DNA of 64,000 nt from a virus, in the IMG/VR virus record IMGVR_UViG_3300030108_001677, positions 22,383-86,382 of that record, one strand, 5' to 3'. The translations under genes were made by a program, and so were the position numbers. Shown one piece after another: positions 1 through 64,000 of this stretch (the first letter of the stretch is position 1; every line of letters starts with the position of its first letter). The notes beneath the pieces are model-generated. The model saw only the letters and a list, made by a program, of their open reading frames with translations. It ran no database searches and was not told the origin of the DNA.

Positions 1-74
1 AAAATAGCATTAAGCGGATTCCGTAAATGTGCTGATTGTATGTTTGGGAGAACCAAAAGGGTTGGTGAAGAAGA

Positions 75-395
75 ATGAGCGAAGATATAGAGAAGATCCG
101 TGCTGAAAAGATAGCGGCACTGCAAGCAAAGATGAAGAAGGCTGATGAAGAAAACGAAGAAATAACCGCCATGAAGCAAGAATTTACATGGTCGGATTTC
201 GGTTATGAAGAACCACCATTTGGTTTTCGTGAAAGCGAAGAAATGCCGGGTGCATTTGATATTTGCCAAGAGCGTCAATCGGTTGCCATAACTGGCGACC
301 CAAGATTCGCTATGCTTGTCACAGACTTGTTAAACAGGGCTAAGAAAGAGGAACTCATCATTAACCACAAAGCAGGGGAGATAAAGGATGAGTAA
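75..395 (+). CDS. Hypothetical protein (acidic, N-terminal coiled coil)
   Basis: 106-aa ORF with GGTGA SD upstream; overlaps the next gene start. Confidence 0.75.
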   Translation: MSEDIEKIRAEKIAALQAKMKKADEENEEITAMKQEFTWSDFGYEEPPFGFRESEEMPGAFDICQERQSVAITGDPRFAMLVTDLLNRAKKEELIINHKAGEIKDE

Positions 396-1092
396 GATAC
401 TATACATTGACAACCGTGAACGGTCGGGTCTTGAACAGGCAGTGAAAGATAAGGCCGACAAAGCCGGTATCAAGTGGGAAGTAAATCAAAATCTTATCAC
501 TGATTACTCATACGGGCAAATTGGCATTGAGGCCAAAAGCATAGATGATTATTTTTCCTCGCTACAAGGCGGGCACCTTGCCAGTCAATTAGCGAGCATG
601 GATGAAAACTACAACCACATGATACTGGTCATTCACGGTAAGTTAGACGCTTACATAGCCCGTTTGAAGAAGCGTGGTAATAGAACACCATACGCACGCA
701 TACAGGCTCAATTTGTGGGTTCGCTTGCGAGGCTTGATGTGGACTATGATATGACCATCATGCACTTTCCTACGCCCTCCACAGCCGCCTATTGGATTGT
801 TCAGCGTTGTGCTAAAGACGGCACACTGGGTAGTATATCCACATACAGAACAATGAGGCGCACATCAAGCGAGGACATACGCATTGATGGACTAAGGGCA
901 CTGGGTTGTAGTGAAGCGATAGCAAAGCGGTTGCTCAAAGAGTTTGGTTCGATTACCGAGATCGCTGGTGCCAATGCAAAGGAATTGATGGCTCTTGAAG
1001 GCATAGGAAAAATCCGTGCTAAAGCAATTGTAAATGCTCTAAATAGTGAGTCGGCTGTGTCAAAGGAGAAGGTAAAAATCACCAACGCCTAA
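388..1092 (+). CDS. ERCC4/XPF-family structure-specific nuclease with C-terminal helix-hairpin-helix
   Basis: IDNRE motif, DY...IGIEAKSIDDYFSSL (ERKxxxD-like), QL..M...Y, C-terminal HhH LEGIGKIRA. Confidence 0.9.
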   Translation: MSKILYIDNRERSGLEQAVKDKADKAGIKWEVNQNLITDYSYGQIGIEAKSIDDYFSSLQGGHLASQLASMDENYNHMILVIHGKLDAYIARLKKRGNRTPYARIQAQFVGSLARLDVDYDMTIMHFPTPSTAAYWIVQRCAKDGTLGSISTYRTMRRTSSEDIRIDGLRALGCSEAIAKRLLKEFGSITEIAGANAKELMALEGIGKIRAKAIVNALNSESAVSKEKVKITNA

Positions 1093-1142
1093 GCGTTGAT
1101 ATATGAGAGTCAAATAGGGCAAAGTCCAACGGAGGTAGTGAG

Positions 1143-2681
1143 ATGGGAATATCAGTTAATAGCGACATGAATGATATAATGGCGCAACAAAGACAGTGGG
1201 ATGATTACCAAGTCGTAGCAAGTGAAAACGAAGGTTCAAGGTTTATTCGTGGATATATTGAGCGTTTCAATACTGTATCGTTTTTCAACGAATACGCTGG
1301 CCTGTTGTCCTTCTTTTTCGTCATGGGTCAATTGTGTGCCCCATACATGAGAATACCCATACACGGCACTTTCATTGATTGCAGGGTGCATATCTATTGG
1401 ATTCAACAATCAAGGACTGGTAAATCAATTGCATGGGAATTTACGGACAGGTTGTTAGATGCTTGCGGTATTGAGAGCGATACTTTCACCGCAGGTTCGG
1501 ATGCTAAACTCATAGGAACAGTCCAGCAAACACCCGTTGTTGATGAGAATGGCCGCCCAACAGGTGAAGTCAATCACATCACTGTGCCGGGTTTGCTGAA
1601 CGGCTACAAGACGCTTCTATTCGATGAGGCTTCTATACTGCTCAATGATTCAAAGGCACACTTCTCCGATAAGATCCTTTACCTTCAACAAGCGATGGCA
1701 CCTTTGGGTTCACGAACCAATGTATTGGTTAAGCACCTTGTGGGTGGCGATGTAAGAACACCATCGGGTGTTTCATTGTGGATGACAACATTCCCACCTA
1801 AAGACATCATGGCGCATGTGCTGGACAAAGGTTTCTTTCAGCGTGTATTCTTATTCCAAAATGACATATCCAGTGAACAGCGACAAACTACCAGCGAACA
1901 CCGTGTGGGTGGTGCTTATGTCCGTGTGCGTGAGGAAATCATGGACTACGGCAATTTGGCCGAATATCTCAATGCGTGTGTTGGTGATGTAAGAGAACGC
2001 CTGTTTGATGCTATGGGTCTTTCGTGGCAAACTGTGGAGATTAGAAACGAAGAAGGCGAGTTAGAAGAACGCCGTATAAGCCGTGAAGATGTATGGGCAC
2101 AGATGGAGGATGGAGAGCGTGAGCAAGCCGCCATGAGGCACGCACACGACATATTCACGGTATCATCGGGCTACCACCCAGCGATACTCAACGCTGTTGA
2201 CGATTACTATGGTTTGGTCAATAACATAGCCAGTGAGAATGTCCGTGAAACAGCACTGTCATTCTTGCCTAACATAGAAAACTACACTATGATTTTCTCC
2301 AACTTGATTGCGGTTCTCATGCGTTCATCACAAATCACTGAAGATCATGTGATGATGGCAAGCGAGATTATCTTCGACAACCTACACAATCTAACTATTT
2401 GGCTTGAACAAAAGGAGTCGGCTAAGGATAGAAAGAAGGTTAGTGCCGAGCGTGCGTCATGGATGGCCGCATTCCGTCAGTGTCAAAAGTATGTCAATGA
2501 GGCTGATGGCGTGGAGAGAGTCATGCAATCCGATCTTCTCAAGGTATATGCGGCACAGCAATCGGTTGCTGATATTACAGCACAGCGAAGATATAACGCA
2601 CTGCGTAAGGGTGGACAGGTTGAAGTCGTTAAGCAAGGCAAAGGTGGCCGCAACTATGTTTCATTCAAGTGGGGGAAATGA
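1143..2681 (+). CDS. MCM-like AAA+ ATPase / putative replicative helicase
   Basis: Walker A-like QQSRTGKS, S.AKLIG, PGLL, Walker B LLFDEA, LQQAM, arginine-finger-like FFQR, C-terminal winged-helix-like end. Confidence 0.7.
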   Translation: MGISVNSDMNDIMAQQRQWDDYQVVASENEGSRFIRGYIERFNTVSFFNEYAGLLSFFFVMGQLCAPYMRIPIHGTFIDCRVHIYWIQQSRTGKSIAWEFTDRLLDACGIESDTFTAGSDAKLIGTVQQTPVVDENGRPTGEVNHITVPGLLNGYKTLLFDEASILLNDSKAHFSDKILYLQQAMAPLGSRTNVLVKHLVGGDVRTPSGVSLWMTTFPPKDIMAHVLDKGFFQRVFLFQNDISSEQRQTTSEHRVGGAYVRVREEIMDYGNLAEYLNACVGDVRERLFDAMGLSWQTVEIRNEEGELEERRISREDVWAQMEDGEREQAAMRHAHDIFTVSSGYHPAILNAVDDYYGLVNNIASENVRETALSFLPNIENYTMIFSNLIAVLMRSSQITEDHVMMASEIIFDNLHNLTIWLEQKESAKDRKKVSAERASWMAAFRQCQKYVNEADGVERVMQSDLLKVYAAQQSVADITAQRRYNALRKGGQVEVVKQGKGGRNYVSFKWGK

Positions 2682-2682
2682 A

Positions 2683-3231
2683 ATGAGAGGGATGGCTGTA
2701 TTATTTGATTTTGAGTATGAAGATGGCTACCGCAAAGATGCGGATATTTGGCTTATTGCTACATGGGATGGCAACAAATCGGTTGTTTATACTGATGTGT
2801 CTATGAGCGAAAAGAGTCTAAAGACGGACTTGAGGGATTTATCGGAATGGAATATTGATGATGATGAATATGTTGGTCATAATTTGCATAGCCTGTTTGA
2901 CGGCAAGGCATTCGATCTTCTCAAGGCCACCAAAGAAGCCAGTGCGCCTGTCCTTCAAAATGAGGGCAAGCGGTTTCAGTTATACGATTTAGCAAGGTGG
3001 AACGGTGTGCGTGGCATACCCGTTGAATTTGTTACACGAATGAGGAAAGCAAGTGCTTGGTTCAAAGGCCAGCACATAAAGTCGGCAAGATGGGCGATAG
3101 AAGATGCCATAATGTGTTATGACCTGTTCAATAAAGTGAAAAAGAAAGGACATGTTAGATTTCTTGACGCAAAGACCGGCAAACGGCCTTCGGCCAGTGT
3201 TTCGTGGTCAATTGCACAAGAGGATGAGTAG
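2683..3231 (+). CDS. DEDD/DnaQ-like 3'-5' exonuclease (RNase H fold), divergent
   Basis: Start moved to ATG 2683, just after the upstream stop; motifs LFDFE, YVGHNL, FD, WAIEDAIMCYDLF. Confidence 0.6.
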   Translation: MRGMAVLFDFEYEDGYRKDADIWLIATWDGNKSVVYTDVSMSEKSLKTDLRDLSEWNIDDDEYVGHNLHSLFDGKAFDLLKATKEASAPVLQNEGKRFQLYDLARWNGVRGIPVEFVTRMRKASAWFKGQHIKSARWAIEDAIMCYDLFNKVKKKGHVRFLDAKTGKRPSASVSWSIAQEDE

Positions 3232-3457
3232 TATGCCTTATCAGTGGTATGAATGCCGCACGAAAAAATGCAATAAAAAGCGAAAATGGTCAATTGCTAA
3301 GAGGCCGGGGTGCATAAACTGTGGTCGTAAAAAGAATATGACTGTAATGGAACCTCAACCTCCACCACCGAAAGACTTTTTCAAGCAAGACCGTATAGAG
3401 GCCGCAGATCGTGTGTTAAAGGGCTGGGTTGATACCTTCAAGAGCCGTTCAAAATAG
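3224..3457 (+). CDS. Small zinc-finger protein
   Basis: YECRTKKC...CINCG; start at ATG 3224 or 3233; its 3' end overlaps the convergent methyltransferase gene. Confidence 0.6.
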   Translation: MSSMPYQWYECRTKKCNKKRKWSIAKRPGCINCGRKKNMTVMEPQPPPPKDFFKQDRIEAADRVLKGWVDTFKSRSK

Positions 3458-4804
3458 ACGCTGTTGTAGCGTAGTCGGCATTTGTAGTCCTTTCAACCCG
3501 AACATCTCCACCTGTGGGAATTTGTTTGCCTTTGGCTTACGAAGCCACGGATATATGGTGTAGCCACTGTCTATCGCATCTTTGATATATTCTTCCAGTG
3601 GTTGGTGCTTATCTTTAGCATACATGTAATTAGACAGTATAGATGGTCCGGAATGTTCCCTGCCTAAGCGCAAAATACCACGCTGGAAATCATCGTATGT
3701 TCTCCCCAACTGCTGTAAGCCCGTAGCACCATAGTCCATATCACGGGATATGTAAGGCGGATCTAGATACAACAGGTCGGTGGGTCGTAACAAATCACCG
3801 ATGTCTAACGCATTACCCTGTGTAATGTCCACGCCTTTGTAGCGTGGTGCATAAGCATCAAGATTTATTTTGCGACTCATGTAAGGGAAAGCACGGAAAT
3901 TTTTTGCTTGCTTTTGTTCATCTTCGCTGAACCCATCCCACGAACCCTGTGCGTGGTATCTGTTGAATTGTTCCATAGTGGCTCGACTGTTATCTCGGAA
4001 TTTTTGGTTGGGGTATCGGCCTTCTGTATATGGAACACGATAATCACCTTCAAAATTCTTCATAGGCACTTGTTTGCCCTTCTCATTCATCTCGGTGCGA
4101 CCCTGCCAATCTGTGCCTCTCCAATCGGTGCGGTAACTTGCTAAGTTATTTCCTACGAATAGACGAGCCATTCTCAACAATTCTTCATCGGTCATGTCCT
4201 CTCCATACATGTCACGCCTCATTCTCAAATGATTCAATTCGGCAAAGTTATCGTCTAACTCCTGTTGATTTTGAGGAATCACAACATCACCCATGCCTCT
4301 TTTGGCCTGTGTGTGTATATTCACAATGTCGGGATTCATGTCATTAATCAGCCCAGTGCCACGATTCATACCTAACACGAATGAACCACTACCACCCATA
4401 GGCTCAACGGGTCTATCCCATTCACCTAACTTAGATGCCATGACACGAAACTTGGGCATTTCGCTGGTCTTACCTCCCTCCCAATTGATGAAGGTTGTGA
4501 GCATGTTGTTTTCCGAATCGGTAAATCCTCTCATAGCGTCAAAAATAGGTTGAGGATCTTGTCCAGCCAACACAGCGTTACGCATAGGCATGAGGGGTGT
4601 TCCCTCACGGACACCAATAGAACCCTTCTTTTGCGCTTCTGTGGGCGTAAAAGGTGGGGGTGGTAGTGCTTTCCCTTCTTCTGTGAGTAAGCGCAAGGAT
4701 TCAACAATCATAGGGTCTAATTCGTCTATGTCCTCATACTCAACTCCGTTGAATACAATACCTTTCATGATCGACCACGCTTCGGAGAACGCATCTCGAT
4801 TCAT
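3449..4804 (-). CDS. Dam-like (D12 class) N6-adenine DNA methyltransferase with N-terminal extension
   Basis: INWEGGKT, VEPMGGSGS (motif I), INDMNPDIVN, LYLDPPY (motif IV), ILSN; probable start MNRDAF at 4804. Confidence 0.85.
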   Translation of the reverse strand: MNRDAFSEAWSIMKGIVFNGVEYEDIDELDPMIVESLRLLTEEGKALPPPPFTPTEAQKKGSIGVREGTPLMPMRNAVLAGQDPQPIFDAMRGFTDSENNMLTTFINWEGGKTSEMPKFRVMASKLGEWDRPVEPMGGSGSFVLGMNRGTGLINDMNPDIVNIHTQAKRGMGDVVIPQNQQELDDNFAELNHLRMRRDMYGEDMTDEELLRMARLFVGNNLASYRTDWRGTDWQGRTEMNEKGKQVPMKNFEGDYRVPYTEGRYPNQKFRDNSRATMEQFNRYHAQGSWDGFSEDEQKQAKNFRAFPYMSRKINLDAYAPRYKGVDITQGNALDIGDLLRPTDLLYLDPPYISRDMDYGATGLQQLGRTYDDFQRGILRLGREHSGPSILSNYMYAKDKHQPLEEYIKDAIDSGYTIYPWLRKPKANKFPQVEMFGLKGLQMPTTLQQRLF

Positions 4805-4815
4805 AAACCAACGCC

Positions 4816-4977
4816 TCACTTTTTCGTGTGCCTAAGACCCGACCAGCATATCTCCTGTAATTCAGCGTCATTCTCAAAGATAACAAAATTCAATTCTTCG
4901 GTATCAACCACATCATAAGCAACCCAAGTTACAATAAAACCCAGTATCATTCCGCCTACAAACAAATATCCTATCAT
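4816..4977 (-). CDS. Small membrane protein, 53 aa (not in ORF track)
   Basis: Read manually: MIGYLFVGGMILGFIVTWVAYDVVDTEELNFVIFENDAELQEICWSGLRHTKK; ATGA overlap with the upstream stop; N-terminal hydrophobic helix; fills the gap exactly. Confidence 0.7.
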   Translation of the reverse strand: MIGYLFVGGMILGFIVTWVAYDVVDTEELNFVIFENDAELQEICWSGLRHTKK

Positions 4978-5249
4978 CTATCTCTCGCCACCCTTTGTCC
5001 ACCTGCACCTAATTGCCTTCGCATCTTAGGTCTTGCGCCCGAACCGCTACCTCTTGTCTTACTTCTCTTGTATCGGTTCGCTGTTCGCTTGGATTTGTTC
5101 TTGCGTGATACGCCCCACGCCCTTCTTTTTGCCTGTCGTTCAGCACGGCCTGTGAGAGTATTCTTTGAATATCCTCTAAAATTACCTTTGATTACTGACC
5201 ATCCGACATCTGCGGCACGCTTTTCAACTTGGGATTTGCGTTCCGCCAT
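4974..5249 (-). CDS. Small highly basic (R/K-rich) protein, putative DNA-condensing virion protein
   Basis: GGTGA SD; very R/K-rich after the tag-like motif AADVGWSVIK. Confidence 0.7.
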   Translation of the reverse strand: MAERKSQVEKRAADVGWSVIKGNFRGYSKNTLTGRAERQAKRRAWGVSRKNKSKRTANRYKRSKTRGSGSGARPKMRRQLGAGGQRVARDR

Positions 5250-5392
5250 ATATCACCGCATGAAGGACATTCCCATAAAAATATCCTATCACGACTACCT
5301 GCATAGAACCCGTTTATGCGTAATGCCAACACTTCGGAACCACAAGATTTGCATATTTGTGACACCTTCGCACGATATGTTCTCGCCTTCAT
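5192..5392 (-). CDS. Zinc-ribbon protein
   Basis: CKSCG...WECPSCG; probable start MKART at 5392. Confidence 0.7.
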   Translation of the reverse strand: MKARTYRAKVSQICKSCGSEVLALRINGFYAGSRDRIFLWECPSCGDIWRNANPKLKSVPQMSDGQ

Positions 5393-5414
5393 TCCAATTA
5401 GGTCTAAGTCCAAA

Positions 5415-6542
5415 TCAATACCCCGCATGTGTATATGTAACTTCGACTTGACCACCGGCAGGTGGTATGGGCTGTAATGTTGTTATTGTTTTACCCACTA
5501 CATTGTAATGCACACCTTCAATCAAAATTAATGGACCCGTCATGGGGTTTGGTGCGGGCACTGTAATCAAATGCAAATTGTTAACTTGAGATAGTAATGG
5601 CTCAAACGACAACAAAGGCGCACACACACCGGGTGCGGCTGGTAAGGTAATCAATTCCTTTTCCATACGGTGAACAGGCGTTATTTGGTAAGAGCCACCG
5701 TTACCTACACCAACTGCTTGGTCGGATTGGAAAAACAAGTGCGTTTGCCCAGCACCGTGTGGTTGAGTATTGGCTGGCGAATGCCCAGTCGGATCTCTTG
5801 TATAGAAAACACCCATGCCATTAACAGGCAAGTTTCCAGCGTTCAAAGCGGGTGTTAAGGAGTAATCATTCAACGGGTCGGTTGGGTTGCCGCCAGCATT
5901 TACTAATTTAGTCAAGGGTATAGGACCGCCACGAATGAACATGCGCTTATCTTCTATGGCGGCTACATTCAAAGGATTAGCGAAGGCAACACGCAGTGCG
6001 CCCAATACTACTGATTGTTTGACAAGGTGTGAATATGGCATTTGTGGATATACGCCAGTGGTGGTGTCCACAATATCACCACAAACCAAACCTATGTTGT
6101 TTGTTCCATTCAATTCGGGGTCAACTATGACAAGAACCCAGCATTCTTGATTTGCTTGTGAAGGCAAAACCATACCTGCGGCATTGAATCGTGAATTGTA
6201 ATAACCGGCAGTATCAACATTGAAGGCATTTGCTGAACCAACAGTGTAAAAACATCCGTCAAGACACGCAACACCCTGATCGACAAAGATAGAGTTAGTG
6301 CCACCACCACTGTTTGGCCTCACCACACAATTACCTACAACGGGATTGTTTCTATCAGTGCCGCCACTGTCTTGTGAGTAATTTGTTAGATTGATTGGCA
6401 CTACTCCATTAGTAATACCACGCTCAACCATATTCGTCAAGGTGGCTGACGACAAAACATCCGTATCACGCAAGCCATCGGATTGCCATGTGGCACCCGT
6501 TCCTGTTTTCTCATGTCCTTCATTGAGTCCTGTTGTGCCCAT
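5415..6542 (-). CDS. Putative tail/baseplate structural protein
   Basis: 375 aa, G/N/T/P-rich beta-type sequence; lies at the distal end of the tail module; coupled overlap with the upstream gene. Confidence 0.6.
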   Translation of the reverse strand: MGTTGLNEGHEKTGTGATWQSDGLRDTDVLSSATLTNMVERGITNGVVPINLTNYSQDSGGTDRNNPVVGNCVVRPNSGGGTNSIFVDQGVACLDGCFYTVGSANAFNVDTAGYYNSRFNAAGMVLPSQANQECWVLVIVDPELNGTNNIGLVCGDIVDTTTGVYPQMPYSHLVKQSVVLGALRVAFANPLNVAAIEDKRMFIRGGPIPLTKLVNAGGNPTDPLNDYSLTPALNAGNLPVNGMGVFYTRDPTGHSPANTQPHGAGQTHLFFQSDQAVGVGNGGSYQITPVHRMEKELITLPAAPGVCAPLLSFEPLLSQVNNLHLITVPAPNPMTGPLILIEGVHYNVVGKTITTLQPIPPAGGQVEVTYTHAGY

Positions 6543-6883
6543 TATCTCACTTCCATGACGACATCTATTCTTACTTCATTGGTAGCATTTTTACTGATAG
6601 GAATGAAAGACGACCTAAACGCTGGGTTGTCTAATGGTGTGTTACCGTGTATAACTACTTCTTTGATTGCTTGTGCCGATACTTGGTCTGTTCCAAACAG
6701 TGCATTCACTGATATGGTTCTATCATCAACACGCTGAACAACTGGTGTTTTGGTTAGTGCTACATTACCCACACCGTTGTTTCTCCTTGAGGCTTCACCG
6801 CCCGTTGTTCCAAGACTCATGTTTTTCACAAGGGTCTGTAAATGGTCTGTTAATTTTGCTTTGATTGAATCTAATATTGGCAT
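6542..6883 (-). CDS. Tail collar / fibre-attachment-like protein
   Basis: SLGTTGG...IKEVVIH...FIPISKNATNEVRIDVVMEV resembles phage tail-collar domains; tail-locus position. Confidence 0.55.
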   Translation of the reverse strand: MPILDSIKAKLTDHLQTLVKNMSLGTTGGEASRRNNGVGNVALTKTPVVQRVDDRTISVNALFGTDQVSAQAIKEVVIHGNTPLDNPAFRSSFIPISKNATNEVRIDVVMEVR

Positions 6884-9800
6884 TATCGCACCTCGTAAAA
6901 CACCGACTTAGAATGACCCAATGGGTCTGCCCTGTTAGAACTTACCCTTAATTCGGTGTTGTCGGGTATAGTTACTAAGTTATTCGCAGTGAGCGTAATT
7001 TGTGTGGCTGAAACAGGGTTGCTCGCAACCACACCAACAAACTGACCATCAGCCAAATACACACCGTCATTCGCTTTGAAACGCTGTCGTGGATCTTTAC
7101 CATCCACAGTGATAAAGGTGGTAGTGTTGGCATTGATAGCACCATTCTTCAACACACCAGTAAGACCACCTTTCACACCAATAGCACCCAACTGGCTTGT
7201 TTGTTCAGTGTTTCGCCACCTACCACCAATCAATAATCTATTGTTGAGAACAAATCGTGTCAAGATTCTTTGGGCTGATAGTATGCGAACAGTGTCCGAC
7301 ATACTTACTGATACCTGCTCACTAAATTCACCCGTTGGTTTCTCACTGGTAGTTTGTAATGACGACAAAATATCAGCCAGTAAGCCTTCAATGCCTTTTT
7401 CGTATTGACCAATAACCATAGATGTCATTCCAGTGGTGCTGTCGTGTGTTGTTTCAAACACTGCGAACAAGCCTTTGATACCTTCGTTTGTGAAGTCCAC
7501 TGCTATGATTTCACCGGGTTCAATGTGGCTGGCACTTACTAATCCATCCACCTTAATCAGCGATGCACCTTGTTCAGTTTTATTCATTATTCTCTTAGCC
7601 ATTTTCTTTGCTACGGAATTAGATGTCAAACCAGCAACAACATTGGTGGATGTCCTTGTAACCCCATTTTCATTACCACTACCACCCATTTGCTTTATCT
7701 TTTCCAAGTCTTTTATTTCCGCACGCACCTTTTCATTTTGAGCAAGTCTTTCTCCCTCAACAATTACATGGTTTGCCATTTCCAACATAGCACTGACTTC
7801 TATGTTTTGAGGACCGCTACTTGTTCCAAGTCGCTTTTCTTTAGCCACAAAAGCATCCTTTGAGTATAGTATGATACCTGTGCTATCCATTACTAATTGT
7901 CTATCATCGAATTGAGATAGTGAGCGCAAAACCTCCATCAATCCAACTCCGGTCATATCACGATCTGTAAATACACTACTGTGTTCAATGGTAGCATATA
8001 ATGATGGGTGGGCATTCAAGTATGCTTCTTGGGATTCTCCAATGTCAAACAACAAAATGCTGTTAAAAATAAGGTCGGTGATTTGATTATCCATTTTTTG
8101 TGACAATACTGGTTCGTATGGCAATAAGTCGGCACCATCGAGAGTATCTTCGACATCTTTCAATAACAACAAAGCGGCATCGGTGGTTCTTACCCCAACG
8201 CTCATGTAATGTGCGAGTCTAACATATCCGTCTAAGGCAACACCGGAGTCTGCAAGTGAATTTTCTGTAAGGTTACGGAATTTTAGTGTGTTGTCAACAG
8301 CACCCGATATTCTCCATCGGTTTCTTGAGGCATCAAGCAAATACGGGGAGAAGTGATTTGTTGAAAGAGCCTTGCCGTCAATATATACGGTGCTTAGACC
8401 ACCTGTGCCCGGTTTGCGTATGTAAGACAATGTTCCTTCTTTGTTTCCATCGTTTAGCACGAAACGCTGGGGAGTTAGCATCGTGAAATCGGATGGTTCG
8501 TAGTGCCCTATCCCACGATATGATATTGCGGTGGATAGTGTAGTATCATCAAGTGGACTGGTAGCCTCCCACTTTTCTATTTCATACCCCGCCATTGTTA
8601 TAGCGTTATCCACTAACGAAGGCAAGACTACAAGTGAGTGACCTGCTGGATATGTGTGTGCTATTGTGGATTTTATGGTAGCCGATGGGTTCTTTCCAAA
8701 TATTACCTCCCTACCCGATAAGTCATTTATAGCAAGACAGTCACCTGTTGATGATGAAATAATAAAAGTGGTTTCAGTCCTTGAAGTGTAAAGTAATGAA
8801 CCACTTAGACCTATGATTACTAATGCCCCCGAAGTCGGAAATCCTGTTGCATCTTCAACCGTCAATACATTACCAGCGTCAACCCGAATGGTAGTCCTTG
8901 AGCCGAGTGTTGTCATTGTGTGATCTGCTTGAGAAGTCACGGCAATCTCATCATTTGCCATTCGCAAATATGGGCGCATCCTTCTATGTTGGTCTGTGTA
9001 ATTGAGTCCGGTTTTGATTTCCGTTTGAGAAACTACATGGCCGCCACCGGGATGTGTGCTTTGAGAGTATCTTGCGTCAATTGTAGTGTCCAATTGCCCA
9101 TTTTGGTTACGCCTTGCGGCATCGGATTTGAAGTGTTGAAGCATGTTTGCGCTCGGTATCAAATGCCAAATTTCATCTCTATCATTACCATCCGGCCATG
9201 TCATAACTGGCGACTTATCATCAATTGCAGTGATAGGTTCGATGAAACCTTTTTGTTTGTTGTTGTTTAACTCAAACATACCATATCGTTTGTCACGGGT
9301 GAATGGTTGATGAGCGTTACCCGATTGTGATAGTGTGCTAAACCCACCAAGCAACCACCCGTCTTGGCCTAAATCATTAGCATCGTCTTGTCTTGACGAC
9401 CAGCCAAAGACCTTCAATGGCCTTACCATACGCATGATGTAGTGTGCTTCTTTACGCACTGGTTGTAAAGTGGCAGATGCCTGTGCTTGTGTGAAGTCAA
9501 TGTTAGCCAAATCACCAACGGGGGTGACAGAACGCATTTTATTCTTATTATCTCTATACTCTAACCATTCTCGTTTCAAGATATATACACCACCCCACGG
9601 TGGCAAATCACCACAACCTCTAACTGCCCAATGGTCTTGTATGTGTTCAGTAAAATTAGATACGGTGTCGCCTTGCACTGGATTTCCTAAATTGGTTTTA
9701 TTATTCAAACACCATTGGGGATAATCTTGTCTTAGGTTGGCATTACTTACACCGCCGTATGTTCCTTCAAAGGTTGAAGCGTTAAGTCTTGATGAACCAG

Positions 9801-12800
9801 CATTTTTCGACATGACGGTTTCCGTAACATAGGATGGAGTCAATGGGAAATGTTGCCCTATCGCCAAATCACTGTGCAAAGAAACAGCCTTTGTGCTGGT
9901 AACAAGATATTCTTCATTCTTGTTGTCTTTCCTTTCACTATTGGTTTCAACAACCATACCAAGTCTTGGTGATAAGTCGGATTGGACTTGTCTGTGATCG
10001 GCTATCTCGGATAATGGAATCGGCATTACGCCCCTTTCAGCACTTGTTCCACCCGTAGCGTCTTTCATGTTTAATGACCGACCCCAATTGTTGGCTGGGT
10101 AATGGACTAAATCTCCGCTTGTTTGGGCGTGGTCGGTTGGGTGTGCGTTAAGATGCAGGTTGTTACCTTTGTATGTTGCTTGATTACCGTTACCAAGTAT
10201 TGGGTCGGAACCCTCATTCAACACTTTGGCGTGTAAGAATTTAGCATTGGCACCGGTTGTGTCTGTGATGTTGGTTCTTTCCGCAGTGACTATACCTGCT
10301 GGCATCGCTTTGGGAGATACCATACCTAAACTTTCAATTTCTAATGTCCTACCCATACCGACCTTTCTTTCCTTTGGAGTCCACTTATCGTTAGACAACC
10401 TTGTGTAGCCTTGTAAATCAAATGCTTCGTTAGTATGTTCGCTCATTACTACACCAATAGGAACGGTTCTATGTATTCCATCATTCAATGCTGATGTTTG
10501 CCAATCGTCACCAACAGGCAATTTGTTCATGGTGTCATGTATTCCTCCGTCAAACCTACCCGAAGCCTGTATCTTTTGTTGATTGGTGGCATCAACATTA
10601 GGCTTACCTGCAAGCATGTTCAAAGAGTCACTACCGCTTCGGAAACCAAAGGCTCTTACAGGCAACCTGCGACTCCAATCAACAGCAACCATAGGATTTC
10701 TTACTGATGTTACTTCATTCCACACATCACTGTTGCTAACATCTTGGTCTAAGATTGAACGGAGAATGTTTTTGGTCGGATTCAACCCATCGCCTATGCC
10801 TTCACCACGACTTTTCCTTCTTGTGTAACCGTAGTAAGAAAAGTGTGGTCGCAATTCAAGTGTTCCTTCGGCCTCATTGATACCATCATGCCCCATTAAA
10901 ACTGCACCTGCGGCTCTTTGACCTAAAACACTGCCGTGCCCTGCGGCAAGGAGTCCGTTGTAGCCGTAATTCTGTAACCACTGAAAAGCATATAGCCTTT
11001 CAAACGGCATAGCAACCTTTGGTGTTCCTTCTTGCTGATTACCACCTGCCTCAACATTAGCATTTCTTAACATCAAGCCTCGTAGTGGAGGGGTGTTGAT
11101 GCCCTTCGGCATACCTGCACTTCTATACCGGAATGTCATGTAATGTTCACGGCTTGTGCCAAACAACGCAGGGTGACTATACTCCGCAAGCCATGTGCAT
11201 AAGAAAGCATCGGGGGTAGCACCGGAGTTAGTGCCATCAGCCTTCACTAAAGCCAAGTCATTGTGTTCAGCGTTTCTATCGAACCCTGCTGATAATGATT
11301 TATCTTTTGGAATAGGCGATGCGGAGGCATTGACAAGATCAGGGTCATGTGCTATGAGAGGCGGCACCGTTCCTAACTCCGTTCCTACACGGGGTTGTAA
11401 CCAACCAGCAGGGTGTCCATAATATGTGTTAGTGCATCGGTTTAATAACATGCTACCGGGTTTTCTTTGAAAGTTTTGTAAAGAAGGCTGTGGGCGGCCA
11501 CCCATTTGTAAATACTGATTTAATATAAAGCCGTTCAAGGTAAATTCTTCTCCGGCATTATGTCTATTTGTTACGGTTCTTGATGTTGCTAAATCTAAAG
11601 CCACAGCCGCATTGTGGGCGGCATTACCGTAGCCACCAAAATTCTGTAACTCTTTACCTAAAACATCTTGAACAAAGTGTTGTTGTTCCTTAGCACCTTC
11701 GGTGGCAGTATGCTCTTGGCCGGGTGCAAATAAGATGTCATAATTATCTTTAGGCGCACTGGTAAAAACACGATGGTGGAAAGGCATGGTATTGTTTTTG
11801 ATTTCACCGTGTGGTAATCCATCAGCCGAGAAAGAACCTGCGTTCATGACTTGGTTTCTTACTTCTAATGTATCAAGATAATATGTTGTTGCATTTTGAC
11901 TGGTGTGTGCTGATTGAAAGCCCCAGTGTTTGTATTCCGACTCCGCTTCAAACATAAGTGAATATGCCGAACCACTTGAGCGATGCAATTGCCTACGCAT
12001 AGAAATAGGCGTTCCTCTTACGGTCATTGGGGTTACGAATGAATGCCCCTGCCTACCAAATCTAATTCGATGGTGTGCTAATTTGTATGCGGCTAAACCT
12101 CCATTACCATCAAGCACTGAACCCCTTTCCACATGATCTGATAATCTATGAGATGCAAACAGTCGTGTGGTGCCGCTTGGTTTGGCACCGGGTGTATTGT
12201 TCAAGTCTAAACCAAATTTGCTGGTCAAAGTATCGTGAAGAATGCGAACAGGATGAAAGTGAAGAACCATGTCGTTTGTGTCAAACTGTGAGGCTTCTCC
12301 CTGCGTGGAGTATGGACTCAACCCTGCTTCAATTACACCCGGCTCATCGGGTCTTGGTATGCTCAATCCACCCATTCCCCAAGATAAGTGTCGCCATGCT
12401 TGCACCCTATCATGACCCGAATATACGAGAATGTTACCCGGTATCTCATCTTGACTCGGTAAGCGTAATTGCAGGTTAGGTTCAATACCACTGTTTGGCG
12501 ATGAGGGCACTGTTGTTTCTTGATTGGTTGCAGGATCTATGCGTGATTGTTTGTAATTGTAATCTCTAATAACTGTGCCAAACGGTGAACCTCCCTCAAG
12601 CACTAACTCGGCACCGGTATCATCAACTACCGGTATTGAATCAAATACTCTTTCTTCATTTGGTATTTGTAATCCTTTTACCCGTTCAGTGTTGACATCC
12701 CTTACAACTCTATACGGCCTGTGTATATGTCCAGCACCACCTGTTGGTAAAGAATTTATGCCCCTTATCAAACTACCAGTTTTTAGACTATGGTAATTTA

Positions 12801-15800
12801 CTGCTTTATTTTTACTCAAGTCGTTATTTGTCATGGTTGTAAATTCGGTGTATTCATCGGTATTTCCGTTACGCAATACGGAGAACCGTGAATCTAAAAC
12901 TCCACCATCCTCAAATGCCACTTTCCATTTACTGGTTTGCTTTGCCTTGAAAAGCATCTCCCCATGTTGAAGTGTGGTTGCTACATTTTGAGTCAAGGTT
13001 ATTGTGGGTGCGGCTCGATACAATTGCGTTCCTGTTGGTATATCTTCAACAAGGCTGGAAAACAACACCCTTGAGAATGTGACACCGTTGACTACTCTTT
13101 CATCTAAGACACCTTTGATGATACCATACAGTTTGCCGTTAATATCAACCACTTGTGCTAAGTTACCCACTGATTGATTGACATAATCAGTCAATAATAA
13201 ATTGCCCCCATAGGTTTGATTGTCTATACTTTTTATGCCAGCGTTAGATTTTACCACTAAGTGTCTATCGGTGGTAGCATGTTCAGTCGTAAATGCGTTC
13301 AGTGTGCTTGTAGCATTTTCAAAATCTAATGTTGGTTTGTAAAACGCTGTTCCTTTGTTTATTGTCGTGGCGTTAGTGCCGGGTTGGATTGCCTCTAGAT
13401 CGGCACCTGCAAAAGTAAGAGTCTTTTCGGTAAGAGATTCACCAAGTATTGATTGGTTATTGGCTAATCTCAAGTTAACATTTTCAACAGCATTCATTCT
13501 ATAAGTGTGGGTGCTGGTGCTTAGGTTACTTGCCAGTGTGATTGTCCAATGTTTGGTGGCTCTTGTCCTTAGCCCAAATTGATAGGGCACCAATGTCAAA
13601 GCAATCAAGTTATTTTCGGCAAGTGTTATGCGTGTTTTTGTCACGCTCGCTATTGTGCCCACTTCGGAACCGGCATTTGTTTCTAAAATAGCACCCGGAA
13701 CAATCCCTCTTTGTCTTAAATCTTGCATTAATATGTTGGGTTCAAATTCTAATTGTGTGGTTGTTTGTGCGCCAACGGTAGTGCCCACACCCAACCCCAT
13801 CGAAGCCTGTGACATGAATGCACTTATGGCTTGAGAATAAGATGTTTGTTGGATTTCCGATATTGTTCCAATATACGCTGGTGTGTATAACACGGTGCCC
13901 CCTGCTATGGCTGAATTGTATGCTGAATGCAAAACTATTGTAGTGGCAGTGACGCTTTTTACTACGCCTATGAAAATGTTACTTACTCCATTCACACTGT
14001 ATATTCTTTCACCTACCTTTATGCGGTCGCCAAATTGACCTGCTGATAAAGGATTTATGTTACCACCACCACTGTTCAATGTGATGGTGTCCGTATTTTG
14101 TGTAAATGCACTAACAGTAACTTCAGTCTTATACAGCGTATGTTCCGAGTATATCCTTTCACCTTCATGGTATATCAAATTAGGATCGGTGCCATCAACA
14201 ACTATTGTGTTTATGTCTTGGGCACTTGATGGTTCTATTGCGTTGCCCGATTCTGTATGAATCTCACAGCCACTAAAGCCAAAACCGGGTGCAAAGCGTT
14301 TCACGACTGTTGTTATGGGTATTGTTCCAATCAAGGTGTCACTATCTGTTCTAACTTCATCTCCCAAATTGAATACAGCATTTGCTTGACCACCTTCTTG
14401 GTCGGCAAGTATGGTGCTTAAATCTCCTGTGCCGTGACTGTTACCCGTTGGGAATGGGTTGAATGTCCTACCTTCAAACCTGTAAATCTTAGTGCCGACT
14501 TTCATGCCACTGTCTATATTCTTCGGTCCTACTGCTGTCAATCCTGTTGGCGTAGTTTCGCTGATGGTTGATATTGTTCCTATCTCCAAAGCATCGGCAG
14601 TGTAAATTTTATCCCCATCCTCAAAGTGTGCTTTTACGGTGGTTGCAGGGGTCAATATCGGAATACTTGTGCCGGTTGTAATATCGGCATTTGCCGAAAC
14701 TACACAGTTTGTGCTAAACGGTCCGGCTGTATCTAATTCAGTGCCGTGTTCATTGTCGGTAATATACAATGAATCTGTATTCACAAGTGTATTGCCGAGA
14801 ACATCTTGCCCCCGCCACTGATATGGATCGACTTCACTTGAACCCATGATGTTTGGTCCGTCAAATGGCATATCCGGTGGCGGCATATCGGGCATCGTGC
14901 ATGAGTTAAGACCCTCTATGGAAAATCGTGAATAACCATGACCTGTGCTGTGAGTTTGAGGCTGTGCCCCTCTTGAATCCGCATTGACATTTGGCAACCC
15001 CATGTTGCCTCCATCCATTGGTTTCGCTGTTAGATGCCACACTGGTAAATCAACACCAAGACCTTGAACAATCGGACCTCCATTTGCTGTTCCCCAATAC
15101 CCACCACCTGTTGGTGTGTCTTGTTCCCACGAAACAACAACAGTGTGTTGTTCACTGGTTTCATTATCAATCAACCATGTTGGATATGAAGATAAAATCG
15201 AAAACTGAACATCTCCTACTGTTCCACTTGATGTTTCTATTTTTGTAATGTTGAATGATAATGTTGCATCGCTATCTATTTCATACCCATCGTATGTTAG
15301 CGTATAGAAACTGACTGGTTGACCACCACTATCTTGAATTGATGAAGCCGGATTGCCTCTAATCGTGCCACGCTTAGGAATATCGGTTGGCATATTACGA
15401 TTGAAACCTGTAAATGTTCGCCTGTTAGGGGTGCCTATTTGCATCAAACGCAATAAGCCGCCTCTAACCGGTTGAGCGTTGCTCAAACCCACTGCAATTG
15501 GCTCATAGAACCTAACTTGTGCGCCTTGTATTTCCATTATCTTTCCTATATATTCATTGTTTAGGGTGTATAGGCTGGTGTTTGGTGATAAATAACCACC
15601 GATACCGTAATTGAAAGTCAATGTTGTTGTCGAGCCAGCAACATGGTTTCCGCTTACCTGCAATACACCTTGACCAACATTCAAACCAGCACCGTATAGT
15701 TTAATGGGGGCATTTCCAATAGTGCTACCATACGCACCATACTGACTATTGCCGGACATCTTTGTGTATCTTGCTCTAAGATACCTGCTGACTGAATGTT

Positions 15801-16218
15801 GACCTACTTGCCTATGCCTACTTGAATTGATGTGAGATGCGATAAGTCGTGCCGCTTCTTCTGTGCCCAAGTCAAATGTTTTGATTGGTATTGCCGAACC
15901 ATTTGCTCTTGCTGTTGCATTTGCCTCCGCCGCCCTTTTCAAATCAATCAACTGAAAGTTTGTTCCATTCCTGTTATCTTCTCCGTTAGTTTGGGCGGCA
16001 GTGGTGTCATTCGCTAACGGTGTTCTAATTAAGAAATTGATACCCAACTGATTTGTTCCGTTCTTAGCGAATGTCATGTCGGTAGGATCTTCATAAGCAG
16101 TATCGGGGTAAGTGAAGTGAAGGCTGAAATAGCCACTGGCTGTTACACCACTGTCTGTGCCTACTGCTGTCAATTCAGCCGGAAACTCCCGCTTCATGAA
16201 AGACAGTCTTTCGCCCAT
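6883..16218 (-). CDS. Giant (about 3110 aa) tail tip/hub and adhesin-like structural protein
   Basis: Start MGERL at 16218 with GGTGA SD; C-terminal hub-like segment (LMEVLRSL...NHVIVEG...IEPGEII...LFAVFETTH); repeated GD/E.IY....IG.I modules. Confidence 0.75.
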   Translation of the reverse strand: MGERLSFMKREFPAELTAVGTDSGVTASGYFSLHFTYPDTAYEDPTDMTFAKNGTNQLGINFLIRTPLANDTTAAQTNGEDNRNGTNFQLIDLKRAAEANATARANGSAIPIKTFDLGTEEAARLIASHINSSRHRQVGQHSVSRYLRARYTKMSGNSQYGAYGSTIGNAPIKLYGAGLNVGQGVLQVSGNHVAGSTTTLTFNYGIGGYLSPNTSLYTLNNEYIGKIMEIQGAQVRFYEPIAVGLSNAQPVRGGLLRLMQIGTPNRRTFTGFNRNMPTDIPKRGTIRGNPASSIQDSGGQPVSFYTLTYDGYEIDSDATLSFNITKIETSSGTVGDVQFSILSSYPTWLIDNETSEQHTVVVSWEQDTPTGGGYWGTANGGPIVQGLGVDLPVWHLTAKPMDGGNMGLPNVNADSRGAQPQTHSTGHGYSRFSIEGLNSCTMPDMPPPDMPFDGPNIMGSSEVDPYQWRGQDVLGNTLVNTDSLYITDNEHGTELDTAGPFSTNCVVSANADITTGTSIPILTPATTVKAHFEDGDKIYTADALEIGTISTISETTPTGLTAVGPKNIDSGMKVGTKIYRFEGRTFNPFPTGNSHGTGDLSTILADQEGGQANAVFNLGDEVRTDSDTLIGTIPITTVVKRFAPGFGFSGCEIHTESGNAIEPSSAQDINTIVVDGTDPNLIYHEGERIYSEHTLYKTEVTVSAFTQNTDTITLNSGGGNINPLSAGQFGDRIKVGERIYSVNGVSNIFIGVVKSVTATTIVLHSAYNSAIAGGTVLYTPAYIGTISEIQQTSYSQAISAFMSQASMGLGVGTTVGAQTTTQLEFEPNILMQDLRQRGIVPGAILETNAGSEVGTIASVTKTRITLAENNLIALTLVPYQFGLRTRATKHWTITLASNLSTSTHTYRMNAVENVNLRLANNQSILGESLTEKTLTFAGADLEAIQPGTNATTINKGTAFYKPTLDFENATSTLNAFTTEHATTDRHLVVKSNAGIKSIDNQTYGGNLLLTDYVNQSVGNLAQVVDINGKLYGIIKGVLDERVVNGVTFSRVLFSSLVEDIPTGTQLYRAAPTITLTQNVATTLQHGEMLFKAKQTSKWKVAFEDGGVLDSRFSVLRNGNTDEYTEFTTMTNNDLSKNKAVNYHSLKTGSLIRGINSLPTGGAGHIHRPYRVVRDVNTERVKGLQIPNEERVFDSIPVVDDTGAELVLEGGSPFGTVIRDYNYKQSRIDPATNQETTVPSSPNSGIEPNLQLRLPSQDEIPGNILVYSGHDRVQAWRHLSWGMGGLSIPRPDEPGVIEAGLSPYSTQGEASQFDTNDMVLHFHPVRILHDTLTSKFGLDLNNTPGAKPSGTTRLFASHRLSDHVERGSVLDGNGGLAAYKLAHHRIRFGRQGHSFVTPMTVRGTPISMRRQLHRSSGSAYSLMFEAESEYKHWGFQSAHTSQNATTYYLDTLEVRNQVMNAGSFSADGLPHGEIKNNTMPFHHRVFTSAPKDNYDILFAPGQEHTATEGAKEQQHFVQDVLGKELQNFGGYGNAAHNAAVALDLATSRTVTNRHNAGEEFTLNGFILNQYLQMGGRPQPSLQNFQRKPGSMLLNRCTNTYYGHPAGWLQPRVGTELGTVPPLIAHDPDLVNASASPIPKDKSLSAGFDRNAEHNDLALVKADGTNSGATPDAFLCTWLAEYSHPALFGTSREHYMTFRYRSAGMPKGINTPPLRGLMLRNANVEAGGNQQEGTPKVAMPFERLYAFQWLQNYGYNGLLAAGHGSVLGQRAAGAVLMGHDGINEAEGTLELRPHFSYYGYTRRKSRGEGIGDGLNPTKNILRSILDQDVSNSDVWNEVTSVRNPMVAVDWSRRLPVRAFGFRSGSDSLNMLAGKPNVDATNQQKIQASGRFDGGIHDTMNKLPVGDDWQTSALNDGIHRTVPIGVVMSEHTNEAFDLQGYTRLSNDKWTPKERKVGMGRTLEIESLGMVSPKAMPAGIVTAERTNITDTTGANAKFLHAKVLNEGSDPILGNGNQATYKGNNLHLNAHPTDHAQTSGDLVHYPANNWGRSLNMKDATGGTSAERGVMPIPLSEIADHRQVQSDLSPRLGMVVETNSERKDNKNEEYLVTSTKAVSLHSDLAIGQHFPLTPSYVTETVMSKNAGSSRLNASTFEGTYGGVSNANLRQDYPQWCLNNKTNLGNPVQGDTVSNFTEHIQDHWAVRGCGDLPPWGGVYILKREWLEYRDNKNKMRSVTPVGDLANIDFTQAQASATLQPVRKEAHYIMRMVRPLKVFGWSSRQDDANDLGQDGWLLGGFSTLSQSGNAHQPFTRDKRYGMFELNNNKQKGFIEPITAIDDKSPVMTWPDGNDRDEIWHLIPSANMLQHFKSDAARRNQNGQLDTTIDARYSQSTHPGGGHVVSQTEIKTGLNYTDQHRRMRPYLRMANDEIAVTSQADHTMTTLGSRTTIRVDAGNVLTVEDATGFPTSGALVIIGLSGSLLYTSRTETTFIISSSTGDCLAINDLSGREVIFGKNPSATIKSTIAHTYPAGHSLVVLPSLVDNAITMAGYEIEKWEATSPLDDTTLSTAISYRGIGHYEPSDFTMLTPQRFVLNDGNKEGTLSYIRKPGTGGLSTVYIDGKALSTNHFSPYLLDASRNRWRISGAVDNTLKFRNLTENSLADSGVALDGYVRLAHYMSVGVRTTDAALLLLKDVEDTLDGADLLPYEPVLSQKMDNQITDLIFNSILLFDIGESQEAYLNAHPSLYATIEHSSVFTDRDMTGVGLMEVLRSLSQFDDRQLVMDSTGIILYSKDAFVAKEKRLGTSSGPQNIEVSAMLEMANHVIVEGERLAQNEKVRAEIKDLEKIKQMGGSGNENGVTRTSTNVVAGLTSNSVAKKMAKRIMNKTEQGASLIKVDGLVSASHIEPGEIIAVDFTNEGIKGLFAVFETTHDSTTGMTSMVIGQYEKGIEGLLADILSSLQTTSEKPTGEFSEQVSVSMSDTVRILSAQRILTRFVLNNRLLIGGRWRNTEQTSQLGAIGVKGGLTGVLKNGAINANTTTFITVDGKDPRQRFKANDGVYLADGQFVGVVASNPVSATQITLTANNLVTIPDNTELRVSSNRADPLGHSKSVFYEVR

Positions 16219-16222
16219 GTTA

Positions 16223-19200
16223 TCACCAAGTGTTCCTCGCATTATAGAGATTGGCGACTTGCTGGGCTGTCATACCATGATTCCACATAGCCATTTCACT
16301 AAGCACCCCTTTCCAATATCTTGGGTCATTATTACCACTACCGTGTGTTCCGTGATAATAACCCGGATAATTTGAAGGGGCTAAAAGATCTATTCCAACA
16401 CAGTGCATGTATGATGATTTACCATAAAGACCACTTGCCAACGCATTACCAACACCAATTGTTTGTGGTAAGTGCCTTCCACTGTCCAACGCTAACGGTT
16501 CAAGTAAAGTCCACGGTGCATACGCCTCCAATACTCCATTGACATAAAGTAATGCTTGTGTTGATGTTGGGTTTCTTGTGATTACTATGTGCTGATATTC
16601 GCTCTTTGGCCTATCGGTGATTTCAGCCGATACCACAACATCAGTGCCATTGTTGTGCGGTGTCATTACCGCCACACGATATGAAAATACTCCGCTTGAA
16701 GAACCTTGCTTTGAAAATATTGACACGCCTAACCCTTTGTAATCGGCTTGGCCTGTATTGATAAAACCGTGATACACCGGACCGTTACCCCATGCTTGAC
16801 TTGACCAATTGCCAGTATCACCCGGTAAGAAAAAGAAAGAAAGCGTGTATTGTGATGTTGCATCGTCAACCCATTCATCTTGTATGGGCACTAAACTTGG
16901 AACATTGGTAAGGGCGTTGTTGTTATTTACCACTAAGTCTTTGTCGTGCAAGGCGATTGCGAATGCTGATGTGTGGCCGTTGGATAATACCCCTTTACAA
17001 CTTGGATCTGCTGTTGGTCCGGCCACTAATGCAACAGTGTCGCTTCGATTGACATACACTTTAGAGCCATGAATTGTGTCTATGGCTAACTTCTTTCTTG
17101 CCTGTGGCTGTCCTAATTCCTCTTGGCTCATTGGTAAATACCAAAGGCATGTGTTCCTTGTATCTAATGTATTGGCGGCATCGGGCAAAGCCCCAGTGAC
17201 AACTGTGTTCACTTGATGGTGCATCCCACGATATGTGTTAGAATTTACAGTATCTTCATTTTTCAATTCACTAAAATCAAGCACTGCGGCTGATGTTTGC
17301 ACGCCTTCTAAATTTTGGAAACCACTGTTTCCAGCCGGACCTTTAGAATAATGGTGGGTATAGAAATCACTGTAATCGTTATCGGTTCCATCGCTTATAT
17401 CGAAGGTCACGCCTGTATGACCACCACCAAAGAATAGAATGCCGTTGGCATCAACAAGCGGGTTTAGTAATTTGACAGGCACTTCTTTCAGTGCGCCCGT
17501 GTTATCATAAAACAAATCTTTCCATTTCTTACCAAGTGTTTTGTCTAAGGGTTGTGTGTTAGCCAAACCAATACACGAACCTACACCGGAAACCTTGCTT
17601 GGTGGAACACCATTCACACCTGTGATTATGTCATCAAATTCTCCTAAATGTTGACCATCAACCAAGATTAATCCTTTATTCTCCCTTGAGATCGTTCCTT
17701 TAATTCTATACAATATGTCCAGTGCTTTGCGCTCAACCATGAGGGTTGGTTGAGATTCGGGGTCATAATTTGGAATTGCATCTCCATTCTCAAATTGCGG
17801 TAGCGACACCGTGTTAAACTCAAACTCTTGACCAACTCCTTCGTAAGTCCGAAGGTTATTATCAGCATCGCTTACAGCCCCATGCACACCCCCTTGAAAT
17901 GTAGTTATGGGCAAGTGTGTTTCACCATCCATACCTAACGGTAAAGGCACGGGGAACGCACCCGCTTGATATGAACGGCTGTTGGTAGCCAATAGGCCAC
18001 CGTGACCTACCGCTTGTATTGGTCTGTATGGGTATGGACTTTCATTGTTTATCCACACTGCAAAGTTACGACCCGAAGCACCCGGCACGGTGCTGTGGAT
18101 TACTATTGACAGTCCTTCTTCACCATCCCTGCTCTCAACGGTTTGTCCTAAGAACGCTCTCAAATAACCCATGTGAGAGCCAGTATCGTTACTTGCTACA
18201 ACAGTGTGTTGACCGGCAGTGTTTGTGAACAAAGGCGGAGGGTCGAAGGCACTACCGCCCTGCAAATTCTTTGCGTTAGGATGTCCGGCTTGATTGATAC
18301 GCCTTATTAATTCATCAACAGCATCTTCAAATTTGCTTACTGTTCCAACACTGGCAATATCGCCCAGTTTTATTTTCATAGGTCTAACCCAATCAAGTGT
18401 AAGACCATCGCTTCTTTTTCCTTTTAATGACAAATAACCACTGCGGCATTCAACAGGCGGAACCAATGGTTTGGTATCTTGCGAATAAAGATAATTTCCG
18501 GGGTCAAAGGTAAAACCTTCCATAGTCGGACCATCATATATCAACACAGTATTCGGGTCATTGGGATCTAAATGTATTCCGCTTCTATCTGTAACTCCGT
18601 TTGTTATTGTCCTACCAAGTGCAAATGTTTTTTCTAACGGACCAATAAAAGACTGTGCTACGGTGCTTTCAGTGCTGTTCGCACCTACCACACCAGCGTT
18701 TAATGCGCTAAAATTGCCTTCAAGCGCAGTTTGAGTATTAGGAATAACATAATTAACTGGTGGAAATCCTACTCCAACACCGTTTGCGTTAGTCAACCAA
18801 CTACCCATAACGACAGGCAACCCAGCAACAATAACACTTTTCAACCCAGCATAACTTAGGTTATTATCTTCAAAGTCTTGGTATGCGTTAAAGTATAATC
18901 TGCTTTCGCTACCGACTGTTAGTGCTTGATGTATGTGTAATCGTATGCCTTTTTCACTGATGATGCCCTCTCCTACGGTTACTACAAAACCCGTATTGTC
19001 AAATGGTTCTGTTGCTAAGGGGGCAGTGACATAATTCCCAGTGTTAGTGCCTTCAAATCCACCTTCTTCGCCTTGTATAAAGGGTAAGATTGAGTCAACT
19101 AAAAGGTATGTGCCAAAGTGCGAAAAGTCTGCATTGTTATTACCTCCACCAAGCACAACTTGTGTGTCGCTGGCCGCACCACTATATGATGCGGCACGGG

Positions 19201-21286
19201 TGAAAGTGGATGATGATTCACGCATGGCTCTTATCCAAAAATCACTTACAACTTCATTGATGGTTAATGCTTGGACTTTGTTTTTAGCACCCCAGTCAAT
19301 TGCGTTTCGGCTTTCATAGTCTTTCATTTGTGGCCTATTCATAGCGGTCATTGTTGCATCTAAAACCAATTCCATAGACTTGTTAGAAGGCAGTGGTGAA
19401 CGCTTTTTAGTGCTGGTCGCTAAACGCTGTTCAACATCGAAAAACATAGATGGGAATAATGGTAACTCAACTAAAGCACGGGTTGAGGCATAATAGGTTG
19501 ATGTTTGCTTATCGTTTCGCACCGATGGATTATCCGCCCCAATCACTTTGTCTTTCCATACAGGCAAGAAAGAATGCTCGGTTCTATCGGGTTTGATGTC
19601 TATACCGCCCTGTCCTAATCCAGCCATAGTTAGACTTACTGACGGTGAACCCAAGTCACCGATTTCTTTTATTGCGTAGCCATCGGTTAGACTAAAATCT
19701 CTTTCAACTATTCGATCTGTTATGTCCATTAATTGTGATTTGCCACGAATCAAAACACCCCCAGTGTTAGACTCACTGTTCGGTGCTATTTCCTCAACAC
19801 GACCTTTCATTGTCAACAAATTGACTTGACATATATGCGGGCTATCGCTGTTTGTTGTTGTTGAAATCGTGTTAAGAATACCACTACGCTTTCGATTCTT
19901 TGGATGTATTAACAATAAATTCAAATCATTGTCTTTAACATTGTCAATTATGTCAAACTGCTCAAATGTGATAGGTCTTAACGATGTCCTGTGTCTTGAT
20001 ATAGGTTGATTGTAATGGTTCCCATCAGTGTTACCGGTAGCGGCTGGCACCTTCTCTTTCTTAGGGGATATAACCGATAGCGTATGGTAAGATGATAGGC
20101 TTTTCTTAACCGGGCTGATAGTGTTAGGTATGCCTTTTGGTCGCCCGTATGCGGATAATTTTGGATTACGACCAACTGAAATAGCCTCTTGTATTATTGT
20201 ATGTGGACAATTAGACACATCAATAAATGGAGAAAGTGTTTCATCACCAGTCGGATTGACACGCATTACATGGTCTTGTGGTGGCTTATTGAAATTAGCC
20301 GATGGTAATGATATAATGCCACCGGGTGCGGCTATCTCAAGTGCATCCGGTAGCGGAATGGTGGAATTAGGGTCGGTAGGATCTCCCCCATCTGCTATGA
20401 AGCGTGCATCAGTGAATGGCCTTTTCAACCAATCAGCAAGTGTTCTGTTGCGGATTGTTTGTGTTGTAGTATCTGTAAAAACAGTGTTTGAGTCCGGCAC
20501 TGTCTTTTCAACAATCAACCAAGATTTTTTACCACCTACACCCCCAACAGTGTATGACATTCCTTGTATGTCATTTTTGTCGTTTTGGAATTGTTGCCAA
20601 GCGGCCACATTACCTACTGTAAGAAAATTAGGGTCGTCTTTGTATGCGGCTATAACCTCACCGGACAGGTCTATGGCGTTGTAGTGAACCTCGACCACAC
20701 TTGGCAAGCCACCACCGTTGATACATTCACTTGGAATAGTTATTTTTGCTATTCTTGATTCTTTTTCCGGTGTCAAGTGCCTTATGTATTCTTGATTTGT
20801 TGGCTTAGTCCGGTCGTTTGTGTCAAACAATGCACGGTGTTCGGTATCAAGACCCTTTAACAAAAACGGTCTTATGTCCTCAACGGCAATTGCTAATATA
20901 GAATCGGCTGTGCTTGAAGGATAAGTGCCGGTCAAGTCTGTATTACCTTGTCCACCCTGCACAATAATTGAAGAAACTTCTTGACCGTTACCTTGTATAG
21001 ATTCAAAGGTTGATACAACACTGTTTGTAATAACATCTAAAGCCTCTCCTTGATACACTGTTTCAGTAATATTGACATTATCATTTAATGAAACAACGCT
21101 ACCAATAGAAGCATCTTCATAAGTGGATTCAAACCTGTCGGCTATACCTTGAACCGTGCGTGTAACTACCTCTTTGTTGGGCTGTGGTAACTTCGCTAAG
21201 AAAAAGTGTCCTTCGACTTTGTTGTATGAAGTAAATCCACACTGACCAACAAAATCATCAACGGCTTCGGGTAGTGTAATTGTCAT
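16223..21286 (-). CDS. Large tail protein with hub-like segment and C-terminal LamG/concanavalin-like domain
   Basis: Start MTITL at 21286 (TGATG overlap); YTLSFFF, YQHIVITR...LLYVNG, WKGVLSEMAMWN...QQVANLY. Confidence 0.75.
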   Translation of the reverse strand: MTITLPEAVDDFVGQCGFTSYNKVEGHFFLAKLPQPNKEVVTRTVQGIADRFESTYEDASIGSVVSLNDNVNITETVYQGEALDVITNSVVSTFESIQGNGQEVSSIIVQGGQGNTDLTGTYPSSTADSILAIAVEDIRPFLLKGLDTEHRALFDTNDRTKPTNQEYIRHLTPEKESRIAKITIPSECINGGGLPSVVEVHYNAIDLSGEVIAAYKDDPNFLTVGNVAAWQQFQNDKNDIQGMSYTVGGVGGKKSWLIVEKTVPDSNTVFTDTTTQTIRNRTLADWLKRPFTDARFIADGGDPTDPNSTIPLPDALEIAAPGGIISLPSANFNKPPQDHVMRVNPTGDETLSPFIDVSNCPHTIIQEAISVGRNPKLSAYGRPKGIPNTISPVKKSLSSYHTLSVISPKKEKVPAATGNTDGNHYNQPISRHRTSLRPITFEQFDIIDNVKDNDLNLLLIHPKNRKRSGILNTISTTTNSDSPHICQVNLLTMKGRVEEIAPNSESNTGGVLIRGKSQLMDITDRIVERDFSLTDGYAIKEIGDLGSPSVSLTMAGLGQGGIDIKPDRTEHSFLPVWKDKVIGADNPSVRNDKQTSTYYASTRALVELPLFPSMFFDVEQRLATSTKKRSPLPSNKSMELVLDATMTAMNRPQMKDYESRNAIDWGAKNKVQALTINEVVSDFWIRAMRESSSTFTRAASYSGAASDTQVVLGGGNNNADFSHFGTYLLVDSILPFIQGEEGGFEGTNTGNYVTAPLATEPFDNTGFVVTVGEGIISEKGIRLHIHQALTVGSESRLYFNAYQDFEDNNLSYAGLKSVIVAGLPVVMGSWLTNANGVGVGFPPVNYVIPNTQTALEGNFSALNAGVVGANSTESTVAQSFIGPLEKTFALGRTITNGVTDRSGIHLDPNDPNTVLIYDGPTMEGFTFDPGNYLYSQDTKPLVPPVECRSGYLSLKGKRSDGLTLDWVRPMKIKLGDIASVGTVSKFEDAVDELIRRINQAGHPNAKNLQGGSAFDPPPLFTNTAGQHTVVASNDTGSHMGYLRAFLGQTVESRDGEEGLSIVIHSTVPGASGRNFAVWINNESPYPYRPIQAVGHGGLLATNSRSYQAGAFPVPLPLGMDGETHLPITTFQGGVHGAVSDADNNLRTYEGVGQEFEFNTVSLPQFENGDAIPNYDPESQPTLMVERKALDILYRIKGTISRENKGLILVDGQHLGEFDDIITGVNGVPPSKVSGVGSCIGLANTQPLDKTLGKKWKDLFYDNTGALKEVPVKLLNPLVDANGILFFGGGHTGVTFDISDGTDNDYSDFYTHHYSKGPAGNSGFQNLEGVQTSAAVLDFSELKNEDTVNSNTYRGMHHQVNTVVTGALPDAANTLDTRNTCLWYLPMSQEELGQPQARKKLAIDTIHGSKVYVNRSDTVALVAGPTADPSCKGVLSNGHTSAFAIALHDKDLVVNNNNALTNVPSLVPIQDEWVDDATSQYTLSFFFLPGDTGNWSSQAWGNGPVYHGFINTGQADYKGLGVSIFSKQGSSSGVFSYRVAVMTPHNNGTDVVVSAEITDRPKSEYQHIVITRNPTSTQALLYVNGVLEAYAPWTLLEPLALDSGRHLPQTIGVGNALASGLYGKSSYMHCVGIDLLAPSNYPGYYHGTHGSGNNDPRYWKGVLSEMAMWNHGMTAQQVANLYNARNTW

Positions 21287-24057
21287 CAAATACCCCACTT
21301 ATCTTCAATATATTGCCTCACATCAGTCAATTCGTTTTGGTTTAATTCCTTCTTGTAAAAAAGAATTTCGTGAATCATAAACCCGCTTGGTGCCGTTCCT
21401 TCAAAAATTAACCCTCTCCTACCTTGACCTATGAAACCGAATAGGTTTATGCCAGCGTTGAATACATCGGAGAATGTTGCTGGGTTTCCTAACGGCCAAT
21501 TGCCCTGTGGATCATCTAACACAGGGTGAAAAACAAATCGGCTTGCACCCGGATTACCAGCGAATTGAGCGTTGTATAATGGGTTAGAACCACCAACTTC
21601 GGTGTAAAGCGACCAAGTGCCAGCATTACCGTTTTGTGGGTCACAACGCACTATAACTACTGATGGTGTTCCGGCAACTGGTGTTCCAGCCGTTCCTACT
21701 GATACCGGTCCAAAGCCACCACCATCCATTAGTAAAGTCGGACCTACAACGGCTGGCAATCCAGCATCTAACTTTTGACTTCTATGACCAACACCAAACT
21801 TACTGTCAAACATATTCAACGGCACATTAGGGTCGTATGGTGCGGGCGTTACCACATAAACAAAGGTGTATTTACCATTTGTGTGATTTACTTCATTGTG
21901 GAACGCACTGAATTGTTGCTTACCCTGTGGCACCAACAATGGGAGGCTTGGGATATATCCACGATAACCCACTGGATTGGCTGGGTCAAACGGTGCCATG
22001 CCTAATCGGCTACCAAATTTATTGACCCAACCACTAAATATGGTCGGACCTGTTTTTCCTATTCTTGCCATTTCCCATTCTAACGGCATACCGCCAAATG
22101 AATGGAGTCCTTCACCTTCGGAAAACTCAAGAACCCAACCCATTTGTGTGTCCAAATCGTGTAAAAACGGCACACCTATTTGGCCTTGATAATTATAATC
22201 TGTAATGCTGGCCGCTTTCAAAGAACCTATACTGTTAGTGGCTGGGTTGTGTTTAACATAGATCCACGGAAACATAAACATCGGACCGGAATAAAATACC
22301 GCTTCCGGATGAAGTGTTGATTTGCTTTTCCACCAAGAAACTTCTGTCGTTTGCTTACCTACTTGTTGTCCGTGAGCATCAAACATATAACGAGGATCAT
22401 TCCCATCCAGCCACAAAATCAACTCATTTGTAAAAGGTGCAAGGTAATCAGCAGGGTTGAAAAGACCGGTTGTTTGTGATGGAGAAACACGATTTGCTTC
22501 GGTGTTTCGTGATGTTTTACTGACCCAATAAGCATCATTCCCGAAGCCCGATTTGTCCGTAAAGAATTGACCTTGTGTGAACCTTGCTCTTGTCATTTGA
22601 CCCTTCTTTCTCAATTTGCCACCATTGTCAATGATTAAGTCACCATTACCAAGCGTGAACCAAACAGGGGTATTATCGGTGTGTTCAAACAAAAACCCTT
22701 GAGTATGAGGATCTGCATCAACATCAGCATCAATCAAGATACTGTTTTGCACTACTACCCTATCGTTTTGAAAATCTAACGCTATGATTCTTACTCTTTC
22801 AATAGGGTTTCCAATCGGATCTAATGCTATCCCGCCATCGGTATCGGCATCAGTGGGATTAAAAGAATAAGATGAAAAGGGCAAGCCGGTGATAGGATCG
22901 GTGCCCGATGTGTTGACAATAGCATTTAGACTGGACACAGGCAAGCCATCTGTATGATATGAGTCCTTTGTTACGATAGCACCTATGTCTAAAATTCGAC
23001 TACCCCACCATGTTTGTAATGGCAATTCTTCGACTGGTATTTTCAATAAGTAAGATGCAATTAATTCTAAAGCGGTTGCCTTACCAAAAGGATGATTTCT
23101 TATTTTGAATGTTCCATAATCCATACCTGTGGCTAAAGAAATCGGATTAGTGACGGGTTGTGTTACTGCAACATTGGTAAAATCATACGCTACACATACC
23201 ATCGGTAGTGGCATGTCTGCATCTTCATCTCCTGTTCCGTCAATAATCGGTGTAGTGAATGCGGGTGTCTTGTTGTTAAAGAAATACAAATCCGGCACAT
23301 CAATTTCATCTTCAAAATCCCATAAGCCTATGGTGTCTTGTGTCTTGGTAAGAGGCTGTAATTGTGGTGCTACAATCCCCCTGCTAATACGCACACTTTC
23401 GATAACGCCCCTGTATTGGCCGCCTGTTCCTCCGATGTGAAGATCCGATGAGAATGCTTTTGTTGTCCGTGTTTCACCACCAAAGTCTAACTCGCCAAAC
23501 AACTCTCCGTTGACAAAGACTCTTAGCCCCTCTCCTGTGAATTGAGCGTTAATGTAAAACATCGGATTGCCACTTAACGATAAATCATGAGGCAAATTGC
23601 CACCTACGCCGTATGTTCCACCTACGGCAAATTCATTTGCGGCTGGCGACCACAAGTGTGGGATAGTTAGAGTTTCTATTGCTTCACTATTCCCAGCATT
23701 TCGTGTCAAAACACTGAAACTAAGATTTGCTGACTGGCGTATTTCACCAAATTTCAAAGTGTAACAGCCTTCTTTATGCACTATAACACCGCCACAATCC
23801 GGTATAACATAGGCTTCTATTGTGAATGGTCCGATTAGATTGTTCAACGGATTCCCTTCGTTTGGAATATGTCTTAGGCCAATCTTTGGCTCATCACTGT
23901 TATATGAAGAAACTTTGTTGGTTATACCCTTTTTTTCAGCATGACCGCTTGGGAATAAATCAACACCGGTTTCTCTAAATGCACCAGTGGGAACAACCAT
24001 GCCGTCAGTAAAGCCGTTCAACCGCACGGCTTGTGTGCTTACCCTCTCAACCGCCAT
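21286..24057 (-). CDS. Tail-associated protein with two LamG-like domains
   Basis: FTIEAYV...RVFVNG...LHIGG...YRGVIESVRIS...GLWDFED; second domain LILWLDG...IHEILFY...YIEDKWGI. Confidence 0.75.
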   Translation of the reverse strand: MAVERVSTQAVRLNGFTDGMVVPTGAFRETGVDLFPSGHAEKKGITNKVSSYNSDEPKIGLRHIPNEGNPLNNLIGPFTIEAYVIPDCGGVIVHKEGCYTLKFGEIRQSANLSFSVLTRNAGNSEAIETLTIPHLWSPAANEFAVGGTYGVGGNLPHDLSLSGNPMFYINAQFTGEGLRVFVNGELFGELDFGGETRTTKAFSSDLHIGGTGGQYRGVIESVRISRGIVAPQLQPLTKTQDTIGLWDFEDEIDVPDLYFFNNKTPAFTTPIIDGTGDEDADMPLPMVCVAYDFTNVAVTQPVTNPISLATGMDYGTFKIRNHPFGKATALELIASYLLKIPVEELPLQTWWGSRILDIGAIVTKDSYHTDGLPVSSLNAIVNTSGTDPITGLPFSSYSFNPTDADTDGGIALDPIGNPIERVRIIALDFQNDRVVVQNSILIDADVDADPHTQGFLFEHTDNTPVWFTLGNGDLIIDNGGKLRKKGQMTRARFTQGQFFTDKSGFGNDAYWVSKTSRNTEANRVSPSQTTGLFNPADYLAPFTNELILWLDGNDPRYMFDAHGQQVGKQTTEVSWWKSKSTLHPEAVFYSGPMFMFPWIYVKHNPATNSIGSLKAASITDYNYQGQIGVPFLHDLDTQMGWVLEFSEGEGLHSFGGMPLEWEMARIGKTGPTIFSGWVNKFGSRLGMAPFDPANPVGYRGYIPSLPLLVPQGKQQFSAFHNEVNHTNGKYTFVYVVTPAPYDPNVPLNMFDSKFGVGHRSQKLDAGLPAVVGPTLLMDGGGFGPVSVGTAGTPVAGTPSVVIVRCDPQNGNAGTWSLYTEVGGSNPLYNAQFAGNPGASRFVFHPVLDDPQGNWPLGNPATFSDVFNAGINLFGFIGQGRRGLIFEGTAPSGFMIHEILFYKKELNQNELTDVRQYIEDKWGI

Positions 24058-24061
24058 CTCA

Positions 24062-25327
24062 TCAAATCCCTATCAACTGCTCAACTGCGGCGAACCCAAT
24101 GTTGAATGTATAGACCGAATCACCTGCCGCATAGGCTGGTGTGAATGTCTGTATTACACCGGGTATTGCCACCTTTTGCTGGAAAAAAGGGTTAGGTCTG
24201 TTTAGAACCCCTCCTTCAACAGTGACAGGATCGAAAGGTTCTGTATTATCTTCGGATGGGTAGTCTGTGCCCGGTCCGGATGGAATGATAAACTGCCTCA
24301 AGACCTCACCACTTGCCCCAGCAGTTATCATGGATTCGTAAGGCACCCTTAAACCAACGATATACTTCTTTACCGATGAAGATTCATCTATGTTCAACAA
24401 TTTAGAAACATCAAATGATGATAATGAATCGGGCAATTCAACTAAATCTCCCGTCAAGGCTTGTGGTGAAATCATACCACCACCAGCCGATGCGTTCATT
24501 GTCATATTCAACAAGTCTTGAACCTTATCTCCCTTGCTTTTGCGTGAGCCAGTCACGCCTCCTGTAAAGGCTGATACAAAGAAAGAGTTAGTCCAAACAC
24601 TGCTGTTTGATACAAGAGGATCGGCACCTTTTATGACCGGCTTGTTACCCTTTTCACTTTTTACTGTATTAGTAATGGTAATCTTGCCATTACCTTGCCC
24701 CGCACCCCCCATTTGGTTGCTCAAAATTTGATTTGCACCTGCGCTTACTGTTGCAGTAACAACGGTATTTATGACCACCTGTGTCGCCGCAACTTGCACA
24801 AACGAATTACCTGCAACAGCCGTTTGTATTGCTGTGGCAACTCCGCCTATGTTGGTGACATTTTGTATATTGATGGGTATTGTGGACACACCACCAGTGA
24901 TAGTGTTGTTGATTGCGCCTGTTTTGTCGAATTTCAAAACAATTGATTCTCCGTTACCAGCGTCAATTTGACCAGCAGTGCTAAATCTAATTTCCTTGCC
25001 ATGCAAATCATCTTTTATGTTTTGGGCGGATGCCTGTGCTACTGAAAGTGCGGTGGCTAATTGAGAAGCCCATGTCGTGTAATTGCCCGTTGCTCTTGTT
25101 AAATCAATCACACAAGAAGCGGCACTACCAGCCGATGCAAACTCATCGTCTGTGATTACCCCATCAATCGTAATGGACAACATGTTGCTGTTCAAATCTA
25201 AAGCGGCACGGGTAGCGACAATCGGTATAGGCCATGTTGCTACCCCCCTTGTTACTGCAAACGAAATTTGTGATGCCTTTAATTCGATGATTTGTCCGTC
25301 TTTACGAATTAATTGTATCATTGGCAT
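24062..25327 (-). CDS. Putative distal tail (Dit-like) protein with inserted domain
   Basis: Immediately downstream of the tape measure gene; ITIDGVI near the N-terminus and GVIQTF...YTFNIGF near the C-terminus flank a G/A/T-rich insert. Confidence 0.5.
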   Translation of the reverse strand: MPMIQLIRKDGQIIELKASQISFAVTRGVATWPIPIVATRAALDLNSNMLSITIDGVITDDEFASAGSAASCVIDLTRATGNYTTWASQLATALSVAQASAQNIKDDLHGKEIRFSTAGQIDAGNGESIVLKFDKTGAINNTITGGVSTIPINIQNVTNIGGVATAIQTAVAGNSFVQVAATQVVINTVVTATVSAGANQILSNQMGGAGQGNGKITITNTVKSEKGNKPVIKGADPLVSNSSVWTNSFFVSAFTGGVTGSRKSKGDKVQDLLNMTMNASAGGGMISPQALTGDLVELPDSLSSFDVSKLLNIDESSSVKKYIVGLRVPYESMITAGASGEVLRQFIIPSGPGTDYPSEDNTEPFDPVTVEGGVLNRPNPFFQQKVAIPGVIQTFTPAYAAGDSVYTFNIGFAAVEQLIGI

Positions 25328-25329
25328 GA

Positions 25330-26904
25330 CTAAATCCCCCTACTAAACCCACCTTGTCTTGAACGGTTCTTGAATAATCGCCCAACTTCTTCGCCCACCA
25401 TTCGTGCTATCCTACGGGGGTCGCCATTTGCACCACTTACATTGATGTTGATTGTGGTTTCACCGCCTCCCATATCACCCGCACTTTGTATAGTTACAGG
25501 TATGGTTCGGCCATCGGGTAGTGGCACTACTGCTTCTGTGCCGTGCAATTCAGCAGGGTAGCCGGACTTAGGACCAGTTACTACACCACCCCTTGCTAAC
25601 TTCAACCCTTCAATGTTAATTTTCGGCACATCGTCAAATGGATTAATCTTGTTAAATACGCCAATTACTTTGTTCAATAACTTCAATGCTGGTGAAATGA
25701 AGTCAATTAGGCTATTAACGAATTGCTTGAAGAATGCCTTAACTCCGCTTAATACATCTTTCCAAACACCGCCAATTGATATTAGAATCTCCTTAACCTT
25801 GCCAAAGTCACCACGCAGTAATGCTACAAACGCACTAACAAGTTTCATGGCGGTTCTAACGATTCCCATAAAGATAGTCAGTATAAAGCCAAATGCGGCT
25901 ATCAGCATTTTGTAGTAAGGTGCTATGTATGGATATACGAAACGCACGATCCTAATCACGATAGAAATGATGGCCGCCGCAAGGAACACTACGGTTGCTA
26001 TAATCTCACTTACTAACTGGATTATGTCACCTATGAAAGCAAATATGCCGGAATTGACCAAGAAATCCATAAGATATTGGAATAATCCGACAACCATATC
26101 GAAGAATTGTTGAACACCACCGTCACCAAGCGCACCCATTATCATATCCCATGCGTCAGCAAACCCTTCGTAAATTGTAACAATACCATCAAGCACTGCT
26201 TGTAAGAAACCGGATTCGGCTAAAGCAGTAATAAAGGACATGATGATGCCAGTTATCATTGTCCAATAGCCCATGAATAACTCCGCTACGAATGTTAAGG
26301 CATCAACAATACCATCCACTACTGATTGGAAATCAAGACCATCGGGCAGTGTCAAATTATCTTTGAGCGTTTGCCATGTTTCTTTTATCTTAGCGATAGC
26401 GTTGTCAATAACGCCCATCAATCCACCGATAATTGGCAGATCTTCTAACCACTTTCTAAGCGTTCCTCCACCTGTATCGAAAGCGGCAACAAGTAACATA
26501 ACGACACCTACCACCCCCATCATCAGCCCCATAAGCGGCAATATAGACATCAATAACATCTTGAAGAAACCACCAACCCCCTTGACAACACCACCAAGCA
26601 ACATGAACGGTGCGGCAAGGACTGTGGCCGCCACACCCATACGCTCACTGGATTCTTCGGTTTTATCAGCCGATTCTTCCATAGTGTTGCCCAAATCTTG
26701 TGCTGGTTTGTTAGCATCAGTGAAGGTTGATGTAAGGCTCTTTACAGCCATGTCCACTTTCATGTATGTTTTCATCAAAGGACCGAATACCTTGAGCAAC
26801 ACACGGGTTTTATCGGGTAAAATTGTTAGAACATCGTTAAATTCTTGATAGGTAGCAATCAGATCCGCCATAGCGTAATTGTTTTGCTTTAACGAATTAG
26901 CCAT
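25330..26904 (-). CDS. Tail tape measure protein
   Basis: 524 aa of amphipathic/hydrophobic helical repeats; C-terminal LARGGVV..P...AELHGTEAVVPL...TININV; follows the chaperone genes. Confidence 0.85.
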   Translation of the reverse strand: MANSLKQNNYAMADLIATYQEFNDVLTILPDKTRVLLKVFGPLMKTYMKVDMAVKSLTSTFTDANKPAQDLGNTMEESADKTEESSERMGVAATVLAAPFMLLGGVVKGVGGFFKMLLMSILPLMGLMMGVVGVVMLLVAAFDTGGGTLRKWLEDLPIIGGLMGVIDNAIAKIKETWQTLKDNLTLPDGLDFQSVVDGIVDALTFVAELFMGYWTMITGIIMSFITALAESGFLQAVLDGIVTIYEGFADAWDMIMGALGDGGVQQFFDMVVGLFQYLMDFLVNSGIFAFIGDIIQLVSEIIATVVFLAAAIISIVIRIVRFVYPYIAPYYKMLIAAFGFILTIFMGIVRTAMKLVSAFVALLRGDFGKVKEILISIGGVWKDVLSGVKAFFKQFVNSLIDFISPALKLLNKVIGVFNKINPFDDVPKINIEGLKLARGGVVTGPKSGYPAELHGTEAVVPLPDGRTIPVTIQSAGDMGGGETTININVSGANGDPRRIARMVGEEVGRLFKNRSRQGGFSRGI

Positions 26905-27208
26905 CTTGATACCCCAGTTTTGCGTTCATGCGCTCAAAGAAGTCAGCGTCACTTGTTGTTTTTACGCTACGCCCCTTATTACCGCCCACATCGTTCTCAC
27001 GCTTTAATTTCTCCATCTCATTGGACTCTATTTCTTTATATGTGGACAGTATGTAGTAATCCATAATCACCTGTTCGGGTGGCATGTTATCCCACGCTTG
27101 TGGAGAACACTTGAAAAAATGTGCAAGGAAAAACACTGGTAGTCTGTGTGCAATCACTGGGATTTTGTATTCGTCTATTGGCGTTTCGCCCTCTCCATCC
27201 CATGTCAT
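26897..27208 (-). CDS. Tail assembly chaperone, C-terminal (gpT-like) part, probably reached by -1 frameshift
   Basis: LAHFFKCSPQAWDNMP motif; its frame is open back to a slippery heptamer in the upstream gene. Confidence 0.7.
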   Translation of the reverse strand: MTWDGEGETPIDEYKIPVIAHRLPVFFLAHFFKCSPQAWDNMPPEQVIMDYYILSTYKEIESNEMEKLKRENDVGGNKGRSVKTTSDADFFERMNAKLGYQDG

Positions 27209-27231
27209 GAATGACCGAACATCGTCAAGGG

Positions 27232-27594
27232 TTATCCCAAAGGGGCTGAACCGCCCGCAATACCACGCATCAAATCCTCAAACGAAGGCAGTATTGATTG
27301 TAGTGCTTCACCGACTTCGGGTTTGATGTTTAGCAATTGAGATGTTGTCAATGATGGTTCGGTCTTTTCGACACATGTTGTGATTACGAATTTCCAATAA
27401 CCACCAAAGTCAATCTTTGGTGTCATATCCCCGCCATCAGCACTGATACTAACGAATTTTGTCAAAGCATTTTGACGCTCAAGCCAAGTCAATTGCTTGA
27501 CCCATACCGTCATTTCGCCAAATGGCGTGTCAATTGTATGTTCTTCTGCTTCGTTTCCAATCAATAAATCATTCGCTGTCGCTTTCTCCGCCAT
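27232..27594 (-). CDS. Tail assembly chaperone (gpG-like)
   Basis: Between tail tube and tape measure genes; GGTGA SD before MAEKAT at 27594. Confidence 0.75.
   Translation of the reverse strand: MAEKATANDLLIGNEAEEHTIDTPFGEMTVWVKQLTWLERQNALTKFVSISADGGDMTPKIDFGGYWKFVITTCVEKTEPSLTTSQLLNIKPEVGEALQSILPSFEDLMRGIAGGSAPLG
27238..27244 (-). other. Programmed -1 ribosomal frameshift site C CCT TTG
   Basis: X XXY YYZ heptamer just before the stop (one intervening GGA codon); the -1 frame continues GITLDDVRSFMTWD into the 26897-27208 ORF. Confidence 0.75.
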
Positions 27595-27934
27595 CTGTTT
27601 CACCTTCGGTTACTGGCTCGGCTTGACCTGCATCATCTTCGCTCAAACGAGCAATAAGATCTGCTTTCAGTCCGGTAGCGTCAAGACCACGCTGGCTACA
27701 CAAGACCTGCAATTCAGTCTTGTTCATGTCAGCGTATTCTTTGTTTTCCGCTACTGGTGCCTCAACAGTCACTTCCGGTGATGATGTCGGTTCAACAACA
27801 GGAACAGTGCTTACGGAAACTTCTATGCCTTGTGCTGAAACACCAACGCCTTCAATAATTCGGCCATTGGTAATAGTCCAATTCAAAAATTCCCTGCGCC
27901 CTGCGATTTCAACATATCCTGTTAGCCTTACCAT
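27569..27934 (-). CDS. SAP-domain protein
   Basis: YADMNKTELQVLCSQRGLDATGLKADLIARL is a typical SAP motif; start 27934 (GGTGA SD) or 27952. Confidence 0.75.
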   Translation of the reverse strand: MVRLTGYVEIAGRREFLNWTITNGRIIEGVGVSAQGIEVSVSTVPVVEPTSSPEVTVEAPVAENKEYADMNKTELQVLCSQRGLDATGLKADLIARLSEDDAGQAEPVTEGETDGGESDSE

Positions 27935-27971
27935 TATTCTCACCCTTGTCATGCTTGTTAATTAACTTTAT

Positions 27972-30239
27972 TCAAATGATGTAATACGGGTTATGCTCTT
28001 GAACCTTTAGATGTCGGACAGCAAACTCCACGCTTGCAGTAACCGGTCCTTTATCATCGGGCATTGGATGTTCCGCTTTCATCAATGTGTAATCTTCAAG
28101 TGTAATTGTGCCTCTTTGTCTTGTGCCAGCCGAGCCGGGTTTATTCAAGACCAGTGTGCAATCGTTTGTGTTTATGTTATGCTTACGGGTTCTCAATTCT
28201 TCAAAGAACCTATCATCTTCAACCAATGCGGTGAAGGTGAATGAGTATTCCCTTGCCGCCTCCGTGATTTCCGAAGCATACTGTGTAGCGGCTTCTTGCA
28301 CCTGATCTGCATCAGCATACGCACCATCTGTGCCTCTAATGTAAAACTGTGCGGTGTTGCCATTAGCAATACTGATGTTGACATCTTTTGCTCGCAATAC
28401 GGTAGCACCAAAGGCACTGAATAACATGTGCTGGAATAGGTATGGCTTTTCGCCATTGACGGCAATACCGGACACACTACGCTTGGTTATGTCATTTGCA
28501 GTGTTCTCAAACATACGGTGTGGTGTAATGAATTGGTTGTTGGTGTCTTTGAACATGCGTGTCGCTTCAAAGTTAGTGGTCATTTTTAATTCACCTTCAC
28601 TGTCAGCAGTTAGGCTCAAATCACTCACTTTACAACCGGAAAACACCCGTAGCATTTGGTTTGTGCCCGGTGTTGTATCGGTGGTGCGGAATGATTGCTC
28701 AAAGCAAAAGGTCGGTAGTGTAGTGTAGCCAAAGAAGTTATGCTCAACACCATTCTTCAATTCGCCAGTGGACAACAGTGCTGGTGAGCCACGCTCATGT
28801 GCTACTGTTCCATCAAGAGTATATTGTAGTCTTTCCACACCACACGATGCGGCTACATGGTCGAATAAGAATGGTTCCTCAACATAGATGTAACCTTGAT
28901 CTGAACCATTTGCACTACCAATGCCAATGACCCTGCGGATTTCATGCTTGTGTAATGTGGGTGCTGTAACATCAGCACCCGGCACTTGAACAGTATCTTT
29001 GTCAAAGATTTGAATGTAATCACCAAGAGTAAATTTAGCCGCATTTGCATTTGATAGTTTGATGCGTATATCGCCAGCACTCACAGCAAGGGTTGGTCGA
29101 GCCAGTAAGTAAAGTGGCACACCTACGGTCTGTGCCCTTGCTTTAGCACCTGTATCAATGTCAGCCAAGCCATCTATTTGTGCGGCGTTTAGTGTAGTGT
29201 ATGAGCCAAGTAAAGGCGCACCTGCGGCACTTAGCACCTTAAACAGCCCTGCGGCTGGTGCATCTTCAAAGATTGAAGCAAAGCCAGTTATGCCATTACC
29301 AGCAGTGCTGATTTGTGCATCGGTAGCACCTGCCGCCGCAACGGTCAATCCACCTATCAATATATCTTGGTCAAGATGGCCGGGTTGGTCAAGACCTGTT
29401 ACATCTGTGCCATTTGCGGCAATACCCGTTACAGTGATGTCAAGAACCGGTGCAGGGTCAAATGTGTTTTGTGCGGCGTATGTCATGTTGTTGACATTTG
29501 TTTTGAGATTTAATGGTGTAGCCGTTATGGTTCCATTACTGTCACAGTGAGCAAACTCACCTACGCTCTTTGCAGTGTGTCCACCCAAAGCATATTTCCA
29601 CATCTTCAATGAATGTGCATTCAAGTCCATAGAACCACCAGCAAGAGTTTCCTTGCCCGATGTTAAGACATTCACATCACGACCCATACCTATGATGTGT
29701 TGCTTTCTAACATCTATCTCCGGTTCGGGTAGCGTGAATGAGTTAAGCAATCCTAAAAATTGGTCGGTTTTGATTCTTTCATCGGAACCTGCTGTGCAAT
29801 TGTGGTCGTATGTTGGAACACGCAGTGAATCAATAATGAAGAAATCGCCTGTGTTTGCAGTGGCCGGACTGGTTGCCAATCTCGGTGTGACGGTTATGGT
29901 AGCATCATCGTTTGCAGTGATGTAGTATGTTCTCTTTGTTGTTGGAAAGTGATCGGCAGTGAAAGCGTTGCTACCGCCCGATGAATAGATACGCAGTGTA
30001 GCACCAATCAACATGCCATTGGGCACCATCATGTGCCCATCGGTGTCAACCCAATACATGGCCTCTCCGATAGTAATTATACTGCTGTTCTCGGTGGTTC
30101 CGTTGGTTGTTGACCAGCCCGATGTAGCACTGCCTCCGCCCGCTACATTGGTTCCTTGTCCTACTAATCCGGTTTCTTTGCCCATAGATATTTCAATTAA
30201 ATCTCCTTTGAATACTTGATTTACTGGCATATTTATCAT
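27972..30239 (-). CDS. Major tail tube protein with inserted decorating domains
   Basis: ISMGKETG...LPTFCFEQ...RVFSGCKVSDLSL...AAREYSFTF tube-type pattern; position after the terminator gene. Confidence 0.75.
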   Translation of the reverse strand: MINMPVNQVFKGDLIEISMGKETGLVGQGTNVAGGGSATSGWSTTNGTTENSSIITIGEAMYWVDTDGHMMVPNGMLIGATLRIYSSGGSNAFTADHFPTTKRTYYITANDDATITVTPRLATSPATANTGDFFIIDSLRVPTYDHNCTAGSDERIKTDQFLGLLNSFTLPEPEIDVRKQHIIGMGRDVNVLTSGKETLAGGSMDLNAHSLKMWKYALGGHTAKSVGEFAHCDSNGTITATPLNLKTNVNNMTYAAQNTFDPAPVLDITVTGIAANGTDVTGLDQPGHLDQDILIGGLTVAAAGATDAQISTAGNGITGFASIFEDAPAAGLFKVLSAAGAPLLGSYTTLNAAQIDGLADIDTGAKARAQTVGVPLYLLARPTLAVSAGDIRIKLSNANAAKFTLGDYIQIFDKDTVQVPGADVTAPTLHKHEIRRVIGIGSANGSDQGYIYVEEPFLFDHVAASCGVERLQYTLDGTVAHERGSPALLSTGELKNGVEHNFFGYTTLPTFCFEQSFRTTDTTPGTNQMLRVFSGCKVSDLSLTADSEGELKMTTNFEATRMFKDTNNQFITPHRMFENTANDITKRSVSGIAVNGEKPYLFQHMLFSAFGATVLRAKDVNISIANGNTAQFYIRGTDGAYADADQVQEAATQYASEITEAAREYSFTFTALVEDDRFFEELRTRKHNINTNDCTLVLNKPGSAGTRQRGTITLEDYTLMKAEHPMPDDKGPVTASVEFAVRHLKVQEHNPYYII

Positions 30240-30240
30240 C

Positions 30241-30672
30241 TCATAATGTTGGTAATGGTTGGGCGAAAATTATACATTCGGCTTGCATCGTGTATCGGAA
30301 CAACCTCTTGCTACGGTCCGACAAGTCGGTTCGGGTCTTGAAGATTACCCTATCAAAGTTAACATTATCGCCCTTTCTCACCAAATGTAGTATGCGCCGA
30401 ACCTCATCTCTAAGCGTGCTAAGACGCTTACGACTTTTTACGGTGCGTATGTCAATGGTGAGATTAATGTGTTCATTAACGAAGTCAAACAGCAATTCCG
30501 GCTGTGCTTCGTTATGTGCAGTTTCAAAGACACGAATGATGTCATGATCTTGAAGCCGTGTCCTTTTACCCTCGCCAGCCTCAAGTGTGGCAATATCCAA
30601 AATAGAAGGTTTGGGTGACACATTCCAATTGCTGTTCAAGGCAGTAACTATGCCATCAATAGCGTCAGTCAT
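30241..30672 (-). CDS. Putative tail terminator/completion protein
   Basis: 143 aa; LTIDIRT...LRDEVRRIL pattern; directly upstream of the tube gene. Confidence 0.6.
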   Translation of the reverse strand: MTDAIDGIVTALNSNWNVSPKPSILDIATLEAGEGKRTRLQDHDIIRVFETAHNEAQPELLFDFVNEHINLTIDIRTVKSRKRLSTLRDEVRRILHLVRKGDNVNFDRVIFKTRTDLSDRSKRLFRYTMQAECIIFAQPLPTL

Positions 30673-30947
30673 TCTTTCATAGCCCCCATGAATTTGGCCT
30701 CGGCTGTCTTTACATCAAGTGCGAAAGGACTTGCTTTTTTATGTGCCTCCATTACAATGGCTAATTCTTCATCGGATTTAGGTTCAACGCTTTCAGCATC
30801 TTCACTATCCATGTTCCTTTCTTCTATCATTAGCCTCTCAAGGTGTGCTGGCTCACTGGCCTCCTGTGTTCGCATAGCGGCAAGCAATTCTTTCAATGCC
30901 TTACCTGCATTATCGCTATACTGTATGAGATCTTCCACATCAACCAC
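30669..30947 (-). CDS. Hypothetical acidic protein
   Basis: 92-aa ORF overlapping both neighbours in the neck cluster. Confidence 0.6.
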   Translation of the reverse strand: MVDVEDLIQYSDNAGKALKELLAAMRTQEASEPAHLERLMIEERNMDSEDAESVEPKSDEELAIVMEAHKKASPFALDVKTAEAKFMGAMKE

Positions 30948-32583
30948 CCATACCTGCTACAACAATTGATTCTTGATATGGCACTAAGAGTTTAGCAACC
31001 TCCGCTTCTAACTTTTGGTGCTTGGTTGTTATATCCATGTTTGATGTTCCTTCGGGGAATAATACTGAATAATCATCGGACATCAATATATCCATCACAA
31101 CCAATTTAGTGCAAGCCTCTTGTATAGAACCCTCCACATACCTCTCCCCATAGATGTAAGCACATCTCAAAGAATGATTCTCAAAGAACGGATATTCATT
31201 GTTGAACGCAATCATACCGTTTTCTTCAATAGACCACCAAGACTTTTGGCGTTCTTCATCAGTGATGTCACATGCAAACCTGTTTTGTCGTATAACAACA
31301 TCTTGAATCAATGTAGTCGCATTGTCAAAATCATTTTGCTCATCATTGACAATTGTAAAGGTGTTACCATTTCTTGTAACCAATGCAATCTTGTTTTGGT
31401 TGCCCACAGTATAATACACAAGACTGTGCCCTTTGACAAAGTTAGTGCCATCATCCACTGTAAATGATGTGACAGGATTGCCCGATACTGAAACAACCTT
31501 GCTCTTGATTTGGTCTGTCAAACGGGCATCCACTGTAACTGCTGTGTCGTTTGTGATAGCCAGTGTAGCATTTTCTCCGCCTTCGGTGCTACGCATACTG
31601 CTAATCTCAATCACACCATCCCCCATGTCGCTATTGGCAAGTCCTAAAAATTCGTTATTCACATTCAACACACTGTCGGAGGCTGAATCGGACTCAACCG
31701 TTAAAGAGCCAATTGGCACAGCCGCCTTACTAAATGCAGGGTCTTTATTGACCAAAGCCGATAGGTTTTCAGCCGCACTTTTGTTATCGAAGTCGGCTCT
31801 CCATTTTGTCTGTGCATCATTACCTTCGGTTAGCGTGGCTACACCATTAGCACCCGGACACAGCAGTATTGATTCGCCCGTCATAGCCGTATGATCGTTG
31901 AATCTTAATGCCGCACGGGCACCAGCCATCTCACGGTAATAATCTCCTTGCCAAGCACCTAACTTTAGCATACGCTGAATTGCGCCTCTTTTCATGAACA
32001 CAGCACCTACATAGTCTGTGTAGTATCGCCTTCGGAATGGTTTGAATGTGGTGAAGTTTTGATATTCTTCGGCTACCAATCGTGGTCGCCATGCGTGTCG
32101 TGTTACTTTGTCAATGTAGTCTTGCCTGTTGGCAATCAAGTGCTTTACATGGTCAAGTTTTATCCCACGCTCATTACTGTTGGTGAACGCTGATTGATGT
32201 TGAACATGTGCTTGGTTGTTTGTGGTAAAGGACTCCGGTGTTGTTTGGTCAGCCGCCTTAGCCACCAAATACACCTGTCCGGCTGAACCAACCGATTCAA
32301 TGCCTGTCAATTTGTATATGTTGCCGACAGCGTTTGCGTTGTCATATACAAGAACGCTCTCACCTGCCGCATAACCCCAGCGTCTAAAGTCAGCACCGGT
32401 TATTGGAAATTTTATGTAATCCACCGTCAAAACAGTGGCAATCACAGTGTCGCCAGCCAAAGCCACAGGATCGGGTAATGGCAATTGAAGATACTCACTA
32501 ACCTTAGCGGGTGTTGTATATACTGCTTCATCGGGGTATAATGGTGAATCGGGTCTATGACCGGGTGAAAAAGAACGGGGCAC
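30940..32583 (-). CDS. Head-tail adaptor with large insertions
   Basis: YTTPAKVSEYL...YIDKVTRHAW...CAYIYG...IQEACTKLV adaptor-like segments separated by inserts. Confidence 0.65.
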   Translation of the reverse strand: MPRSFSPGHRPDSPLYPDEAVYTTPAKVSEYLQLPLPDPVALAGDTVIATVLTVDYIKFPITGADFRRWGYAAGESVLVYDNANAVGNIYKLTGIESVGSAGQVYLVAKAADQTTPESFTTNNQAHVQHQSAFTNSNERGIKLDHVKHLIANRQDYIDKVTRHAWRPRLVAEEYQNFTTFKPFRRRYYTDYVGAVFMKRGAIQRMLKLGAWQGDYYREMAGARAALRFNDHTAMTGESILLCPGANGVATLTEGNDAQTKWRADFDNKSAAENLSALVNKDPAFSKAAVPIGSLTVESDSASDSVLNVNNEFLGLANSDMGDGVIEISSMRSTEGGENATLAITNDTAVTVDARLTDQIKSKVVSVSGNPVTSFTVDDGTNFVKGHSLVYYTVGNQNKIALVTRNGNTFTIVNDEQNDFDNATTLIQDVVIRQNRFACDITDEERQKSWWSIEENGMIAFNNEYPFFENHSLRCAYIYGERYVEGSIQEACTKLVVMDILMSDDYSVLFPEGTSNMDITTKHQKLEAEVAKLLVPYQESIVVAGMGG

Positions 32584-32915
32584 TATTGAAGCCCCCTGCT
32601 CAAACCATGACTACCAAGATTGAATCCCATAGGCGCACCACACGCACCACACTGGGGTGTCCAACAAAAGTGTAAGCAACCGCAGGTTAAACACCGTGTT
32701 CCGGCACCTATATTTTGTATGTCTTTGCGATCTTTAGATTTAAGCATGATACGCTTTGTTGTAGCATATTCCATATTTTCTTTGGAAAATGGACTTTCCG
32801 ATTCGTGAACGGATGATTTGTTTGCATTGGCGATTTCCGCCATACGGACACGCCTACGCTTCTCGATGTCAATGACTTCTCCTAAGTCAATGTCCTCAAT
32901 TTCCATGCGTGCCAT
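32583..32915 (-). CDS. Zinc-ribbon protein
   Basis: CLTCG...CGACG. Confidence 0.65.
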   Translation of the reverse strand: MARMEIEDIDLGEVIDIEKRRRVRMAEIANANKSSVHESESPFSKENMEYATTKRIMLKSKDRKDIQNIGAGTRCLTCGCLHFCWTPQCGACGAPMGFNLGSHGLSRGLQ

Positions 32916-32939
32916 TTGATGCCACCCCTTGAGGCAACA

Positions 32940-33317
32940 TCAGCGACCGCCAGTAATAACGATTTCAGCAACCATATCTTGTAATTGTGCGCTTGTATCG
33001 GCTATTTCGATAAAAGACAATCCACCTGCTATTGCGGCGGCACCTTTAGTAACTTGATTGCCACTGGCTTCTGTGCTACTGGCGAAAGCCTTGATTGTTT
33101 TACTGGTGTAATCATATCTTAACAAAACACCACCAAGATCGATATTTGGTGACTCTTTTACAAGAATGTCAACACTATCAACATCTCCCACATACGCATT
33201 TGCGTCAAATGGCTCTCCGCCTAACGGATAAGAATTGTCAAAGGTTACATTTACAAAGGCTTGGATTTTAGTGCCGGTTACATTGTTTCTTTTGGTTTGG
33301 GTAATCGTCAGTGCCAT
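32940..33317 (-). CDS. Putative virion structural protein
   Basis: VTFDNSYPLGG...YDY...TIKAF pattern seen in small proteins next to capsid genes; position in the head cluster. Confidence 0.55.
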   Translation of the reverse strand: MALTITQTKRNNVTGTKIQAFVNVTFDNSYPLGGEPFDANAYVGDVDSVDILVKESPNIDLGGVLLRYDYTSKTIKAFASSTEASGNQVTKGAAAIAGGLSFIEIADTSAQLQDMVAEIVITGGR

Positions 33318-33349
33318 GTTGCTCAACTCAAGGGAATGTGTCAGTGGTC

Positions 33350-33358
33350 ATAAAGGTT
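33350..33358 (-). promoter_or_regulatory. Putative promoter motif AACCTTTAT
   Basis: Intergenic, about 30 nt upstream of the 33317 start; the same motif recurs at 43671 and 61794. Confidence 0.45.
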
Positions 33359-33360
33359 GC

Positions 33361-33936
33361 TCAAGAATAAAGGATTGTCATACGGATTGCACCGGTATCA
33401 GCCGCCCATGACTCCGTGCAAGCAATAGTGAAACCGACCCTACCACAAACCCTACCAGTCCACGGTTGGTTTTTGTCAATCACGGTTGCTGTTCCACCAG
33501 TGTTTTGGACTTTTGGTGCGGCTGGTGTGGTATGTCCACTCAATCCTACTGATACGGATAGAGCATGTTCCATAGTGCCTTGAGCCGCACCTTCATTGGT
33601 TTGAAATTTATACACACGGTTTGAGCCTTTGTTGGTAAAATCCAGTGATGTAATAACATTACAGTATAGGTTTGAACCCCCACTTAGAAGGGTGTAATCT
33701 TTGTTATCAATACCAAAAGAACCCTTTACAGTGTCAGCATCATTGTTGGAACTTAATTTAGATTGACTAACATCTAAAATTACCATGTGTATGTCGCCAT
33801 TCAAGTTAACTTGCGCTACTGCGCTATTGTTACCAGCAAGATCTTCTTGTGTGAAATCATAGACTAACCTATTAACACGGGTTCGACCAGCGTATCGTGC
33901 TTCACCGTCAAAGATGGTAAAGTCACTTTCACCCAT
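33361..33936 (-). CDS. Putative structural protein (beta-rich)
   Basis: 191-aa ORF in the head cluster; coupled to the upstream stop; GGTGA SD. Confidence 0.6.
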   Translation of the reverse strand: MGESDFTIFDGEARYAGRTRVNRLVYDFTQEDLAGNNSAVAQVNLNGDIHMVILDVSQSKLSSNNDADTVKGSFGIDNKDYTLLSGGSNLYCNVITSLDFTNKGSNRVYKFQTNEGAAQGTMEHALSVSVGLSGHTTPAAPKVQNTGGTATVIDKNQPWTGRVCGRVGFTIACTESWAADTGAIRMTILYS

Positions 33937-34403
33937 TACTGCTCACCTGCCGCATTGTCAAGAAGGGCGTGAGCCATTTCAGTGATTGCGGCCTTTGTAG
34001 CAGATCTTGGAACACTATGTCCTCTTGCTTTCATCCACTTGACCATCTCATTTCGTGTCCAAGATTCATTGAAAGCGGAGTCAGCACTACCGGAGTCGTC
34101 ATTTGCTATGGCTTCAACCATTTGCTCGGACTTACCAGCGTCAACCAGTGGTTCCTCAACTACTGGTTCCTCAATTACTGGTTCCTCAACTACTGGCTCA
34201 ACTGCTTCGGCCATTTGCTTAGTCTTTTTCTCAACTTCGCTTTCCTCAACAATAACTTTCCATTGAGGGTAGTTATCACCTTTGAATCGCTCACACAATT
34301 CTTCGGGCAATTCTTTGATTGTGCCTCTTGCGAAACCAATCATTGTTCCGTTGACAGGAAATTCCACATAAGGTCTATGCCCAATGTATTGCACTTTACC
34401 CAT
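33936..34403 (-). CDS. Protein with EEPV repeats and C-terminal HeH/Rho-N-like helical domain
   Basis: WTRNEMVKWMKARGHSVPRSATKAAITEM; acidic linker. Confidence 0.6.
   Translation of the reverse strand: MGKVQYIGHRPYVEFPVNGTMIGFARGTIKELPEELCERFKGDNYPQWKVIVEESEVEKKTKQMAEAVEPVVEEPVIEEPVVEEPLVDAGKSEQMVEAIANDDSGSADSAFNESWTRNEMVKWMKARGHSVPRSATKAAITEMAHALLDNAAGEQ
34149..34196. repeat. 15-bp coding tandem repeat (VEEPV/IEEPV x3)
   Basis: tggttcctcaa(c/t)tac three times. Confidence 0.85.
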
Positions 34404-34423
34404 TATTGATTCCCCCTACCGAC

Positions 34424-34804
34424 TTAACGGTATAGGAAAACCAACCGATAAACAGTGTCAGCACCGTTAGCACCTGCGCCTCTCCACTTGATTTCAGTGG
34501 ATGTGTGAGCAAGGTGTTGAAAGTCAACTGCGTTTGCACCTGCTGTGGTTGAGAAGATTCCCAAAACCGCCAACAATTCTGTGCCTGTTACTGGGTTGGT
34601 TGATACTGAAATATCGTATGCTGAATCAGCATCACCATCATCAATGGTCAACTCAACAACTGCCATGCTTGCTGTTGTCTGTGCATCATTACTACCCATT
34701 GGGGATTGAAGCCAATCGGTTGAAGTCGGTCCAACTCCACCCCAAAGCCTTGAATCAAATACTGCCTTAATTTCTGCTGTTCCTAAAAGATTTGCGTTTG
34801 CCAT
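34424..34804 (-). CDS. Putative capsid decoration/minor head protein
   Basis: 126 aa directly downstream of the major capsid gene; AGGTGA SD. Confidence 0.5.
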   Translation of the reverse strand: MANANLLGTAEIKAVFDSRLWGGVGPTSTDWLQSPMGSNDAQTTASMAVVELTIDDGDADSAYDISVSTNPVTGTELLAVLGIFSTTAGANAVDFQHLAHTSTEIKWRGAGANGADTVYRLVFLYR

Positions 34805-34838
34805 GTAATCACCTACTTTGTATCTCCTATTTTAATCC

Positions 34839-35999
34839 TCAACTCAAATCTCGGATTTTACCGCTTGATTTGAAGAACGCTTGCCACAATTCACCCATTG
34901 TGTGAAACATACCCATTTGACCCAATCTGTTAATTCCGAAAGGATCGCCTGTTTCAATACCGGACTCATGGTATAGTGTTGGTTTTGCAGTGCAGAACCA
35001 CATGTAGTCAGTATCAAGGAAGTATAGTCTTGAAGAACCGCCAGTGCCCTTGTGGACATCCTTAGATGGGATAATTGGCACACCATTGTATGTTGCTACC
35101 ATGAATCCACCTTGAATACCCGGAACACCCTTTACACCGTTAACACCCGGCACAACTCGCTTCATTTCCATAAAGCGTTGTTGAGGCTGTAACAATTGCT
35201 GGATTGTTTCAAGAGTATCGTAGCCAGTTAGGATAACCTTTGGCTGGCCTCCCGCTTCCCAAATTTGTCGGAACATTCCGTCAAGTATGTTTAGAGTTAG
35301 TGGCCTGTCAACACCGTTGTTAGCACCTGCATCAACTTGAGCATCATACCAGTGTTGTGCTGGCTTGGTTGTTCGTGTCAAATTGTAAATGTTGTGTCGG
35401 CTGATGTTGTCAATGTCACTGAATGCCGCAGTTTCCACGAAAGCCGAAGAAGTGATACGGTCAAGAGATTCAAAGTCATTTCCAGCCACAGTGTTAACAT
35501 CGGTAAGAAGCATCTTGTTGATGTGTTCTGTGTGGTGTTTTGCCATTTCCATCTTCATGACAGCCCTTGCATCACCAAGTCCATCGTCTTTGTCAGCAAG
35601 GAACATAGCAGTTTCAGTCAAGTCAAAGGTGTGAGCCACAGTCTTTGGCTTGGTGTTCACATGCTCAAATGTTGGCTTGCTTGTTTCCGGAATTGTTGCG
35701 TTCTCCGGCACACCGCCACCCTTGTTGAAGTCGGGTTTAGCGGTGGTTACACGCCATCCGGACTTTTCCCACGGTTTCTTTGGTAGTATAGAGAATGCGT
35801 TAAACTCTTGATTCAATTGTGACCATACTTTACGACCAAAAATCGCTTGGTATGTTCCAGCAGTGCTGGACATCAACGGTGAGTCAGCCTTCAACAGATC
35901 TGTTCCGGAATACGCCCATGCGTTTTGTCCGGCACCTGCACCGTAGTATAGTCTTTCCATATCTTCAATTGTTCTAATATAACCTGTGCTTCCACTCAT
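34839..35999 (-). CDS. Major capsid protein (HK97 fold)
   Basis: GGVPENATIPETSKPTFE E-loop, LTLNILDGM...GGQPKVILT, TYNGVPIIPS, RLYFLDTD; follows the protease gene. Confidence 0.9.
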   Translation of the reverse strand: MSGSTGYIRTIEDMERLYYGAGAGQNAWAYSGTDLLKADSPLMSSTAGTYQAIFGRKVWSQLNQEFNAFSILPKKPWEKSGWRVTTAKPDFNKGGGVPENATIPETSKPTFEHVNTKPKTVAHTFDLTETAMFLADKDDGLGDARAVMKMEMAKHHTEHINKMLLTDVNTVAGNDFESLDRITSSAFVETAAFSDIDNISRHNIYNLTRTTKPAQHWYDAQVDAGANNGVDRPLTLNILDGMFRQIWEAGGQPKVILTGYDTLETIQQLLQPQQRFMEMKRVVPGVNGVKGVPGIQGGFMVATYNGVPIIPSKDVHKGTGGSSRLYFLDTDYMWFCTAKPTLYHESGIETGDPFGINRLGQMGMFHTMGELWQAFFKSSGKIRDLS

Positions 36000-36012
36000 C
36001 TTAAATCACCCC

Positions 36013-37335
36013 TCAAAGGTTTCCTCCGCCATATAACGCACGCTGTCCTAATTCCTCAAGCGCACGCCATCCGTCTAATTCATTTCCAAGTGCCGCAAAT
36101 TCCTCATGGGTTGGCACACGGATTTGGCTTTGTTCCGGCATAGGAACAGCCGATTTTGTAATAGTGGAGTTTTCTTGCTTTAGGTTCTCAATTTCTTGCT
36201 TTAGCATTTCAATCTGTGAAGAATAGTCTTTGGACTTTTGAACAGCCAATGCTTGCTGGGTTTCAGCCTCATATCGGTTTGCCCATTCTTTCTCAACCAG
36301 TGCTTTTACCGCTTCTTCGTCACGAATTGCGGAGTATGCTGAATATCCACGCTCAAGGGATTGTGGAGATAGGTCAAGTCCGGACTTGATTACATGCTTG
36401 CCACTGTTAGGTGCGCTCATTTGCATGTTTGGAACCTGTGGTTGCTTGATAACATACTTGTTGGACACTGCGTTAGGTAGTGTTGGTGCTGGTGCTAATG
36501 TTGCATCTTCACCTGTTCCGTATAGGTCGCCTTGTCCTCGGTGTGTAAATCCGTGATTGCCGTCAACGCCAACCATGTAAGCCTTTCCGAGTCCGAAGTG
36601 GTCACGAAGTCCATCAAGGTCAACGCCTTGTTCGTGGGCAAATTTCTCAAGTGAGTCAATGTATGCCACTGCCGCTTCTTCTTCTTTAGCAAGTGTAGTT
36701 TCCTCCATTACTGGCGGTGCTTCCACTGCTACTTCTTCTTCCATGTGTTTGTTTATGCGTGCGAGCGCATCTCGTATTTCCGTCAATGTTTCTGCTTGTT
36801 CAGTCATAATATCATCATCCATCTTCAATAGTGTATAGGTCGATTCGGGGTTTATTCCTTTTTTACACAGGGTAATTTCATGCAACTCCATGTCCGTGAT
36901 TTCACGGTGGGTTCCATGTTCCGGTGTTGTTTTACTAACACGGAATAGAGCCTGTCCTCCAATAGAGAAGGCTCTCAACTCTCCTGTGCGAATTTGTTTT
37001 TGGACTTCACGGGCTTTCTCGATGTCATTCCTAATTCGGCAAATGACAAACAAGCCGTGATCGTCAACAGTGGATTTCCATACTCGGCCATCACTGTCTG
37101 TGTAATTTGGCAAGACTTCGCCCACTTGAATACCACTGTGTGCCAATTGCACATTACGGTATGCTGGGTCTTTCATGAAGCCATCAAATGCTTTCTTTAG
37201 TGCTGATACTGGGATTCTATCTCCCTGCTTGTCAACCATATCAACCGAAGCATAGCCCGCTATAACAAGGTCGTTGCCAGCATCCGATTTCAAAATGAAA
37301 TCGCTACCAACTGCTGTCCATGTTGCGGTCGCCAT
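36013..37335 (-). CDS. Prohead maturation protease with C-terminal scaffold region
   Basis: IAGYASVDMVDKQGDRI, AH, GLFV, AFSIGG, LHEITLC...NPES; acidic coiled-coil C-terminus. Confidence 0.9.
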   Translation of the reverse strand: MATATWTAVGSDFILKSDAGNDLVIAGYASVDMVDKQGDRIPVSALKKAFDGFMKDPAYRNVQLAHSGIQVGEVLPNYTDSDGRVWKSTVDDHGLFVICRIRNDIEKAREVQKQIRTGELRAFSIGGQALFRVSKTTPEHGTHREITDMELHEITLCKKGINPESTYTLLKMDDDIMTEQAETLTEIRDALARINKHMEEEVAVEAPPVMEETTLAKEEEAAVAYIDSLEKFAHEQGVDLDGLRDHFGLGKAYMVGVDGNHGFTHRGQGDLYGTGEDATLAPAPTLPNAVSNKYVIKQPQVPNMQMSAPNSGKHVIKSGLDLSPQSLERGYSAYSAIRDEEAVKALVEKEWANRYEAETQQALAVQKSKDYSSQIEMLKQEIENLKQENSTITKSAVPMPEQSQIRVPTHEEFAALGNELDGWRALEELGQRALYGGGNL

Positions 37336-37362
37336 TGACTCACCAATTTTATGTCAAGGTAT

Positions 37363-40300
37363 TTAACCGCTTTGGGGAGGCGGGGGTAGTGGAGGCATCA
37401 TTTCATCTTGCACCGAATCATCCATTGGCACTTCAACTTCTTGCTCATCCTTCATTTCTTGTTCAGTCTTTCTTGGTAAGCGAATTGTGGCTCGGTTGCC
37501 CTCAACTTCTAACTCTCCCTCAAGATCTTCACCCCTACCATCTTTGGTGCTGATGCGAATATGTTGTGCCCCGCCTGTTGGTATTGTATCTTCGGGTTGA
37601 TATGGGTCATAGAAAGGCGTGGCTTCTTCATCCACCAACTCGGTCGGTCCTGTTGGATTAGTGAACATATCCATCATACCCGACCAACCACCACCAGTAA
37701 TGCTACCGGTCAATCTTGCCAATGGTGAGCCTTTGCCACCTTTCTCGGTAACATCATCGTCAATTGCTTCATTGACAGTCCATTTACCATTCTCATCACG
37801 CTCAAGTCCGTATTCTGTGCCAAACTGCTCAACATCTTTTTCAGTTAGTCCTTCGACAGCATTAGTCAATTCGTCAATGGACATAGACTCATCTTTCTCG
37901 GCAATAAGCCTCCTTGCCGCTACCAGTTTTTGCTCAACGGGTTTAGGATCTCCTTCGGCATCTAACAGTGACGCTTTGTATAGTGTTGACTTGACTGTGG
38001 TTAGTTTGGGTGGGTATGGTGTCAATTGTTTTATGTCATACTTCAACAAATGCACACCGATAGCACCCCATACGGGTATTTGTCTTTCAGCGTGCTGTGC
38101 TAAAGGACTGGCTGGTTCAATACTCTCAATGTCAAAACCCTCACCATCCCATTCACCTTTTACTACCAAAGGTGCAGGGTGCCCACTGTATTCTAACACG
38201 ATGTTTTGGTTACGAATAGACACTGTTGGGAATGGCGCATACATCTTTTTCATGTCGCCATCCGGTGTGTAACACACCCATTTGTGGTGAGTTTCCTTGC
38301 CCTTCATGAATGTTGAAGTGGCATCACGCAACCACAAATCACCACCCAAAGCATCCATGTTTGAGCGCAAACCACCAGCATCGCTGAATTTACAATCGGC
38401 TGGCATAGGGAATGAAATGCCTTCATCGGTTTCATACAAGGTGCGGAGTATAGACAACCTATCCTCCAATTTTTCCATGTGTATATCATCGCCTTTATGC
38501 ACTAACAAATCAATAGCCCGATAATGCCCATCATTTAGAACACCATCAAATAGGCAATCGCCATCTTGCTTTCTAACTCCCTCTTTTACCTTTAATGGTA
38601 GTGATACATTTTTGCCCCTACCGTTGGTTGCCTTAACATGACCACCTTTCTTTTCGACAAAGACACGCTTGCCTTCGGGTTTCTTTTGCACTACCCAATC
38701 ACCAGTAAAGCCTTTGAGATCTGCAATAGATGAAAAGTCGTATATGGTATGTGCTGGTATTATTGATTGCTCAAATACACCTGTCGGTTTGTAATCATCG
38801 GATTTGAATAAGTCACCACTTATCATAGAGTTTGCACCCATCATATCCGTAGCCTCAAGCGCAGGTATGCCGTTGACCTTTTCTTTGATTTGGTAATCTT
38901 GAAATGTTGGGTGAACCATGCCTACATGGCCTTCATGTGCGGTTCTTTGTAATGTTTCAAACGGTTTGTCTTTTACATCAAAGCGTATTGCATTGTTTTT
39001 CCTATCCCAATTATATGCCAATGTCGCTGGCATTTTATGACCCCAAGCATCTTTATCTCCTGTAAGATACACTGGTGGCATTGTAGCCATTGATGTTGGT
39101 GAAATAGGTCCGATTGGCACATCACGCTGTGCCAAACCTAAGCCCATCACCATAGGTGCAAATGATGTCATGCTGTCGTCACCACCAGCCCTCATCAATT
39201 GCATGTTAGCCGCTTTAGCCAACTGTTGAATGTTTGCTCTTGCTATTGTATTGCCTAAAACATCTTTAGGATCTGTTCCAAATAACAACTCCGGACCGTA
39301 TTCTTTGCTCAACTGTGCCGCCATTTGTTGCATCATTCGGCCTAAGTGTGCATCGGTCTTTTCATAATGGTCATTGTGATATGTGTGAAATTCCTCATCA
39401 CCGGGATGTCGCTCTCTTGTCGGTCCGATTCTTGGTTGCCCTGCATCTGTATGTGATGCGATTATCCTACCCAAACCATTCGGATTGGTAGCGAAAGCAT
39501 AAGATGGTATTATCATACGCTTACCTGTGCCTTGAATCTCACTTGGGTGATAATGTGCCCCGTTTGATATTGTTGACCACAAAGCCCTTCGCCTGTTGAA
39601 ACCACGAACATAAGGATGTTCCGAACCTGCCGCCCACCCTGTTGAAATGGCTGAACGGTGCGGGTGTCCTTTCATCATTTCGTGGTTTGCAGTTTGAGGA
39701 AAAAATGATGAGCCACTACTATGCCAAGCATCTTCACTGTCATTTAATGGATGATTGCGGTCAGCCAACCAACCAAACAACTCATCACCAAGCCAACCTT
39801 TGAATGCGGCAGGGTATGAATCTCGCATCATTGTTTGGAGGGATTGAGCATCACGACCAACCCCTCCCCAGTATTGGAAAGGCAACCAATAGTGATGAGT
39901 CATTGATGGCTCAATCGTGTTATTGTCACCCATAACATACGGGCTTTTCAAATGAGTCAAACCCGAAGCCGTATCTTCGGGCGATACAGGTCCGTGGCGA
40001 TCTGATGGGCGTTCCCACCAACGGGCTATCGGTAAGAAACGCTCAAACCAATTGCGCTTTGCTCTATCCCACGATACACCCGATGTTGCTTTGAAATCAT
40101 TTTTTATCTTTCTTGCATCGGCACCGTTTGGATTTTCAGTTTGACCCAATTTCTTGAGGGTGTTCATGAATTGCTCACGCTGGTCAATACCTTGCCATTC
40201 TAAACCAAACAAGTATGACAATAGGCCAAGCCTACCTTGTTTGCCAGCCCACTGCTCTTTCTTTTGCTCAAGATATTCTTCATCGTCAAGATATGAAAAA

Positions 40301-40869
40301 CGGTTCATCCTATCAGCCATATACAAATCATGTAGTGATTCGATTGGCCTACCTACAATATCAGCATACTCTTTGGGTATCTTGCCCAGCCTTTGAGCCT
40401 CTTTCATTGATTTGATAATTGATTGACCTTCTTCATCTTCCTCAATCAAATGTAAAAGGTGGTCAACAAATGATGGTTCACCATATTCAGCCCCGTGTAG
40501 CAAAGGCATTGTTGGCAATTCGTATGACATTGGGTGTCGCTTACCAAACCTGTTATCTTCACTTGCTACCGGCCAATCCTGTGCGTATGTGCGTGAGAAC
40601 CTTCTTTGACCAGCGATATAGTCCTCATACCCCTGTGGTAAATTGAGCGTGGTCATTGGTGATGGCTTGTCCATATCAAGCATCGAATACTGTGGTGGTG
40701 CTGTCATTGGTAGCATACCAAGTATTGCCTGATCTTCTTTCTCTATTTGTGTGCTATCGCCATAGTAATCGTCTAACGCTTTGAGATAGATGTCGTGGTC
40801 TATGTCTTGATTTTGAACAATTGACAAAAATGTGTCTGTTCTTATCCTTACAAATTCTTCACGGTTCAT
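37363..40869 (-). CDS. 1168-aa multidomain protein containing a degenerate ATP-dependent ligase/nucleotidyltransferase-like domain
   Basis: WVVQKKPEGKRVFV, LFDGVL, AIDLL..G, LEDRLSIL at about 38250-38800; the rest is unknown. Confidence 0.7.
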   Translation of the reverse strand: MNREEFVRIRTDTFLSIVQNQDIDHDIYLKALDDYYGDSTQIEKEDQAILGMLPMTAPPQYSMLDMDKPSPMTTLNLPQGYEDYIAGQRRFSRTYAQDWPVASEDNRFGKRHPMSYELPTMPLLHGAEYGEPSFVDHLLHLIEEDEEGQSIIKSMKEAQRLGKIPKEYADIVGRPIESLHDLYMADRMNRFSYLDDEEYLEQKKEQWAGKQGRLGLLSYLFGLEWQGIDQREQFMNTLKKLGQTENPNGADARKIKNDFKATSGVSWDRAKRNWFERFLPIARWWERPSDRHGPVSPEDTASGLTHLKSPYVMGDNNTIEPSMTHHYWLPFQYWGGVGRDAQSLQTMMRDSYPAAFKGWLGDELFGWLADRNHPLNDSEDAWHSSGSSFFPQTANHEMMKGHPHRSAISTGWAAGSEHPYVRGFNRRRALWSTISNGAHYHPSEIQGTGKRMIIPSYAFATNPNGLGRIIASHTDAGQPRIGPTRERHPGDEEFHTYHNDHYEKTDAHLGRMMQQMAAQLSKEYGPELLFGTDPKDVLGNTIARANIQQLAKAANMQLMRAGGDDSMTSFAPMVMGLGLAQRDVPIGPISPTSMATMPPVYLTGDKDAWGHKMPATLAYNWDRKNNAIRFDVKDKPFETLQRTAHEGHVGMVHPTFQDYQIKEKVNGIPALEATDMMGANSMISGDLFKSDDYKPTGVFEQSIIPAHTIYDFSSIADLKGFTGDWVVQKKPEGKRVFVEKKGGHVKATNGRGKNVSLPLKVKEGVRKQDGDCLFDGVLNDGHYRAIDLLVHKGDDIHMEKLEDRLSILRTLYETDEGISFPMPADCKFSDAGGLRSNMDALGGDLWLRDATSTFMKGKETHHKWVCYTPDGDMKKMYAPFPTVSIRNQNIVLEYSGHPAPLVVKGEWDGEGFDIESIEPASPLAQHAERQIPVWGAIGVHLLKYDIKQLTPYPPKLTTVKSTLYKASLLDAEGDPKPVEQKLVAARRLIAEKDESMSIDELTNAVEGLTEKDVEQFGTEYGLERDENGKWTVNEAIDDDVTEKGGKGSPLARLTGSITGGGWSGMMDMFTNPTGPTELVDEEATPFYDPYQPEDTIPTGGAQHIRISTKDGRGEDLEGELEVEGNRATIRLPRKTEQEMKDEQEVEVPMDDSVQDEMMPPLPPPPQSG

Positions 40870-40883
40870 CTAATCCCCCCTAT

Positions 40884-42347
40884 TTAGAGGCGATTAGCAA
40901 TTGACTCCATGAGGTTAGCAATCTCATCAACAAGTCCGGGATTTGTAGCCCCTTTTTTCAATTCCGTTAGCCTTTCTTCGATTGGTGCGATATTCCAATT
41001 GCCATCAGCACGGTCGCCTCCGTCAATCAATTGCATGTGTAAAGATGAGCCTTTAGCATCATAGCCTGTCTTAGCAAACGCTGGCATCTTTGCCTTTTCG
41101 CTAATTGCGTTGATATTTTGTGCGTTTTGTTCGTAGTGTGGTATGCGCCCATTGGTTTGGTAATTAACCGCCCTAATTCCATAGTGGTCAACAAACTGTG
41201 GCACACCATTATCGCTGATTGACTCTTGCTCATACTTTACTAAGTCAAGCCCAGTCTTTTGTGATATAAAGAGGGAGGTAGCATCGGCTGATGCCTCTTT
41301 CATCCAGTCGGGTTTAGGTGCTAATATGCTTGACCCATCACCTTCTGTGCTGAAATCCGAGCGTTGTCCGAAACCGGGTCGTGGTGTTCGTGTTATTTCT
41401 CTCCTTGCATCGCCCGTTAATGTGTTCTTTGAACCCGGCACTGCTTTACCGGTTCCACGGATTTTGTTTCCGTGTTCATCTTTATCCTCCGAGTCAGTGT
41501 AGTGTTGCCGACTCGCCATGTTAAACGCTCTCGGATCGACGGTATATGCCCCGCCCATACGGTCGCCTTTGCCACCACCCATCGCTTCGTCTTGACTCAT
41601 TCTTCGGCTGGTTGAATTGTGGGCACCCATCGGCATCATTTTATCAGTATTCTTTCTAATAAATTCGGCAGTGAAGTCCTCTTTCTTGACAGGTTTCTTT
41701 GTTTCCTCTTTGAATGGTATTTTCTTGTTACCCCTGTCGGATTTGTAATCGCCTGTTTCTTTGCCCTTCTTGGACTGTTCGATCTTCTTACCAACAGTTT
41801 TCTCCCAACTTGACAATTTACCGTCTTTGTCACGGTCAGCGAGTTTTGGATTTTCCAATTCTTCATTCATCATATAATTGCCTTTATCCTCATTCATCAT
41901 GTAATTGCCTTTCTTCATGTCACCACAGTGCTTGTCGCACTGCGCTTTTTGACTTGGTGAACATTCGGAATAATTTTTGCCAAATTTCTCTTGGCAATAT
42001 TTGTTCTTTTCACCCATGTCGCCCATGTAAAGACCGCCTTTGTTTAGGCCAGTGCCGCATGTTGGGTCGTCTTTACACATGCGTTTGCACATAGCACCCT
42101 TGCACATGCCACCTTTGCCCATTTTTTCACCGCTTGGCTTTTTGTTGAATTTACCCTCACGATCCATTTCACGGGCTTGTTCGTAATTTTTGTGCGCTTT
42201 ATCTTTATCACCATCGCCCATAATATCAGCAAAGATTTGCTCATTGTCTTTCTCTTTCTTGGCTTTGACTATGCTCTCCAACTGCAAAACATGTTGTAGC
42301 AATTCTCCTTCGGCTGTTTTCATAGGGTCTTTCCATCGTGGTTGCAT
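40884..42347 (-). CDS. Low-complexity charged protein with Cys-rich segment and DxDxDG Ca-binding-like motif; putative internal head protein
   Basis: ADRDKDGKLSSWE; K/M/G-rich; duplicated KGNYMMNE. Confidence 0.65.
   Translation of the reverse strand: MQPRWKDPMKTAEGELLQHVLQLESIVKAKKEKDNEQIFADIMGDGDKDKAHKNYEQAREMDREGKFNKKPSGEKMGKGGMCKGAMCKRMCKDDPTCGTGLNKGGLYMGDMGEKNKYCQEKFGKNYSECSPSQKAQCDKHCGDMKKGNYMMNEDKGNYMMNEELENPKLADRDKDGKLSSWEKTVGKKIEQSKKGKETGDYKSDRGNKKIPFKEETKKPVKKEDFTAEFIRKNTDKMMPMGAHNSTSRRMSQDEAMGGGKGDRMGGAYTVDPRAFNMASRQHYTDSEDKDEHGNKIRGTGKAVPGSKNTLTGDARREITRTPRPGFGQRSDFSTEGDGSSILAPKPDWMKEASADATSLFISQKTGLDLVKYEQESISDNGVPQFVDHYGIRAVNYQTNGRIPHYEQNAQNINAISEKAKMPAFAKTGYDAKGSSLHMQLIDGGDRADGNWNIAPIEERLTELKKGATNPGLVDEIANLMESIANRL
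41862..41913. repeat. 27-bp-period coding duplication (KGNYMMNE x2)
   Basis: tcattcatcat(a/g)taattgccttt occurs twice. Confidence 0.75.
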
Positions 42348-42351
42348 TGTA

Positions 42352-42702
42352 TCACCTGTATTTTATTGAGGATGGTGTCGAATGTGACGGCATGGCATTT
42401 TCCATTTGTCGCCATTCTTCTAATTCCGCCATGCCCTTGTTTAGCATCTCGGATTTGAAACCGCTAACGAAATCGGGGCTGTCGCCAACTTCACGGTTTA
42501 GAGGGTCAAATACTTCGGCTGATAGTGGTGTAACTGCTTTGAGCCACCCTGCCTTCTTCATCAATGATTCGGGATCGTCAACTGCTTTTGCCAAAATGCT
42601 GTTGTCGCTTTCTAACTGTTCAACTCGCTTTCTCAAATGGCGGATTTCTTCAACCATTTCCTTCAACAAGTCTGCTGTTGCTTCACCTGCATTTTCGCTC
42701 AT
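42352..42702 (-). CDS. Hypothetical coiled-coil protein
   Basis: LLKEMVEEIRHLRKRVEQLE; head cluster. Confidence 0.7.
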   Translation of the reverse strand: MSENAGEATADLLKEMVEEIRHLRKRVEQLESDNSILAKAVDDPESLMKKAGWLKAVTPLSAEVFDPLNREVGDSPDFVSGFKSEMLNKGMAELEEWRQMENAMPSHSTPSSIKYR

Positions 42703-42703
42703 A

Positions 42704-43258
42704 TCACATGCCTCCCATCATTGGTCCGGGCATAGCACCCGGTGGCATACCTGCTGGTCCGGGTGCTGGCATGTTTTGTAATCCCTGTGGTGGCATCATT
42801 GGAGGCTCACCATGATTTACCATACCTGCGTCTTTGAGTCGAACCATCTCAACAAAGTTTCTTGTTTCTTCGATTTGAGAACGGAGAGCCATAAGTGTTG
42901 AAGCGTGTGTCATTACTGCATCGCCATCAAGACCGTCTGTGTATTTTGCTTGACCAATTGTGCCAATGTGGGCAGTAATGTCGGTAGCCAAGTCGCTAAG
43001 TCTTTGTTCAGCATCAGCCAGTGCTTCTTTACTGGATTTATACACCTTGCCACTTGTTACCATAGCGTTCATTTCTTCGGGTGTTGGACCACCGGACATC
43101 TCCGGTGGTGTGCTAAGTGGTGTTGATGGCATACTTACTTGATTGGGATTACTTACCATTTGACCGGACTTGCCGCTATCGGTATCTTGCTTTTGTAGTG
43201 AATTAGCAAAATTTAACACCTTCATGCGTTCCGCAATTGAAGCATTTTGCCTATACAT
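42704..43258 (-). CDS. Hypothetical protein with P/M/G-rich C-terminus
   Basis: 184-aa ORF, tightly packed in the head cluster. Confidence 0.7.
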   Translation of the reverse strand: MYRQNASIAERMKVLNFANSLQKQDTDSGKSGQMVSNPNQVSMPSTPLSTPPEMSGGPTPEEMNAMVTSGKVYKSSKEALADAEQRLSDLATDITAHIGTIGQAKYTDGLDGDAVMTHASTLMALRSQIEETRNFVEMVRLKDAGMVNHGEPPMMPPQGLQNMPAPGPAGMPPGAMPGPMMGGM

Positions 43259-43266
43259 GTTTTACA

Positions 43267-43638
43267 CTACTCCGATTGTGGTCGCCACGGTGTTTGTCGG
43301 CCATAGCGTGAAACACCTAACACTACTGCACCTTCGGTTCCGTCATAGTCCGAAGAAGTATTCTTGTGTCGGTTAATGTTTCCAAGCATTTGACCGGTTC
43401 CTTCAACTGGTGAATTGTCGCTCTTTGATAGCATGGCTGTTTGCTCAAAAGATTTAGCAAGATTCATGTCACGCTCAAGAATCGCTAAAGCGTTCTTTGC
43501 TTCTTCAATGTGCTTTGCTACATCATCTAAATTGTTATGAGCGATAGCCTGTTGCATGGCCTCCATACTTGCTGTCGCTCTCCTTGCCATAGGATCCATT
43601 TTTGCTATAATTCCGAAATCAAGAAAGCCATCACTCAT
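43267..43638 (-). CDS. Hypothetical helical protein
   Basis: 123-aa ORF downstream of the portal gene. Confidence 0.7.
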   Translation of the reverse strand: MSDGFLDFGIIAKMDPMARRATASMEAMQQAIAHNNLDDVAKHIEEAKNALAILERDMNLAKSFEQTAMLSKSDNSPVEGTGQMLGNINRHKNTSSDYDGTEGAVVLGVSRYGRQTPWRPQSE

Positions 43639-43670
43639 CTTAACCAGTCTATCCCATAGCCTCCCATTAA

Positions 43671-43679
43671 ATGAAGGTT
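43671..43679 (-). promoter_or_regulatory. Putative promoter motif AACCTTCAT(TTAA)
   Basis: Intergenic between the portal stop and the 43638 start; recurrent motif. Confidence 0.45.
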
Positions 43680-43687
43680 ATGGAGAA

Positions 43688-45490
43688 TTACAGCCCTAAA
43701 CGCCTATCTAAATTCTTCATTCGCTCATCGGCATTCTTGATTGCCTGTGGTGCTGTGTCACGGCTATCACGCTCGGTTGACGACAAATGATGTTCACCCT
43801 CAAAGCGATTTATGTCTTTTGGACTTTTACCCTTTGCTGATGTTCTCCGACTGTTAAGATTCAATTGACTTAGACCCACCCTTCTTAGTGGTTTCAAATC
43901 TGTGCCATGTGTGGTTCGCATGGCTTCGGGCACTACTTCTTGCCCATGAACAGGATCGCTCTCCCTACGCTTCAATATCTCATCCATTGTGGGTGGCATT
44001 CTCCAATCGCTGGTTTGCACTGGCGCACCACCTTGTGGATTAGGTGCTGGTGGTGCGGCACCCGGTGGTGGAGGCGGTGGTGCTGGTGGTGCTTCTTTGT
44101 ATGTGAATTGTAATACACCTAAGTCGTCACGCAGTTTTGCATCGTAGCCCGCTTGCTTCATTTGTAACATATTACGGATTGCCATTTCATCCCTTCGCAT
44201 GACCATGATTTCATCTTCTTCTTCGTGTGGGTGTAATGATATATCCCATTCAGTGATTTGAAGTGCCTCAAGTATCATCGGAAACAATCTTGCATTGTAT
44301 AGTGTTTGGCTTGCGGCCAAAGCACGATTTGTGACAACAATTTGCATACCTTCATTGTTCAATCCTCCACCGGAAACATCATTCATGAATACATTTGACA
44401 CGCCATAAAATGATGAAATACGCTGTCGTATGTCGTCTTTGATAGGTATGTATTGTAATTCTTCAAGGGTGTCCATCATACGGACATACTCAAGACCACC
44501 ACGCCCACTCTCCGTTTCAACACCAACAGTGGGGATATATTGCGGGTCACGCTCAAGGTGTTCCTGTATGTTTCGTGCTGTCCTTTCGACTGTTTCAAGG
44601 TTTGATGATTTGATAACCATAACGCCTCTTGGCATTCTTCGCTTTTGATATGCCGCATAAACATAGTTATCCATAGCAATCAAAGTATTGACCTGTCGCC
44701 AAAGCGTAGCAACAGGAGAGCGACCATACAGTTTAGATGGCGACCATTTGCTGATGTGTATAACTTCACCTTCGGTATAAACTTGGCCTGTGCCCACACC
44801 TGCTAAATTCATGTAATGAACAGGCACTACCGGTAATCCAGTCTTTGGGCATTTCTCATCTTTGTTGCCTGTTCGGAATGAACGGTCAAGAAGGCTGGTA
44901 TATTGCTTACCACCACGCACACCACGCTTATCAGCAACAATACGCATGAAGATAGGGTCAGCACGGGTTATTTCTTTAATTCTATAAAATTGTGGTTGAC
45001 CGGTTGCAGGATCGACAAAGTATTCCTTTGTCAAAATAATGTAAGCATCGTCAACAATATTCAAGTCCATTTCTATTTCACGGAGTATTTCAAGGAATGA
45101 TTGACCCATTCTATTCTGTGCGTGCAACAATGCGTCAGCATATTCATATTCGGCTTTGTCGGCTGGTCGCACTTCACCACCGCACTTCAAACATGTTTCC
45201 ACTTCTTTTTGATAAGTTTCATCGCATTCTCGGCACTTTGCTACAAACTTTGGTTTCCAGTGCCACCCTTTGCGGAATGTTTCGGTAGCAAGATGATTCA
45301 AGATAGAACGCAACACAATTGATTCGTATGCCGCCGCATATAGGGCTGGAATTGTAATACCCTGTAATAGTGGTGGTTCTTGCACACCACTGGTGAATAA
45401 TGGCATCTCCGGTGTGGGTGTGCTATGTCTTTCCATGTCCACACCCAATGCGGAAAACAAACGATCTATTCGTTTCTTATCAGCACTCAT
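43688..45490 (-). CDS. Portal protein with zinc-ribbon insertion and proline-rich C-terminal tail
   Basis: DLNIVDDAY, EVIHIS...YGRSP, RMPRGV, ISSFYGV; insert CRECD...CLKCG. Confidence 0.9.
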   Translation of the reverse strand: MSADKKRIDRLFSALGVDMERHSTPTPEMPLFTSGVQEPPLLQGITIPALYAAAYESIVLRSILNHLATETFRKGWHWKPKFVAKCRECDETYQKEVETCLKCGGEVRPADKAEYEYADALLHAQNRMGQSFLEILREIEMDLNIVDDAYIILTKEYFVDPATGQPQFYRIKEITRADPIFMRIVADKRGVRGGKQYTSLLDRSFRTGNKDEKCPKTGLPVVPVHYMNLAGVGTGQVYTEGEVIHISKWSPSKLYGRSPVATLWRQVNTLIAMDNYVYAAYQKRRMPRGVMVIKSSNLETVERTARNIQEHLERDPQYIPTVGVETESGRGGLEYVRMMDTLEELQYIPIKDDIRQRISSFYGVSNVFMNDVSGGGLNNEGMQIVVTNRALAASQTLYNARLFPMILEALQITEWDISLHPHEEEDEIMVMRRDEMAIRNMLQMKQAGYDAKLRDDLGVLQFTYKEAPPAPPPPPPGAAPPAPNPQGGAPVQTSDWRMPPTMDEILKRRESDPVHGQEVVPEAMRTTHGTDLKPLRRVGLSQLNLNSRRTSAKGKSPKDINRFEGEHHLSSTERDSRDTAPQAIKNADERMKNLDRRLGL

Positions 45491-46802
45491 TTACAATATC
45501 CCTCCGCCATTGTTCAACAGTTTCTTGAGAAGCGTTCCAAGACTTCATCAATTCAACCTGTAAGTCCTTATTGGAATTGTCAAAAGCCAGCACACGCCCT
45601 GCGTTTTCGTCACCTTCTAAAGCGGAAACAACAATAGCCGCATCGGCTTTTTTGATGGTCAAATAAGGCATGGCTTCTTTTGCCGCTTTGAATATAGCAC
45701 TTTCACCTTCTAACACGAATTGCCGACCCTCCCATGTAATGCGCTCGACATCAAGTTTGCTTTTCAATACATTGGCATAATCTTCCCCACGCTTTGTGTC
45801 AAACGGTAGGGTTAGGCGTGGTGTGCCATTTTTCAGTAATTCCAAATTACCGCCAACCTCCCATAGATTACCTATGAAAGAGTCAACATGTTTGAGAAAA
45901 ATAGGTGGTTTTGTTGTTCCATATTGTAATGTCCGATTGTCTTTTGTTGTGCCTTTACCCACTACCACTGTGTCGTATAACCAACCGTATGTCTTAATCA
46001 AACCGGCTAATTCCGAAGGTGTTGCGTCAATTCCATACGATGTTAAATTGGAGGCATTCATATCTCCGTTCTTTCTCAACACTTCATGGCTCTTTTCCAA
46101 CAGGTTTCTCTCCCTACGACTCAAACGCATTTCAGCATTTAGCCTGTCGTGCCATTCTTTCCAAATACCATCAACATCTTCATCACTGGCCTTCTTTACC
46201 TTAGCAACTGTCTTTCGTAATTGATATTCTAACCTGTCCGGATGATTCAATATTACATTGAAGTCATTGTCGTGCAACTGTAACAAATCCCAATCATCAT
46301 CTTGCCACCAATCAAATTGTTTGAGAACAGCCTGTTGCTCTAAGCGTAGTAACTCAACTACACTTGGCACCACATGGCTTTCTCCCGCCTTATGTAACAT
46401 ATCTATGAGATCTGAACCACTAATGCCAAATTCATCTCGGAAAAACGATTTACTAACCGGAACCTTTGGTGGTGCAGTGGTCATTGTGCCGGGTTGTTCG
46501 GTTGGGTTAGCGACTTGCTCTCCACCTTTGAAACCAGTTATTTCAGCACCACTTGTTGCTTCGGGTGGCTGTTTTTCCGTGTTTTCTTCAATAGCCTCTT
46601 GCCGTTGCTTACTGGCTTCTTTTTGTTTTTCGGCTTCTTCAAGTTTAGATTCGACTTGTTGTAATTCTTGCTCTTTCTTTTTCTTTTCACCAAGCAAGTC
46701 ACCACCAAACAAACCACCAACTGTGCTAACCTCCGGTGGCATAATTTTGACAATAGCATCTTCAAAAGAACGCACTTCGGGGTTCCACACTATGCGTGTC
46801 AT
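45480..46802 (-). CDS. Protein with C-terminal degenerate LAGLIDADG-like domain
   Basis: FIGNLWEVGGNL...PRLTL...PYLTIKK resembles a single LAGLIDADG fold without the canonical acidic residue; preceded by a helical/wHTH-like region. Confidence 0.5.
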   Translation of the reverse strand: MTRIVWNPEVRSFEDAIVKIMPPEVSTVGGLFGGDLLGEKKKKEQELQQVESKLEEAEKQKEASKQRQEAIEENTEKQPPEATSGAEITGFKGGEQVANPTEQPGTMTTAPPKVPVSKSFFRDEFGISGSDLIDMLHKAGESHVVPSVVELLRLEQQAVLKQFDWWQDDDWDLLQLHDNDFNVILNHPDRLEYQLRKTVAKVKKASDEDVDGIWKEWHDRLNAEMRLSRRERNLLEKSHEVLRKNGDMNASNLTSYGIDATPSELAGLIKTYGWLYDTVVVGKGTTKDNRTLQYGTTKPPIFLKHVDSFIGNLWEVGGNLELLKNGTPRLTLPFDTKRGEDYANVLKSKLDVERITWEGRQFVLEGESAIFKAAKEAMPYLTIKKADAAIVVSALEGDENAGRVLAFDNSNKDLQVELMKSWNASQETVEQWRRDIVNEC

Positions 46803-48235
46803 ATATCAGCCCACCCTATCCTCTTAGTCCATGTAGCACTGTCAAGTATTACAATGTTATCACGATATTCCTTTGTGGCTTGCACTGCCAACGCTAACGC
46901 AATAACTGTATCGTCATGCGCCCCCAATGACTCCATTTTGCCATTAGGCAACATGGTGAACATTGACAATTCATTAAGCAAAGTATCTATCATTCTCCGT
47001 GTTCTCCCTTCTTCCTTGTATGGCAACAGCAAGTGTCGCTGTTCAAAATGCAATTGAAGGCTATGTATAATTGCTTCCTTTCTCATACGGCTCATAGTGA
47101 ACGGTTTGATAGGTAAATCGCTAATCTCCTTCAATACTTGATGGAACGCCTGTGCAAAATTGTTGGTTTCCAATTCGACAACAACGGGGTTAAATCTCGC
47201 ATTTAATTCTATGATTTTATCAATCTGTGAATTGAAGTCCATTCCCTTTTCATGGTGCATCCATACTACACGCTTATGCCTATTCTCATCCATAGCGATA
47301 ACACACATACAGGTATAGTCAGCCTTTCTATCGGGGCTGATTGCAGGATCCCAACCAATGTAATAATTGACATTCTCATCAAAGTCACCCGCATACGGGT
47401 CAAGGACAAATGCGTAATCTTCATCTTTACACGGCTCGGTCATTTCCACTGGAAACAGACTCGACTCACTGGCTATCGGCTTACATAGATATTCACGGGT
47501 AAATGCTATTGATGTCATTTCTCCCCTTCTTTGTTGTAGTGCCTCAAGCGACCAGCGTTCCGGCCAAAGGGGCTTACCAGTTTCTTCATTGATAGCAGGG
47601 TATTCTCTAACTTGATACCCTTTGAGTCCTTTCAACTCTTGATACAGGTCAGTGTATGAGAACGGTGTTCCAACAATACACAACTGTGCTGTGTGGTGAA
47701 GCACTGGCAATAGAGCAGTATAGAACCAAGAAGCAACATGTGTCAATTGTGTTGCCGCTTCGCTGGACAATATATCGTCAAGCACTACAATGTCGGGGTG
47801 GGCACCACGAACCGCTTTACCAACGGACATAGCCGATATAGATGATTTATTTGTGAATTTGAATTTTTGCTTCGCCCACCCACGCTTAGGTTTCAAGTGC
47901 TGTAATGCTGGCACTGTTTCAATCAACTCATTCATTTTAGCCATGTGTTCAATTGACTGGTGTTGGCTGTGTGAGAAAAATAAGACTTCTGTGCCGGGAT
48001 TGTAAGCCATTTTCCAAAGTAAATACACCCTGTAAAATACGGATTTACCGTGGTCACGGGATGCAATCACACAAGTCTTGTTATGGTTCTCGGACATGTC
48101 GAACCATTCTTGATGAAAGTCAGCAACCATGTAGTTTTCGTGTTTTCCGCAAATGTCCTCAAAGAAATACTTGAAATCCCTGCGACCCATCTCCCAGTCA
48201 ACATTCTTCGCTAACTCATGGATGCCATTACTCAT
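46799..48235 (-). CDS. terL: Terminase large subunit
   Basis: HQ, ASRDHGKS (Walker A), VVLDD (Walker B), VGTP, LWPERW, IGWDPA, DY, ETN, HDDTVIALALA. Confidence 0.95.
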   Translation of the reverse strand: MSNGIHELAKNVDWEMGRRDFKYFFEDICGKHENYMVADFHQEWFDMSENHNKTCVIASRDHGKSVFYRVYLLWKMAYNPGTEVLFFSHSQHQSIEHMAKMNELIETVPALQHLKPKRGWAKQKFKFTNKSSISAMSVGKAVRGAHPDIVVLDDILSSEAATQLTHVASWFYTALLPVLHHTAQLCIVGTPFSYTDLYQELKGLKGYQVREYPAINEETGKPLWPERWSLEALQQRRGEMTSIAFTREYLCKPIASESSLFPVEMTEPCKDEDYAFVLDPYAGDFDENVNYYIGWDPAISPDRKADYTCMCVIAMDENRHKRVVWMHHEKGMDFNSQIDKIIELNARFNPVVVELETNNFAQAFHQVLKEISDLPIKPFTMSRMRKEAIIHSLQLHFEQRHLLLPYKEEGRTRRMIDTLLNELSMFTMLPNGKMESLGAHDDTVIALALAVQATKEYRDNIVILDSATWTKRIGWADI

Positions 48236-48241
48236 TTAGCA

Positions 48242-50212
48242 TCAGCCCGTTATTTCATCTATTTCATCATCGCTAAATCCGTGATGATCGACTAAATCGG
48301 CCTTATCATTCCTCAAACGGCTAATGGCTGATGCGTTTCCGTTCCTTGCCGCTTCAACCACTTCATTGACATAATCTTTATCGGTTGAGCCGGAAATGTA
48401 TCTTGTGTAAGTTTTATCCTCCGGCTCACTCACCGCTTCTTTTTTTTTAGCCTGTTGGCGTTTTTCGCTTCGGGCTTTTGCCGCCGCTTCATTACCCTCA
48501 TTGACCGTTTTCTTTTTTGGATTCTTGTTGCGTTGCCTTGCCTTTTGTGTTGGCTTTGGGAATGGTTTTACACCTTGACCTTTTTCCTTTCTATTCTTTG
48601 CCGTAGTTTCAACAAGTTTCTTTGCTGATGCGTTCTTTGGCTTGGCTGGCTCTTGCATAACTTGGGCACCTTCTATGTCCTCGTTAACTGGCTTCTTACC
48701 TCTTTGGGCTTTGGTGCTTCCGGTCTTTTTCTTAGGCGGTGCTTCTTCTCGCATTTCTTGGGTGCCTTCAATTGGCTTTTCCGTCTTAGCCTTTTTAGGT
48801 GCGGCCTTCTTAGGTGCGGCCTTCTTAGGTGCGGCCTTCTTAGGCGGTTTCGGTTCATCCTCCGGTGGTCGCTCGTAACTGTATTTTTCTCTTATCTTTT
48901 CCCTACGATCTTTTTGCTTCAAACGATTATCTTTGTATCTTGCTTCGGGGTGTTGAGCATCTTTTTGCTCTTGAGATCTGTTATTGACTTCATCAAATGG
49001 TTTTCTCCGTTGAATACCGCCCATAGGCTGGGGTTCACGGGATTCCACCTTTTCCGTTAGCATTCGGCTCTCCGGCCTTCGCTTCATTGGTAGTGCCCCT
49101 TTTGGCATCCGTGTGCCTGTTCGTGTGGTTGTCATTTCGTCAACCGAAGGCTTGTCAGTTTTCTCGGCCTCTAACATTTCTCTTAACTGGTCTTGCTTAC
49201 CCGAACCTGCAAGAGCCTCAATTTCTCTTTCCCGTTCAGTCATAGATTCTGTTTCCTCCATTTCCTGTGGAGGCTCAATCATTTGGCCTCGGTTATCAAT
49301 ACCAAATTCTCTTAATTCAGCATCTAAATCTCGCCGTTGTGGGTAATCTGTAAGTCTTGTTTGCATTTCGTCAAGCCCTGCCCTTGTCGCAGTTTTTTCG
49401 GGTGTCGTTTGTTGTGGCTCAATTGGTTTCATATCGTTATTGATTCTATCATATATGCTTTGCATTGATGATGGGGTTGTTGGGGCGGCTCGCCCTCCCA
49501 TTTCTTCACGCATTTCGGCCAATCGGCTTGAAGCACTGTCGGGGTCAACATCTCTATACTTGTTAGCAATTGATGGCGGTGTTGATGTAATTGATTGTTC
49601 CTCTTGCCTTGCTGTCAATTCATCGGGGGCATACATCCTTAGCCATTCATCGGCTGGTTCTTTACCGTGTGTTCTAATGTAAGATTCCCTTACACCTATT
49701 CCTTTTGACTTTGGTTCCCGTGCCTCCATCGTTGGTGGTGAACCACTGGCACTTTCCACTGTTCCTTGAGCAGTTTCTTGTTCAGCAGGTTGTCGTCTAA
49801 ACCTACTCATAAAATTGCTAATACCTTGCTTGGCTCGGCCAAACATACCTGTCTTGTTTGGGTCACGGGTTTCGCTTCGGCCTTGACTAAAGTTAGCACC
49901 CATACCTGTTGGTTGTTGTTGCCCTGCGCTTTCCAAAGATGCACCCTCATTCATTTGACCGAAGGGATCTGCTGGTTGTGGTGCCATTGTCCTTGACATG
50001 TTTGCTTGTTGTCTTTCTTGCGCTTGTCGCTGTTGTTGCGCTTGTTGTGCCGCATTATATTGGTCAACAAACTCTTGAGAATATTGCGGTGCTTTCATCA
50101 CCTGTTCCCATACTTGAGAAAATAATTGCTTAGAATCACGACCTTTGCGTAGTGGTTGTTTGCCCATCATTTCTTCACGGGCTTTGATTAGAAGATCGTC
50201 ATACCTATCCAT
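48242..50212 (-). CDS. Large disordered Q/E/K/P-rich protein with histone-H1-like KKAAP repeats
   Basis: Start MDRYD at 50212 with GGTGA SD; PKKAAPKKAAPKKAAPKKA. Confidence 0.75.
   Translation of the reverse strand: MDRYDDLLIKAREEMMGKQPLRKGRDSKQLFSQVWEQVMKAPQYSQEFVDQYNAAQQAQQQRQAQERQQANMSRTMAPQPADPFGQMNEGASLESAGQQQPTGMGANFSQGRSETRDPNKTGMFGRAKQGISNFMSRFRRQPAEQETAQGTVESASGSPPTMEAREPKSKGIGVRESYIRTHGKEPADEWLRMYAPDELTARQEEQSITSTPPSIANKYRDVDPDSASSRLAEMREEMGGRAAPTTPSSMQSIYDRINNDMKPIEPQQTTPEKTATRAGLDEMQTRLTDYPQRRDLDAELREFGIDNRGQMIEPPQEMEETESMTEREREIEALAGSGKQDQLREMLEAEKTDKPSVDEMTTTRTGTRMPKGALPMKRRPESRMLTEKVESREPQPMGGIQRRKPFDEVNNRSQEQKDAQHPEARYKDNRLKQKDRREKIREKYSYERPPEDEPKPPKKAAPKKAAPKKAAPKKAKTEKPIEGTQEMREEAPPKKKTGSTKAQRGKKPVNEDIEGAQVMQEPAKPKNASAKKLVETTAKNRKEKGQGVKPFPKPTQKARQRNKNPKKKTVNEGNEAAAKARSEKRQQAKKKEAVSEPEDKTYTRYISGSTDKDYVNEVVEAARNGNASAISRLRNDKADLVDHHGFSDDEIDEITG
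48795..48844. repeat. 15-bp perfect tandem repeat x3 (KKAAP)
   Basis: ttaggtgcggccttc three times plus a partial copy. Confidence 0.9.
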
Positions 50213-50216
50213 GTTA

Positions 50217-51140
50217 TCACCGGCCAATTTGTTTTCTTAGTAAGATGTGTTCTATCGAATTGTGAATACGCTCGGCTGATGCAAATTTCAATTGTTGCGG
50301 TTGCATTCCAGCCGCACGCATAGCCATATTTTGGTTTGCGAGATTATATCGATCTGTTTGCTCTTGACTTTGCCGGTTAGCCCTTTGTCTTGCACCATAT
50401 CCGGTTTGACCCATATTCGCTGTCAATCCCATTGACAATACATCAGCAACCTTTCCGCCCAATGAACGGTTCTTCATCCATGATTGCTGGTCGCCTCCCT
50501 TGCCTCTTGCCAGTGCGGCGGCATCGGCACCAAAGGCCATTTGATTAGCGGCATTTTGCATTTGATTGCCCCCTGCGGCTGGTGCTGGTGCGGGTGCTGG
50601 ATTTTGTGCTGGTGGTGCTGGATTTTGTGCTGGTGGTGCTGGTGCGGGTGCTGGATTTTGACCACCTACTGGCACAGGACCAATACCCGGAATGTGTCGC
50701 ATCTGTTGTGCTGGTGGTGCTGGTGCGGGTGCTGGTGCGGGTGCTGGGTTTTGTGCTGGTTGGTTCTGTGCTGGTTGATTTTGACCTGCGGCTTGAGGCG
50801 GTGCTAATGCGCCTTGTGCGGCTATATTTTGGCTGGCTGTCGCCAAGTTTTGCCTTTTGTTAGCCATATCTTGAACATAATCCGGATTAGCGGCTTGAGC
50901 ATCGGGTGTCATAGCATCAAAATCTCTTTGGTCTTTGGCAGTGGCCTTTATTTCTTTTCTTGCCGCTTGACCTGCTTTTATGTCGGCACCAATGTTACGC
51001 ACACCTTCCATAAATTTTTGCCCTCCGCCCGCTAAATAATTGTAAGCATCGGAAATACGGCCTTTTTCTAACCCTTCTCGCTCGGCTATCATTCGTGCCC
51101 TTGCGAGCCTATCTGCGCTAAATTCATTATGCCTTCTCAT
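50217..51140 (-). CDS. Low-complexity A/Q/P/N-rich protein
   Basis: QNPAPAPAP repeats; coupled overlap with the upstream gene. Confidence 0.75.
   Translation of the reverse strand: MRRHNEFSADRLARARMIAEREGLEKGRISDAYNYLAGGGQKFMEGVRNIGADIKAGQAARKEIKATAKDQRDFDAMTPDAQAANPDYVQDMANKRQNLATASQNIAAQGALAPPQAAGQNQPAQNQPAQNPAPAPAPAPAPPAQQMRHIPGIGPVPVGGQNPAPAPAPPAQNPAPPAQNPAPAPAPAAGGNQMQNAANQMAFGADAAALARGKGGDQQSWMKNRSLGGKVADVLSMGLTANMGQTGYGARQRANRQSQEQTDRYNLANQNMAMRAAGMQPQQLKFASAERIHNSIEHILLRKQIGR
50575..50785. repeat. Imperfect coding tandem repeats (QNPAP/APAP)
   Basis: Repeated gctggtgcgggtgctgg and ggattttgtgctggtggt units. Confidence 0.85.
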
Positions 51141-53089
51141 TGGAACACCACCTTTACTACTTGTATAACATCTAATGGAACATCCATAGATTTAGACATC
51201 TCACGCCAGTCGCCCCTACTATTTAGTATAGCCACCACATCGGAAACAGGGCGATTTACTACACCTGCCATCATAGCAAGATCGGTAGCACTGGACTTTT
51301 GCATGGGAGTATGTGGTATTGCTTTGACAATGCTTTCATCCTGTAAAGCCAACTGGCACTGGACTTGTTCAAGCATTCCCTCTATGTCCTCTTTTCCAAA
51401 GATATTACCGAGTCGGCCAGCCCCCCTACCAGTTAGATATGCTAACTTATCTGCCATTCCTCTCCAACCCTGTCTAAATCTTGGCGGTCCGTCTTGCCTG
51501 TCAACCCCAGCCTGTGGCATTTGAAAAGCGTTTAGGCGATTATTGGGCATTTCCGGTGGAATATTGGGGGGAATCTGTGGTGCTGGTGGTGGTGGTGGCG
51601 GTTGTTCCAATGGAACAGGGGGTGGTGGTTGTTCCAATGGAACAGGGGGTGGTGGTGGCGGTAGTGGTTCGGCTGGGGGTTGTGGTGGTCTTGGCTGTTC
51701 AGCACGCCTTTCAGCCCTTTGTTGAGCCTGTTCTATGACTTGTTCCTGTGGTGGTTGCACTACCTCACCTTGTGGTGGTGCTGGTTGTTGCGGAACCTCC
51801 GGTTGTAATCTATTGCCTAATGGCTGAATACCGGGGAATTGCTGTTGAAGATATTTGATGTGCCCGCTAACAAGCCTATCAGCCCCCGCCCTACCTGTGC
51901 CAAGCCGCATAGCCGTTTCCATGTCGGGTGCCTCACGCCCACTTCCTTCGTCATAGTATTGACCAACAATATGCTCATGCAGTTTTGGCAAATAATATCT
52001 TTTGTTAGCAAATGAATTAGCATACAAATCTTTGCCTCTTGCATTATTGAAATTTTCAAACCATGTTGAATACCCCTCCATTGGAGTTTGGGGCATTTGA
52101 ACATCGCCAACATTTTGCTGTGCCTCCACTGCTTGTTGGGCAACATCGGGGTTCTCGGCAACCGCCCCTTGAGCAAGCGCATCTTGTCGTCTTACCCCAT
52201 ATATTTGTGAGATGTCATATCGGTTGAATGGTGTATGTTTGCTTAGAACAGGATGGTTTAACCAAGCATTCTTTACCATATCAGCAGTAACGGGTTGCCC
52301 TGTGCGCTGGGCTTCTTGTGCTAAACCACGCATCAAATCAACACTGTGTTTGTATGCTTCGTGATTTACATACAAACCATTTGGCCTTACCTTACCTGCG
52401 TCAATGCTTTTGTTGGTTTTACCTTTGTGACCCATTTGTTCTCGGACATGTTTCAATCCTTCATGATATGGTCTATTCCAAGATTCAGCCATCAAGTTTT
52501 CTTGATCTCGGTTGCCTACACGCAATCGTGGTATGCCCTGTGCATCATACTGCCACGGTGTTTCATTCCTTTGAGGACCAAATACACCGTCACGCCATTC
52601 GGGTGCTAATACTGCTTGACCCATATCCATAGAAAACGGCATAGGTAAATCCATTGGTATTTTGTCAAGACCTTTACCGGTAAGTGCCGCCTCTTGTCGC
52701 CTTTGGTCGTATAGTGCGTTTTGCACTTCAACGGCTTTGTTGATGTGTGCTGAACCTATGTTGATTGCTTTTTTCAATGCCGCTTCGTATGCTGGCATCA
52801 TTCCTTCTTGTGGTCCGGCCAATATTATTGCGGCCTCTTGCATTGTCAAGTGTTCGGGATCTGATGGGTCGGCATTGTATATCGCTTCATACACAGCATC
52901 GGCTTCAACGCCCACTAAGTGCGAACCTGCAATATCTTGTTCGGCCATAGGATAATTTGTCAAGCCATTAGGTCCAAGATTCGCAATCAACCCATTAATT
53001 AGAGCATCAAAATCATACATGCCCATACCTTTGGCGATATGGACTGTGCATGTGTCAAGTATAGCCCACGGATTGCGAAGTAATGTCAT
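51137..53089 (-). CDS. 650-aa protein with polyproline tract
   Basis: PPPPPPVPLEQPPPPVPLEQPPPPPP; ATGA overlaps at both ends. Confidence 0.75.
   Translation of the reverse strand: MTLLRNPWAILDTCTVHIAKGMGMYDFDALINGLIANLGPNGLTNYPMAEQDIAGSHLVGVEADAVYEAIYNADPSDPEHLTMQEAAIILAGPQEGMMPAYEAALKKAINIGSAHINKAVEVQNALYDQRRQEAALTGKGLDKIPMDLPMPFSMDMGQAVLAPEWRDGVFGPQRNETPWQYDAQGIPRLRVGNRDQENLMAESWNRPYHEGLKHVREQMGHKGKTNKSIDAGKVRPNGLYVNHEAYKHSVDLMRGLAQEAQRTGQPVTADMVKNAWLNHPVLSKHTPFNRYDISQIYGVRRQDALAQGAVAENPDVAQQAVEAQQNVGDVQMPQTPMEGYSTWFENFNNARGKDLYANSFANKRYYLPKLHEHIVGQYYDEGSGREAPDMETAMRLGTGRAGADRLVSGHIKYLQQQFPGIQPLGNRLQPEVPQQPAPPQGEVVQPPQEQVIEQAQQRAERRAEQPRPPQPPAEPLPPPPPPVPLEQPPPPVPLEQPPPPPPAPQIPPNIPPEMPNNRLNAFQMPQAGVDRQDGPPRFRQGWRGMADKLAYLTGRGAGRLGNIFGKEDIEGMLEQVQCQLALQDESIVKAIPHTPMQKSSATDLAMMAGVVNRPVSDVVAILNSRGDWREMSKSMDVPLDVIQVVKVVFQ
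51583..51665. repeat. 27-bp coding duplication within a polyproline tract
   Basis: ggttgttccaatggaacagggggtggt occurs twice. Confidence 0.85.
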
Positions 53090-54726
53090 CGCTTTCCAGC
53101 CCCCGCACCTGCTACTGGCAAGAGCGAAGTATCTTCAAATTTCCAACCTTTTAGATTTTCAGTGGCACCCGTTGGGGCACTGTTTTTATCTTCGCTGGCT
53201 TGGTTGCCACGCTTGGCCTCCGCACCTAACTCCGGTGTTGCTTTAGTCAACTTCTCAACTGCCGCCAACAATTTTTTCAAATCCCTCTTTAGTGATTGTA
53301 ATTCGTTTATCTTAAAACCGCTAAGTTTTACACCTCGACTCAATAGACTTGATTTCGCTAACGGTTCTCCGCCCAGTGCATCGTGAAGAAGCACCCCTTC
53401 GCTTTCAGCCGTCTTTGGCCTCACGAATTTAGTGCCCCTGCTACCTGCTGGGCTTGATGGTAATTTTGTTCCTGTTCCAATAGTTTGGACTCTTTCACCA
53501 GTGATACCTCTTGTATCAGCGTGAGCCGATAGTCCTCTTGGCAACGCACCCATTTGCCTACGGAATTTTTCAGCCGCTAATTTTCTTTGGTATGCAACAG
53601 GGTCACGCAACCTCAAAGGCATGTCTTTTGCTCTTGGATTACCACTGAACATTCTTCGTGGTGCGAATGCTTGTTGTTTGGTGTAGCGTTGAAGATTTTG
53701 TTCGGCTGATGCGGCACGCCTTTTTGTCTTACTGTATGGTTGACGGCTTGCCTCTTTCTTGCCTTGTTTCATCCTACGCCTTCTTTCACGCTTGCCTTTT
53801 TTCTTGGCCTTTGCTTCTTCTTCTTCGGATTCTTCATCTTCTTCATACTTACGCCCACGCTTCTTACGCTTGGCTTTGAGTATGTCCGAAAGCAAAACAG
53901 GATCGGCTGACTTCGGTAAGTTTTTGTTCCAATCGGGTGCTACACCTATTGGAGTCGGAACAAACCATTTGAAATCGTCTTTATGATAACCGCCTAATCC
54001 GTGTTGAGCGTGTTCAACAATGCCTTCACGGGTTATTTTCTCGTCTTTAGGGTCAATCTTACCTTTTGCATCCCCAGCCGCTTGTTCTATGAATGGTTGG
54101 CCTGTTGGAGTTATAGCAATATCTGTAAGCATGAATTGATTACTTGTTTTGCGCTGTTCGGGATCCATTTCAAAGTAATCGTCTTGTAATCTTTCAGCCA
54201 TCTCATCCTCTAAATTTTCCCGCATTTCATCAATGGTGGGAATATCATCATCATCGTCTTTCATCACAGTCCAAGCATCTTCAAACGCATCTTCACTGCG
54301 ACCAAATATCATACCCGGACCTTCCCTGCGAATAGAACCTGCTTGTCGCCCCTGTGAAATGCCAATACCCGTGCTATCCATGTCAATACCCATGCCAGTT
54401 TCTTTGAAAGCATCTTCACCCACCTTCATTGGTGTGCTACTTAGAGTATCAGCAATCTTTTCCGGCTTGATTGAGATATGCGGCATTTCGCCTTTCATTT
54501 CGTCAAGTGCCTTCTTTCGCCTTTTCTCCCTATCCATTTGTTCCATTGTTTCTTCGGATGCGGCACCATATTGGCTAACATGAGATAAGCCATCGGAGTT
54601 TTCATTGGCGTTCACATCGTAATCGCCTAACATCTCACGGGGTCTAAACCCACCTGTAAATTCTTGAACCCGTATGGATTCTTCACCTACATTTCTTCGT
54701 GGGTTAGCCATTGGCATGTATATCAC
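53086..54726 (-). CDS. 546-aa charged protein with acidic and basic blocks
   Basis: KAKRKKRGRKYEEDEESEEEE; internal tag AFEDAWTVMK. Confidence 0.75.
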   Translation of the reverse strand: MIYMPMANPRRNVGEESIRVQEFTGGFRPREMLGDYDVNANENSDGLSHVSQYGAASEETMEQMDREKRRKKALDEMKGEMPHISIKPEKIADTLSSTPMKVGEDAFKETGMGIDMDSTGIGISQGRQAGSIRREGPGMIFGRSEDAFEDAWTVMKDDDDDIPTIDEMRENLEDEMAERLQDDYFEMDPEQRKTSNQFMLTDIAITPTGQPFIEQAAGDAKGKIDPKDEKITREGIVEHAQHGLGGYHKDDFKWFVPTPIGVAPDWNKNLPKSADPVLLSDILKAKRKKRGRKYEEDEESEEEEAKAKKKGKRERRRRMKQGKKEASRQPYSKTKRRAASAEQNLQRYTKQQAFAPRRMFSGNPRAKDMPLRLRDPVAYQRKLAAEKFRRQMGALPRGLSAHADTRGITGERVQTIGTGTKLPSSPAGSRGTKFVRPKTAESEGVLLHDALGGEPLAKSSLLSRGVKLSGFKINELQSLKRDLKKLLAAVEKLTKATPELGAEAKRGNQASEDKNSAPTGATENLKGWKFEDTSLLPVAGAGAGKR

Positions 54727-55184
54727 TCTAAGTTATTAATTCCGTATTTGGCGGTTTCGGGGTCAAAGTCCTCTTGTTCTTTGGGTTTCTTCATTGGATT
54801 ATCCCCATACATTCGCTTCAAGCGAGCCAACAAATCCGGATCTCTTGGCATACCAGCGTGCATGGCTGGTGGGTTGGGTTTTACATTCAACACCCCGTCA
54901 AGCGCACCATCCTTTGGTAAGCGTGGGTTCATTTTCAAAATTGAAAAACCAGCGTTGATTGCCTTGTCGTTTGTTGATTTTAATTTGATGTAAGCCTTTC
55001 CTTCATCTAAGGCTTCTAACATACTGCTTTCCCTTTTATCATCTCTAATAGAATCTAAAGCAACAGGGTTCCTTGCACAATTTATTGCTTGCACATCATG
55101 GATTGGCATTCGGCATTCTTCATGTGGGTTAGCCCCACAGGCTGGGCAATTTGGCGACATATCTCCTTTCATCAGCAATTCCAC
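54723..55184 (-). CDS. Hypothetical protein with N-terminal zinc-finger-like motif
   Basis: CPACGA.P...C....H; internal AINAGFSILK. Confidence 0.65.
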   Translation of the reverse strand: MELLMKGDMSPNCPACGANPHEECRMPIHDVQAINCARNPVALDSIRDDKRESSMLEALDEGKAYIKLKSTNDKAINAGFSILKMNPRLPKDGALDGVLNVKPNPPAMHAGMPRDPDLLARLKRMYGDNPMKKPKEQEDFDPETAKYGINNLE

Positions 55185-55801
55185 CTTTTCAACGCCGCAC
55201 CTTTCGGTGTCAATTTACCGCCTTTACTGGTCGGTCCTTTTACTCCGCCCATTCTTGCACAGAATGACTTTCGCCTCTTTGCCTTCTTTGAGCCGGGTTT
55301 GAGTTTGCTTGGTTTGGTTGTGACGGGTGGTTTCAAGTTTGAGCCTTGCTCTCTTTTGAATTTGGCACGACCCTTTGCATTTAGACCACCTTTGCGGCTA
55401 TGTCTATTTGGGTTGTAGCCATGAAATGGTTTTTCTTTCTTACCTTTCAGTAATTCCTCACGAATCACGAAGGCTTTTGCCAGCGTTACACAATTATCAC
55501 AATCACACATCTTTACCATTGTTGGTTTCCCTCCTACTCCCTGCGGTTTGCTTCTCTTTCTCCTTGTCATAGCCTTCTTTTCTTTAGCACTTATCCCTTT
55601 GGTTGTTTTTGGAGTCTTGTCGCTAACCTTCTTTGATGGTCGGCATTTAGGGTAGCCTCTTGATGATGTGTCGGCATCACTACGACCACACGGAGGATGT
55701 TTGCCATCTTTGTCTTTTCGGCCAACATCAACCCACTTTTCTTTGAACCACCGCCTCAAATCCTTTGAGAGCATGTAAGATACAGGAGTTTCAATCATCA
55801 T
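55172..55801 (-). CDS. Two-domain basic phage protein (DUF5872-like plus DUF6321-like)
   Basis: LRRWFKEKWVD...PCGRS...YPKCRP and GGLNAKGRA...NLKPPV...RRKSFCARM...ALKRWNC, motifs familiar from marine phage proteins; start 55801 with GGTGA SD. Confidence 0.7.
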   Translation of the reverse strand: MMIETPVSYMLSKDLRRWFKEKWVDVGRKDKDGKHPPCGRSDADTSSRGYPKCRPSKKVSDKTPKTTKGISAKEKKAMTRRKRSKPQGVGGKPTMVKMCDCDNCVTLAKAFVIREELLKGKKEKPFHGYNPNRHSRKGGLNAKGRAKFKREQGSNLKPPVTTKPSKLKPGSKKAKRRKSFCARMGGVKGPTSKGGKLTPKGAALKRWNC

Positions 55802-56022
55802 TTCACCCCAGCCCAAGCGTCACAAGTGTGATCTGCACGACAAACAAAGTCATACCATTCACAATAACCAGTCATTGGATTATCAGTTTTAGAAACATCC
55901 CACGCTTTACAGTTACCACAGCACTTGTTATTTGTGCATTTGCGGTAATTGGGGGCATCCTCTTTTGCTTTGAGGATAGCCCAAGCGTGGTCGAATGCTT
56001 CTTGATTAATCATCGGACTCAC
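55798..56022 (-). CDS. Small four-Cys HiPIP-like protein
   Basis: PNY...CGNCKAW...GYC...HTCDAW after the tag AFDHAWAILK. Confidence 0.55.
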   Translation of the reverse strand: MSPMINQEAFDHAWAILKAKEDAPNYRKCTNNKCCGNCKAWDVSKTDNPMTGYCEWYDFVCRADHTCDAWAGVK

Positions 56023-56279
56023 TTCTTGCTTTTCTTACTCTTTTTCTTCCAGCCGCCGCCTTTGGATTTATACCATTTAGCCGCCCAGCCATTAGCGTAT
56101 GCTGACGGATATACTTTGAATTTAGACCTTGCTTTGCTTTTGGCTTGTGCCCACAAACTTGGGTTTGTTGGGGCGTTCTCGCCTTTGTCCATTCCGCCTT
56201 TTACTACATCCCATCCGGCTAAAAATGCGGAATCGCCAATAGCCGTCATGGTAACTGTTCTATCACTTTTGTCATTCAT
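56019..56279 (-). CDS. Small basic phage protein (PSAY...WYKSKGG family, DUF5872-like)
   Basis: PTNPSLW..AK..A..KFKVYPSAYANGW..KWYKSKGGGW. Confidence 0.7.
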   Translation of the reverse strand: MNDKSDRTVTMTAIGDSAFLAGWDVVKGGMDKGENAPTNPSLWAQAKSKARSKFKVYPSAYANGWAAKWYKSKGGGWKKKSKKSKK

Positions 56280-56704
56280 TATCTTTGCCCCCTCAACCGG
56301 TTGTATGTTTCAGCCACCCTTACTGGCAGTGTCTTATACCACTGCGCCAACATAGGTGTCTTTGCATAAGAATGCGACAAAGGCATAAACGCTCTTGCCA
56401 CTTCTTTGAGTATCATTGTCGCTTCATCTCGACTTATCTCCGGTAGTGCCTGTTGCAGATCGTGGAATGCCATACGGGCAGTAATTACTGCACCTAACGC
56501 TTCACTGGCACTGGCTTCTTGTGTTGTAAGACCGAAGGCATCAAGTCCTTCTTTCCAAATACAAACCACTTCTTCAAGCGCATCACACATTTGTAACGCT
56601 TCGGGCATAGTGAATATATCATTACGCCCGTGTAGTAAATCAGCATAGTCTGTGTGCTTTAGCATCAACGATGGGATAGTTTGGTAGCCTTTATCATCGC
56701 TCAT
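56279..56704 (-). CDS. Hypothetical helical protein
   Basis: 141-aa ORF coupled to both neighbours. Confidence 0.7.
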   Translation of the reverse strand: MSDDKGYQTIPSLMLKHTDYADLLHGRNDIFTMPEALQMCDALEEVVCIWKEGLDAFGLTTQEASASEALGAVITARMAFHDLQQALPEISRDEATMILKEVARAFMPLSHSYAKTPMLAQWYKTLPVRVAETYNRLRGQR

Positions 56705-57396
56705 TCCATCATCTCCTTGAACGCATCATCGTATTGACCCTCTCCACCACCAATTCCCATAGCCCTCATGGCTCTTAGATTGTCGGCATAATTCATATCC
56801 AGTCTGTGGTTATGCACACGGATCGCTTCTTCTAATGGTGTTTCTTCTGTGCCCATTAGTCCGGCTAAATCATCCATAGTTATGGAAAATCCGCCCATAG
56901 GTATCATACCCATTCTCCTACCTGTTTCATTAGGATTTACACCTTCCAAGTGAATATCCATTTCATAAGGATTTTCAGCATCAATGACCCCTCCAACACC
57001 TTCGGAATTTACCATGTAAAATTCACCATTGGGTGCTTGCACTACAAACTGATCTCCATGTGAAACTCTTGGCTTTGACGACCATCCATCATCATCACGG
57101 TATGGTGTAGCCATATCTATCATAGGGTAGCCATCTTCATCAACATACCCAGCACGCAAGTGTTTGTCATATTGTTCATCAGTCATTCCCATATCCGCAA
57201 ATGGGTGTCGCATTCGTGGCACTTCGTATGTTCCTTCATTCATCTGTGCCAATACATTATCGTGGAACCTTTGGGCAAATTCTTGGAGTCTATCGGGGTC
57301 AAGCCTACGCATCATAATGTTTGACGGCTCTCTATTCCCATGAACACCCCTGCGTTTCAGTAAAGTCCAACCAATATCAAACGCCTTATTGTCCAT
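56701..57396 (-). CDS. Hypothetical acidic M/G/D-rich protein with N-terminal tag
   Basis: Probable start MDNKAFDIGWTLLK at 57396. Confidence 0.7.
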   Translation of the reverse strand: MDNKAFDIGWTLLKRRGVHGNREPSNIMMRRLDPDRLQEFAQRFHDNVLAQMNEGTYEVPRMRHPFADMGMTDEQYDKHLRAGYVDEDGYPMIDMATPYRDDDGWSSKPRVSHGDQFVVQAPNGEFYMVNSEGVGGVIDAENPYEMDIHLEGVNPNETGRRMGMIPMGGFSITMDDLAGLMGTEETPLEEAIRVHNHRLDMNYADNLRAMRAMGIGGGEGQYDDAFKEMME

Positions 57397-58099
57397 CTTC
57401 AAGCACCCCCGCATCGGCCAATGCCTTACGCATAACACGCCATTCTTCGGGCGATTTCTCGGAAAAATGTGCTTGTATGACAGTGAGGACACTGACCTGC
57501 TCGTTAGAACCTACGCTGTCTAACTTTTCAAGGTATTCCCCAATCTCACCCAAAGTGTCACGAATTTCACGGTGAAGTTTTACTGCCGTGTCAAGACCCT
57601 TGTAATCAAGTGCGCCAGTTTCCTGTTGTTCCTCACGCATCAAATCAACATGGTCATTGAACAAAGTATTCAAACGCTGTAAATTGTTTTCAGTTTGGCG
57701 CATAGCGGTTCTTGCACTATCTATTCGTGCTGGCAACATCTCCACAGACACTTCACGCTGAATAATTGGTGTGGTGTGATTTTCCATGTGTTGTGATAAA
57801 GCAGTGGTTGTGATGTCTAACTCGGTAGCCATATCTTCAATTGAAACAATGTGATTAAGCACAGCCTGTTCGATGTTGGCTCTTTCGGGGTGTGTGCATA
57901 CAGGGCATTCGCTGTTGCTATTGTTGTGGTAATCACCCGAATGCCTACGCATGTGCCTATGTGCAGTGCCCTCCGGCCATTCTTGACTACGATCTAATTC
58001 TTCGACCTCAAGCGTTCCTAAACGAATCATTCTTTCGTAATTATCACGCTGTGGGTGCTGACAGAATGGACAATTGGCTCTTGTCCTACGCCCCGTCAT
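57386..58099 (-). CDS. Putative terminase small subunit / DNA-binding protein with tandem Zn-HTH repeats
   Basis: Two repeats CP.C.HP.R...E...HM..H followed by a helical oligomerisation-like region; upstream of the packaging cluster. Confidence 0.5.
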   Translation of the reverse strand: MTGRRTRANCPFCQHPQRDNYERMIRLGTLEVEELDRSQEWPEGTAHRHMRRHSGDYHNNSNSECPVCTHPERANIEQAVLNHIVSIEDMATELDITTTALSQHMENHTTPIIQREVSVEMLPARIDSARTAMRQTENNLQRLNTLFNDHVDLMREEQQETGALDYKGLDTAVKLHREIRDTLGEIGEYLEKLDSVGSNEQVSVLTVIQAHFSEKSPEEWRVMRKALADAGVLEDGQ

Positions 58100-58121
58100 G
58101 TTTAGCGCATAGCAAACTAAC

Positions 58122-58331
58122 TTATTTCATTTTTGACTTTTTTGGTGTGTGAACACCGCAGTAAGCAGTTCCACGCTTTGGGTGGTTTTTACAAGGCTCT
58201 CCGTTCTTTTTTGTTGCTTGACAAAGTGTGGGTGCTTCGTGCTTAACCACTGGTCTTTTGGGTATATCCACTACTGCATACGCTTGTGGTGGCGGGGCTA
58301 CTATTCGCCCGTTAATACCGAAAGGAAGCAT
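58122..58331 (-). CDS. Small CCCH zinc-finger protein
   Basis: CQATKKNGEPCKN......YCGVH. Confidence 0.65.
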   Translation of the reverse strand: MLPFGINGRIVAPPPQAYAVVDIPKRPVVKHEAPTLCQATKKNGEPCKNHPKRGTAYCGVHTPKKSKMK

Positions 58332-58566
58332 ATTGACGGATCGCTATTGTTCCTGTCAATATCAGTCCGAAAAACATAGCCATCACTGCACTTGTTCCCA
58401 AAGCCGGACCTTTCCATACTAATACCACCAAAGAAAACAATATGAATGCAATAATGTAAATCATGGTTGCACTTTCCACAATCATTTTCTTTGGACTCAA
58501 GATGTCCAGTGTTGCCGATGAAATTGAAACCTCTCCTTGAACAGCCGACTCGTCTTTTTCTCCCAT
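58312..58566 (-). CDS. Small protein with two transmembrane helices
   Basis: MIYIIAFILFSLVVLVW and AVMAMFFGLILTGTIAI. Confidence 0.75.
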   Translation of the reverse strand: MGEKDESAVQGEVSISSATLDILSPKKMIVESATMIYIIAFILFSLVVLVWKGPALGTSAVMAMFFGLILTGTIAIRQYASFRY

Positions 58567-58570
58567 ATTA

Positions 58571-59218
58571 TCACAATCCTACTGCCGCACCTTTAGCGGC
58601 CATATTTACACCTTGCCCCATAGTGGCACCAAAGCCACCGTTTTGTTGCATTTGATTACCTATGATTCCTCCAAGCAGGTTGCCAAAGAAACCGGGCTGA
58701 TTTTGTTGCATGTTATTCATCATCATGCCTTGCTGGTGTGCGGCAAGGAACATTTGTAATTGTTGCTGGTTTGCATTCAATACATTCTGTGCGGCACTTT
58801 GGGCTGTTTGTAGTGTCAAAGCAAGATTTTCTTGTGACATGGTAGCCAATTCGCTTGGCAACGAACCAGCATCAAGACTTAATTTTTCACCCTCTATCTT
58901 GAATGAAACATTGTTGAAAAATTCTTTTATTGACAACTGCACAATCTCACCAACCAAATTTAGAACCAACGCCATATTTTGTGATACTACAAAGTTTGAA
59001 ACTGGGTCATACATGGCTAACAATTGGGATGTTGCCACGATAGGATCGTTGGCGGCCTGTTGCATCATTGGGTTCTGTGCTTGTTGCATCATGCCCATAG
59101 CACCCATGTTGCCCATTCCCATCATATTGTTTCCATACGCTTGATTCTGTGCTGTTACCGTTGGCGCACCAAATTGTTGTGCTGGTTGCGCTTTATTTCC
59201 AAATCCAAATAATCCCAT
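58571..59218 (-). CDS. Q/M/N/G-rich protein with low-complexity termini and helical core
   Basis: MGLFGFG start; NNMMGMGNMGAMGMMQQ; GFFGNLLGGII. Confidence 0.8.
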   Translation of the reverse strand: MGLFGFGNKAQPAQQFGAPTVTAQNQAYGNNMMGMGNMGAMGMMQQAQNPMMQQAANDPIVATSQLLAMYDPVSNFVVSQNMALVLNLVGEIVQLSIKEFFNNVSFKIEGEKLSLDAGSLPSELATMSQENLALTLQTAQSAAQNVLNANQQQLQMFLAAHQQGMMMNNMQQNQPGFFGNLLGGIIGNQMQQNGGFGATMGQGVNMAAKGAAVGL

Positions 59219-59223
59219 GTTCG

Positions 59224-60132
59224 TTACCCCTGTTTCACTGCCATTGGTTCCTGTGGCGTGATTTGTTGCTGTTGCGTTTGTGGCGCAATATTTACCATAC
59301 TACCTTGATTCATTTGCTCTAACTGCAAGGCTCTCATATCAAATGTGACCGTGACCAAATCAGCAACCCCCGTAACCGGATTAACATGCTGATTCAATAC
59401 TACTCCTTTACTGTATTGTGCATCTTGTTGTATCATTTGAAAGAAAGGTGCATATTTCGCTAAAGACTCCGGTGTTGACCTATTCTTTGCTGATGATTTA
59501 CCACTAAGACCCGGCACTTTCAAGAATCGTGTGCCCTTTGCCACTATCTTACCAAAACCTTCATCCTCCATTTCATGTTCCTCAAGCATACAGCGAAGTG
59601 TGTGGTATATGTGCAAATGTGCTGGACAAAGTGTGCTATTCATTTCATCTCCGTGATCTCCGTGCGTGCGGGCATGAGGCTTTCTTGCTTGACCCGTATC
59701 TTCATCGAACCAGTATATGTCGGCTAACGACAAACCAGTTTTCTCGTCAACAATGTGGTTGTATGCGTTATCACCTTCAAGGAAACGCCTAACATCAACA
59801 CCACAACAAGCACATTCGTGTGCGGCATTATATCTGTAAATCTTGAATAGACCGAGATTATATGATGGTGGGCGTAGTGCCTTTCTCATCTTTTTGATAT
59901 TCTTTTTTCTTGCCTTTCGTGGATTCTTAGGATTGGTTACTAACTTCAACTCAACTGTTGGAATTAGTGCTTCACCCTCGACTCCACCTGTTGAACCAGC
60001 ACTCGCCATCTCGGCTCTTTGTTGTGCTTTCAACATGTCCACTGAAATACCAGTGTGCATGGCAAGGACATTCAACTCATCATCGGATAGGCCGTTCAAA
60101 GACATGCCCCCGCCAAATGGATTTATACGCAT
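59224..60132 (-). CDS. Hypothetical protein with putative zinc-binding motif
   Basis: HECACCG...LCPAH; basic K/R patch; GGTGAG SD. Confidence 0.75.
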   Translation of the reverse strand: MRINPFGGGMSLNGLSDDELNVLAMHTGISVDMLKAQQRAEMASAGSTGGVEGEALIPTVELKLVTNPKNPRKARKKNIKKMRKALRPPSYNLGLFKIYRYNAAHECACCGVDVRRFLEGDNAYNHIVDEKTGLSLADIYWFDEDTGQARKPHARTHGDHGDEMNSTLCPAHLHIYHTLRCMLEEHEMEDEGFGKIVAKGTRFLKVPGLSGKSSAKNRSTPESLAKYAPFFQMIQQDAQYSKGVVLNQHVNPVTGVADLVTVTFDMRALQLEQMNQGSMVNIAPQTQQQQITPQEPMAVKQG

Positions 60133-60187
60133 ACTTCTCTCACCGCCTTGACCCTGTGAGGACTGACAACATCAAAAAGATTCCCCC

Positions 60188-60916
60188 TCAAATTAAATTT
60201 ATTGTGTGGATAACTGCTTCTTCAACACGCAAACCAAATTGCGCTGATACAGCCTCCACATTTGTAGCCACTGCTGACTTTCGTAATCTTCGCATATCCT
60301 CTTGAAATGGTGCTACCATAGGGTGTTGCCGTTTGAGTCCAGCATCCCATATCTTTTGCGATTGAGCATCCCACCACACATCCATCTTGTTCAACAGCAA
60401 ACAAACAACACTGGGTTTGTATTTCTTGGCTTTTCTTTTCATACTACGACTAAATGTAGTGGGATATTTGTGATTCACAATAATGTCCGTAAGATACTTG
60501 AAACCAGCAACAGCCTCTTGCATGGCTGGCTGTGACCATGCTATTCTATCATCAACAACAAAGAAAATTATGTTCGCTTTACGATCTATCATATCCTCCG
60601 CCCACATATTCCAATATTGACTTTGACCGCCAATGTCGGTGGATGTAATCGGCACCCTATCTCCTTTGTAACGCACTTGTTTTTTGGTGGAATGAGGCAT
60701 TTGAAACTTGCCTCGTTTTACTGGGTGGGTTGTTCGCAACTCCACCGGTATTGGGTCAATATCACCCGGCACAGTAAGATACTGGTCAAGTGTCGTTTTA
60801 CCTGCCAATGAAGGACCATATATTGCTACTTTGTGTGGGCGCAATATTCTATACACATAGGTTGCTATTTGTGCTGACCCCATTAGCAAGTGACCAGCAA
60901 ACATCCATGTTGCCAT
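60188..60916 (-). CDS. Ras-superfamily small GTPase, Arf-like
   Basis: G1 GPSLAGKTT, G3 DIGGQ followed by YWNMW, IIFFVVD, G4 LLLNKMD, G5 SAQFG.RVEEA; N-terminal hydrophobic/amphipathic extension. Confidence 0.85.
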   Translation of the reverse strand: MATWMFAGHLLMGSAQIATYVYRILRPHKVAIYGPSLAGKTTLDQYLTVPGDIDPIPVELRTTHPVKRGKFQMPHSTKKQVRYKGDRVPITSTDIGGQSQYWNMWAEDMIDRKANIIFFVVDDRIAWSQPAMQEAVAGFKYLTDIIVNHKYPTTFSRSMKRKAKKYKPSVVCLLLNKMDVWWDAQSQKIWDAGLKRQHPMVAPFQEDMRRLRKSAVATNVEAVSAQFGLRVEEAVIHTINLI

Positions 60917-60922
60917 TCACAA

Positions 60923-61144
60923 TCACTCGCCCCTGATCCATTTCCATACACTATGTGGGCTAATATCTCCCCATACTTCTAAGCCTAACAAAACGAAAAA
61001 TGACAAACTCACACCAATAAAAAACGCCAATATAGATTTTACAGTCCATGCCGCCCTCTCCATGCGCCTATCGTAAGCGTTTTCAGCAAGTATCGCTGAC
61101 ATGGCTTCCGCCTGTCTTTCCTGTGCTGTGTTAAAAGGCCACAT
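60923..61144 (-). CDS. Small single-pass membrane protein
   Basis: Start MWPFN at 61144 (AGGTGG SD); ILAFFIGVSLSFFVLLGL. Confidence 0.75.
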   Translation of the reverse strand: MWPFNTAQERQAEAMSAILAENAYDRRMERAAWTVKSILAFFIGVSLSFFVLLGLEVWGDISPHSVWKWIRGE

Positions 61145-61157
61145 GCTACTGCACCAC

Positions 61158-61628
61158 CTATTGCTGTTCACTATCGGATTTAGGTTCTTCTCCGTCATTC
61201 GGTAAGCCAAATGTTTGTTGTTGTGGGTTAGTTACCTGTTGCCAACTGGTTTGTTTATTATACATCTCAATATCCTGTTGCATTTGATAATCTTTTCTCA
61301 TACGGCGTTGTTGTAGTCGCATTTGATTTCGATGCCACTTATCATAACGCCCTTCTTGTGCAAATTCAGCACGCAGGGCAAGTGAGTCACGGATTCCACC
61401 TACATGGAATAGCACCATAGCCACACAAAGGAAACCAAATGCAATTAACCCGTATTGTAATCCCATTTCAGCCGGACTTGCTTCGGGTAAATACCAATCC
61501 AAATGAGAAACGGTTACTGAAACACCAGTCAAAAGCGATTGCCATAGCAACATGGCAATTAGGTTGATGTCAATACGGTTCCCATCATCGGGCATTTGCC
61601 ACGGTGGTATTCTTTGTGGTTGGTTCAT
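61158..61628 (-). CDS. Two-TM membrane protein with Q/R-rich coiled-coil tail
   Basis: Start MNQPQ at 61628; LIAMLLWQSLLTGVSV and YGLIAFGFLCVAMVLF. Confidence 0.75.
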   Translation of the reverse strand: MNQPQRIPPWQMPDDGNRIDINLIAMLLWQSLLTGVSVTVSHLDWYLPEASPAEMGLQYGLIAFGFLCVAMVLFHVGGIRDSLALRAEFAQEGRYDKWHRNQMRLQQRRMRKDYQMQQDIEMYNKQTSWQQVTNPQQQTFGLPNDGEEPKSDSEQQ

Positions 61629-61629
61629 T

Positions 61630-61767
61630 TTATTCCGCCCCCTTCTTTTCTTCAAAATATTTCTTTAGCACGAAATTGACGAATGAGGATTTAGACTCAC
61701 GCCCCCTTTCCGCTTCTAATTTTGCGAACAGATCGTCCGGCATAACTACTGAAACATGTCGGCTCAT
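61630..61767 (-). CDS. Ribbon-helix-helix (CopG/Arc-like) transcription regulator, 45 aa (not in ORF track)
   Basis: Read manually: MSRHVSVVMPDDLFAKLEAERGRESKSSFVNFVLKKYFEEKKGAE, with an alternating beta strand, PD.L..LE and S.S.FV..L..Y. Confidence 0.8.
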   Translation of the reverse strand: MSRHVSVVMPDDLFAKLEAERGRESKSSFVNFVLKKYFEEKKGAE

Positions 61768-61793
61768 GTATAAATCCCAGTCCTGTGAAGGCT

Positions 61794-61802
61794 ATGAAGG
61801 TT
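61794..61802 (-). promoter_or_regulatory. Putative promoter motif AACCTTCAT upstream of the RHH/GTPase operon
   Basis: About 27 nt upstream of ATG 61767; recurrent motif. Confidence 0.45.
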
Positions 61803-61804
61803 GT

Positions 61805-61813
61805 GATTAAATA
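61805..61813 (+). promoter_or_regulatory. TATA-like box for the leaderless 61836 gene
   Basis: GATTAAATA centred about 26 nt upstream of the ATG; no obvious SD. Confidence 0.4.
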
Positions 61814-61835
61814 GAAGGGCGACTTCGGGTTTAAC

Positions 61836-62348
61836 ATGCCATCTGCAAACATGCCCGATGCAGTAAAAGCCATGCGCTCATATTATTTTGTAATAAACGC
61901 AATACCAAACAGCCCCGAAGTTTTATCCTCATGGATTCAAAGGCATACTGATGAGGCATTAGCGGCTGACTTTGATTACAGGGCGGCAATCGCTGTTTTA
62001 CATCATTTTAACCATCCGTTGTATTCAAACACATCAAACCACCCATCGGGCACTACATCGTGGTGTAACCTAATGACTGGTGCTGAAACCATATTACAAG
62101 ACGAACAGGCTTGGATAAATGACCAGTTAGAAATCGCTAACATCACACGACCACAGCGTTTGTTTGATTCCGACATTACATGGTTGAACGCTTGGGCAAC
62201 GGCTAACGGTATTCCACAAAACCTTGAAACCGCTTTCTTAGTCAATATGCTAATTCAACAATTGCGAACATGTGAGGGTAGCAACGGTGCTACTGGTGCT
62301 GGTGGTATATCGCATACTGAACGCAATCCGCCAACAAACTTACCTTAG
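61836..62348 (+). CDS. Hypothetical protein (only plus-strand gene in the late region)
   Basis: 170-aa ORF filling the gap; TATA upstream; its stop overlaps the convergent gene. Confidence 0.7.
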   Translation: MPSANMPDAVKAMRSYYFVINAIPNSPEVLSSWIQRHTDEALAADFDYRAAIAVLHHFNHPLYSNTSNHPSGTTSWCNLMTGAETILQDEQAWINDQLEIANITRPQRLFDSDITWLNAWATANGIPQNLETAFLVNMLIQQLRTCEGSNGATGAGGISHTERNPPTNLP

Positions 62349-63469
62349 TCACGCATTTGCTCAAATATATTTTCTAAAGCCATTTGCCTCATGGTTGGAG
62401 GTAACTTGGAAAGTGCCCTTTGATTTTCAAGATAGACACTCCTACCTCCCCTTCGGAAACATGCACGACAACCCATCTCACCAGTTAATGGATCTCTAAC
62501 AAGATTGCACTTCTTTGGATTACCGGGTATGGTTGCCCTGCAAATGGTATCGGGATTGCTTGGTATCTTGTCAAACCCTGTCATACCCAACATTGGTTTT
62601 CCATCAGCACCCAATAACCTCGACAATTCTCCGACATTGATTGTCCTATTTGGCACATCTTTACTGGTAAAGGTAATATCGGTGTTGTCTTTTACCTGTT
62701 CGGGCAACATCCTACCCGGTAGCGACATTTGTATTGCTAAGTTTGGTGCAATAGCATCCGGCTCAAATCCTCTTGCTTCTAAGAAGTCATACAAATATGG
62801 TATTTGTCTTGTGGACATCCACATGTCCACCATCGGATTCCTACGGGCTATCTGATCTGCTAAAGCAAACGCACCCGAACCTCTTGCATTTCCAGCCGAA
62901 AATACTCTTGCGTTTATGTCGTCTGTGGGTCTTTTGCGGGCTAACATGGCCGATGGTGTCAAGGTTTCAGCGTATGCCGCACCTATCTGTTCGGGATAAT
63001 TCAACATCCTGTCAAGATTACGCCATTGTGATATTTGCACAGTAGGATAACCATAGTTACCCTTACAAGCATAACAATGACCACAAGCCATGTTAGGATT
63101 TTCTCTATCGGCAAATATACACGCTCTTGGTGGAGAGTCCATTATAGAAGGTCCGGGCATCTTGTTGGGTTCACCATAGTGTCCAAACTTAGCGGGTTTT
63201 ATACTTTGGAGATTTGCTGGCAAATCCCCTCTAATATCCTCAAAAATTGGCAAATCATAGTCCATCTCAAGCGGGATGTCAATTAAACGGGGAACACCAC
63301 CGGGATTCAAATAAGCATCCACCTTTTCCGGATTCGCTTCAATGAATCTTGCAGGGTTTATTTTGACTGGGGGGTTTCGTCTAAACTTATCCCAAGCAAG
63401 CATATCATCTTCATCGCCTACTGCTTTGATTAGCAATTTGCCTAACTGATGGGTTATAGCATCAATCAA
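62345..63469 (-). CDS. Gp88-like (radical-SAM-related, Cys-rich) protein
   Basis: NKMPG...P..AC...ACGHCYA.KG.Y, RVFSAGN, WMSTR, NLAIQMS, C-terminal C...C...CRAC; start TTG 63469 or ATG 63499. Confidence 0.65.
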   Translation of the reverse strand: MIDAITHQLGKLLIKAVGDEDDMLAWDKFRRNPPVKINPARFIEANPEKVDAYLNPGGVPRLIDIPLEMDYDLPIFEDIRGDLPANLQSIKPAKFGHYGEPNKMPGPSIMDSPPRACIFADRENPNMACGHCYACKGNYGYPTVQISQWRNLDRMLNYPEQIGAAYAETLTPSAMLARKRPTDDINARVFSAGNARGSGAFALADQIARRNPMVDMWMSTRQIPYLYDFLEARGFEPDAIAPNLAIQMSLPGRMLPEQVKDNTDITFTSKDVPNRTINVGELSRLLGADGKPMLGMTGFDKIPSNPDTICRATIPGNPKKCNLVRDPLTGEMGCRACFRRGGRSVYLENQRALSKLPPTMRQMALENIFEQMRD

Positions 63470-64000
63470 AGAAAAGCCCCCTGTTTCAGCACAGCCCATC
63501 CACCTTCAAAGGCGTTTTGGGGTTCCGACATCATAAAGTCCATTAAATCGGTTTGCTTGTTCTCCTTCGGCAAGAAACGACCATACCCATGATTTTGTAG
63601 TAATTCATTGATTGAATGACCATCCATATTGGGTATGTTAGCCACACCGACCATCTCTAACTTATCTCCACGAAGTGATGGGTTAGCACCGCTATTGTCC
63701 GGCCTGTTTATGATTGTAGTGTCCAACCCGATGTCTTTGTATTGTTCAATGGGCGCAATACTGTCAAAAGCCATGACTGGTTGGCCTTCTTGTATTCTTT
63801 CTTCTAATTGCCTCAATGTTGGTCTTGGGTCAAACCCAACACCGTATGAACCCGGCTCACCCGAATAGGGCGGGTCGTTTATCAGCAACTTGTTGTTGTC
63901 AATATCCCATTCGGCCAGTGCTTCGGCACCATCTCCCTGTCTAACATTTACATTTTGTAATGGATCTCGGTAATTTAACAGGCTTTCCGAAGTGGGTAAG
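63466..64000 (-). CDS. C-terminal part of a second N6-adenine DNA methyltransferase (truncated by window edge)
   Basis: Frame is open from the window end: ...NVNVRQGDG...LLINDPPYSG (motif IV); ends with QTDLMDFM and AFEGGWAVLK. Confidence 0.65.
   Translation of the reverse strand, partial: LPTSESLLNYRDPLQNVNVRQGDGAEALAEWDIDNNKLLINDPPYSGEPGSYGVGFDPRPTLRQLEERIQEGQPVMAFDSIAPIEQYKDIGLDTTIINRPDNSGANPSLRGDKLEMVGVANIPNMDGHSINELLQNHGYGRFLPKENKQTDLMDFMMSEPQNAFEGGWAVLKQGAFL

Follow-up and report, generated by a model that had tools for sequence, protein, structure and literature searches.

A short peptide with the consensus x-A-F-x-x-[AG]-W-x-h-h-K, 11 residues long and ending in lysine, recurs on eight or nine proteins of otherwise unrelated sequence, all encoded in minus-strand frames of the window, that is, the whole 64,000-nucleotide stretch of viral DNA analysed here. 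Its recurrence is not by chance, and the evidence supports the view that it is a portable peptide, under selection at the protein level, on unrelated proteins of the late strand. The full contig to which the window belongs (86,382 bp) is that of a magrovirus-like archaeal tailed virus, from an uncultured ocean virus. We found no description of the tag in print. By analogy with the capsid targeting sequence of T4, we consider that there is somewhat better than an even chance that the tag is a helix which targets its carrier to the capsid and ends in a protease site.

Scored with a pooled matrix, the strong window sites (n=8) reach 21.5-30.6 bits, and the next score in the proteome is 10.0, giving a bimodal distribution. 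An independent matrix, trained on 38 tags from three other genomes only, finds 8 sites of at least 10 bits in the 58 ORF translations of the window (21,285 residues), and these are the very eight sites of the pooled matrix; with the same matrix, 200 residue shuffles gave a mean of 0.06 sites and a maximum of 1. The enrichment over shuffled sequence that a first-pass annotation had proposed as a check is thus found. A strict form of the motif, AFxx[AG]Wx[ILVM][ILVM]K, fits six window sites; at the DNA level it has 6 matches in the window as against 0 in 100 dinucleotide-preserving shuffles, and a scan of all plus-strand frames of the contig gave no match. The nine peptides listed in the first-pass annotation are all present in minus-strand frames, eight as strong sites and the ninth as a variant that is conserved but longer by one residue (Table 1). 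It had also been claimed that the carriers share nothing beyond the tag and that their likeness lies in the protein rather than the DNA. Both statements stand: no two window carriers resemble one another outside the tag (BLASTP, E<=1e-3), and third positions of codons are identical at a rate of 0.54 between window copies where the residue agrees. The copies use differing codons, and the DNA is therefore not repeated. AF2 predicts the tag of a 76-aa carrier to be helical over residues 3-19 (pLDDT 65-72), and the residues on one face of the helix are Ala, Phe, Ala/Gly, Trp and the final hydrophobic one of the tag.

Table 1. Tag sites, head genes and candidate lysine sites in the window. Each tag position spans 12 residues.
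Feature	Position	Strand	Details
Tag DAFSEAWSIMK(G)	4760..4795	-	26.5 bits; residues 4-14 of D12 DNA methyltransferase
Tag RAADVGWSVIK(G), without Phe	5184..5219	-	21.6 bits; residues 11-21 of 91-aa protein
Major capsid protein, HK97-like	34839..35999	-	phrog_24667, E 2.4e-46; Pfam SU10_MCP
Prohead serine protease S78 fused to scaffold-like C-terminal half	36013..37335	-	Pfam Peptidase_S78, 37.5 bits (cut-off 21)
Candidate Lys site I316-K317	36385-36390	-	invariant, 47/47 sequences
Candidate Lys site V295-I-K297	36445-36453	-	invariant, 47/47 sequences
Candidate Lys site Y167-T-L-L-K171	36823-36837	-	invariant, 47/47 sequences
Portal protein	43688..45490	-	phrog_18178, E 1.3e-60; Pfam Phage_portal
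Large terminase subunit	46799..48235	-	phrog_38, E 7.3e-74
Tag-like QLFSQVWEQVMK	50093..50128	-	residues 34-45 of 661-aa protein, ORF 48242-50227
Tag DAFEDAWTVMK(D), internal	54256..54291	-	27.1 bits; residues 146-156 of 546-aa protein, ORF 53086-54726
Tag KAINAGFSILK(M), degenerate, internal	54930..54965	-	153-aa protein, ORF 54723-55184
Tag EAFDHAWAILK(A)	55966..56001	-	30.6 bits, window maximum; residues 5-15 of 71-aa protein
Tag SAFLAGWDVVK(G)	56196..56231	-	21.7 bits; precedes DUF5872-like basic module, ORF 56019-56279
Tag KAFDIGWTLLK(R)	57352..57387	-	29.2 bits; residues 4-14 of 231-aa protein, ORF 56701-57396
Tag NAFEGGWAVLK(Q), C-terminal	63481..63516	-	24.4 bits; ORF 63466-63999+

The carrier of DAFSEAWSIMK, earlier named a methyltransferase, keeps that name: it is Dam-like (ORF 3449-4804, ATG start MNRDAF...), matches Pfam MethyltransfD12 with 43.8 bits (cut-off 22) and scores under the cut-off for NCBIfam dam, and its homologue in the related genome G002 is likewise tagged. 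The carrier of RAADVGWSVIK (ORF 4974-5249) is strongly basic, with a pI of 12.0, and its homologues in G001, G002 and G003 all retain the tag. EAFDHAWAILK opens a Cys-rich protein with 7 Cys (ORF 55798-56013, ATG start MINQEAF...) for which there is no Pfam family, and the carrier of KAFDIGWTLLK (ATG start MDNKAF..., overlapping the stop codon of gene 57386-58099 upstream) gave no lead in Pfam, NCBIfam or Atlas. The probable start of the SAFLAGWDVVK carrier is an ATG at 56249, and AF2 places this tag within a helix.

Placement is mainly N-terminal overall, with some tags at module joints and one truly C-terminal. DAFEDAWTVMK separates a 145-aa from a 390-aa part of its carrier and is kept as IF[GS]RSxxAFEDAWSxxK in many relatives, both flanks being conserved in G001 and G002. 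In KAINAGFSILK (pooled matrix 21.5 bits, independent matrix 13.2) Ile and Phe replace Phe and Trp, and relatives show the canonical KSFDAGWSVVK there; it is the joint at which zinc-ribbon and MNPRLPKDG modules meet, and these two are found apart in relatives. NAFEGGWAVLK has only 5 residues between its K and the stop, and a C-terminal tag is kept, with 3-4 residues after the K, in all three relatives covering the region (L074, L075 and L076). A conserved C-terminal tag implies that leader removal cannot be the only use of the tag. Its carrier, which extends past the contig end, had been called a second methyltransferase; that name goes back to a DPPY motif only and is not upheld, a 386-aa full-length relative having no match in Pfam, NCBIfam or PDB sequences. 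In QLFSQVWEQVMK the W-to-K gap is one residue longer, and the matrix hence leaves it unscored. Its spacing is kept in G001 and G002 (VFEYVWDxxQK) and its carrier lies directly upstream of the large terminase; it is a doubtful member of the tag family.

Relatives provide a larger sample. There are 92 tag matches of at least 16 bits in 136 related loci (1,824,038 bp), 68 of them unique and all on the gene strand; the A is conserved in 58/68, the F in 61/68 and the W in 66/68, and Phe stands at residues 3-6 in 28/68. The sequence after the Lys diverges while the motif stays intact. A probe ignoring the final three positions found K at the expected place in 84 of 106 unique matches, K one residue later in 8 and R in 1. 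Three near-complete relatives have 17, 7 and 18 matches of at least 14 bits, and the tag flanks of four genomes, 58 pieces in all, fall into 43 BLAST clusters, with one paralogous family of five members. In 8 relatives a DUF5872-like module invariably has a tag ahead of it, whether that tag is N-terminal or comes after another module; this and the separate occurrence of the two modules of the 153-aa protein speak for the tag being portable. In a sample of 301 genomes of one archaeal phylum (~0.6 Gb) the pattern did not exceed the control, with 12 matches as against 7, and none of the matches examined is at a gene start; this result also favours the address-label reading.

All eight strong tags share their strand with the head and tail genes, and the tag cluster lies 2-10 kb upstream of the large terminase on that strand. 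As previously stated, the tag is missing from tail and replication proteins: tail-module and plus-strand ORFs of the window have no match of at least 11 bits, and there are no tags in the 39 called plus-strand genes of the contig, replication and recombination genes included. Five ORFs between portal and protease (1168, 487, 184, 123 and 116 aa) are likewise untagged in the matrix scan, the best score among them being 10 bits, near the start of the 116-aa ORF, at its N-terminus. Of the head-module proteins these are the likeliest to be internal, and their lack of a tag counts against a capsid-loading role.

The S78 protease-scaffold protein has its fold over residues 15-157, with pLDDT <50 at 160-180 and 253-322 (AF2), and its best Foldseek match is T4 gp21 (5jbl). 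Its linkers are variable and predicted to be disordered, and the Lys-ended islands that they surround are a new observation: Y-T-[LI]-L-K-M closes the protease domain, with a pair of [YN]-V-I-K islands further on, Y-T-L-L-K falling exactly on the protease-scaffold boundary. The five h-h-K sites in this 440-aa protein are only ~2.5 times a rough composition estimate. We take the HK97 protease and the S78 protease of this virus to belong to one Pfam protease family. HK97 cleaves its capsid protein at K103/S104, after a Lys (PMC10275583). The S78 protease-scaffold, the invariant Lys islands, the rarity of Arg and the HK97 cut lend indirect support to the reading of the tag as ending at a Lys cleavage site. 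In the protease of halovirus HVTV-1, the closest cultured relative, there is a comparable junction ending in Lys, yet the 97.3 of 102.3 kb scanned contain no tags; the protease motif alone thus does not imply tags.

The tag would then be a portable address label of magrovirus-type archaeal tailed viruses. Its amphipathic helix would dock the carrier to the assembling head, by binding either scaffold or the inner face of the capsid, and docking may enclose in the prohead a changeable set of proteins: the Dam-like methyltransferase, the small, strongly basic protein, small proteins of zinc-ribbon or Cys-rich type and numerous ORFans. The final four or five residues ([W/Y]-x-h-h-K) would be recognised by the S78 prohead protease that the virus itself encodes, with the cut after Lys, whereby an N-terminal tag would be removed, a module fusion split and a C-terminal tag left on its carrier. 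Delivery of the carriers would be along with the DNA. No receptor for the tag was found in this analysis. The address label first proposed stands as to its portability and predicted helicity, and the tag is conserved in relatives; it does not, however, serve as an N-terminal leader in every case, since two copies in the window lie inside their carriers and one is C-terminal. The internal proteins of T4 are described as a diverse set with the capsid targeting sequence as their sole common element, and gp21 as the enzyme removing it (PMC3012670). Similarly, the unrelated magrovirus carriers are united only by the tag; unlike the T4 internal proteins, they have no excess basicity (median pI 5.48, as against 5.47 for the rest).

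Alternatively, the tag might dock carriers to a shared partner outside the capsid (viral sliding clamp or replisome, viral chaperonin of the thermosome/GroEL type, DNA or a host hub protein), bringing DNA-modifying and small DNA-binding proteins to it. We regard this as unlikely. The tag does resemble a short linear motif, found at termini or between modules and having a helical, conserved hydrophobic face, and the Dam-like methyltransferase, the zinc ribbons, the pI-12 protein and a weak C5-methyltransferase match in G001 are DNA-related carriers. Real clamp partners, however, would be expected to have the tag, and it is absent from the plus-strand genes; the consensus departs from the PIP box, which is Q-x-x-h-x-x-aromatic-aromatic; and plain electrostatic contact would accept Arg, which occurs once in 106 matches. 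According to PMC5434244, magroviruses have a clamp and clamp loader of their own. A chaperonin is present in G001, G002 and G003, only a few kb away from tagged genes in the first two. PMC5434244 gives a chaperonin for just 12 of 26 magroviruses, none was seen in the examined part of this contig, and the sole tag-like chaperonin match is without Trp and inside the chaperonin domain.

Decidedly less probable is a processing signal only, with [W/Y]-x-h-h-K as the place where S78 or another Lys-specific protease cuts fusions and propeptides, either in the cytoplasm or at the prohead, in the style of viral polyproteins and with no capsid loading. The invariant Lys with a variable next residue, the tags at module joints and the position of Y-T-L-L-K all fit this. 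Such a site needs ~4-6 residues, yet the upstream A-F-x-x-[AG]-W is equally conserved, which points to a second function; an extreme N-terminal cut would free just a 12-residue peptide, pointless unless already used; and prohead proteases of this fold act inside proheads, as in HK97 and T4. It is very improbable that the Lys is a site of covalent chemistry (isopeptide cross-linking to the capsid in the manner of HK97 shells, acylation or a ubiquitin-like modification), with the helix as recognition element for the modifying enzyme. Lys is hardly ever Arg, as if its epsilon-amino group reacted, and the family of this capsid protein includes self-cross-linking shells; on the other hand, Pfam and phrog annotation found no modifying enzyme in the window, and Lys islands in the scaffold linker better match proteolytic scaffold removal. 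Scarcely credible is a tag without function, whether by chance or as an ancestral N-terminal exon remnant spread by duplication or gene conversion. The near-identical tag DNA of the G003 arrays and the five-member family point that way, but codons vary freely among window copies, the flanks are mostly unrelated, tags stand at N-termini, joints and a C-terminus and on a Pfam-defined enzyme, the motif outlasts the sequence behind it, and both kinds of shuffle exclude chance.

The arrays just mentioned, in which the tags of relatives often occur, consist of 8-12 consecutive small genes, each starting M-x-A-F-D-T-A-W-x-L-L-K or, more closely, M-T-A-F-D-T-A-W-x-L-L-K. They are found 16-30 kb away from the head genes, where the long operon begins, a position in which many phages have their early host-takeover genes; this counts against the capsid-loading reading. 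Several tags of the G003 arrays are near-identical in DNA (ACC GCC TTC GAC ACC GCT TGG) and must therefore have been duplicated or converted recently within the arrays. A purine-rich, ribosome-binding-like site stands ahead of each array gene start, and in the window GTGAGG lies ~10 nt upstream of the ATG of the tagged methyltransferase.

Nearly all long ORFs of the window, which is bases 22,383-86,382 of one 86,382-bp virus contig, lie on the minus strand, from 63,999 down to 3,449; the features discussed here are collected in the table below. The same operon also encodes a tail tube-like protein and a tape measure, together with giant proteins of 1691 and 3119 residues. The two giant ORFs (6883-21298, minus strand) lie downstream of the tape measure and are free of the peptide tag described below; their sole Pfam match is one Laminin_G_3 domain, and they presumably encode tail or host-recognition proteins. 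Searches of the window for tRNAs and Rfam families returned neither. Relatives were collected from IMG/VR as 57 loci via TerL and 80 loci kept via the protease, on contigs of up to 108 kb, and three near-complete genomes of 96-101 kb (G001-G003) were fetched whole. By protease, the closest cultured relatives are the haloviruses HCTV-5, HVTV-1 and HCTV-1, at 31-32% identity. In the surface ocean, magroviruses rank amongst the most abundant viruses; we know of none in culture and, to our knowledge, the way in which they take over their hosts is almost uncharted. The present virus is assigned to them because this halovirus-like kinship of the protease matches the pattern of halovirus-like head genes by which magroviruses, viruses of marine group II archaea, are defined in a passage of PMC5434244. 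The 86-kb contig and its relatives of 96-101 kb (estimated completeness 91-95%) agree with this assignment, which is not tree-based, and a thermosome gene is present in the relatives.

Features of the window, the copies of the tag and the lysine-ended islands of the protease-scaffold protein (islands numbered by residue)
Feature	Position	Strand	Description
Large terminase	46799-48235	-	Pfam/PHROG match
Portal	43688-45490	-	Pfam/PHROG match
Prohead serine protease	36013-37335	-	Pfam family S78, long C-terminal extension
HK97-like major capsid protein	34839-35999	-	
ERCC4/XPF-type nuclease	within 1-3457	+	Pfam
N-terminal tag		-	Dam-like methyltransferase, MNRDAFSEAW...
N-terminal tag		-	91-aa protein, pI 12
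N-terminal tag		-	71-aa Cys-rich protein
N-terminal tag		-	86-aa DUF5872-like protein
N-terminal tag		-	231-aa ORFan
Internal tag		-	residue 146 of 546-aa protein
Internal tag		-	joint of zinc-ribbon module and second module, 153-aa protein
C-terminal tag	63481-63516	-	five residues ahead of stop
Island 1	Y167-T-[LI]-L-K171-M		directly after protease fold
Island 2	N292-x-x-V295-I-K297		protease-scaffold
Island 3	I316-K317		protease-scaffold

The first-pass annotation had described a peptide tag, A-F-x-x-[AG]-W-x-h-h-K, on unrelated minus-strand proteins, and all nine peptides that it named were found where it had placed them. The strict form AFxx[AG]Wx[ILVM][ILVM]K is matched exactly by six sites; its DNA form occurs six times in the window, as against none in 100 dinucleotide-preserving shuffles, and it is absent from the plus-strand frames of the whole contig. 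To avoid circularity, an independent 12-column matrix was built from 38 tags of G001-G003 only. Applied to the 58 ORF translations of the window (21,285 residues), it finds eight sites of at least 10 bits, compared with a mean of 0.06 and a maximum of 1 in 200 shuffles, which is the enrichment over shuffled background that the annotation had proposed as a check. Scores from the pooled matrix are 21.5-30.6 bits for the eight sites and 10.0 for the next best segment. The ninth site, QLFSQVWEQVMK (50093-50128, minus strand), has an extra residue between Trp and Lys and hence goes unscored; it is retained as an uncertain variant of the tag because two relatives keep its spacing. Two further claims, that the DNA is not repeated and that the carriers share nothing else, were borne out: identity at third codon positions is 0.54 where the residues agree, codons varying among the copies, and there is no likeness outside the tag between any two carriers in the window.

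A short peptide is common to otherwise unrelated proteins, and its position is mostly N-terminal: amongst the eight strong sites, five are N-terminal, two internal and one C-terminal. Each of the five N-terminal tags has a plausible start before it, and the DNA upstream of that start contains a stretch rich in purines. The C-terminal tag was suspected of being a frameshift artefact (a G5 run, fusing the tag to the next ORF) because that ORF, which is GP88-like (62345-63499, minus strand), starts inside the coding sequence of the tag in another frame, with an overlap at 63466-63499 that is also seen in the relative L074. The suspicion was rejected since three relatives share the ending, three or four residues after the Lys, and a 386-aa ORF with the C-terminal tag is complete in L074; the C-terminal tags are real. 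The name of second methyltransferase that had been given to the carrier could not be confirmed: it has a DPPY motif, but a full-length relative is without a Pfam, NCBIfam or PDB-sequence match. For the 546-aa and 231-aa carriers no usable look-alike was found in the ESM Atlas, where the model of the former has a pTM of 0.14. That tagged proteins might be basic, in the manner of the internal proteins of T4, was rejected on their isoelectric points (median 5.48 for 48 carriers and 5.47 for 338 other ORFs, p = 0.50).

The tag recurs widely amongst the relatives. A scan of both strands of 136 loci anchored on TerL or protease (1.82 Mb) gave 92 matches of at least 16 bits, 68 of them unique, and every one is on the gene strand; in 53 of the 68, the Phe lies at most 20 residues from an ATG. 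At a threshold of 14 bits, G001, G002 and G003 contain 17, 7 and 18 matches, respectively, as against at most 0.1 per shuffled gene set. In G001 (94.4-99.2 kb) and G003 (20.1-28.4 kb), 8-12 small genes stand in an unbroken array, and every one of them opens with M-[TNS]-A-F-D-T-A-W-x-L-L-K; the window contig ends short of the place where such an array would be expected. The exact MTAFDTAW pattern, searched as DNA, has 61 clustered and co-oriented occurrences in 49 stretches of 26 IMG/VR contigs, 16 of which belong to TerL or protease relatives. The carriers are diverse: pieces flanking the tag in four genomes form 43 BLAST clusters among 58, and 34 of 41 carriers of relatives have no Pfam match at E<=0.01, Pfam's own cut-off being passed amongst the 41 only by a D12 methyltransferase and a false-positive chaperonin. 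In nine of nine aligned sequences the tag precedes a DUF5872-like module; in some it opens the protein, and in others it follows an N-terminal module of another kind. On such sequence comparisons, the tag is portable. No coding tag was found in the 97.3 of 102.3 kb scanned of HVTV-1, the closest cultured relative. In 301 sampled genomes from the phylum of a Thermoplasmatota MAG (~0.6 Gb, with an undefined share of marine group II), the pattern had 12 matches as against 7 control matches; eight of the ten archaeal places fetched scored at least 12 bits, and none of these eight starts a gene.

The helix that had been claimed for the tag is also predicted by AF2. In a model of a 76-aa DUF5872-like carrier (alignment of nine rows), residues 3-19, including the tag, form one helix of pLDDT 65-72, which gives way to a short coil. 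Drawn as a helical wheel, the tag would have A1, F2, A/G5, W6 and its final hydrophobic residue within an arc of ~140 degrees. Prediction of a complex of the protease-scaffold (the S78 prohead protease fused to its scaffold-like C-terminal half; 47 rows), the capsid protein and the tagged 76-aa protein (nine rows) gave no answer in two runs (score 0.00), and is regarded as neutral.

The end of the tag was considered separately, using as probe its first eight columns (x-A-F-x-x-A-W-x), which have 106 unique matches. Lys follows three residues after Trp-x in 84 of these and one residue later in eight more, while Arg occupies the position once in 106; directly after the Lys there is no conservation. 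This requirement for Lys alone fits the P1 site of a protease, or a reaction of the amino group, better than it does a salt bridge. The protease itself is a Pfam Peptidase_S78 protein (37.5 bits as against a cut-off of 21), and AF2 gives the protease-scaffold a confident fold at residues 15-157. The best PDB match of the model in Foldseek is T4 gp21 (5jbl, E 6e-5, TM 0.52 by target), with herpesvirus proteases next; the prohead protease of the virus thus has the gp21/assemblin fold. When 47 protease-scaffold sequences with 61-98% identity to that of the window are aligned, three Lys-ended islands prove invariant, all in otherwise variable stretches of pLDDT <50 (160-180, 253-322). The first has the [aromatic]-x-h-h-K form of the tag end. 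The five h-h-K sites in the 440 residues are only ~2.5 times a rough expectation from composition. A search of 5.8 billion proteins with the protease-scaffold gave 1545 clusters at E<=1e-5; among the 120 clusters listed, all are at least 61% identical, and every sequence aligned keeps the Lys. Two other Lys-ended stretches are not proposed as cleavage sites: F-I-L-K16 belongs to strand one of the protease fold, and the Lys of G-T-D-L-L-K37 in the capsid protein, a region conserved throughout, is not kept in the N-arm of HVTV-1 (judged by eye). The HVTV-1 protease (L077, NC_020158.1, 73933-75846) has F-G-V-V-S-K-A-D-G-D after the S78 domain and I-H-I-V-K-N further on. These motifs resemble the Lys-ended islands of the magroviruses in a virus without tags, and the Lys-ended joint of protease and scaffold may be older than the tags because HVTV-1 has a Lys at the equivalent joint.

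We lean, without great confidence, towards reading the tag as a label that would attach its carrier to the assembling head by the hydrophobic face and would be cut after its Lys by the S78 prohead protease. Such a label would explain why unrelated proteins share the tag, why it stands at each joint of the module fusions, why the tagged set differs between close relatives, and why the tags keep to the strand that carries the morphogenetic genes. A methyltransferase packaged in this way would also be understandable as a safeguard for incoming DNA, as with DarB of phage P1. A broader proposal, to which we give rather less than even weight, is that of a single code, in which a seven-residue hydrophobic face (A-F-x-x-A-W) would dock any protein to the assembling head, the adjoining [W/Y]-x-h-h-K being the signal for a Lys-specific S78 prohead protease. 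The same code would let the protease free itself from the scaffold and dismantle it, and any gene or fusion module could be made injected cargo by the addition of 11 residues. Amongst the cargo would be DNA methyltransferases, by which the incoming genome would be armed in advance. Against docking and cutting we count that no receptor for the tag was found, that the ORFs between portal and protease are without a tag, that a C-terminal tag would not be removed by a cut after its Lys, that the tagged arrays could be early genes, and that the carriers are not basic.

Alternatively, the tag might be a motif for some other shared partner, be it a clamp, the chaperonin or DNA. This would suit the DNA-related carriers, but we consider it rather unlikely. 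It is weakened by the absence of the tag from every plus-strand gene of the contig, by which the earlier claim that replication proteins lack the tag is also upheld; a clamp-binding motif would be expected on the replication proteins that bind the clamp, and the PIP-box consensus does not fit the tag. The relatives do have a group II chaperonin (Cpn60_TCP1, 494 bits; L062:10761-12302 in G001, and also in G002 and G003), which was not found in the sequenced part of the window contig, and a chaperonin is present in only 12 of the 26 magroviruses according to a passage of PMC5434244. The thermosome of G001 contains RAFDDAAGVVK (21.7 bits), but this is internal, lacks Trp and is counted as a false positive. 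If the tag were purely a processing signal, the conserved A-F-x-x-A-W would be left unexplained, as would the many tags at the extreme N-terminus, and we regard this reading as improbable. A site of Lys modification, with a reaction at the amino group, we hold to be very improbable; an inherited N-terminal piece, or chance, is more improbable still.

It is instructive to set docking and cutting beside systems that are already established. In T4, the prohead protease gp21 removes the capsid-targeting sequence (CTS) of IPI-III and Alt once they have been taken in. According to a passage of PMC3012670, the T4 internal proteins are a diverse, fast-changing set which shares only the CTS, and it is this that takes them into the scaffolding core. 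The CTS described there resembles the tag in having ~10-12 residues, in being mostly N-terminal and in being the sole common feature of a diverse set. Both viruses encode a prohead protease of the same fold, as the Foldseek match to gp21 indicates, and the tag ends in what may be the residue that its protease prefers. In other respects the two differ. The tag does not seem to resemble the CTS in sequence, and common descent is not claimed; T4 cuts after Glu, whereas the candidate cut here is after Lys; the magrovirus protease belongs to Pfam S78, the HK97 type, and forms one protein with the scaffold; some magrovirus tags stand between modules, and one stands at a C-terminus; and the magrovirus host is an archaeon. 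Packaging and cleavage have been demonstrated for T4 and are predictions for the tag.

HK97 gp4, which we take to be the type of Peptidase_S78, belongs to the same Pfam family as the protease of the window, but in HK97 it is the capsid protein's delta domain that acts as scaffold, in contrast to the protease-fused scaffold of the magroviruses. We know of no tag shared by unrelated cargo proteins in HK97. The HK97 capsid protein is cut at K103/S104, within an unstructured stretch, according to a passage of PMC10275583, and the invariant Lys-ended islands of the magroviruses lie in linkers predicted to be disordered; we infer a preference of the magrovirus protease for Lys. Taken as a loading device alone, the tag would be comparable to the cargo-loading peptides of encapsulins. 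A short peptide on unrelated proteins would again dock inside an HK97-fold shell, although the shell here is a viral capsid, whose operon encodes a portal, large terminase, tape measure and tail tube. Encapsulin peptides are terminal, at either end of unrelated cargo; they stay on and are unrelated to the tag in sequence, and encapsulins have no portal, DNA or maturation protease. As to the cargo, phage P1 carries the methyltransferase/helicase DarB in its head; we are not aware that many proteins of the Dar system have a short tag in common. Its methyltransferase, like the tagged Dam-like enzyme of the window, would shield incoming DNA from restriction; loading in P1 depends on DarA and Hdf according to PMC12810830. 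Finally, the propeptides of giant phages resemble the tag in that many proteins, there the internal ones of the head, have a short motif in common. At these motifs, T4-like proteases cut after Glu; they are not a Lys-ended helical tag, and the proteins have been shown in the head by mass spectrometry. In SPN3US and phiKZ, many internal head proteins are processed at such a shared motif according to PMC10052503 and PMC7411985.

No account of the motif, of an N-terminal signal, of a leader or of an internal protein was found in the text of the main magrovirus papers, and a full-text search gave no paper linking an archaeal virus with capsid targeting. If docking and cutting is true, cargo delivery would be described here for the first time in an archaeal virus. 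The principle known from T4, in which the prohead protease reads a targeting peptide, would then also hold for archaeal viruses and for HK97-type proteases, with Lys instead of Glu. It would also provide a ready-made short tag with which to load foreign proteins into HK97-fold shells, and, the tag being recognizable, a means of listing by sequence the proteins probably carried into the cell. The tagged list, which changes rapidly from one close relative to the next and has DNA methyltransferases on it, would then belong to the front line of the conflict between virus and host.

Some minor observations concern individual genes. The tagged 231-aa gene starts with an ATG that overlaps the final codons of the upstream zinc-ribbon gene (GAAGATGGACAATAA, 57386-57396, minus strand), and the overlap of this ATG with the upstream stop suggests that the two are translationally coupled; an apparent conserved non-coding element at 57388-57492 is really the C-terminal coding region of 57386-58099, in another frame. 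A 214-aa protein (55172-55816, minus strand) consists of DUF5872 (residues 18-88) and DUF6321 (139-212), exactly between which lies the tag-like KAFVIREELLKG (5.6 bits, lacking Trp), which may be a decayed joint tag. The 440-aa protein encoded between terminase and portal (45480-46802, minus strand) starts MTRIVWNPEVRSFEDAIVK, in which F-E-D-A...K looks like a shortened tag; a Lys near residue 19 is kept in G001-G003, while the remaining N-terminus varies. Outside the window, a 155-aa plus-strand ORF of the same contig (G000:C1:9415-9882) begins MKTTAFTKAWFDGYY, with the first half of the tag (T-A-F-x-x-A-W) but not the h-h-K end; off the late strand, no other N-terminus is tag-like. In G001, a 374-aa protein (L059:2442-3563, plus strand) starts with the tag variant KALDRGFSLLK and has a weak match to C5 cytosine methylases (16.4 bits, below cut-off); it is possibly a further tagged DNA-modifying enzyme.

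Follow-up and report, generated by a model that had tools for sequence, protein, structure and literature searches.

Several described systems come close to the viral locus considered here. The Arf family of small GTPases (Arf, Arl, Sar1, SRβ, and the Asgard protein GerdArfR1, PDB 8oum/8oun) has the G1-G5 motifs, a DxGGQ-type G3 followed by a conserved Trp, and an N-terminal amphipathic or hydrophobic membrane helix. Giant viruses encode small GTPases too, acquired recently from Rab/Ras genes of eukaryotes. The lysis cassette of phage lambda opens the late operon, ahead of the terminase genes, and the haloarchaeal virus HVTV-1, a relative of the virus described here, lyses its host. Head-tailed archaeal viruses lyse cells, and the holins of archaeal viruses remain elusive, according to one review (PMC10791045). 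In Euryarchaeota, three proteins drive the formation of membrane vesicles: the GTPase ArvA, which has an amphipathic helix, a Zn-ribbon protein and one further partner (PMC10927574).

The window, a stretch of 64,000 nucleotides of viral DNA, carries a GTPase block on its minus strand at 57.4-61.8 kb. This block is a gene cassette conserved in the late module of magroviruses, the tailed viruses that infect Marine Group II/Poseidoniales archaea. From its gene content, the source virus is a magrovirus-like tailed virus. Its hallmark genes are PolB, RFC, TerL, portal, protease and MCP, the nearest relatives of its MCP belong to haloarchaeal viruses (31%), and the same block lies on a 106-kb contig in a Poseidoniales single-cell genome, all in agreement with the archaeal tailed virus proposed in the preliminary description. 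The carriers of the block infect Marine Group II archaea and are abundant in the ocean, and the module may be their means of acting on the host membrane, perhaps for leaving the cell. We found no mention of a GTPase in the main texts of the magrovirus and archaeal tailed-virus papers examined.

The seven genes first assigned to the block were all found there in minus-strand orientation, with coordinates equal or close to those originally proposed. From 5′ to 3′ they encode an RHH-like protein, a 2-TM protein, a 1-TM protein, the GTPase, a Cys/His protein, a Q/N/M/G-rich protein and a second 2-TM protein. The packing is as tight as had been suggested, with intergenic gaps of 1, 13, 6, 55, 5 and 4 nt. 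The sole gap above 13 nt is the 55-nt spacer (60133..60187, minus strand), which has a T5 run directly past the GTPase stop and might act as an attenuator or terminator. From the RHH gene to TerL, this spacer excepted, genes overlap or are separated by 22 nt at most.

Related viruses keep the block. It was retained in 16/16 viral loci anchored on the GTPase, one truncated contig excepted, and when the Cys/His gene served as an independent anchor, the GTPase gene lay directly upstream of it in all 75 loci that had upstream sequence. The order persists in relatives whose GTPases are 35-38% identical. A third lineage, sampled at 80 loci and with a GTPase 30% identical, has the order TM, TM, GTPase, Cys/His, Q-rich between the MCP and tail-tube genes. 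Because the five-gene order is intact at this different site, the core relocates as a unit inside the late module. The co-occurrence in relatives on which the preliminary description had made its proposal depend was thus found by both anchors. The seven genes do not form one indivisible unit, as it had supposed; the RHH, second 2-TM and 237-aa genes are lineage-specific. As aligned across lineages, the core is five genes: the 2-TM protein, the 1-TM protein, the Arf-like GTPase, the Cys/His protein and the Q/N/M/G-rich protein. The lineage of the window adds the RHH gene with its motif, the small second 2-TM protein and a downstream C2H2/HTH coiled-coil protein. No characterised non-membrane system matches the module.

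The third core gene (60188..60916, minus strand) encodes the Arf-like small GTPase, 242 aa long, which was analysed by alignments, an AF2 model and a PDB profile search. Its motifs include G1 GPSLAGKTT, G3 DIGGQ then the conserved Trp, G4 NKMD and G5 SAQ. The G1, G3 and G4 residues are invariant in alignments of a family reaching down to 19% identity, and the catalytic Gln of G3 is swapped for D, H, E or F in some members. As read from these alignments, the protein is an intact nucleotide switch, complete from G1 to G5. The best PDB profile match was 8oun, an Asgard Arf-type GTPase (E 5.6e-6), followed by Arl8 and Arl6. Among the 50 PDB entries listed after VIA re-alignment (Z 11.7-12.9), 46 were Arf/Arl/Sar/ArfR/SRβ and 4 were Rag/Gtr, with Arf-family and Rag Z-scores within about 1 of each other. 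The G-domain fold resembles that of the Arf family with Z up to 12.9 and an rmsd of 2.5 Å over 130 residues. By profile and predicted structure, the viral GTPase is closest to Arf/Arl/Sar/SRβ, and calling it Arf-like was justified. Unlike the Arf family, it is longer, carries a basic insert between G3 and G4, is encoded by a prokaryotic virus, and scores 14.7 bits against Pfam Arf, below the threshold of 22.3. Pfam Arf matches 12/25 family members (best E 1.9e-15) and is above threshold in distant ones. No ArfGAP- or Sec7-type partner was found with Pfam.

AF2 predicts an N-terminal amphipathic helix in the GTPase at about residues 3-25, in a model with a pLDDT of 67.6 whose switch regions are poorly modelled (pLDDT <50, residues 41-97). 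The helix has a muH of 0.38-0.67, which at most 0.08 of shuffles reach for 24/25 sequences. Distant members have a truly hydrophobic segment in its place, and a hydrophobic or amphipathic segment is conserved at this end throughout the family, a predicted feature shared with Arf proteins. Relatives of the GTPase are few, 82 at E ≤0.001 among 1.84 billion representatives, with no recognisable cellular Arf among the 82. A profile of the viral GTPase had a sole match in 151 Poseidoniales genomes, a viral contig in 1 genome, and found no host homologue. The Rab/Ras/Ran-like GTPases of giant viruses, which are virus-encoded too, are the nearest viral structures in BFVD, where no entry matches at E ≤0.001. 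Unlike them, the magrovirus family is without a close cellular counterpart and has dedicated membrane partners.

Three small TM proteins are predicted around the GTPase by a Kyte-Doolittle scan, which upholds the view that it is flanked by membrane proteins. The first core gene (61158..61628, minus strand) encodes a 2-TM protein of 156 aa, of which about the last 75 form a basic tail rich in Q. Orthologue alignment places its start at ATG 61628 rather than TTG 61655. The gene is present in 16/16 loci, a TM ORF occupies the equivalent position in distant lineages, and the protein has no family match. The second core gene (60923..61144, minus strand) encodes the 1-TM protein, whose N-terminal part is charged; here orthologues support ATG 61144, giving 73 aa and not 95. 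Its positional counterparts in other lineages are 73-90 aa long, some of them below the hydropathy threshold. Cross-lineage profile comparison gave a best E of 0.0015 for the 2-TM protein and a marginal 0.1 for the 1-TM protein, and the homology of both between lineages is positional only. The accessory second 2-TM protein (58312..58566, minus strand; 84 aa) has a short basic C-terminus, is absent from the third lineage, and is holin-like solely in size and topology. None of the TM proteins of the block matches a holin family.

The Cys/His protein, the product of the fourth core gene (59224..60132, minus strand; 302 aa), is the most conserved of the block. In cross-lineage alignments C107, C169 and H172 are invariant over three lineages, with a Cx2C...Cx2H arrangement in two, and the protein probably binds zinc. 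Other features are a patch of basic residues, KARKK, and a C-terminus rich in Q. Its 794 homologous clusters are all unnamed and none has a Pfam match, and the predicted model gave no usable fold (pLDDT 59, structural Z ≤5). The fifth core gene (58571..59218, minus strand) encodes a 215-aa protein of 46% Q+N+M+G with five FG dipeptides. Its N terminus reads MGLFG, with Gly2 invariant in the three-lineage alignment, and is followed by a helical domain in the centre and a hydrophobic C-terminal tail of small residues. Judged crudely by composition, it is at the expected position in 69/77 loci; no family or Atlas match was found.

Like the Haloferax volcanii ArvABC operon (PMC10927574), the viral module combines a small GTPase bearing an N-terminal helix with a Zn-type protein and a third protein. 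ArvA and the viral GTPase are similar along 41 columns of the P-loop/switch I stretch (hhalign probability 95), with no similarity beyond them, and G3 is DTPG in ArvA and DIGGQ in the viral protein. Neither of the other two pairs is related: the probability is 4 for the Cys/His protein against ArvC and 0.06 for the Q-rich protein against ArvB. ArvABC, unlike the viral module, is without integral membrane partners. The viral GTPase is no homologue of the ArvABC vesiculation system.

A Pfam scan of 95 proteins, covering ORFs of less than about 90 aa outside the block only in part, found no holin, endolysin or ESCRT family, and the preliminary description had recognised none either. There is no wall- or S-layer-degrading enzyme nearby. 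The module resembles phage holin lysis cassettes in having small TM proteins, in being a compact, relocatable unit in the late module and, in the window, in lying ahead of packaging genes. It differs from them in lacking an endolysin, spanin or holin family match, and in containing a GTPase together with Zn-type and low-complexity proteins, a combination for which we know of no described lysis cassette.

We favor the explanation that the block is a membrane-acting late cassette for virion release, and put the probability of this whole account at roughly 0.4. In the GTP form, the GTPase would dock on the host cytoplasmic membrane through its amphipathic helix, with the two small membrane proteins serving as anchors or receptors. 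Once docked, the GTPase would draw in the Cys/His and low-complexity Q-rich proteins to build an assembly on the membrane. Its most likely purpose would be the timing and execution of a late membrane event that disrupts or remodels the host membrane for virion release. Such a cassette would replace the holin-endolysin cassette of bacterial tailed phages, and in the lineage of the window the core may stand under its own RHH-controlled promoter/operator. That the five core genes act together at the membrane is likely; that they act late is somewhat favored. Egress as the output of the module is the leading reading, at less than even odds. Counted in its favor are the Arf-like switch, the membrane partners, the conserved gene coupling, the late context, the lack of another candidate lysis gene, the ArvA precedent and the positional analogy to lambda. 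The module was not found in HVTV-1, which lyses its host without it, so the module is no general requirement for the egress of archaeal tailed viruses.

The genes downstream of the block bear on another explanation. The block had been placed immediately upstream of a putative TerS and head genes. The supposed TerS (57386..58099, minus strand) is a 237-aa protein of DNA-binding type that matches no TerS family and has no PDB match. In alignment it begins with a tandem pair of CxxC...HxxxH units, both of which include an HTH-like stretch; a coiled coil comes next, and the C-terminal domain is conserved. Its only matches are weak ones of coiled-coil/SMC type. Its gene follows the block in 77/79 loci of the two lineages nearer the window and in 0/80 of the third. 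TerL lies at 46799-48235, some 9 kb farther along, and the head genes do not directly adjoin the block either. The module could instead be a membrane-bound platform for assembly or packaging, an aid to morphogenesis and not a lysis device. The GTPase and TM proteins would mark a membrane site, and the Q-rich/FG and Cys/His proteins would form a condensate-like scaffold concentrating proheads, DNA, terminase or tail parts. This would suit the position of the core between MCP/head and tail genes in the third lineage, the run in the window from the core through the C2H2/HTH coiled-coil protein to TerL without sizeable gaps, the low-complexity Q-rich regions in three module proteins, and a core gene set that is universal in every relative examined. 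We consider it unlikely, as related haloviruses build similar capsids without the module and its proteins have no similarity to scaffold or chaperone families. Tailed viruses are not known to need a membrane for assembly.

The control region raises the possibility of an earlier role. The promoter-like motif noted before, TAATCACAACCTTCATA (61793..61809, minus strand), is indeed present, and most of 11 aligned loci retain it ahead of their RHH gene. It lies about 25-45 nt upstream of the RHH start, overlaps a 9-bp tandem direct repeat (CCTTCAnAG twice), and may be a promoter or the RHH operator. The window has a single exact copy; another site, differing at 3 positions, is no more than chance would give (at least 2 matches in 8/100 shuffles). 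The RHH-like DNA-binding protein, encoded by the first gene of the block (61630..61767, minus strand; 45 aa), is a lineage-specific accessory matching Pfam RHH_5 at E 0.021 and 15 bits, under the 26-bit cut-off. Its gene is present in 16/16 IMG/VR loci and in L020 and L021, and is absent from the two lineages farther away; in one of these an AbrB/MazE-like gene of 65-67 aa lies within the block instead. A divergent conserved gene (61836..62348, plus strand; 170 aa) shares a 68-nt control region with the block. It has tblastn matches in 9/16 IMG/VR loci and L021, and no Pfam or PADLOC match. Just upstream of the block are GP88-like and methyltransferase genes; because genes of these types are often expressed early, the block might have a role before the late phase. 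In one study, contigs from two RNA-library runs overlap the block, at a depth of 2-6 at which DNA carry-over is possible.

The module could serve host take-over or superinfection exclusion, as a membrane complex that modifies the cell envelope early in infection. It might, for instance, keep a second virus from entering, interfere with division or shift the output of vesicles, with the GTPase a regulator or mimic of a host switch. Exclusion systems typically use small membrane proteins, and the RHH-type control region, divergent partner gene and upstream neighbors would fit. ArvB was missing from all 61 Poseidoniales genomes searched, so a vesiculation switch supplied by the virus would be new to the cell. 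Exclusion genes are usually variable accessories, however, and this module occurs with an unchanged gene order at every locus examined, sits among structural genes in one lineage, has no PADLOC match, and has no homologue to mimic in the 151 host-group genomes. We regard such a role as improbable. Least likely is a soluble GTPase that stands beside unrelated TM genes and controls translation, ribosome use, DNA packaging or transcription via the Cys/His and C2H2 proteins: Pfam MMR_HSR1, a ribosome-binding GTPase family, matches as many GTPase family members as Arf (12/25, weakly, best E 3.4e-4), the first Foldseek matches are Der/EngA, the N-terminal helix in the window is under the TM hydropathy threshold, and several proteins of the block are of nucleic-acid-binding type, but two TM genes lie directly upstream of the GTPase in three lineages and move with it, its N-terminal segment is conserved across the family, and the top re-aligned structures are Arf family, not Era or Der.

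The block also has a further member beyond the seven genes first listed. This gene (58122..58331, minus strand), found in 8/16 loci, encodes a variable, basic, Cys-rich protein of 69 aa with weak matches, below cut-off, to DUF5763 and zf-primase.

The Arf-like small GTPase of this magrovirus-like genome (242 aa, 60188-60916) is obligatorily linked to two small membrane proteins (156 and 73 aa), a Cys/His protein (302 aa) and a low-complexity Q/N/M/G-rich protein (215 aa), and this five-gene core lies inside late gene blocks in three viral lineages. Within the window, the core belongs to a minus-strand gene run at 57.4-61.8 kb, which also includes an RHH gene at its 5' end and genes for 84-, 69- and 237-aa proteins at its 3' end. 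The run is seen in the ORF listing of 55-64 kb much as the preliminary description had it. Comparison with orthologues corrected two starts, to an ATG at 61628 for the 156-aa protein and an ATG at 61144 for the 73-aa protein. With these starts the gaps in the block are 1, 13, 6, 55, 5 and 4 nt, and downstream of it, as far as the TerL gene (46799-48235), there are only overlaps or gaps of at most 22 nt. In Kyte-Doolittle scans the 156-aa and 84-aa proteins each have two predicted transmembrane (TM) helices, and the 73-aa protein has one.

The linkage of these genes was examined in four sets of loci. In 16 IMG/VR loci anchored on the GTPase (63-93% and 45% identity), the RHH gene, both upstream TM genes and the GTPase, Cys/His and Q-rich genes are always present. 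The 84-aa and 237-aa genes occur in 15 of the 16, the missing one being a contig end, and the 69-aa gene in 8. Five genome-collection loci all carry the GTPase, Cys/His and 237-aa genes, and four of them the Q-rich gene (tblastn). The three distant ones among these five, with GTPases of 35-38% identity, have the order TM protein, small protein (below the TM threshold in two of the three), GTPase, 65-67-aa protein, Cys/His protein, Q-rich protein, 2-TM protein and 225-228-aa protein. The 65-67-aa gene between GTPase and Cys/His (L022:3708-3911, L023:1951-2148, L024:9086-9283) is AbrB/MazE-like, its match to Pfam MazE_antitoxin (E 0.006) being below the cut-off. The RHH gene is absent from this lineage, so a different small DNA-binding fold may fill the regulator's role.

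The reverse test was anchored on the Cys/His protein and gave 79 loci, many of them on contigs identical or close to those of the first set. The GTPase gene is directly upstream in all 75 loci with at least 1000 nt of upstream sequence, and 70 of 71 loci have one or more TM ORFs in the 1.3 kb ahead of the GTPase. A Q/N/M/G-rich ORF and a small TM ORF are each found in 69 of 77 loci. The 237-aa family follows the Cys/His gene in 77 of 79; of the two misses, L034 is an artefact of the ORF filter (the gene is on that contig in the GTPase-anchored test) and the L071 contig stops some 670 nt past the Cys/His gene.

A third lineage of 80 loci was found with P0190, a GTPase of 30% identity. The GTPase profile matches all 80 loci, the Cys/His profile 74 and the 237-aa profile none, the 237-aa gene being absent near the module here. 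The order in the six loci inspected is multi-TM protein, 73-76-aa protein, GTPase, Cys/His-like protein and MGLFG/Q-rich protein, with the Cys/His gene next 3' of the GTPase in each. Profiles of the TM proteins did not reach E 0.001 across lineages. In the viral locus L121, the core is placed after the prohead protease, the major capsid protein (MCP) and three small genes, and precedes homologues of the tail-region genes found at 30.9-32.6, 30.2-30.7 and 28.0-30.2 kb of the window. Gene linkage is thus kept among relatives in GTPase-anchored, genome-collection, Cys/His-anchored and third-lineage loci alike. The five-gene core is therefore a cohesive unit that was relocated within the late, morphogenetic part of the genome, and the RHH, 84-aa TM and 237-aa genes are lineage-specific additions.

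By its alignments the GTPase is a conserved nucleotide switch in intact form, and its N-terminus is of membrane type. The motifs are complete (G1 GPSLAGKTT, G3 DIGGQ, G4 NKMD, G5 SAQ). G34, G39, K40, D94, G97, N176 and K177 are invariant in 25 sequences with identities down to 19%, and the switch I stretch IPxExRTxH is conserved. The Arf-type G3/interswitch signature is DxGGQ followed by a conserved aromatic Trp. The window GTPase has this signature (DIGGQSQYWNMW), the family consensus reads DIAGQxQFRNLW, and W105 after G3 is nearly invariant; the G3 Gln is substituted in some members. Conserved as well is a hydrophobic or amphipathic N-terminal segment, predicted in the AF2 model as a helix at residues 3-25 ahead of the G domain. 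Its hydrophobic moment is 0.38-0.67, a value reached by a fraction of at most 0.08 of shuffles for 24 of 25 sequences, and in distant members the N-terminus is plainly a hydrophobic anchor.

The GTPase had been described as Arf-like, and this description stands on the motifs, the PDB profile search and the distant members, but not on the Pfam score of the window protein itself. The best PDB profile match is 8oun (E 5.6e-6), followed by Arl8 and Arl6. The sequence of 8oun is that of 8oum, titled Arf GTPase GerdArfR1 of an Asgard archaeon, and the stretch aligned with it reads DLGGQLHFRNLW. In Pfam all matches of the window protein are sub-threshold (MMR_HSR1 15.8, Arf 14.7, Ras 12 bits), the gathering threshold of Arf (PF00025) being 22.3 bits. 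The distant full-length relatives P0235 (27.2 bits) and P0246 (36.2 bits) exceed that threshold, and also match SRbeta. Among 25 family members, Arf has the best E-value (1.9e-15), and Arf and MMR_HSR1 tie at 12 of 25 (E <=0.05 for Arf). Plain Foldseek on the AF2 model (mean pLDDT 67.6, with a good G-domain core and a poor stretch at residues 41-97 that includes the switch regions) returned generic small GTPases, Der/EngA first. After VIA re-alignment, the best 50 entries listed (Z 11.7-12.9) comprise 46 Arf, Arl, Sar, ArfR or SRbeta and 4 Rag/Gtr structures, the latter less than 1 Z unit from Arf-family rows in a model whose switch regions are unreliable. Since the window protein is under the PF00025 threshold, we call it Arf-like rather than an Arf: it appears to belong to a separate viral family, and by Pfam's criterion it is not a member.

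A single-sequence search found 101 homologous GTPase clusters; the source is a marine metagenome in every case, and the contig is often some 100 kb long. The family is narrow, as only 82 of 1.84 billion representatives match its profile at E <=0.001. The same profile found no host homologue in 151 Poseidoniales genomes, where the sole match was the viral contig of AG-422-I20. The Arf-positive relative P0235 had no match in viral_contigs. A BFVD fold search gave nothing at E <=0.001; the nearest viral structures there are Ras/Rab-type proteins of giant viruses. No tblastn match to the GTPase, Cys/His or 237-aa protein was found in 50,697 phage records, a collection that seems to be without a module-bearing magrovirus.

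The Cys/His protein is the most conserved of the block, with 63% identity where the GTPase has 45%. C107, C169 and H172 are invariant across the three lineages, a Cx2C...Cx2H arrangement is found in two, and there is a basic KARKK patch. It has 794 homologous clusters, every one without a name. Its AF2 model has a pLDDT of 59; a wide VIA search stayed at Z <=5, with only an uninformative likeness of a small N-terminal three-helix part to homeodomains, and a PDB profile search gave no match below E 0.8. Complex prediction of the GTPase (24-242) with the Cys/His protein (1-285), run without controls, scored 0.00 and carries no weight either way. The Q-rich protein (58571-59218) is 46% Q+N+M+G. 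It opens with MGLFG, and its Gly2 is invariant in 14 sequences from three lineages. Further features are FG dipeptides, a helical domain in the centre and a C-terminal tail of small residues that is hydrophobic and without significant amphipathicity. Protein Atlas gave no usable match for the Cys/His or Q-rich protein, and none of the module proteins had a meaningful match in PHROGs or NCBIfam. In each of the three lineages (L121:7410-8123 and relatives included) the Q-rich proteins start MG[LFWI]FG; MWPF opens the 73-aa TM protein, and PF/FG occurs close to the N-terminus of the Cys/His protein. A short N-terminal aromatic motif may be common to these module proteins.

The 237-aa protein (57386-58099) had been put forward as a putative small terminase subunit (TerS). 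No TerS family matched it in Pfam, PHROGs or NCBIfam, no PDB match was below E 0.06, and it lacks similarity to the gene preceding TerL in HVTV-1. It has two tandem CxxC...HxxxH units (invariant at C10, C13, H49, H53 and at C65, C68, H104, H108) that each surround an HTH-like stretch; a coiled coil and a SPEEW C-terminal domain come after them. DNA-binding-type units and coiled-coil-type matches fit the layout of a TerS, but TerL is 9 kb off. Its apparent DNA-binding architecture is one that we could not place in any family. PADLOC matched only this protein, and only by coiled-coil type (LmuB, JetC); a defence-system role for the module was rejected.

The nearest functional precedent, by analogy, is ArvA-ArvB-ArvC of Haloferax volcanii (PMC10927574), where three proteins govern the formation of extracellular vesicles: a small GTPase that has an N-terminal amphipathic helix, one that is SepF-like and one with a Zn-ribbon. 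We recovered ArvABC operons from eight genomes and compared alignments from six by hhalign. ArvA (six sequences) and the viral GTPase are alike over 41 columns only, from the P-loop to switch I. ArvC (DUF2072 Zn-ribbon) is unrelated to the viral Cys/His protein (probability 4), as is ArvB (OapB, PF09846) to the Q-rich protein (probability 0.06), and no ArvB or ArvC family matched beside the viral GTPase in Pfam at E <=1. Homology to ArvABC was therefore rejected, and the likeness is one of design rather than descent. A search for ArvB gave no match in 61 Poseidoniales genomes, while the controls, Haloferax and Methanosarcina, were positive, as were 95 of the 201 genomes in a phylum sample.

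How tailed viruses of archaea leave the cell is an open question; according to a review, the head-tailed ones lyse cells, and holins for them are still elusive (PMC10791045). The scan of 95 genome proteins bears out that holin and endolysin genes are not recognised: neither these proteins nor the block included a cell-wall hydrolase or recognised lysis gene. A holin-endolysin cassette has an adjacent cell-wall hydrolase, whereas the block has none. No holin family in Pfam or PHROGs matched the small TM proteins; the 84-aa protein, with two TM helices and a short basic C-terminus, has a topology that is compatible with a holin and not diagnostic of one.

Timed membrane disruption or remodelling for virion release would be the purpose that we rank first, because the position and mobility of the core resemble those of phage lysis cassettes, because of the lysis without known holins reported in that review, and because Euryarchaeota provide a precedent for a GTPase-driven membrane system. 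The GTPase would cycle on and off the host membrane and nucleate a complex there. We tentatively assign a probability of about 0.3 to a GTPase-timed egress machine, in which the Arf-like switch, anchored by the two membrane proteins, would assemble the zinc and FG-containing Q-rich proteins and open or bud the archaeal membrane to release tailed virions. A membrane-bound assembly platform is the closest rival; the core is followed by tail-region genes in L121. Next is an early modification or exclusion at the cell envelope, a reading that has the membrane proteins on its side and the setting among structural genes in one lineage to contend with. Weakest is the GTPase as a cytoplasmic regulator; for it, no TM helix is predicted in the window protein by the Kyte-Doolittle scan, and against it, the N-terminus is of membrane type.

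Two metatranscriptome runs from one study contained 6-8% of the words sampled. Contigs of 151-320 nt from the RNA runs, at depths of 2-6, fall on the Cys/His gene, the GTPase/Cys-His junction and the junction of the two TM genes; they are too thin to speak for transcription, strand or timing, the libraries may contain DNA, and uncovered parts carry no meaning. The bins 50004-51337 and 53339-54005 reach a summed depth of up to 11,644 in four marine runs, RNA and DNA alike, with loose ends of GGT/GCT-type repeats. This looks like cross-mapping of short, repeat-rich contigs of other organisms on Gly/Ala-rich coding repeats, not expression.

If the egress reading is true, tailed viruses that infect wall-less (S-layer) archaea would have their first defined lysis/egress system, and the module would be a case of Arf-style membrane remodelling in a prokaryotic virus that arose independently of eukaryotic coats and of ArvABC. 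The cassette would also extend small-GTPase membrane switches, so far known from eukaryotic trafficking, Asgard archaea and ArvA vesiculation, to viruses of prokaryotes. The GTPase family bears on the evolution and recruitment of such switches, since it is without a close cellular homologue. Either way, a strictly conserved cassette around an Arf-like GTPase is a concrete, clonable target for the question of archaeal tailed-virus egress, and should egress prove wrong, these globally important viruses still have, in their late region, a membrane-associated module that is universal and calls for an explanation. A few homologues already carry the name 'GTPase SAR1 family protein' from JGI automatic annotation, so the bare identification of a GTPase is not new. 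We found no literature that pairs magroviruses with a GTPase, and the main texts of PMC5434244, PMC11706807, PMC10160649, PMC5332604 and PMC8651126 make no mention of GTPase or GTP; their supplementary gene tables may list one. The five-gene core and its universality seem to be novel, as do the way it relocates as one unit, the fact that it is independent of ArvABC, and its standing as a candidate for the missing membrane or egress device.

The block is preceded by a 68-nt control region 5' of the RHH gene, common to a divergent plus-strand gene for a 170-aa protein (61836-62348). The motif TAATCACAACCTTCATA (61793-61809), with one exact copy in the window, and a 9-bp tandem repeat are kept within this region in most of 11 aligned loci. 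The RHH protein scores 15 bits against the 26-bit cut-off of Pfam RHH_5, with 37 of 45 residues covered, and the tandem direct repeat would fit an RHH operator. The 170-aa gene, present at 35-95% identity in 9 of 16 IMG/VR loci and in L021 of the genome collections and without a Pfam or PADLOC match, may be co-regulated with the RHH gene through the common region. Directly upstream of the control region is a GP88-family gene (62345-63499; Pfam E 5e-11), and beside it an ORF that runs off the window end (63466-64000), whose 177-aa fragment has no Pfam match. The 55-nt spacer 3' of the GTPase stop (60133-60187) is the sole sizeable one in the block and contains a T5 run. It may serve as an archaeal terminator or attenuator and so divide the block into two expression units. 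Small basic genes at 54723-56279, between the module and large genes, match DUF5872 (E 2e-12) and DUF6321 (E 3e-17), and the distant loci L022 and L024 have homologues of them on the upstream side of the module.

The window is the final 64 kb of an 86.4-kb IMG/VR virus record. The virus encodes a family-B DNA polymerase (PolB), an RFC-like clamp loader, TerL, portal, prohead protease and an HK97-type capsid protein, a pattern as described for groups A and B of the magroviruses, a set of viruses counted among the most abundant in the surface ocean (PMC5434244). The closest capsid proteins (31%) are those of the haloarchaeal viruses HVTV-1, HCTV-1 and HCTV-5; the structural operon of HVTV-1 differs in opening with a 220-aa gene, an HNH gene and TerL, without a GTPase module. 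The hosts of magroviruses are uncultured. A Poseidoniales host is directly supported here, since the same block lies on a 106-kb contig (L020) of the single-cell genome 'uncultured Candidatus Poseidoniales archaeon isolate AG-422-I20'. The four further genome-collection loci (L021, L022, L023 and L024) are short contigs in metagenome-assembled genomes labelled Parvibaculum (two), Maricaulis and Promethearchaeati, and are probably binning errors or viral contamination. Elsewhere in the window, a 234-aa plus-strand gene (388-1092) encodes an ERCC4/HhH nuclease, and a 1691-aa protein (16223-21298) has a Laminin_G_3 (concanavalin-like lectin) domain near its C-terminus that fits a receptor-binding tail protein. 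The AG-422-I20 contig (106,262 bases) has the look of a magrovirus genome in full, the sorted cell presumably having been infected, and is a useful host-linked reference for this virus group.

Follow-up and report, generated by a model that had tools for sequence, protein, structure and literature searches.

A virus-specific small GTPase in the core gene set of marine archaeal tailed viruses and its probable kinship to a Heimdallarchaeial family

The DNA analyzed here, referred to as the window, is a stretch of 64,000 nucleotides from the IMG/VR virus record IMGVR_UViG_3300030108_001677 (positions 22,383 to 86,382). A single open reading frame with an ATG start at 60188..60916 on the minus strand encodes a small GTPase of 242 aa, which lies within a block of conserved genes. 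Gene order was compared across 80 related loci, and residue conservation was counted in an alignment of 82 members of the GTPase family. The features of the locus are as follows:

57386..58099, minus strand: protein of 237 aa bearing two CPxC..HP motifs, in the conserved end of the block (79 of 80 loci; sub-threshold Pfam matches only)
58312..58566, minus strand: 84-aa protein with two predicted transmembrane (TM) segments (53 of 80 loci)
58571..59218, minus strand: 215-aa Gln/Met/Gly-rich protein (78 of 80 loci, same strand)
59224..60132, minus strand: 302-aa orphan in which a Cys/His cluster made up of C107, C169, P170, H172, H174 and H177 is invariant (80 of 80 loci)
60188..60916, minus strand: small GTPase of the Ras superfamily, 242 aa, core gene of the viral lineage
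60239..60247, minus strand: G5 motif SAQ, aa 224-226 (S224 in 60 of 82 members, A in 19; A225 in 63; Q226 in 69)
60380..60391, minus strand: G4 motif NKMD, aa 176-179 (N176 and K177 in 79 of 82, D179 in 78)
60623..60637, minus strand: G3 motif DIGGQ, aa 94-98; switch II, which contains Trp105, comes next (D94 and G97 in 82 of 82, W105 in 81)
60791..60817, minus strand: G1 P-loop GPSLAGKTT, aa 34-42 (G34 in 81 of 82, G39 in 80, K40 in 80, T41 in 78, T42 in 79)
60836..60916, minus strand: N-terminal segment, aa 1-27, candidate membrane anchor; apolar and Gly/Ala/Ser-rich at about 2-17, then amphipathic at about 15-27
60923..61210, minus strand: 95-aa ORF for a small membrane protein with one predicted TM segment, directly upstream of the GTPase gene (54 of 80 loci, on the same strand and offset by a median of -8 bp)
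61158..61655, minus strand: 165-aa protein with two predicted TM segments (53 of 80 loci, same strand; no Pfam or PHROG match)
61630..61767, minus strand: 45-aa ORF heading the block (52 of 80 loci, same strand)

The initial annotation had read Arf-type signatures in the GTPase gene, and the ORF and all peptides quoted there are indeed present in its translation: residues 1-25 are MATWMFAGHLLMGSAQIATYVYRIL, residues 94-105 are DIGGQSQYWNMW, IIFFVVD occupies positions 116-122 and SAQFGLRVEEA positions 224-234. Motifs G1 to G5 follow in order on a single G-domain, with GxxxxGKT, T62, DxxG, NKxD and SA(Q/K/R) conserved, and AF2 models it confidently as a Ras-superfamily G-domain with a Ras-like alpha/beta fold (pLDDT 92). 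These motifs lie far beyond chance, because 101 homologues were found at E<=0.01 (43-99% identity), a relative is encoded on 484 IMG/VR contigs, and residues of G1, G3 and G4 are nearly invariant. The protein has the appearance of a functional Ras-superfamily small GTPase and would be expected to hydrolyze GTP. The DxGGQ...W element, the G3/switch II signature of Arf, is complete in the window protein, and switch II reads D-x-G-G-Q-x2-F-R-N-L-W in the family consensus. Family-wide, Gly96 occurs in 46 of 82 members (A in 34, P in 2), Gln98 in 58 (D in 15, H in 5, E in 3, A in 1) and Trp105 in 81. The second Gly and the Gln of DIGGQ are therefore a trait of the subclade to which the window belongs and not of the whole family, and the reported retention of the catalytic Gln holds for the window protein but not for all of its relatives.

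The N-terminal extension had been proposed to form an amphipathic membrane helix; its amphipathic character is borne out for residues ~15-27 but not for residues ~2-17, an apolar, uncharged stretch with a muH of ~0.1. Across members, this distal part carries no charge in 70 of 79 sequences (median muH 0.10), whereas the proximal 13 residues have a median muH of 0.44, compared with 0.41-0.57 in ArfR1 controls, and align with the end of the N-terminal helix of GerdArfR1. AF2 predicts a helix at residues 2-25 with a pLDDT of 57-74. A conserved A-G-H motif, with G8 in more than 90% of members, is located in the same segment. The N-terminus may bind membranes; the apolar stretch could instead pack on a partner protein, since it passes the Kyte-Doolittle TM threshold in just 3 of 79 members and is modeled with low pLDDT.

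Among the neighbors, the 302-aa protein always adjoins the GTPase, with a median gap of 43 bp, and has no Pfam or PHROG match. Its predicted structure is weak (pLDDT 64.4), and the predicted complex of the GTPase with residues 85-275 of this partner scored 0.00, a value that speaks neither for nor against binding. Three of the seven neighboring conserved ORFs encode small predicted membrane proteins. The start of the 95-aa ORF probably lies internally, because homologues elsewhere are ~75 aa long. The cassette is located directly upstream of head-morphogenesis genes on the same strand. A scan for sigma-70 promoters and terminators found sites fewer than or about as many as in shuffled sequences, under a model that does not apply to archaea. 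Contigs from RNA libraries cover parts of the cassette; their depth and gaps are uninformative, and DNA carry-over is possible.

The virus is a magrovirus-type tailed virus of marine Poseidoniales archaea. Its major capsid protein (MCP) matches nine records at 27-32% identity, all nine from archaeal tailed viruses, and PolB, an RFC-like ATPase and nucleases were found as well. Magroviruses are described in PMC5434244 as having an MCP that resembles only those of haloviruses (~33% identity) together with an archaeal-type replication module. The virus analyzed here likewise combines a Caudoviricetes head module, including an MCP whose matches are all from archaeal viruses, with archaeal-type replication genes. 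A 106,262-bp relative with the same cassette was identified in the single-amplified genome (SAG) AG-422-I20 of Ca. Poseidoniales, and the host is assigned on this one SAG and the capsid kinship; one related contig was binned in an Asgard metagenome-assembled genome (MAG). That the GTPase belongs to a virus of non-Asgard archaea, a case considered in the initial annotation, is supported by both the capsid matches and the SAG.

Within this marine lineage of archaeal tailed viruses the GTPase is a core gene, and it belongs to a virus-specific family. PHROGs contain no match for the GTPase or nine neighbors, tblastn against 50,697 phage records found none, and single-sequence scans of Pfam, NCBIfam and PDB returned sub-threshold matches only. 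A word-indexed profile search (A2) yielded family members alone among the best 120 of 139 matches at E<=1e-3 and therefore provides no bridge to cellular proteins. Binned or mis-binned viral contigs aside, searches with the viral profile came up empty in 201 genomes from the order of the SAG, 201 from its phylum and 301 from the one bacterial phylum examined. Past the viral clusters, ESM-Atlas neighbors are clusters of bacterial G-domains, some of them labeled in part as Arf, which serve as leads only. In some IMG records the gene product has already been named 'GTPase SAR1 family protein' automatically. A literature search found nothing on a magrovirus GTPase: the main texts of PMC5434244, PMC10160649, PMC11706807 and PMC8651126, whose supplementary gene tables may list the gene, do not contain the word 'GTPase', and papers linking Poseidoniales, GTPase and virus concern, by title and abstract, Asgard archaea or eukaryogenesis only.

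The nearest cellular kin of the viral GTPase appears to be a Heimdallarchaeia-wide family of proteins of ~208-216 aa (for example L102:4891-5538), for which we coin the name AsgX; 23 of its 26 named members are Heimdallarchaeial. Profiles of the two families align at an hhalign E of 4.7e-16, and virus and AsgX form one clade (UFBoot 100/SH-aLRT 97) in trees made up of non-eukaryotic sequences. Both families carry the same two expansions of the G-domain. Long-branch attraction behind this clade is possible, because two long branches are joined and, in a reduced 42-row tree rooted on non-Ras GTPases, support dropped to 77.6 with both lineages near the base; deep branching was not resolved in that tree. 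AsgX is probably the published Rup3, a match made solely on the verbal description in the preprint by Vargova et al. (bioRxiv 10.1101/2024.02.28.582541), the one source on Asgard Rup3 that we found. There, Rup3 is characterized by unusual expansions or insertions inside the GTPase domain and is set apart evolutionarily from other GTPase groups. Such expansions are present in the viral family (two, as in AsgX), and the Heimdallarchaeial distribution of AsgX agrees with that description. Collectively, we consider it probable that the magrovirus protein is a Ras-superfamily small GTPase encoded by a core gene, whose virus-specific family is sister to AsgX (probably Rup3) and shares both of its expansions.

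The initial annotation had leaned towards the Arf/Sar family, a membership that finds no support in that form. The window protein scores 14.7 bits against the Pfam family Arf (PF00025), below the gathering score of 22.3, and PF00025 is itself unspecific: of 14 control prokaryotes, 12-13 have matches above its cut-off. In hhalign comparisons the viral family is tied between Asgard Ras-type (99.4) and Arf-type (97.1) proteins, with canonical ArfR1-type proteins at 74.4, and the sister group recovered robustly is a Heimdallarchaeial lineage of its own. The criterion for Arf-family membership given by Vargova et al. (bioRxiv 10.1101/2024.02.28.582541) is a phylogenetic position within the ArfR/Arf clade, and our trees recovered the viral family neither with ArfR1-type proteins nor inside the Arf-type clade. 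A Foldseek check against PDB confirmed the superfamily and left its subfamilies unranked, with Arf, Rho, Rab and Ras scoring alike (E ~1e-8, TMq 0.42-0.52). The viral family is hence not demonstrably within the Arf/ArfR clade, yet keeps Arf-like traits: GKTT, D-x-[GA]-G-[QD]-x6-W and a short amphipathic helix ahead of strand 1.

It is nevertheless conceivable, if unlikely, that the protein genuinely belongs to the Arf family, as an ArfR/Arf derivative that was captured by a virus and then diverged, with the interswitch toggle freeing the N-terminal helix onto membranes upon GTP binding; the toggle is described as a two-residue register shift between the GDP and GTP forms. The top PDB profile match is GerdArfR1 (8oun, E 2.1e-10), followed by Arl8, Arl5, Arl3, Arl1 and Arl6, and Arf6, Sar1, SRbeta and Arl proteins occupy the top VIA ranks. 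Pfam Arf is also the most-matched family (45 of 82 members at E<=0.1, best 3.1e-6), switch II fits the ArfR/Arl8 pattern FRNLW, and the proximal N-terminus resembles the ArfR1 controls in amphipathicity and aligns with the helix of GerdArfR1. In the careful tree, virus, AsgX and L123/124 join long Arf-type proteins at 74/70, and a grouping of virus and AsgX with Arf-type proteins survives the AU test (p 0.10). Against this speak, besides the Pfam and hhalign scores, a switch I/interswitch region that is ~12-16 residues longer in the viral family than in Arf-type proteins, changing the very device that defines Arf, the Ras-like DxAG found in 34 of 82 members and the missing N-terminal helix in the sister family AsgX. 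If AsgX is Rup3, its describers moreover set it apart from ArfR.

Descent from Ras-like (RasL/Rup1-type) prokaryotic small GTPases, with the Arf-like motifs being convergent or ancestral, is quite improbable. The DxAGQ of 34 of 82 members would fit it, as would the hhalign parity, the survival of virus, AsgX and Ras-type proteins as a group in the AU test (p 0.31; neither grouping was rejected) and the presence of Rab33B and KRas among the PDB profile matches; the second-best cellular match of the viral profile in genome G001 scores best with the Ras model. However, the Ras alignment was deeper (15 versus 8 rows), which inflates hhalign scores, Ras-type proteins form their own clade (99/93) apart from virus and AsgX, and VIA places Rab, Ras and Rho 1-4 Z units under Arf/Sar. 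The viral GTPase also has GKTT and a Trp at +11, which are features of the Arf/Sar/G-alpha type.

An MglA, Rup1/2 or conflict-system TRAFAC GTPase (such as a DO-GTPase) acting in polarity or in defence and counter-defence can practically be dismissed, for although 2 of 82 members match DO-GTPase2 and one matches nSTAND3 (E<=0.1) and the ESM-Atlas leads are bacterial, Asp94 is invariant, the viral profile has no relatives in the bacterial genomes mentioned above, and no such family leads the PDB-profile, structure or Pfam rankings. MglA is missing from the 26 PDB matches at E<=0.01 and from the 50 VIA rows listed, although absence from such lists is no proof. A Roadblock/LC7 (MglB) partner gene nearby is a feature of MglA; the initial annotation saw none, and none appeared in a Pfam scan of five flanking and five further-downstream ORFs, a set that left out the 95-, 84-, 69- and 45-aa neighbors and a 170-aa plus-strand ORF.

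What a sister lineage of AsgX might do in a tailed virus can be addressed tentatively, and we suggest a role as a membrane switch. The N-terminal apolar and amphipathic stretches would keep the GTPase on the host membrane or bring it there, and at the membrane it would act as a GTP/GDP switch organizing the products of the cassette, namely the three small membrane proteins, the Cys/His-cluster protein and the Gln/Met-rich protein. Membrane remodeling, formation of an assembly site or egress would be possible ends. Members without the catalytic Gln, 15 with Asp and nine with another residue at this position, count against such a switch. Alternatively, the GTPase could work away from the membrane, which we regard as unlikely; its apolar N-terminus would then be buried in a protein partner, and it might have a regulatory role in virion assembly, genome packaging or gene expression. 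The adjoining head-morphogenesis genes downstream would suit this function, as would the Cys/His and CPxC proteins of the block, which could bind nucleic acid, and an N-terminus that rarely reaches the TM threshold and whose A-G-H motif suggests a specific contact. Opposed to it are the small predicted membrane proteins among the conserved neighbors, and the combination of an uncharged 16-residue stretch with an amphipathic helix, which would be typical of membrane-targeting devices.

The kinship between the viral GTPase and AsgX is new here. As expected initially, the gene, which encodes a genuine small GTPase and is carried by a virus whose archaeal hosts are not Asgard archaea, is relevant to the spread of Arf-like or eukaryote-associated GTPases, with the correction that 'Arf-like' motifs and top matches do not equal Arf-family membership, tempting as the label is. 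The sole detectable cellular kin of the viral GTPase is in Heimdallarchaeia, with none found in the order of the SAG, and Heimdallarchaeia is the Asgard class named as the source of the eukaryotic ancestor in bioRxiv 10.1101/2024.02.28.582541. If the kinship holds, it documents an exchange of genes between archaeal viruses and the Heimdallarchaeial lineage in a class of proteins that is key to the organization of eukaryotic cells, the enigmatic Rup3-like family gains a second, experimentally tractable branch, and a candidate emerges for the way in which tailed viruses of archaea deal with the membrane of the host. In a bolder and, on balance, doubtful scenario, the magrovirus GTPase and AsgX/Rup3 would derive from one gene that passed, in either direction, between viruses of marine archaea and those Asgard archaea to which eukaryotes are most closely related, the viral branch having evolved independently a membrane switch of the Arf style, with the uncharged stretch in place of the myristoyl group. 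Viruses would then be carriers or even a source of small-GTPase diversity in the lineage of the eukaryotic ancestor, and no archaeal virus would have been known to encode a GTP-controlled membrane device before this one.

Among known systems, the Rab GTPase of Mimivirus (PDB 5XC5) is also virus-encoded. It is a Rab of a giant eukaryote virus and close to the Rabs of its host, whereas the GTPase described here belongs to a tailed archaeal virus, and no relative was found in 200 further genomes of the order of the SAG. AsgX resembles the viral family in its two equally spaced tryptophans after G3 and a basic insert ahead of strand 5, and its Asp at the catalytic position recurs in the viral members with Asp98. 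Unlike the viral family, it is encoded by cells, lacks the apolar/amphipathic segment at the N-terminus and carries DxPGD in place of DxGGQ, so that its mechanism may differ; at the one locus read, it is surrounded by ordinary cellular genes, and a search of 200 further genomes from the phylum of the Asgard MAG did not turn up the viral 302-aa partner. Asgard ArfR (GerdArfR1, PDB 8OUN/8OUM), Arl8, Arf6, Sar1 and SRbeta are the best PDB profile and structure matches. With Arf and ArfR the viral GTPase has in common the GKTT P-loop, the switch II motif D-x-G-G-Q-x2-F-R-N-L-W of the family consensus and an amphipathic helix just ahead of strand 1, but it stays under the Pfam cut-off and its interswitch and G3-G4 regions are expanded. 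It further differs in an additional uncharged N-terminal stretch of 14-16 residues at the place where Arf has its short, myristoylated helix.

The gene under study encodes a 242-aa small GTPase from an ATG start, and the peptides quoted for it in the initial annotation (residues 1-25, 34-42, 94-105, 116-122, 176-179, and 224-234) are all present in its translation. It lies among the following genes of the window.

60188..60916, minus strand: 242-aa small GTPase
57386-58099, minus strand: 237-aa protein closing the GTPase cassette, with two C-P-x-C-x-H-P motifs ~55 residues apart
62345-63499, minus strand: 384-aa protein upstream of the cassette, Pfam GP88 (PF17338, E 5.1e-11), with homologs in 40/80 related loci
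388-1092, plus strand: short XPF-like nuclease (ERCC4 domain and HhH2) in the replication block, of archaeal/eukaryotic-type architecture
6883-16242, minus strand: giant ORF of 3,119 aa downstream of the tail genes, presumably a tail or host-recognition protein
16223-21298, minus strand: giant ORF of 1,691 aa, likewise downstream of the tail genes and presumably of the same kind

Homologs of the GTPase number 101 at E ≤ 0.01, with 43–99% identity, and relatives are encoded on 484 IMG/VR viral contigs. An exhaustive read of 1.84 billion proteins at E ≤ 1e-3 yielded 63 cluster representatives and no match outside the viral GTPase family. Conservation of the gene is well above chance, and the nucleotide-binding motifs are nearly invariant in an alignment of 82 members: G34 (81/82), K40 (80/82), and T41 (78/82) in the P-loop, D94 and G97 (both 82/82) in G3, and N176 (79/82), K177 (79/82), and D179 (78/82) in G4. 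Trp105 is present in 81/82 members and the threonine of an R-T-x-H motif, T62, a candidate switch I residue, in 79/82. The DxGGQ signature noted initially is found in the window protein, but its “GG” is no family-wide trait, which speaks against an Arf assignment: position 96 is Gly in 46/82 members and Ala, as in Ras-like DxAG, in 34/82. The catalytic position is occupied by Gln in 58/82 members, otherwise by Asp (15), His (5), Glu (3), or Ala (1). Some IMG records are automatically named “GTPase SAR1 family protein”; no description of the gene was found in the searchable text of the literature.

The virus is of the magrovirus type. The window corresponds to bases 22383-86382 of an 86,382-bp IMG/VR record (CheckV completeness 81%) and encodes a large terminase, portal, S78 prohead protease, HK97/SU10-type major capsid protein, and tail tube protein, together with a family B DNA polymerase (PolB), an RFC-like AAA ATPase, PD-(D/E)XK and ERCC4-(HhH)2 nucleases, and two DNA methyltransferases. 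Among 50,697 phage records, the capsid protein matched nine, all archaeal tailed viruses: eight haloarchaeal viruses of the HVTV-1, HCTV-1, and HCTV-5 types at 31–32% identity and a Methanofastidiosa virus at 27%. For PolB, Halorubrum tailed viruses give the best matches. The same pattern of halovirus-only capsid kinship combined with PolB and RFC is described for magroviruses, whose capsid protein is given as ~33% identical solely to haloviruses in the text of Philosof et al. 2017 (PMC5434244); magroviruses have been linked to Druskaviridae in passages of two further papers (PMC11706807, PMC8651126).

A search through 185,579 species genomes recovered six GTPase relatives. The viral gene block accompanies 6/6, so these sequences represent viral contigs rather than genes of cells. 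A Candidatus Poseidoniales single-cell genome holds one of them, on a contig of 106,262 bp, a viral genome size; the other five lie on short contigs in metagenomic bins titled Parvibaculum (two), Maricaulis, Methanobacteriota, and Promethearchaeati. A Poseidoniales archaeon is the most likely host, a link resting on this one single-cell genome and on capsid kinship. The Promethearchaeati archaeon bin (G001) holds the cassette on an 8,011-bp contig (L086, G001:C18, JABLTJ010000060.1), whose GTPase is 38% identical to that of the window, and itself encodes AsgX, the cellular GTPase family treated below. This contig is either a mis-binned magrovirus-like sequence or a hint at a divergent viral subgroup infecting Asgard archaea, which would open a direct route for gene exchange.

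The GTPase gene and its neighbors all point the same way and are closely spaced (-53 to +55 bp between genes), in the following order.

1: 45-aa ORF
2: 165-aa protein, two predicted transmembrane segments
3: ~75-95-aa protein, one predicted transmembrane segment
4: GTPase
5: 302-aa Cys/His-cluster protein
6: 215-aa Gln/Met/Gly-rich protein
7: 84-aa protein, two predicted transmembrane segments
8: 237-aa protein with two CPxC motifs, preceded by a poorly conserved 69-aa ORF

In the window, head-morphogenesis genes lie downstream of the cassette in the same orientation. Throughout 80 related viral loci, the cassette genes share one strand. The 302-aa gene is next after the GTPase in 80/80 loci (median gap 43 bp), and the 215-aa and 237-aa genes are found in 78/80 and 79/80, respectively. 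Presence is lower, at 52–54/80, for the membrane genes upstream and for the 84-aa gene, in part because loci are cut or sequences have diverged. The 237-aa protein is without family assignment; its paired C-P-x-C-x-H-P motifs suggest two zinc ribbons. Parts of the GTPase gene are covered, at 97–100% identity, by contigs of seawater RNA libraries, in two runs of a single study, which is a weak hint of transcription. The cassette context favors a membrane-associated GTP switch at the host membrane, which might organize the cassette products for membrane remodeling, an assembly site, or egress; we put this role forward tentatively, as a possibility that leaves room for considerable doubt.

The N-terminus bears on this proposal. 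It is complete in 79/82 members, in which a median of 26 residues precede strand 1. An amphipathic membrane helix had been suspected here, and hydrophobic-moment analysis upheld the amphipathic character for the proximal 13 residues (median muH 0.44, range 0.28–0.63; 0.41–0.57 in three Asgard ArfR1-type control proteins), which align with the C-terminal part of the amphipathic helix of the Asgard Arf protein GerdArfR1, but not for the distal ~16 residues, where the helical moment is almost nil (median 0.10, maximum 0.29). The distal part is apolar (median <H> 0.72, Fauchere-Pliska scale), uncharged in 70/79 members, and carries a conserved A-G-H motif with G8 in >90%. A classical transmembrane helix is unlikely, because the 18-residue Kyte-Doolittle mean reaches 1.6 in only 3/79 members. 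Judged from these profiles, the N-terminus could be an Arf-like amphipathic helix lengthened by an apolar peptide, a candidate for insertion into one membrane leaflet; alternatively, it may form a buried protein–protein contact. A confident AlphaFold2 model built with the 82-row alignment (pLDDT 92.3, pTM 0.88) places a helix at residues 2-25, where pLDDT is only 57–74. The Ras-like G-domain that comes next has additional elements following switch I, ahead of strand 5, and beyond G4. Foldseek matches of this model are exclusively small GTPases, their sub-families not being separable in rank.

The initial annotation had noted Arf-type signatures in the protein, and part of the evidence points the same way. 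The viral switch II consensus, D-I-G-G-Q-x-Q-F-R-N-L-W, aligns with D-L-G-G-Q-L-H-F-R-N-L-W of GerdArfR1 (8oun), which is also the top GTPase in PDB profile searches (E 2.1e-10 and 4.2e-8 with alignments A1 and A2 of the viral family), followed by Arl8A/B, Arl5, Arl3, Arl1, and Arl6 and, lower, by Rab33B (8e-6), KRas (4e-4), and Sar1 (7e-4), in a ranking interspersed with RecA and a few further multi-P-loop artefacts. Entries 8OUN and 8OUM are identified as Asgard ArfR in the text of a preprint (10.1101/2024.02.28.582541). As a family assignment, however, the Arf-type label is not borne out by formal tests. The window protein scores 14.7 bits against PF00025 (Arf), below the gathering score of 22.3, and the raw match is unspecific, since PF00025 exceeds its curated cut-off in 12–13/14 ordinary control prokaryotes in six-frame searches. 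Pfam Arf and Ras (PF00071) pass in 11–13/14 bacterial and archaeal control genomes, and such six-frame matches alone tell little about family. A point in favor of the label is that Arf is the Pfam model matched by the largest share of the 82 viral members (45), ahead of Roc (34), MMR_HSR1 (29), Ras (28), SRPRB (12), and RagA (11). Under identical settings, hhalign scored the viral family at 99.4 against Asgard Ras-type (15 rows), 97.1 against all Arf-type (8 rows), 74.4 against canonical ArfR1-type (3 rows), and 68.5 against Rag-type profiles, and thus does not separate the Arf from the Ras class. Approximately unbiased (AU) tests rejected neither a grouping of virus and AsgX with Arf-type (p 0.10) nor with Ras-type proteins (p 0.31). 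Within the Ras superfamily, the viral family makes up a branch specific to viruses. A 190-aa Asgard GTPase (L141:915-1487, plus strand, G001:C72) has a P-loop, GPSLAGKTT, identical to that of the window protein; apart from it, similarity is weak (hhalign 35.8) and the branch very long.

The nearest cellular kin is a Heimdallarchaeial family, probably the Rup3 group discussed below, with the same G-domain expansions. Scored on first-look candidate stretches of G001, the viral profile ranked, after the viral-contig copy, first a 216-aa protein, next a single Ras-type protein, and then exactly the three top Arf-model scorers, which speaks for Arf kinship. The 216-aa protein (L102:4891-5538) is encoded amid ordinary cellular genes, e.g., 2-oxoacid:ferredoxin oxidoreductase subunits; Arf is the Pfam family that it matches best (38.4 bits), and its PDB matches at E ≤ 0.01 are Arl proteins in 17/17 cases. 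In the phylum of G001, 32/201 genomes match the viral profile at E ≤ 1e-5, the best ~20 matches being proteins of ~200–245 aa (E 1e-9 to 3e-15). In the order of the Poseidoniales single-cell genome, the only match among 201 genomes at E ≤ 1e-3 is the one with the binned viral contig, leaving 200 further genomes without a profile match; the same holds at E ≤ 1e-5 for its phylum (1/201) and for that of a Parvibaculum-titled bin (1/301).

The Asgard matches form one family, AsgX, which lacks the N-terminal helix and is characterized by GNTGVGKTTL, SPTT, DCPGD or DNPGD, LWPYW, a basic insert before strand 5, NKxD, and ISA motifs. Among the best 120 of 203 matches at E ≤ 1e-5, 23 of the 26 with an organism name are Heimdallarchaeota/Heimdallarchaeaceae/Heimdallarchaeum or Hodarchaeales/Hodarchaeum, the others two Thorarchaeota and one Promethearchaeota. 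Viral and AsgX profiles align over 148 columns (hhalign probability 98.65%, E 4.7e-16). In trees of hand-chosen, exclusively non-eukaryotic rows, the two form a clade with SH-aLRT 95 (70-row IQ-TREE, LG+C20 PMSF, 224 columns), and 97 in a 176-column set from which columns filled in <65% of rows, and with them the shared inserts, were dropped; a careful tree search gave UFBoot 100/SH-aLRT 97. Two ~295-aa Asgard proteins (L123, L124) join next (84/94), then, weakly, long Arf-type proteins (74/70). Both families are long branches, and support falls to 77.6 in a reduced 42-row tree rooted on non-Ras GTPases, with viral and AsgX rows thinned and the longest rows (L098, L093_95, L103, L135_855, L136, L138_2124, L141) omitted. 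Motif spacing is an independent character tying the families together: P-loop Lys and G3 Asp are separated by a median of 54 residues among the viral proteins (60/82 scored) and 53 in AsgX, against 38–42.5 in Arf-, Ras-, and Rag-type groups and L123/L124, and G3 Asp and G4 Asn by 82 and 74, against 57.5–66. The L123/L124 family (L123:1222-2118 and L124:1207-2085, both minus strand, and about ten similar matches; ~292–312 aa) comes next after AsgX in kinship to the viral proteins (hhalign 103.1); it has a ~100-aa N-terminal extension and then an amphipathic-looking stretch ahead of the P-loop, and neither expansion is present (spacings of 42.5 and 57.5).

Because the 302-aa partner matches in only 1/201 Asgard genomes, that one being the viral contig, virus and Asgard genomes have the GTPase in common, not the cassette. 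The gene is real and abundant, and its link between a virus and Heimdallarchaeia is unexpected and testable. What it says directly about how Arf proper arose, however, is less than the initial annotation had hoped. The same preprint (10.1101/2024.02.28.582541) defines a new GTPase group, Rup3, whose description there AsgX fits in distribution and expansions; on this description, AsgX is quite likely Rup3.
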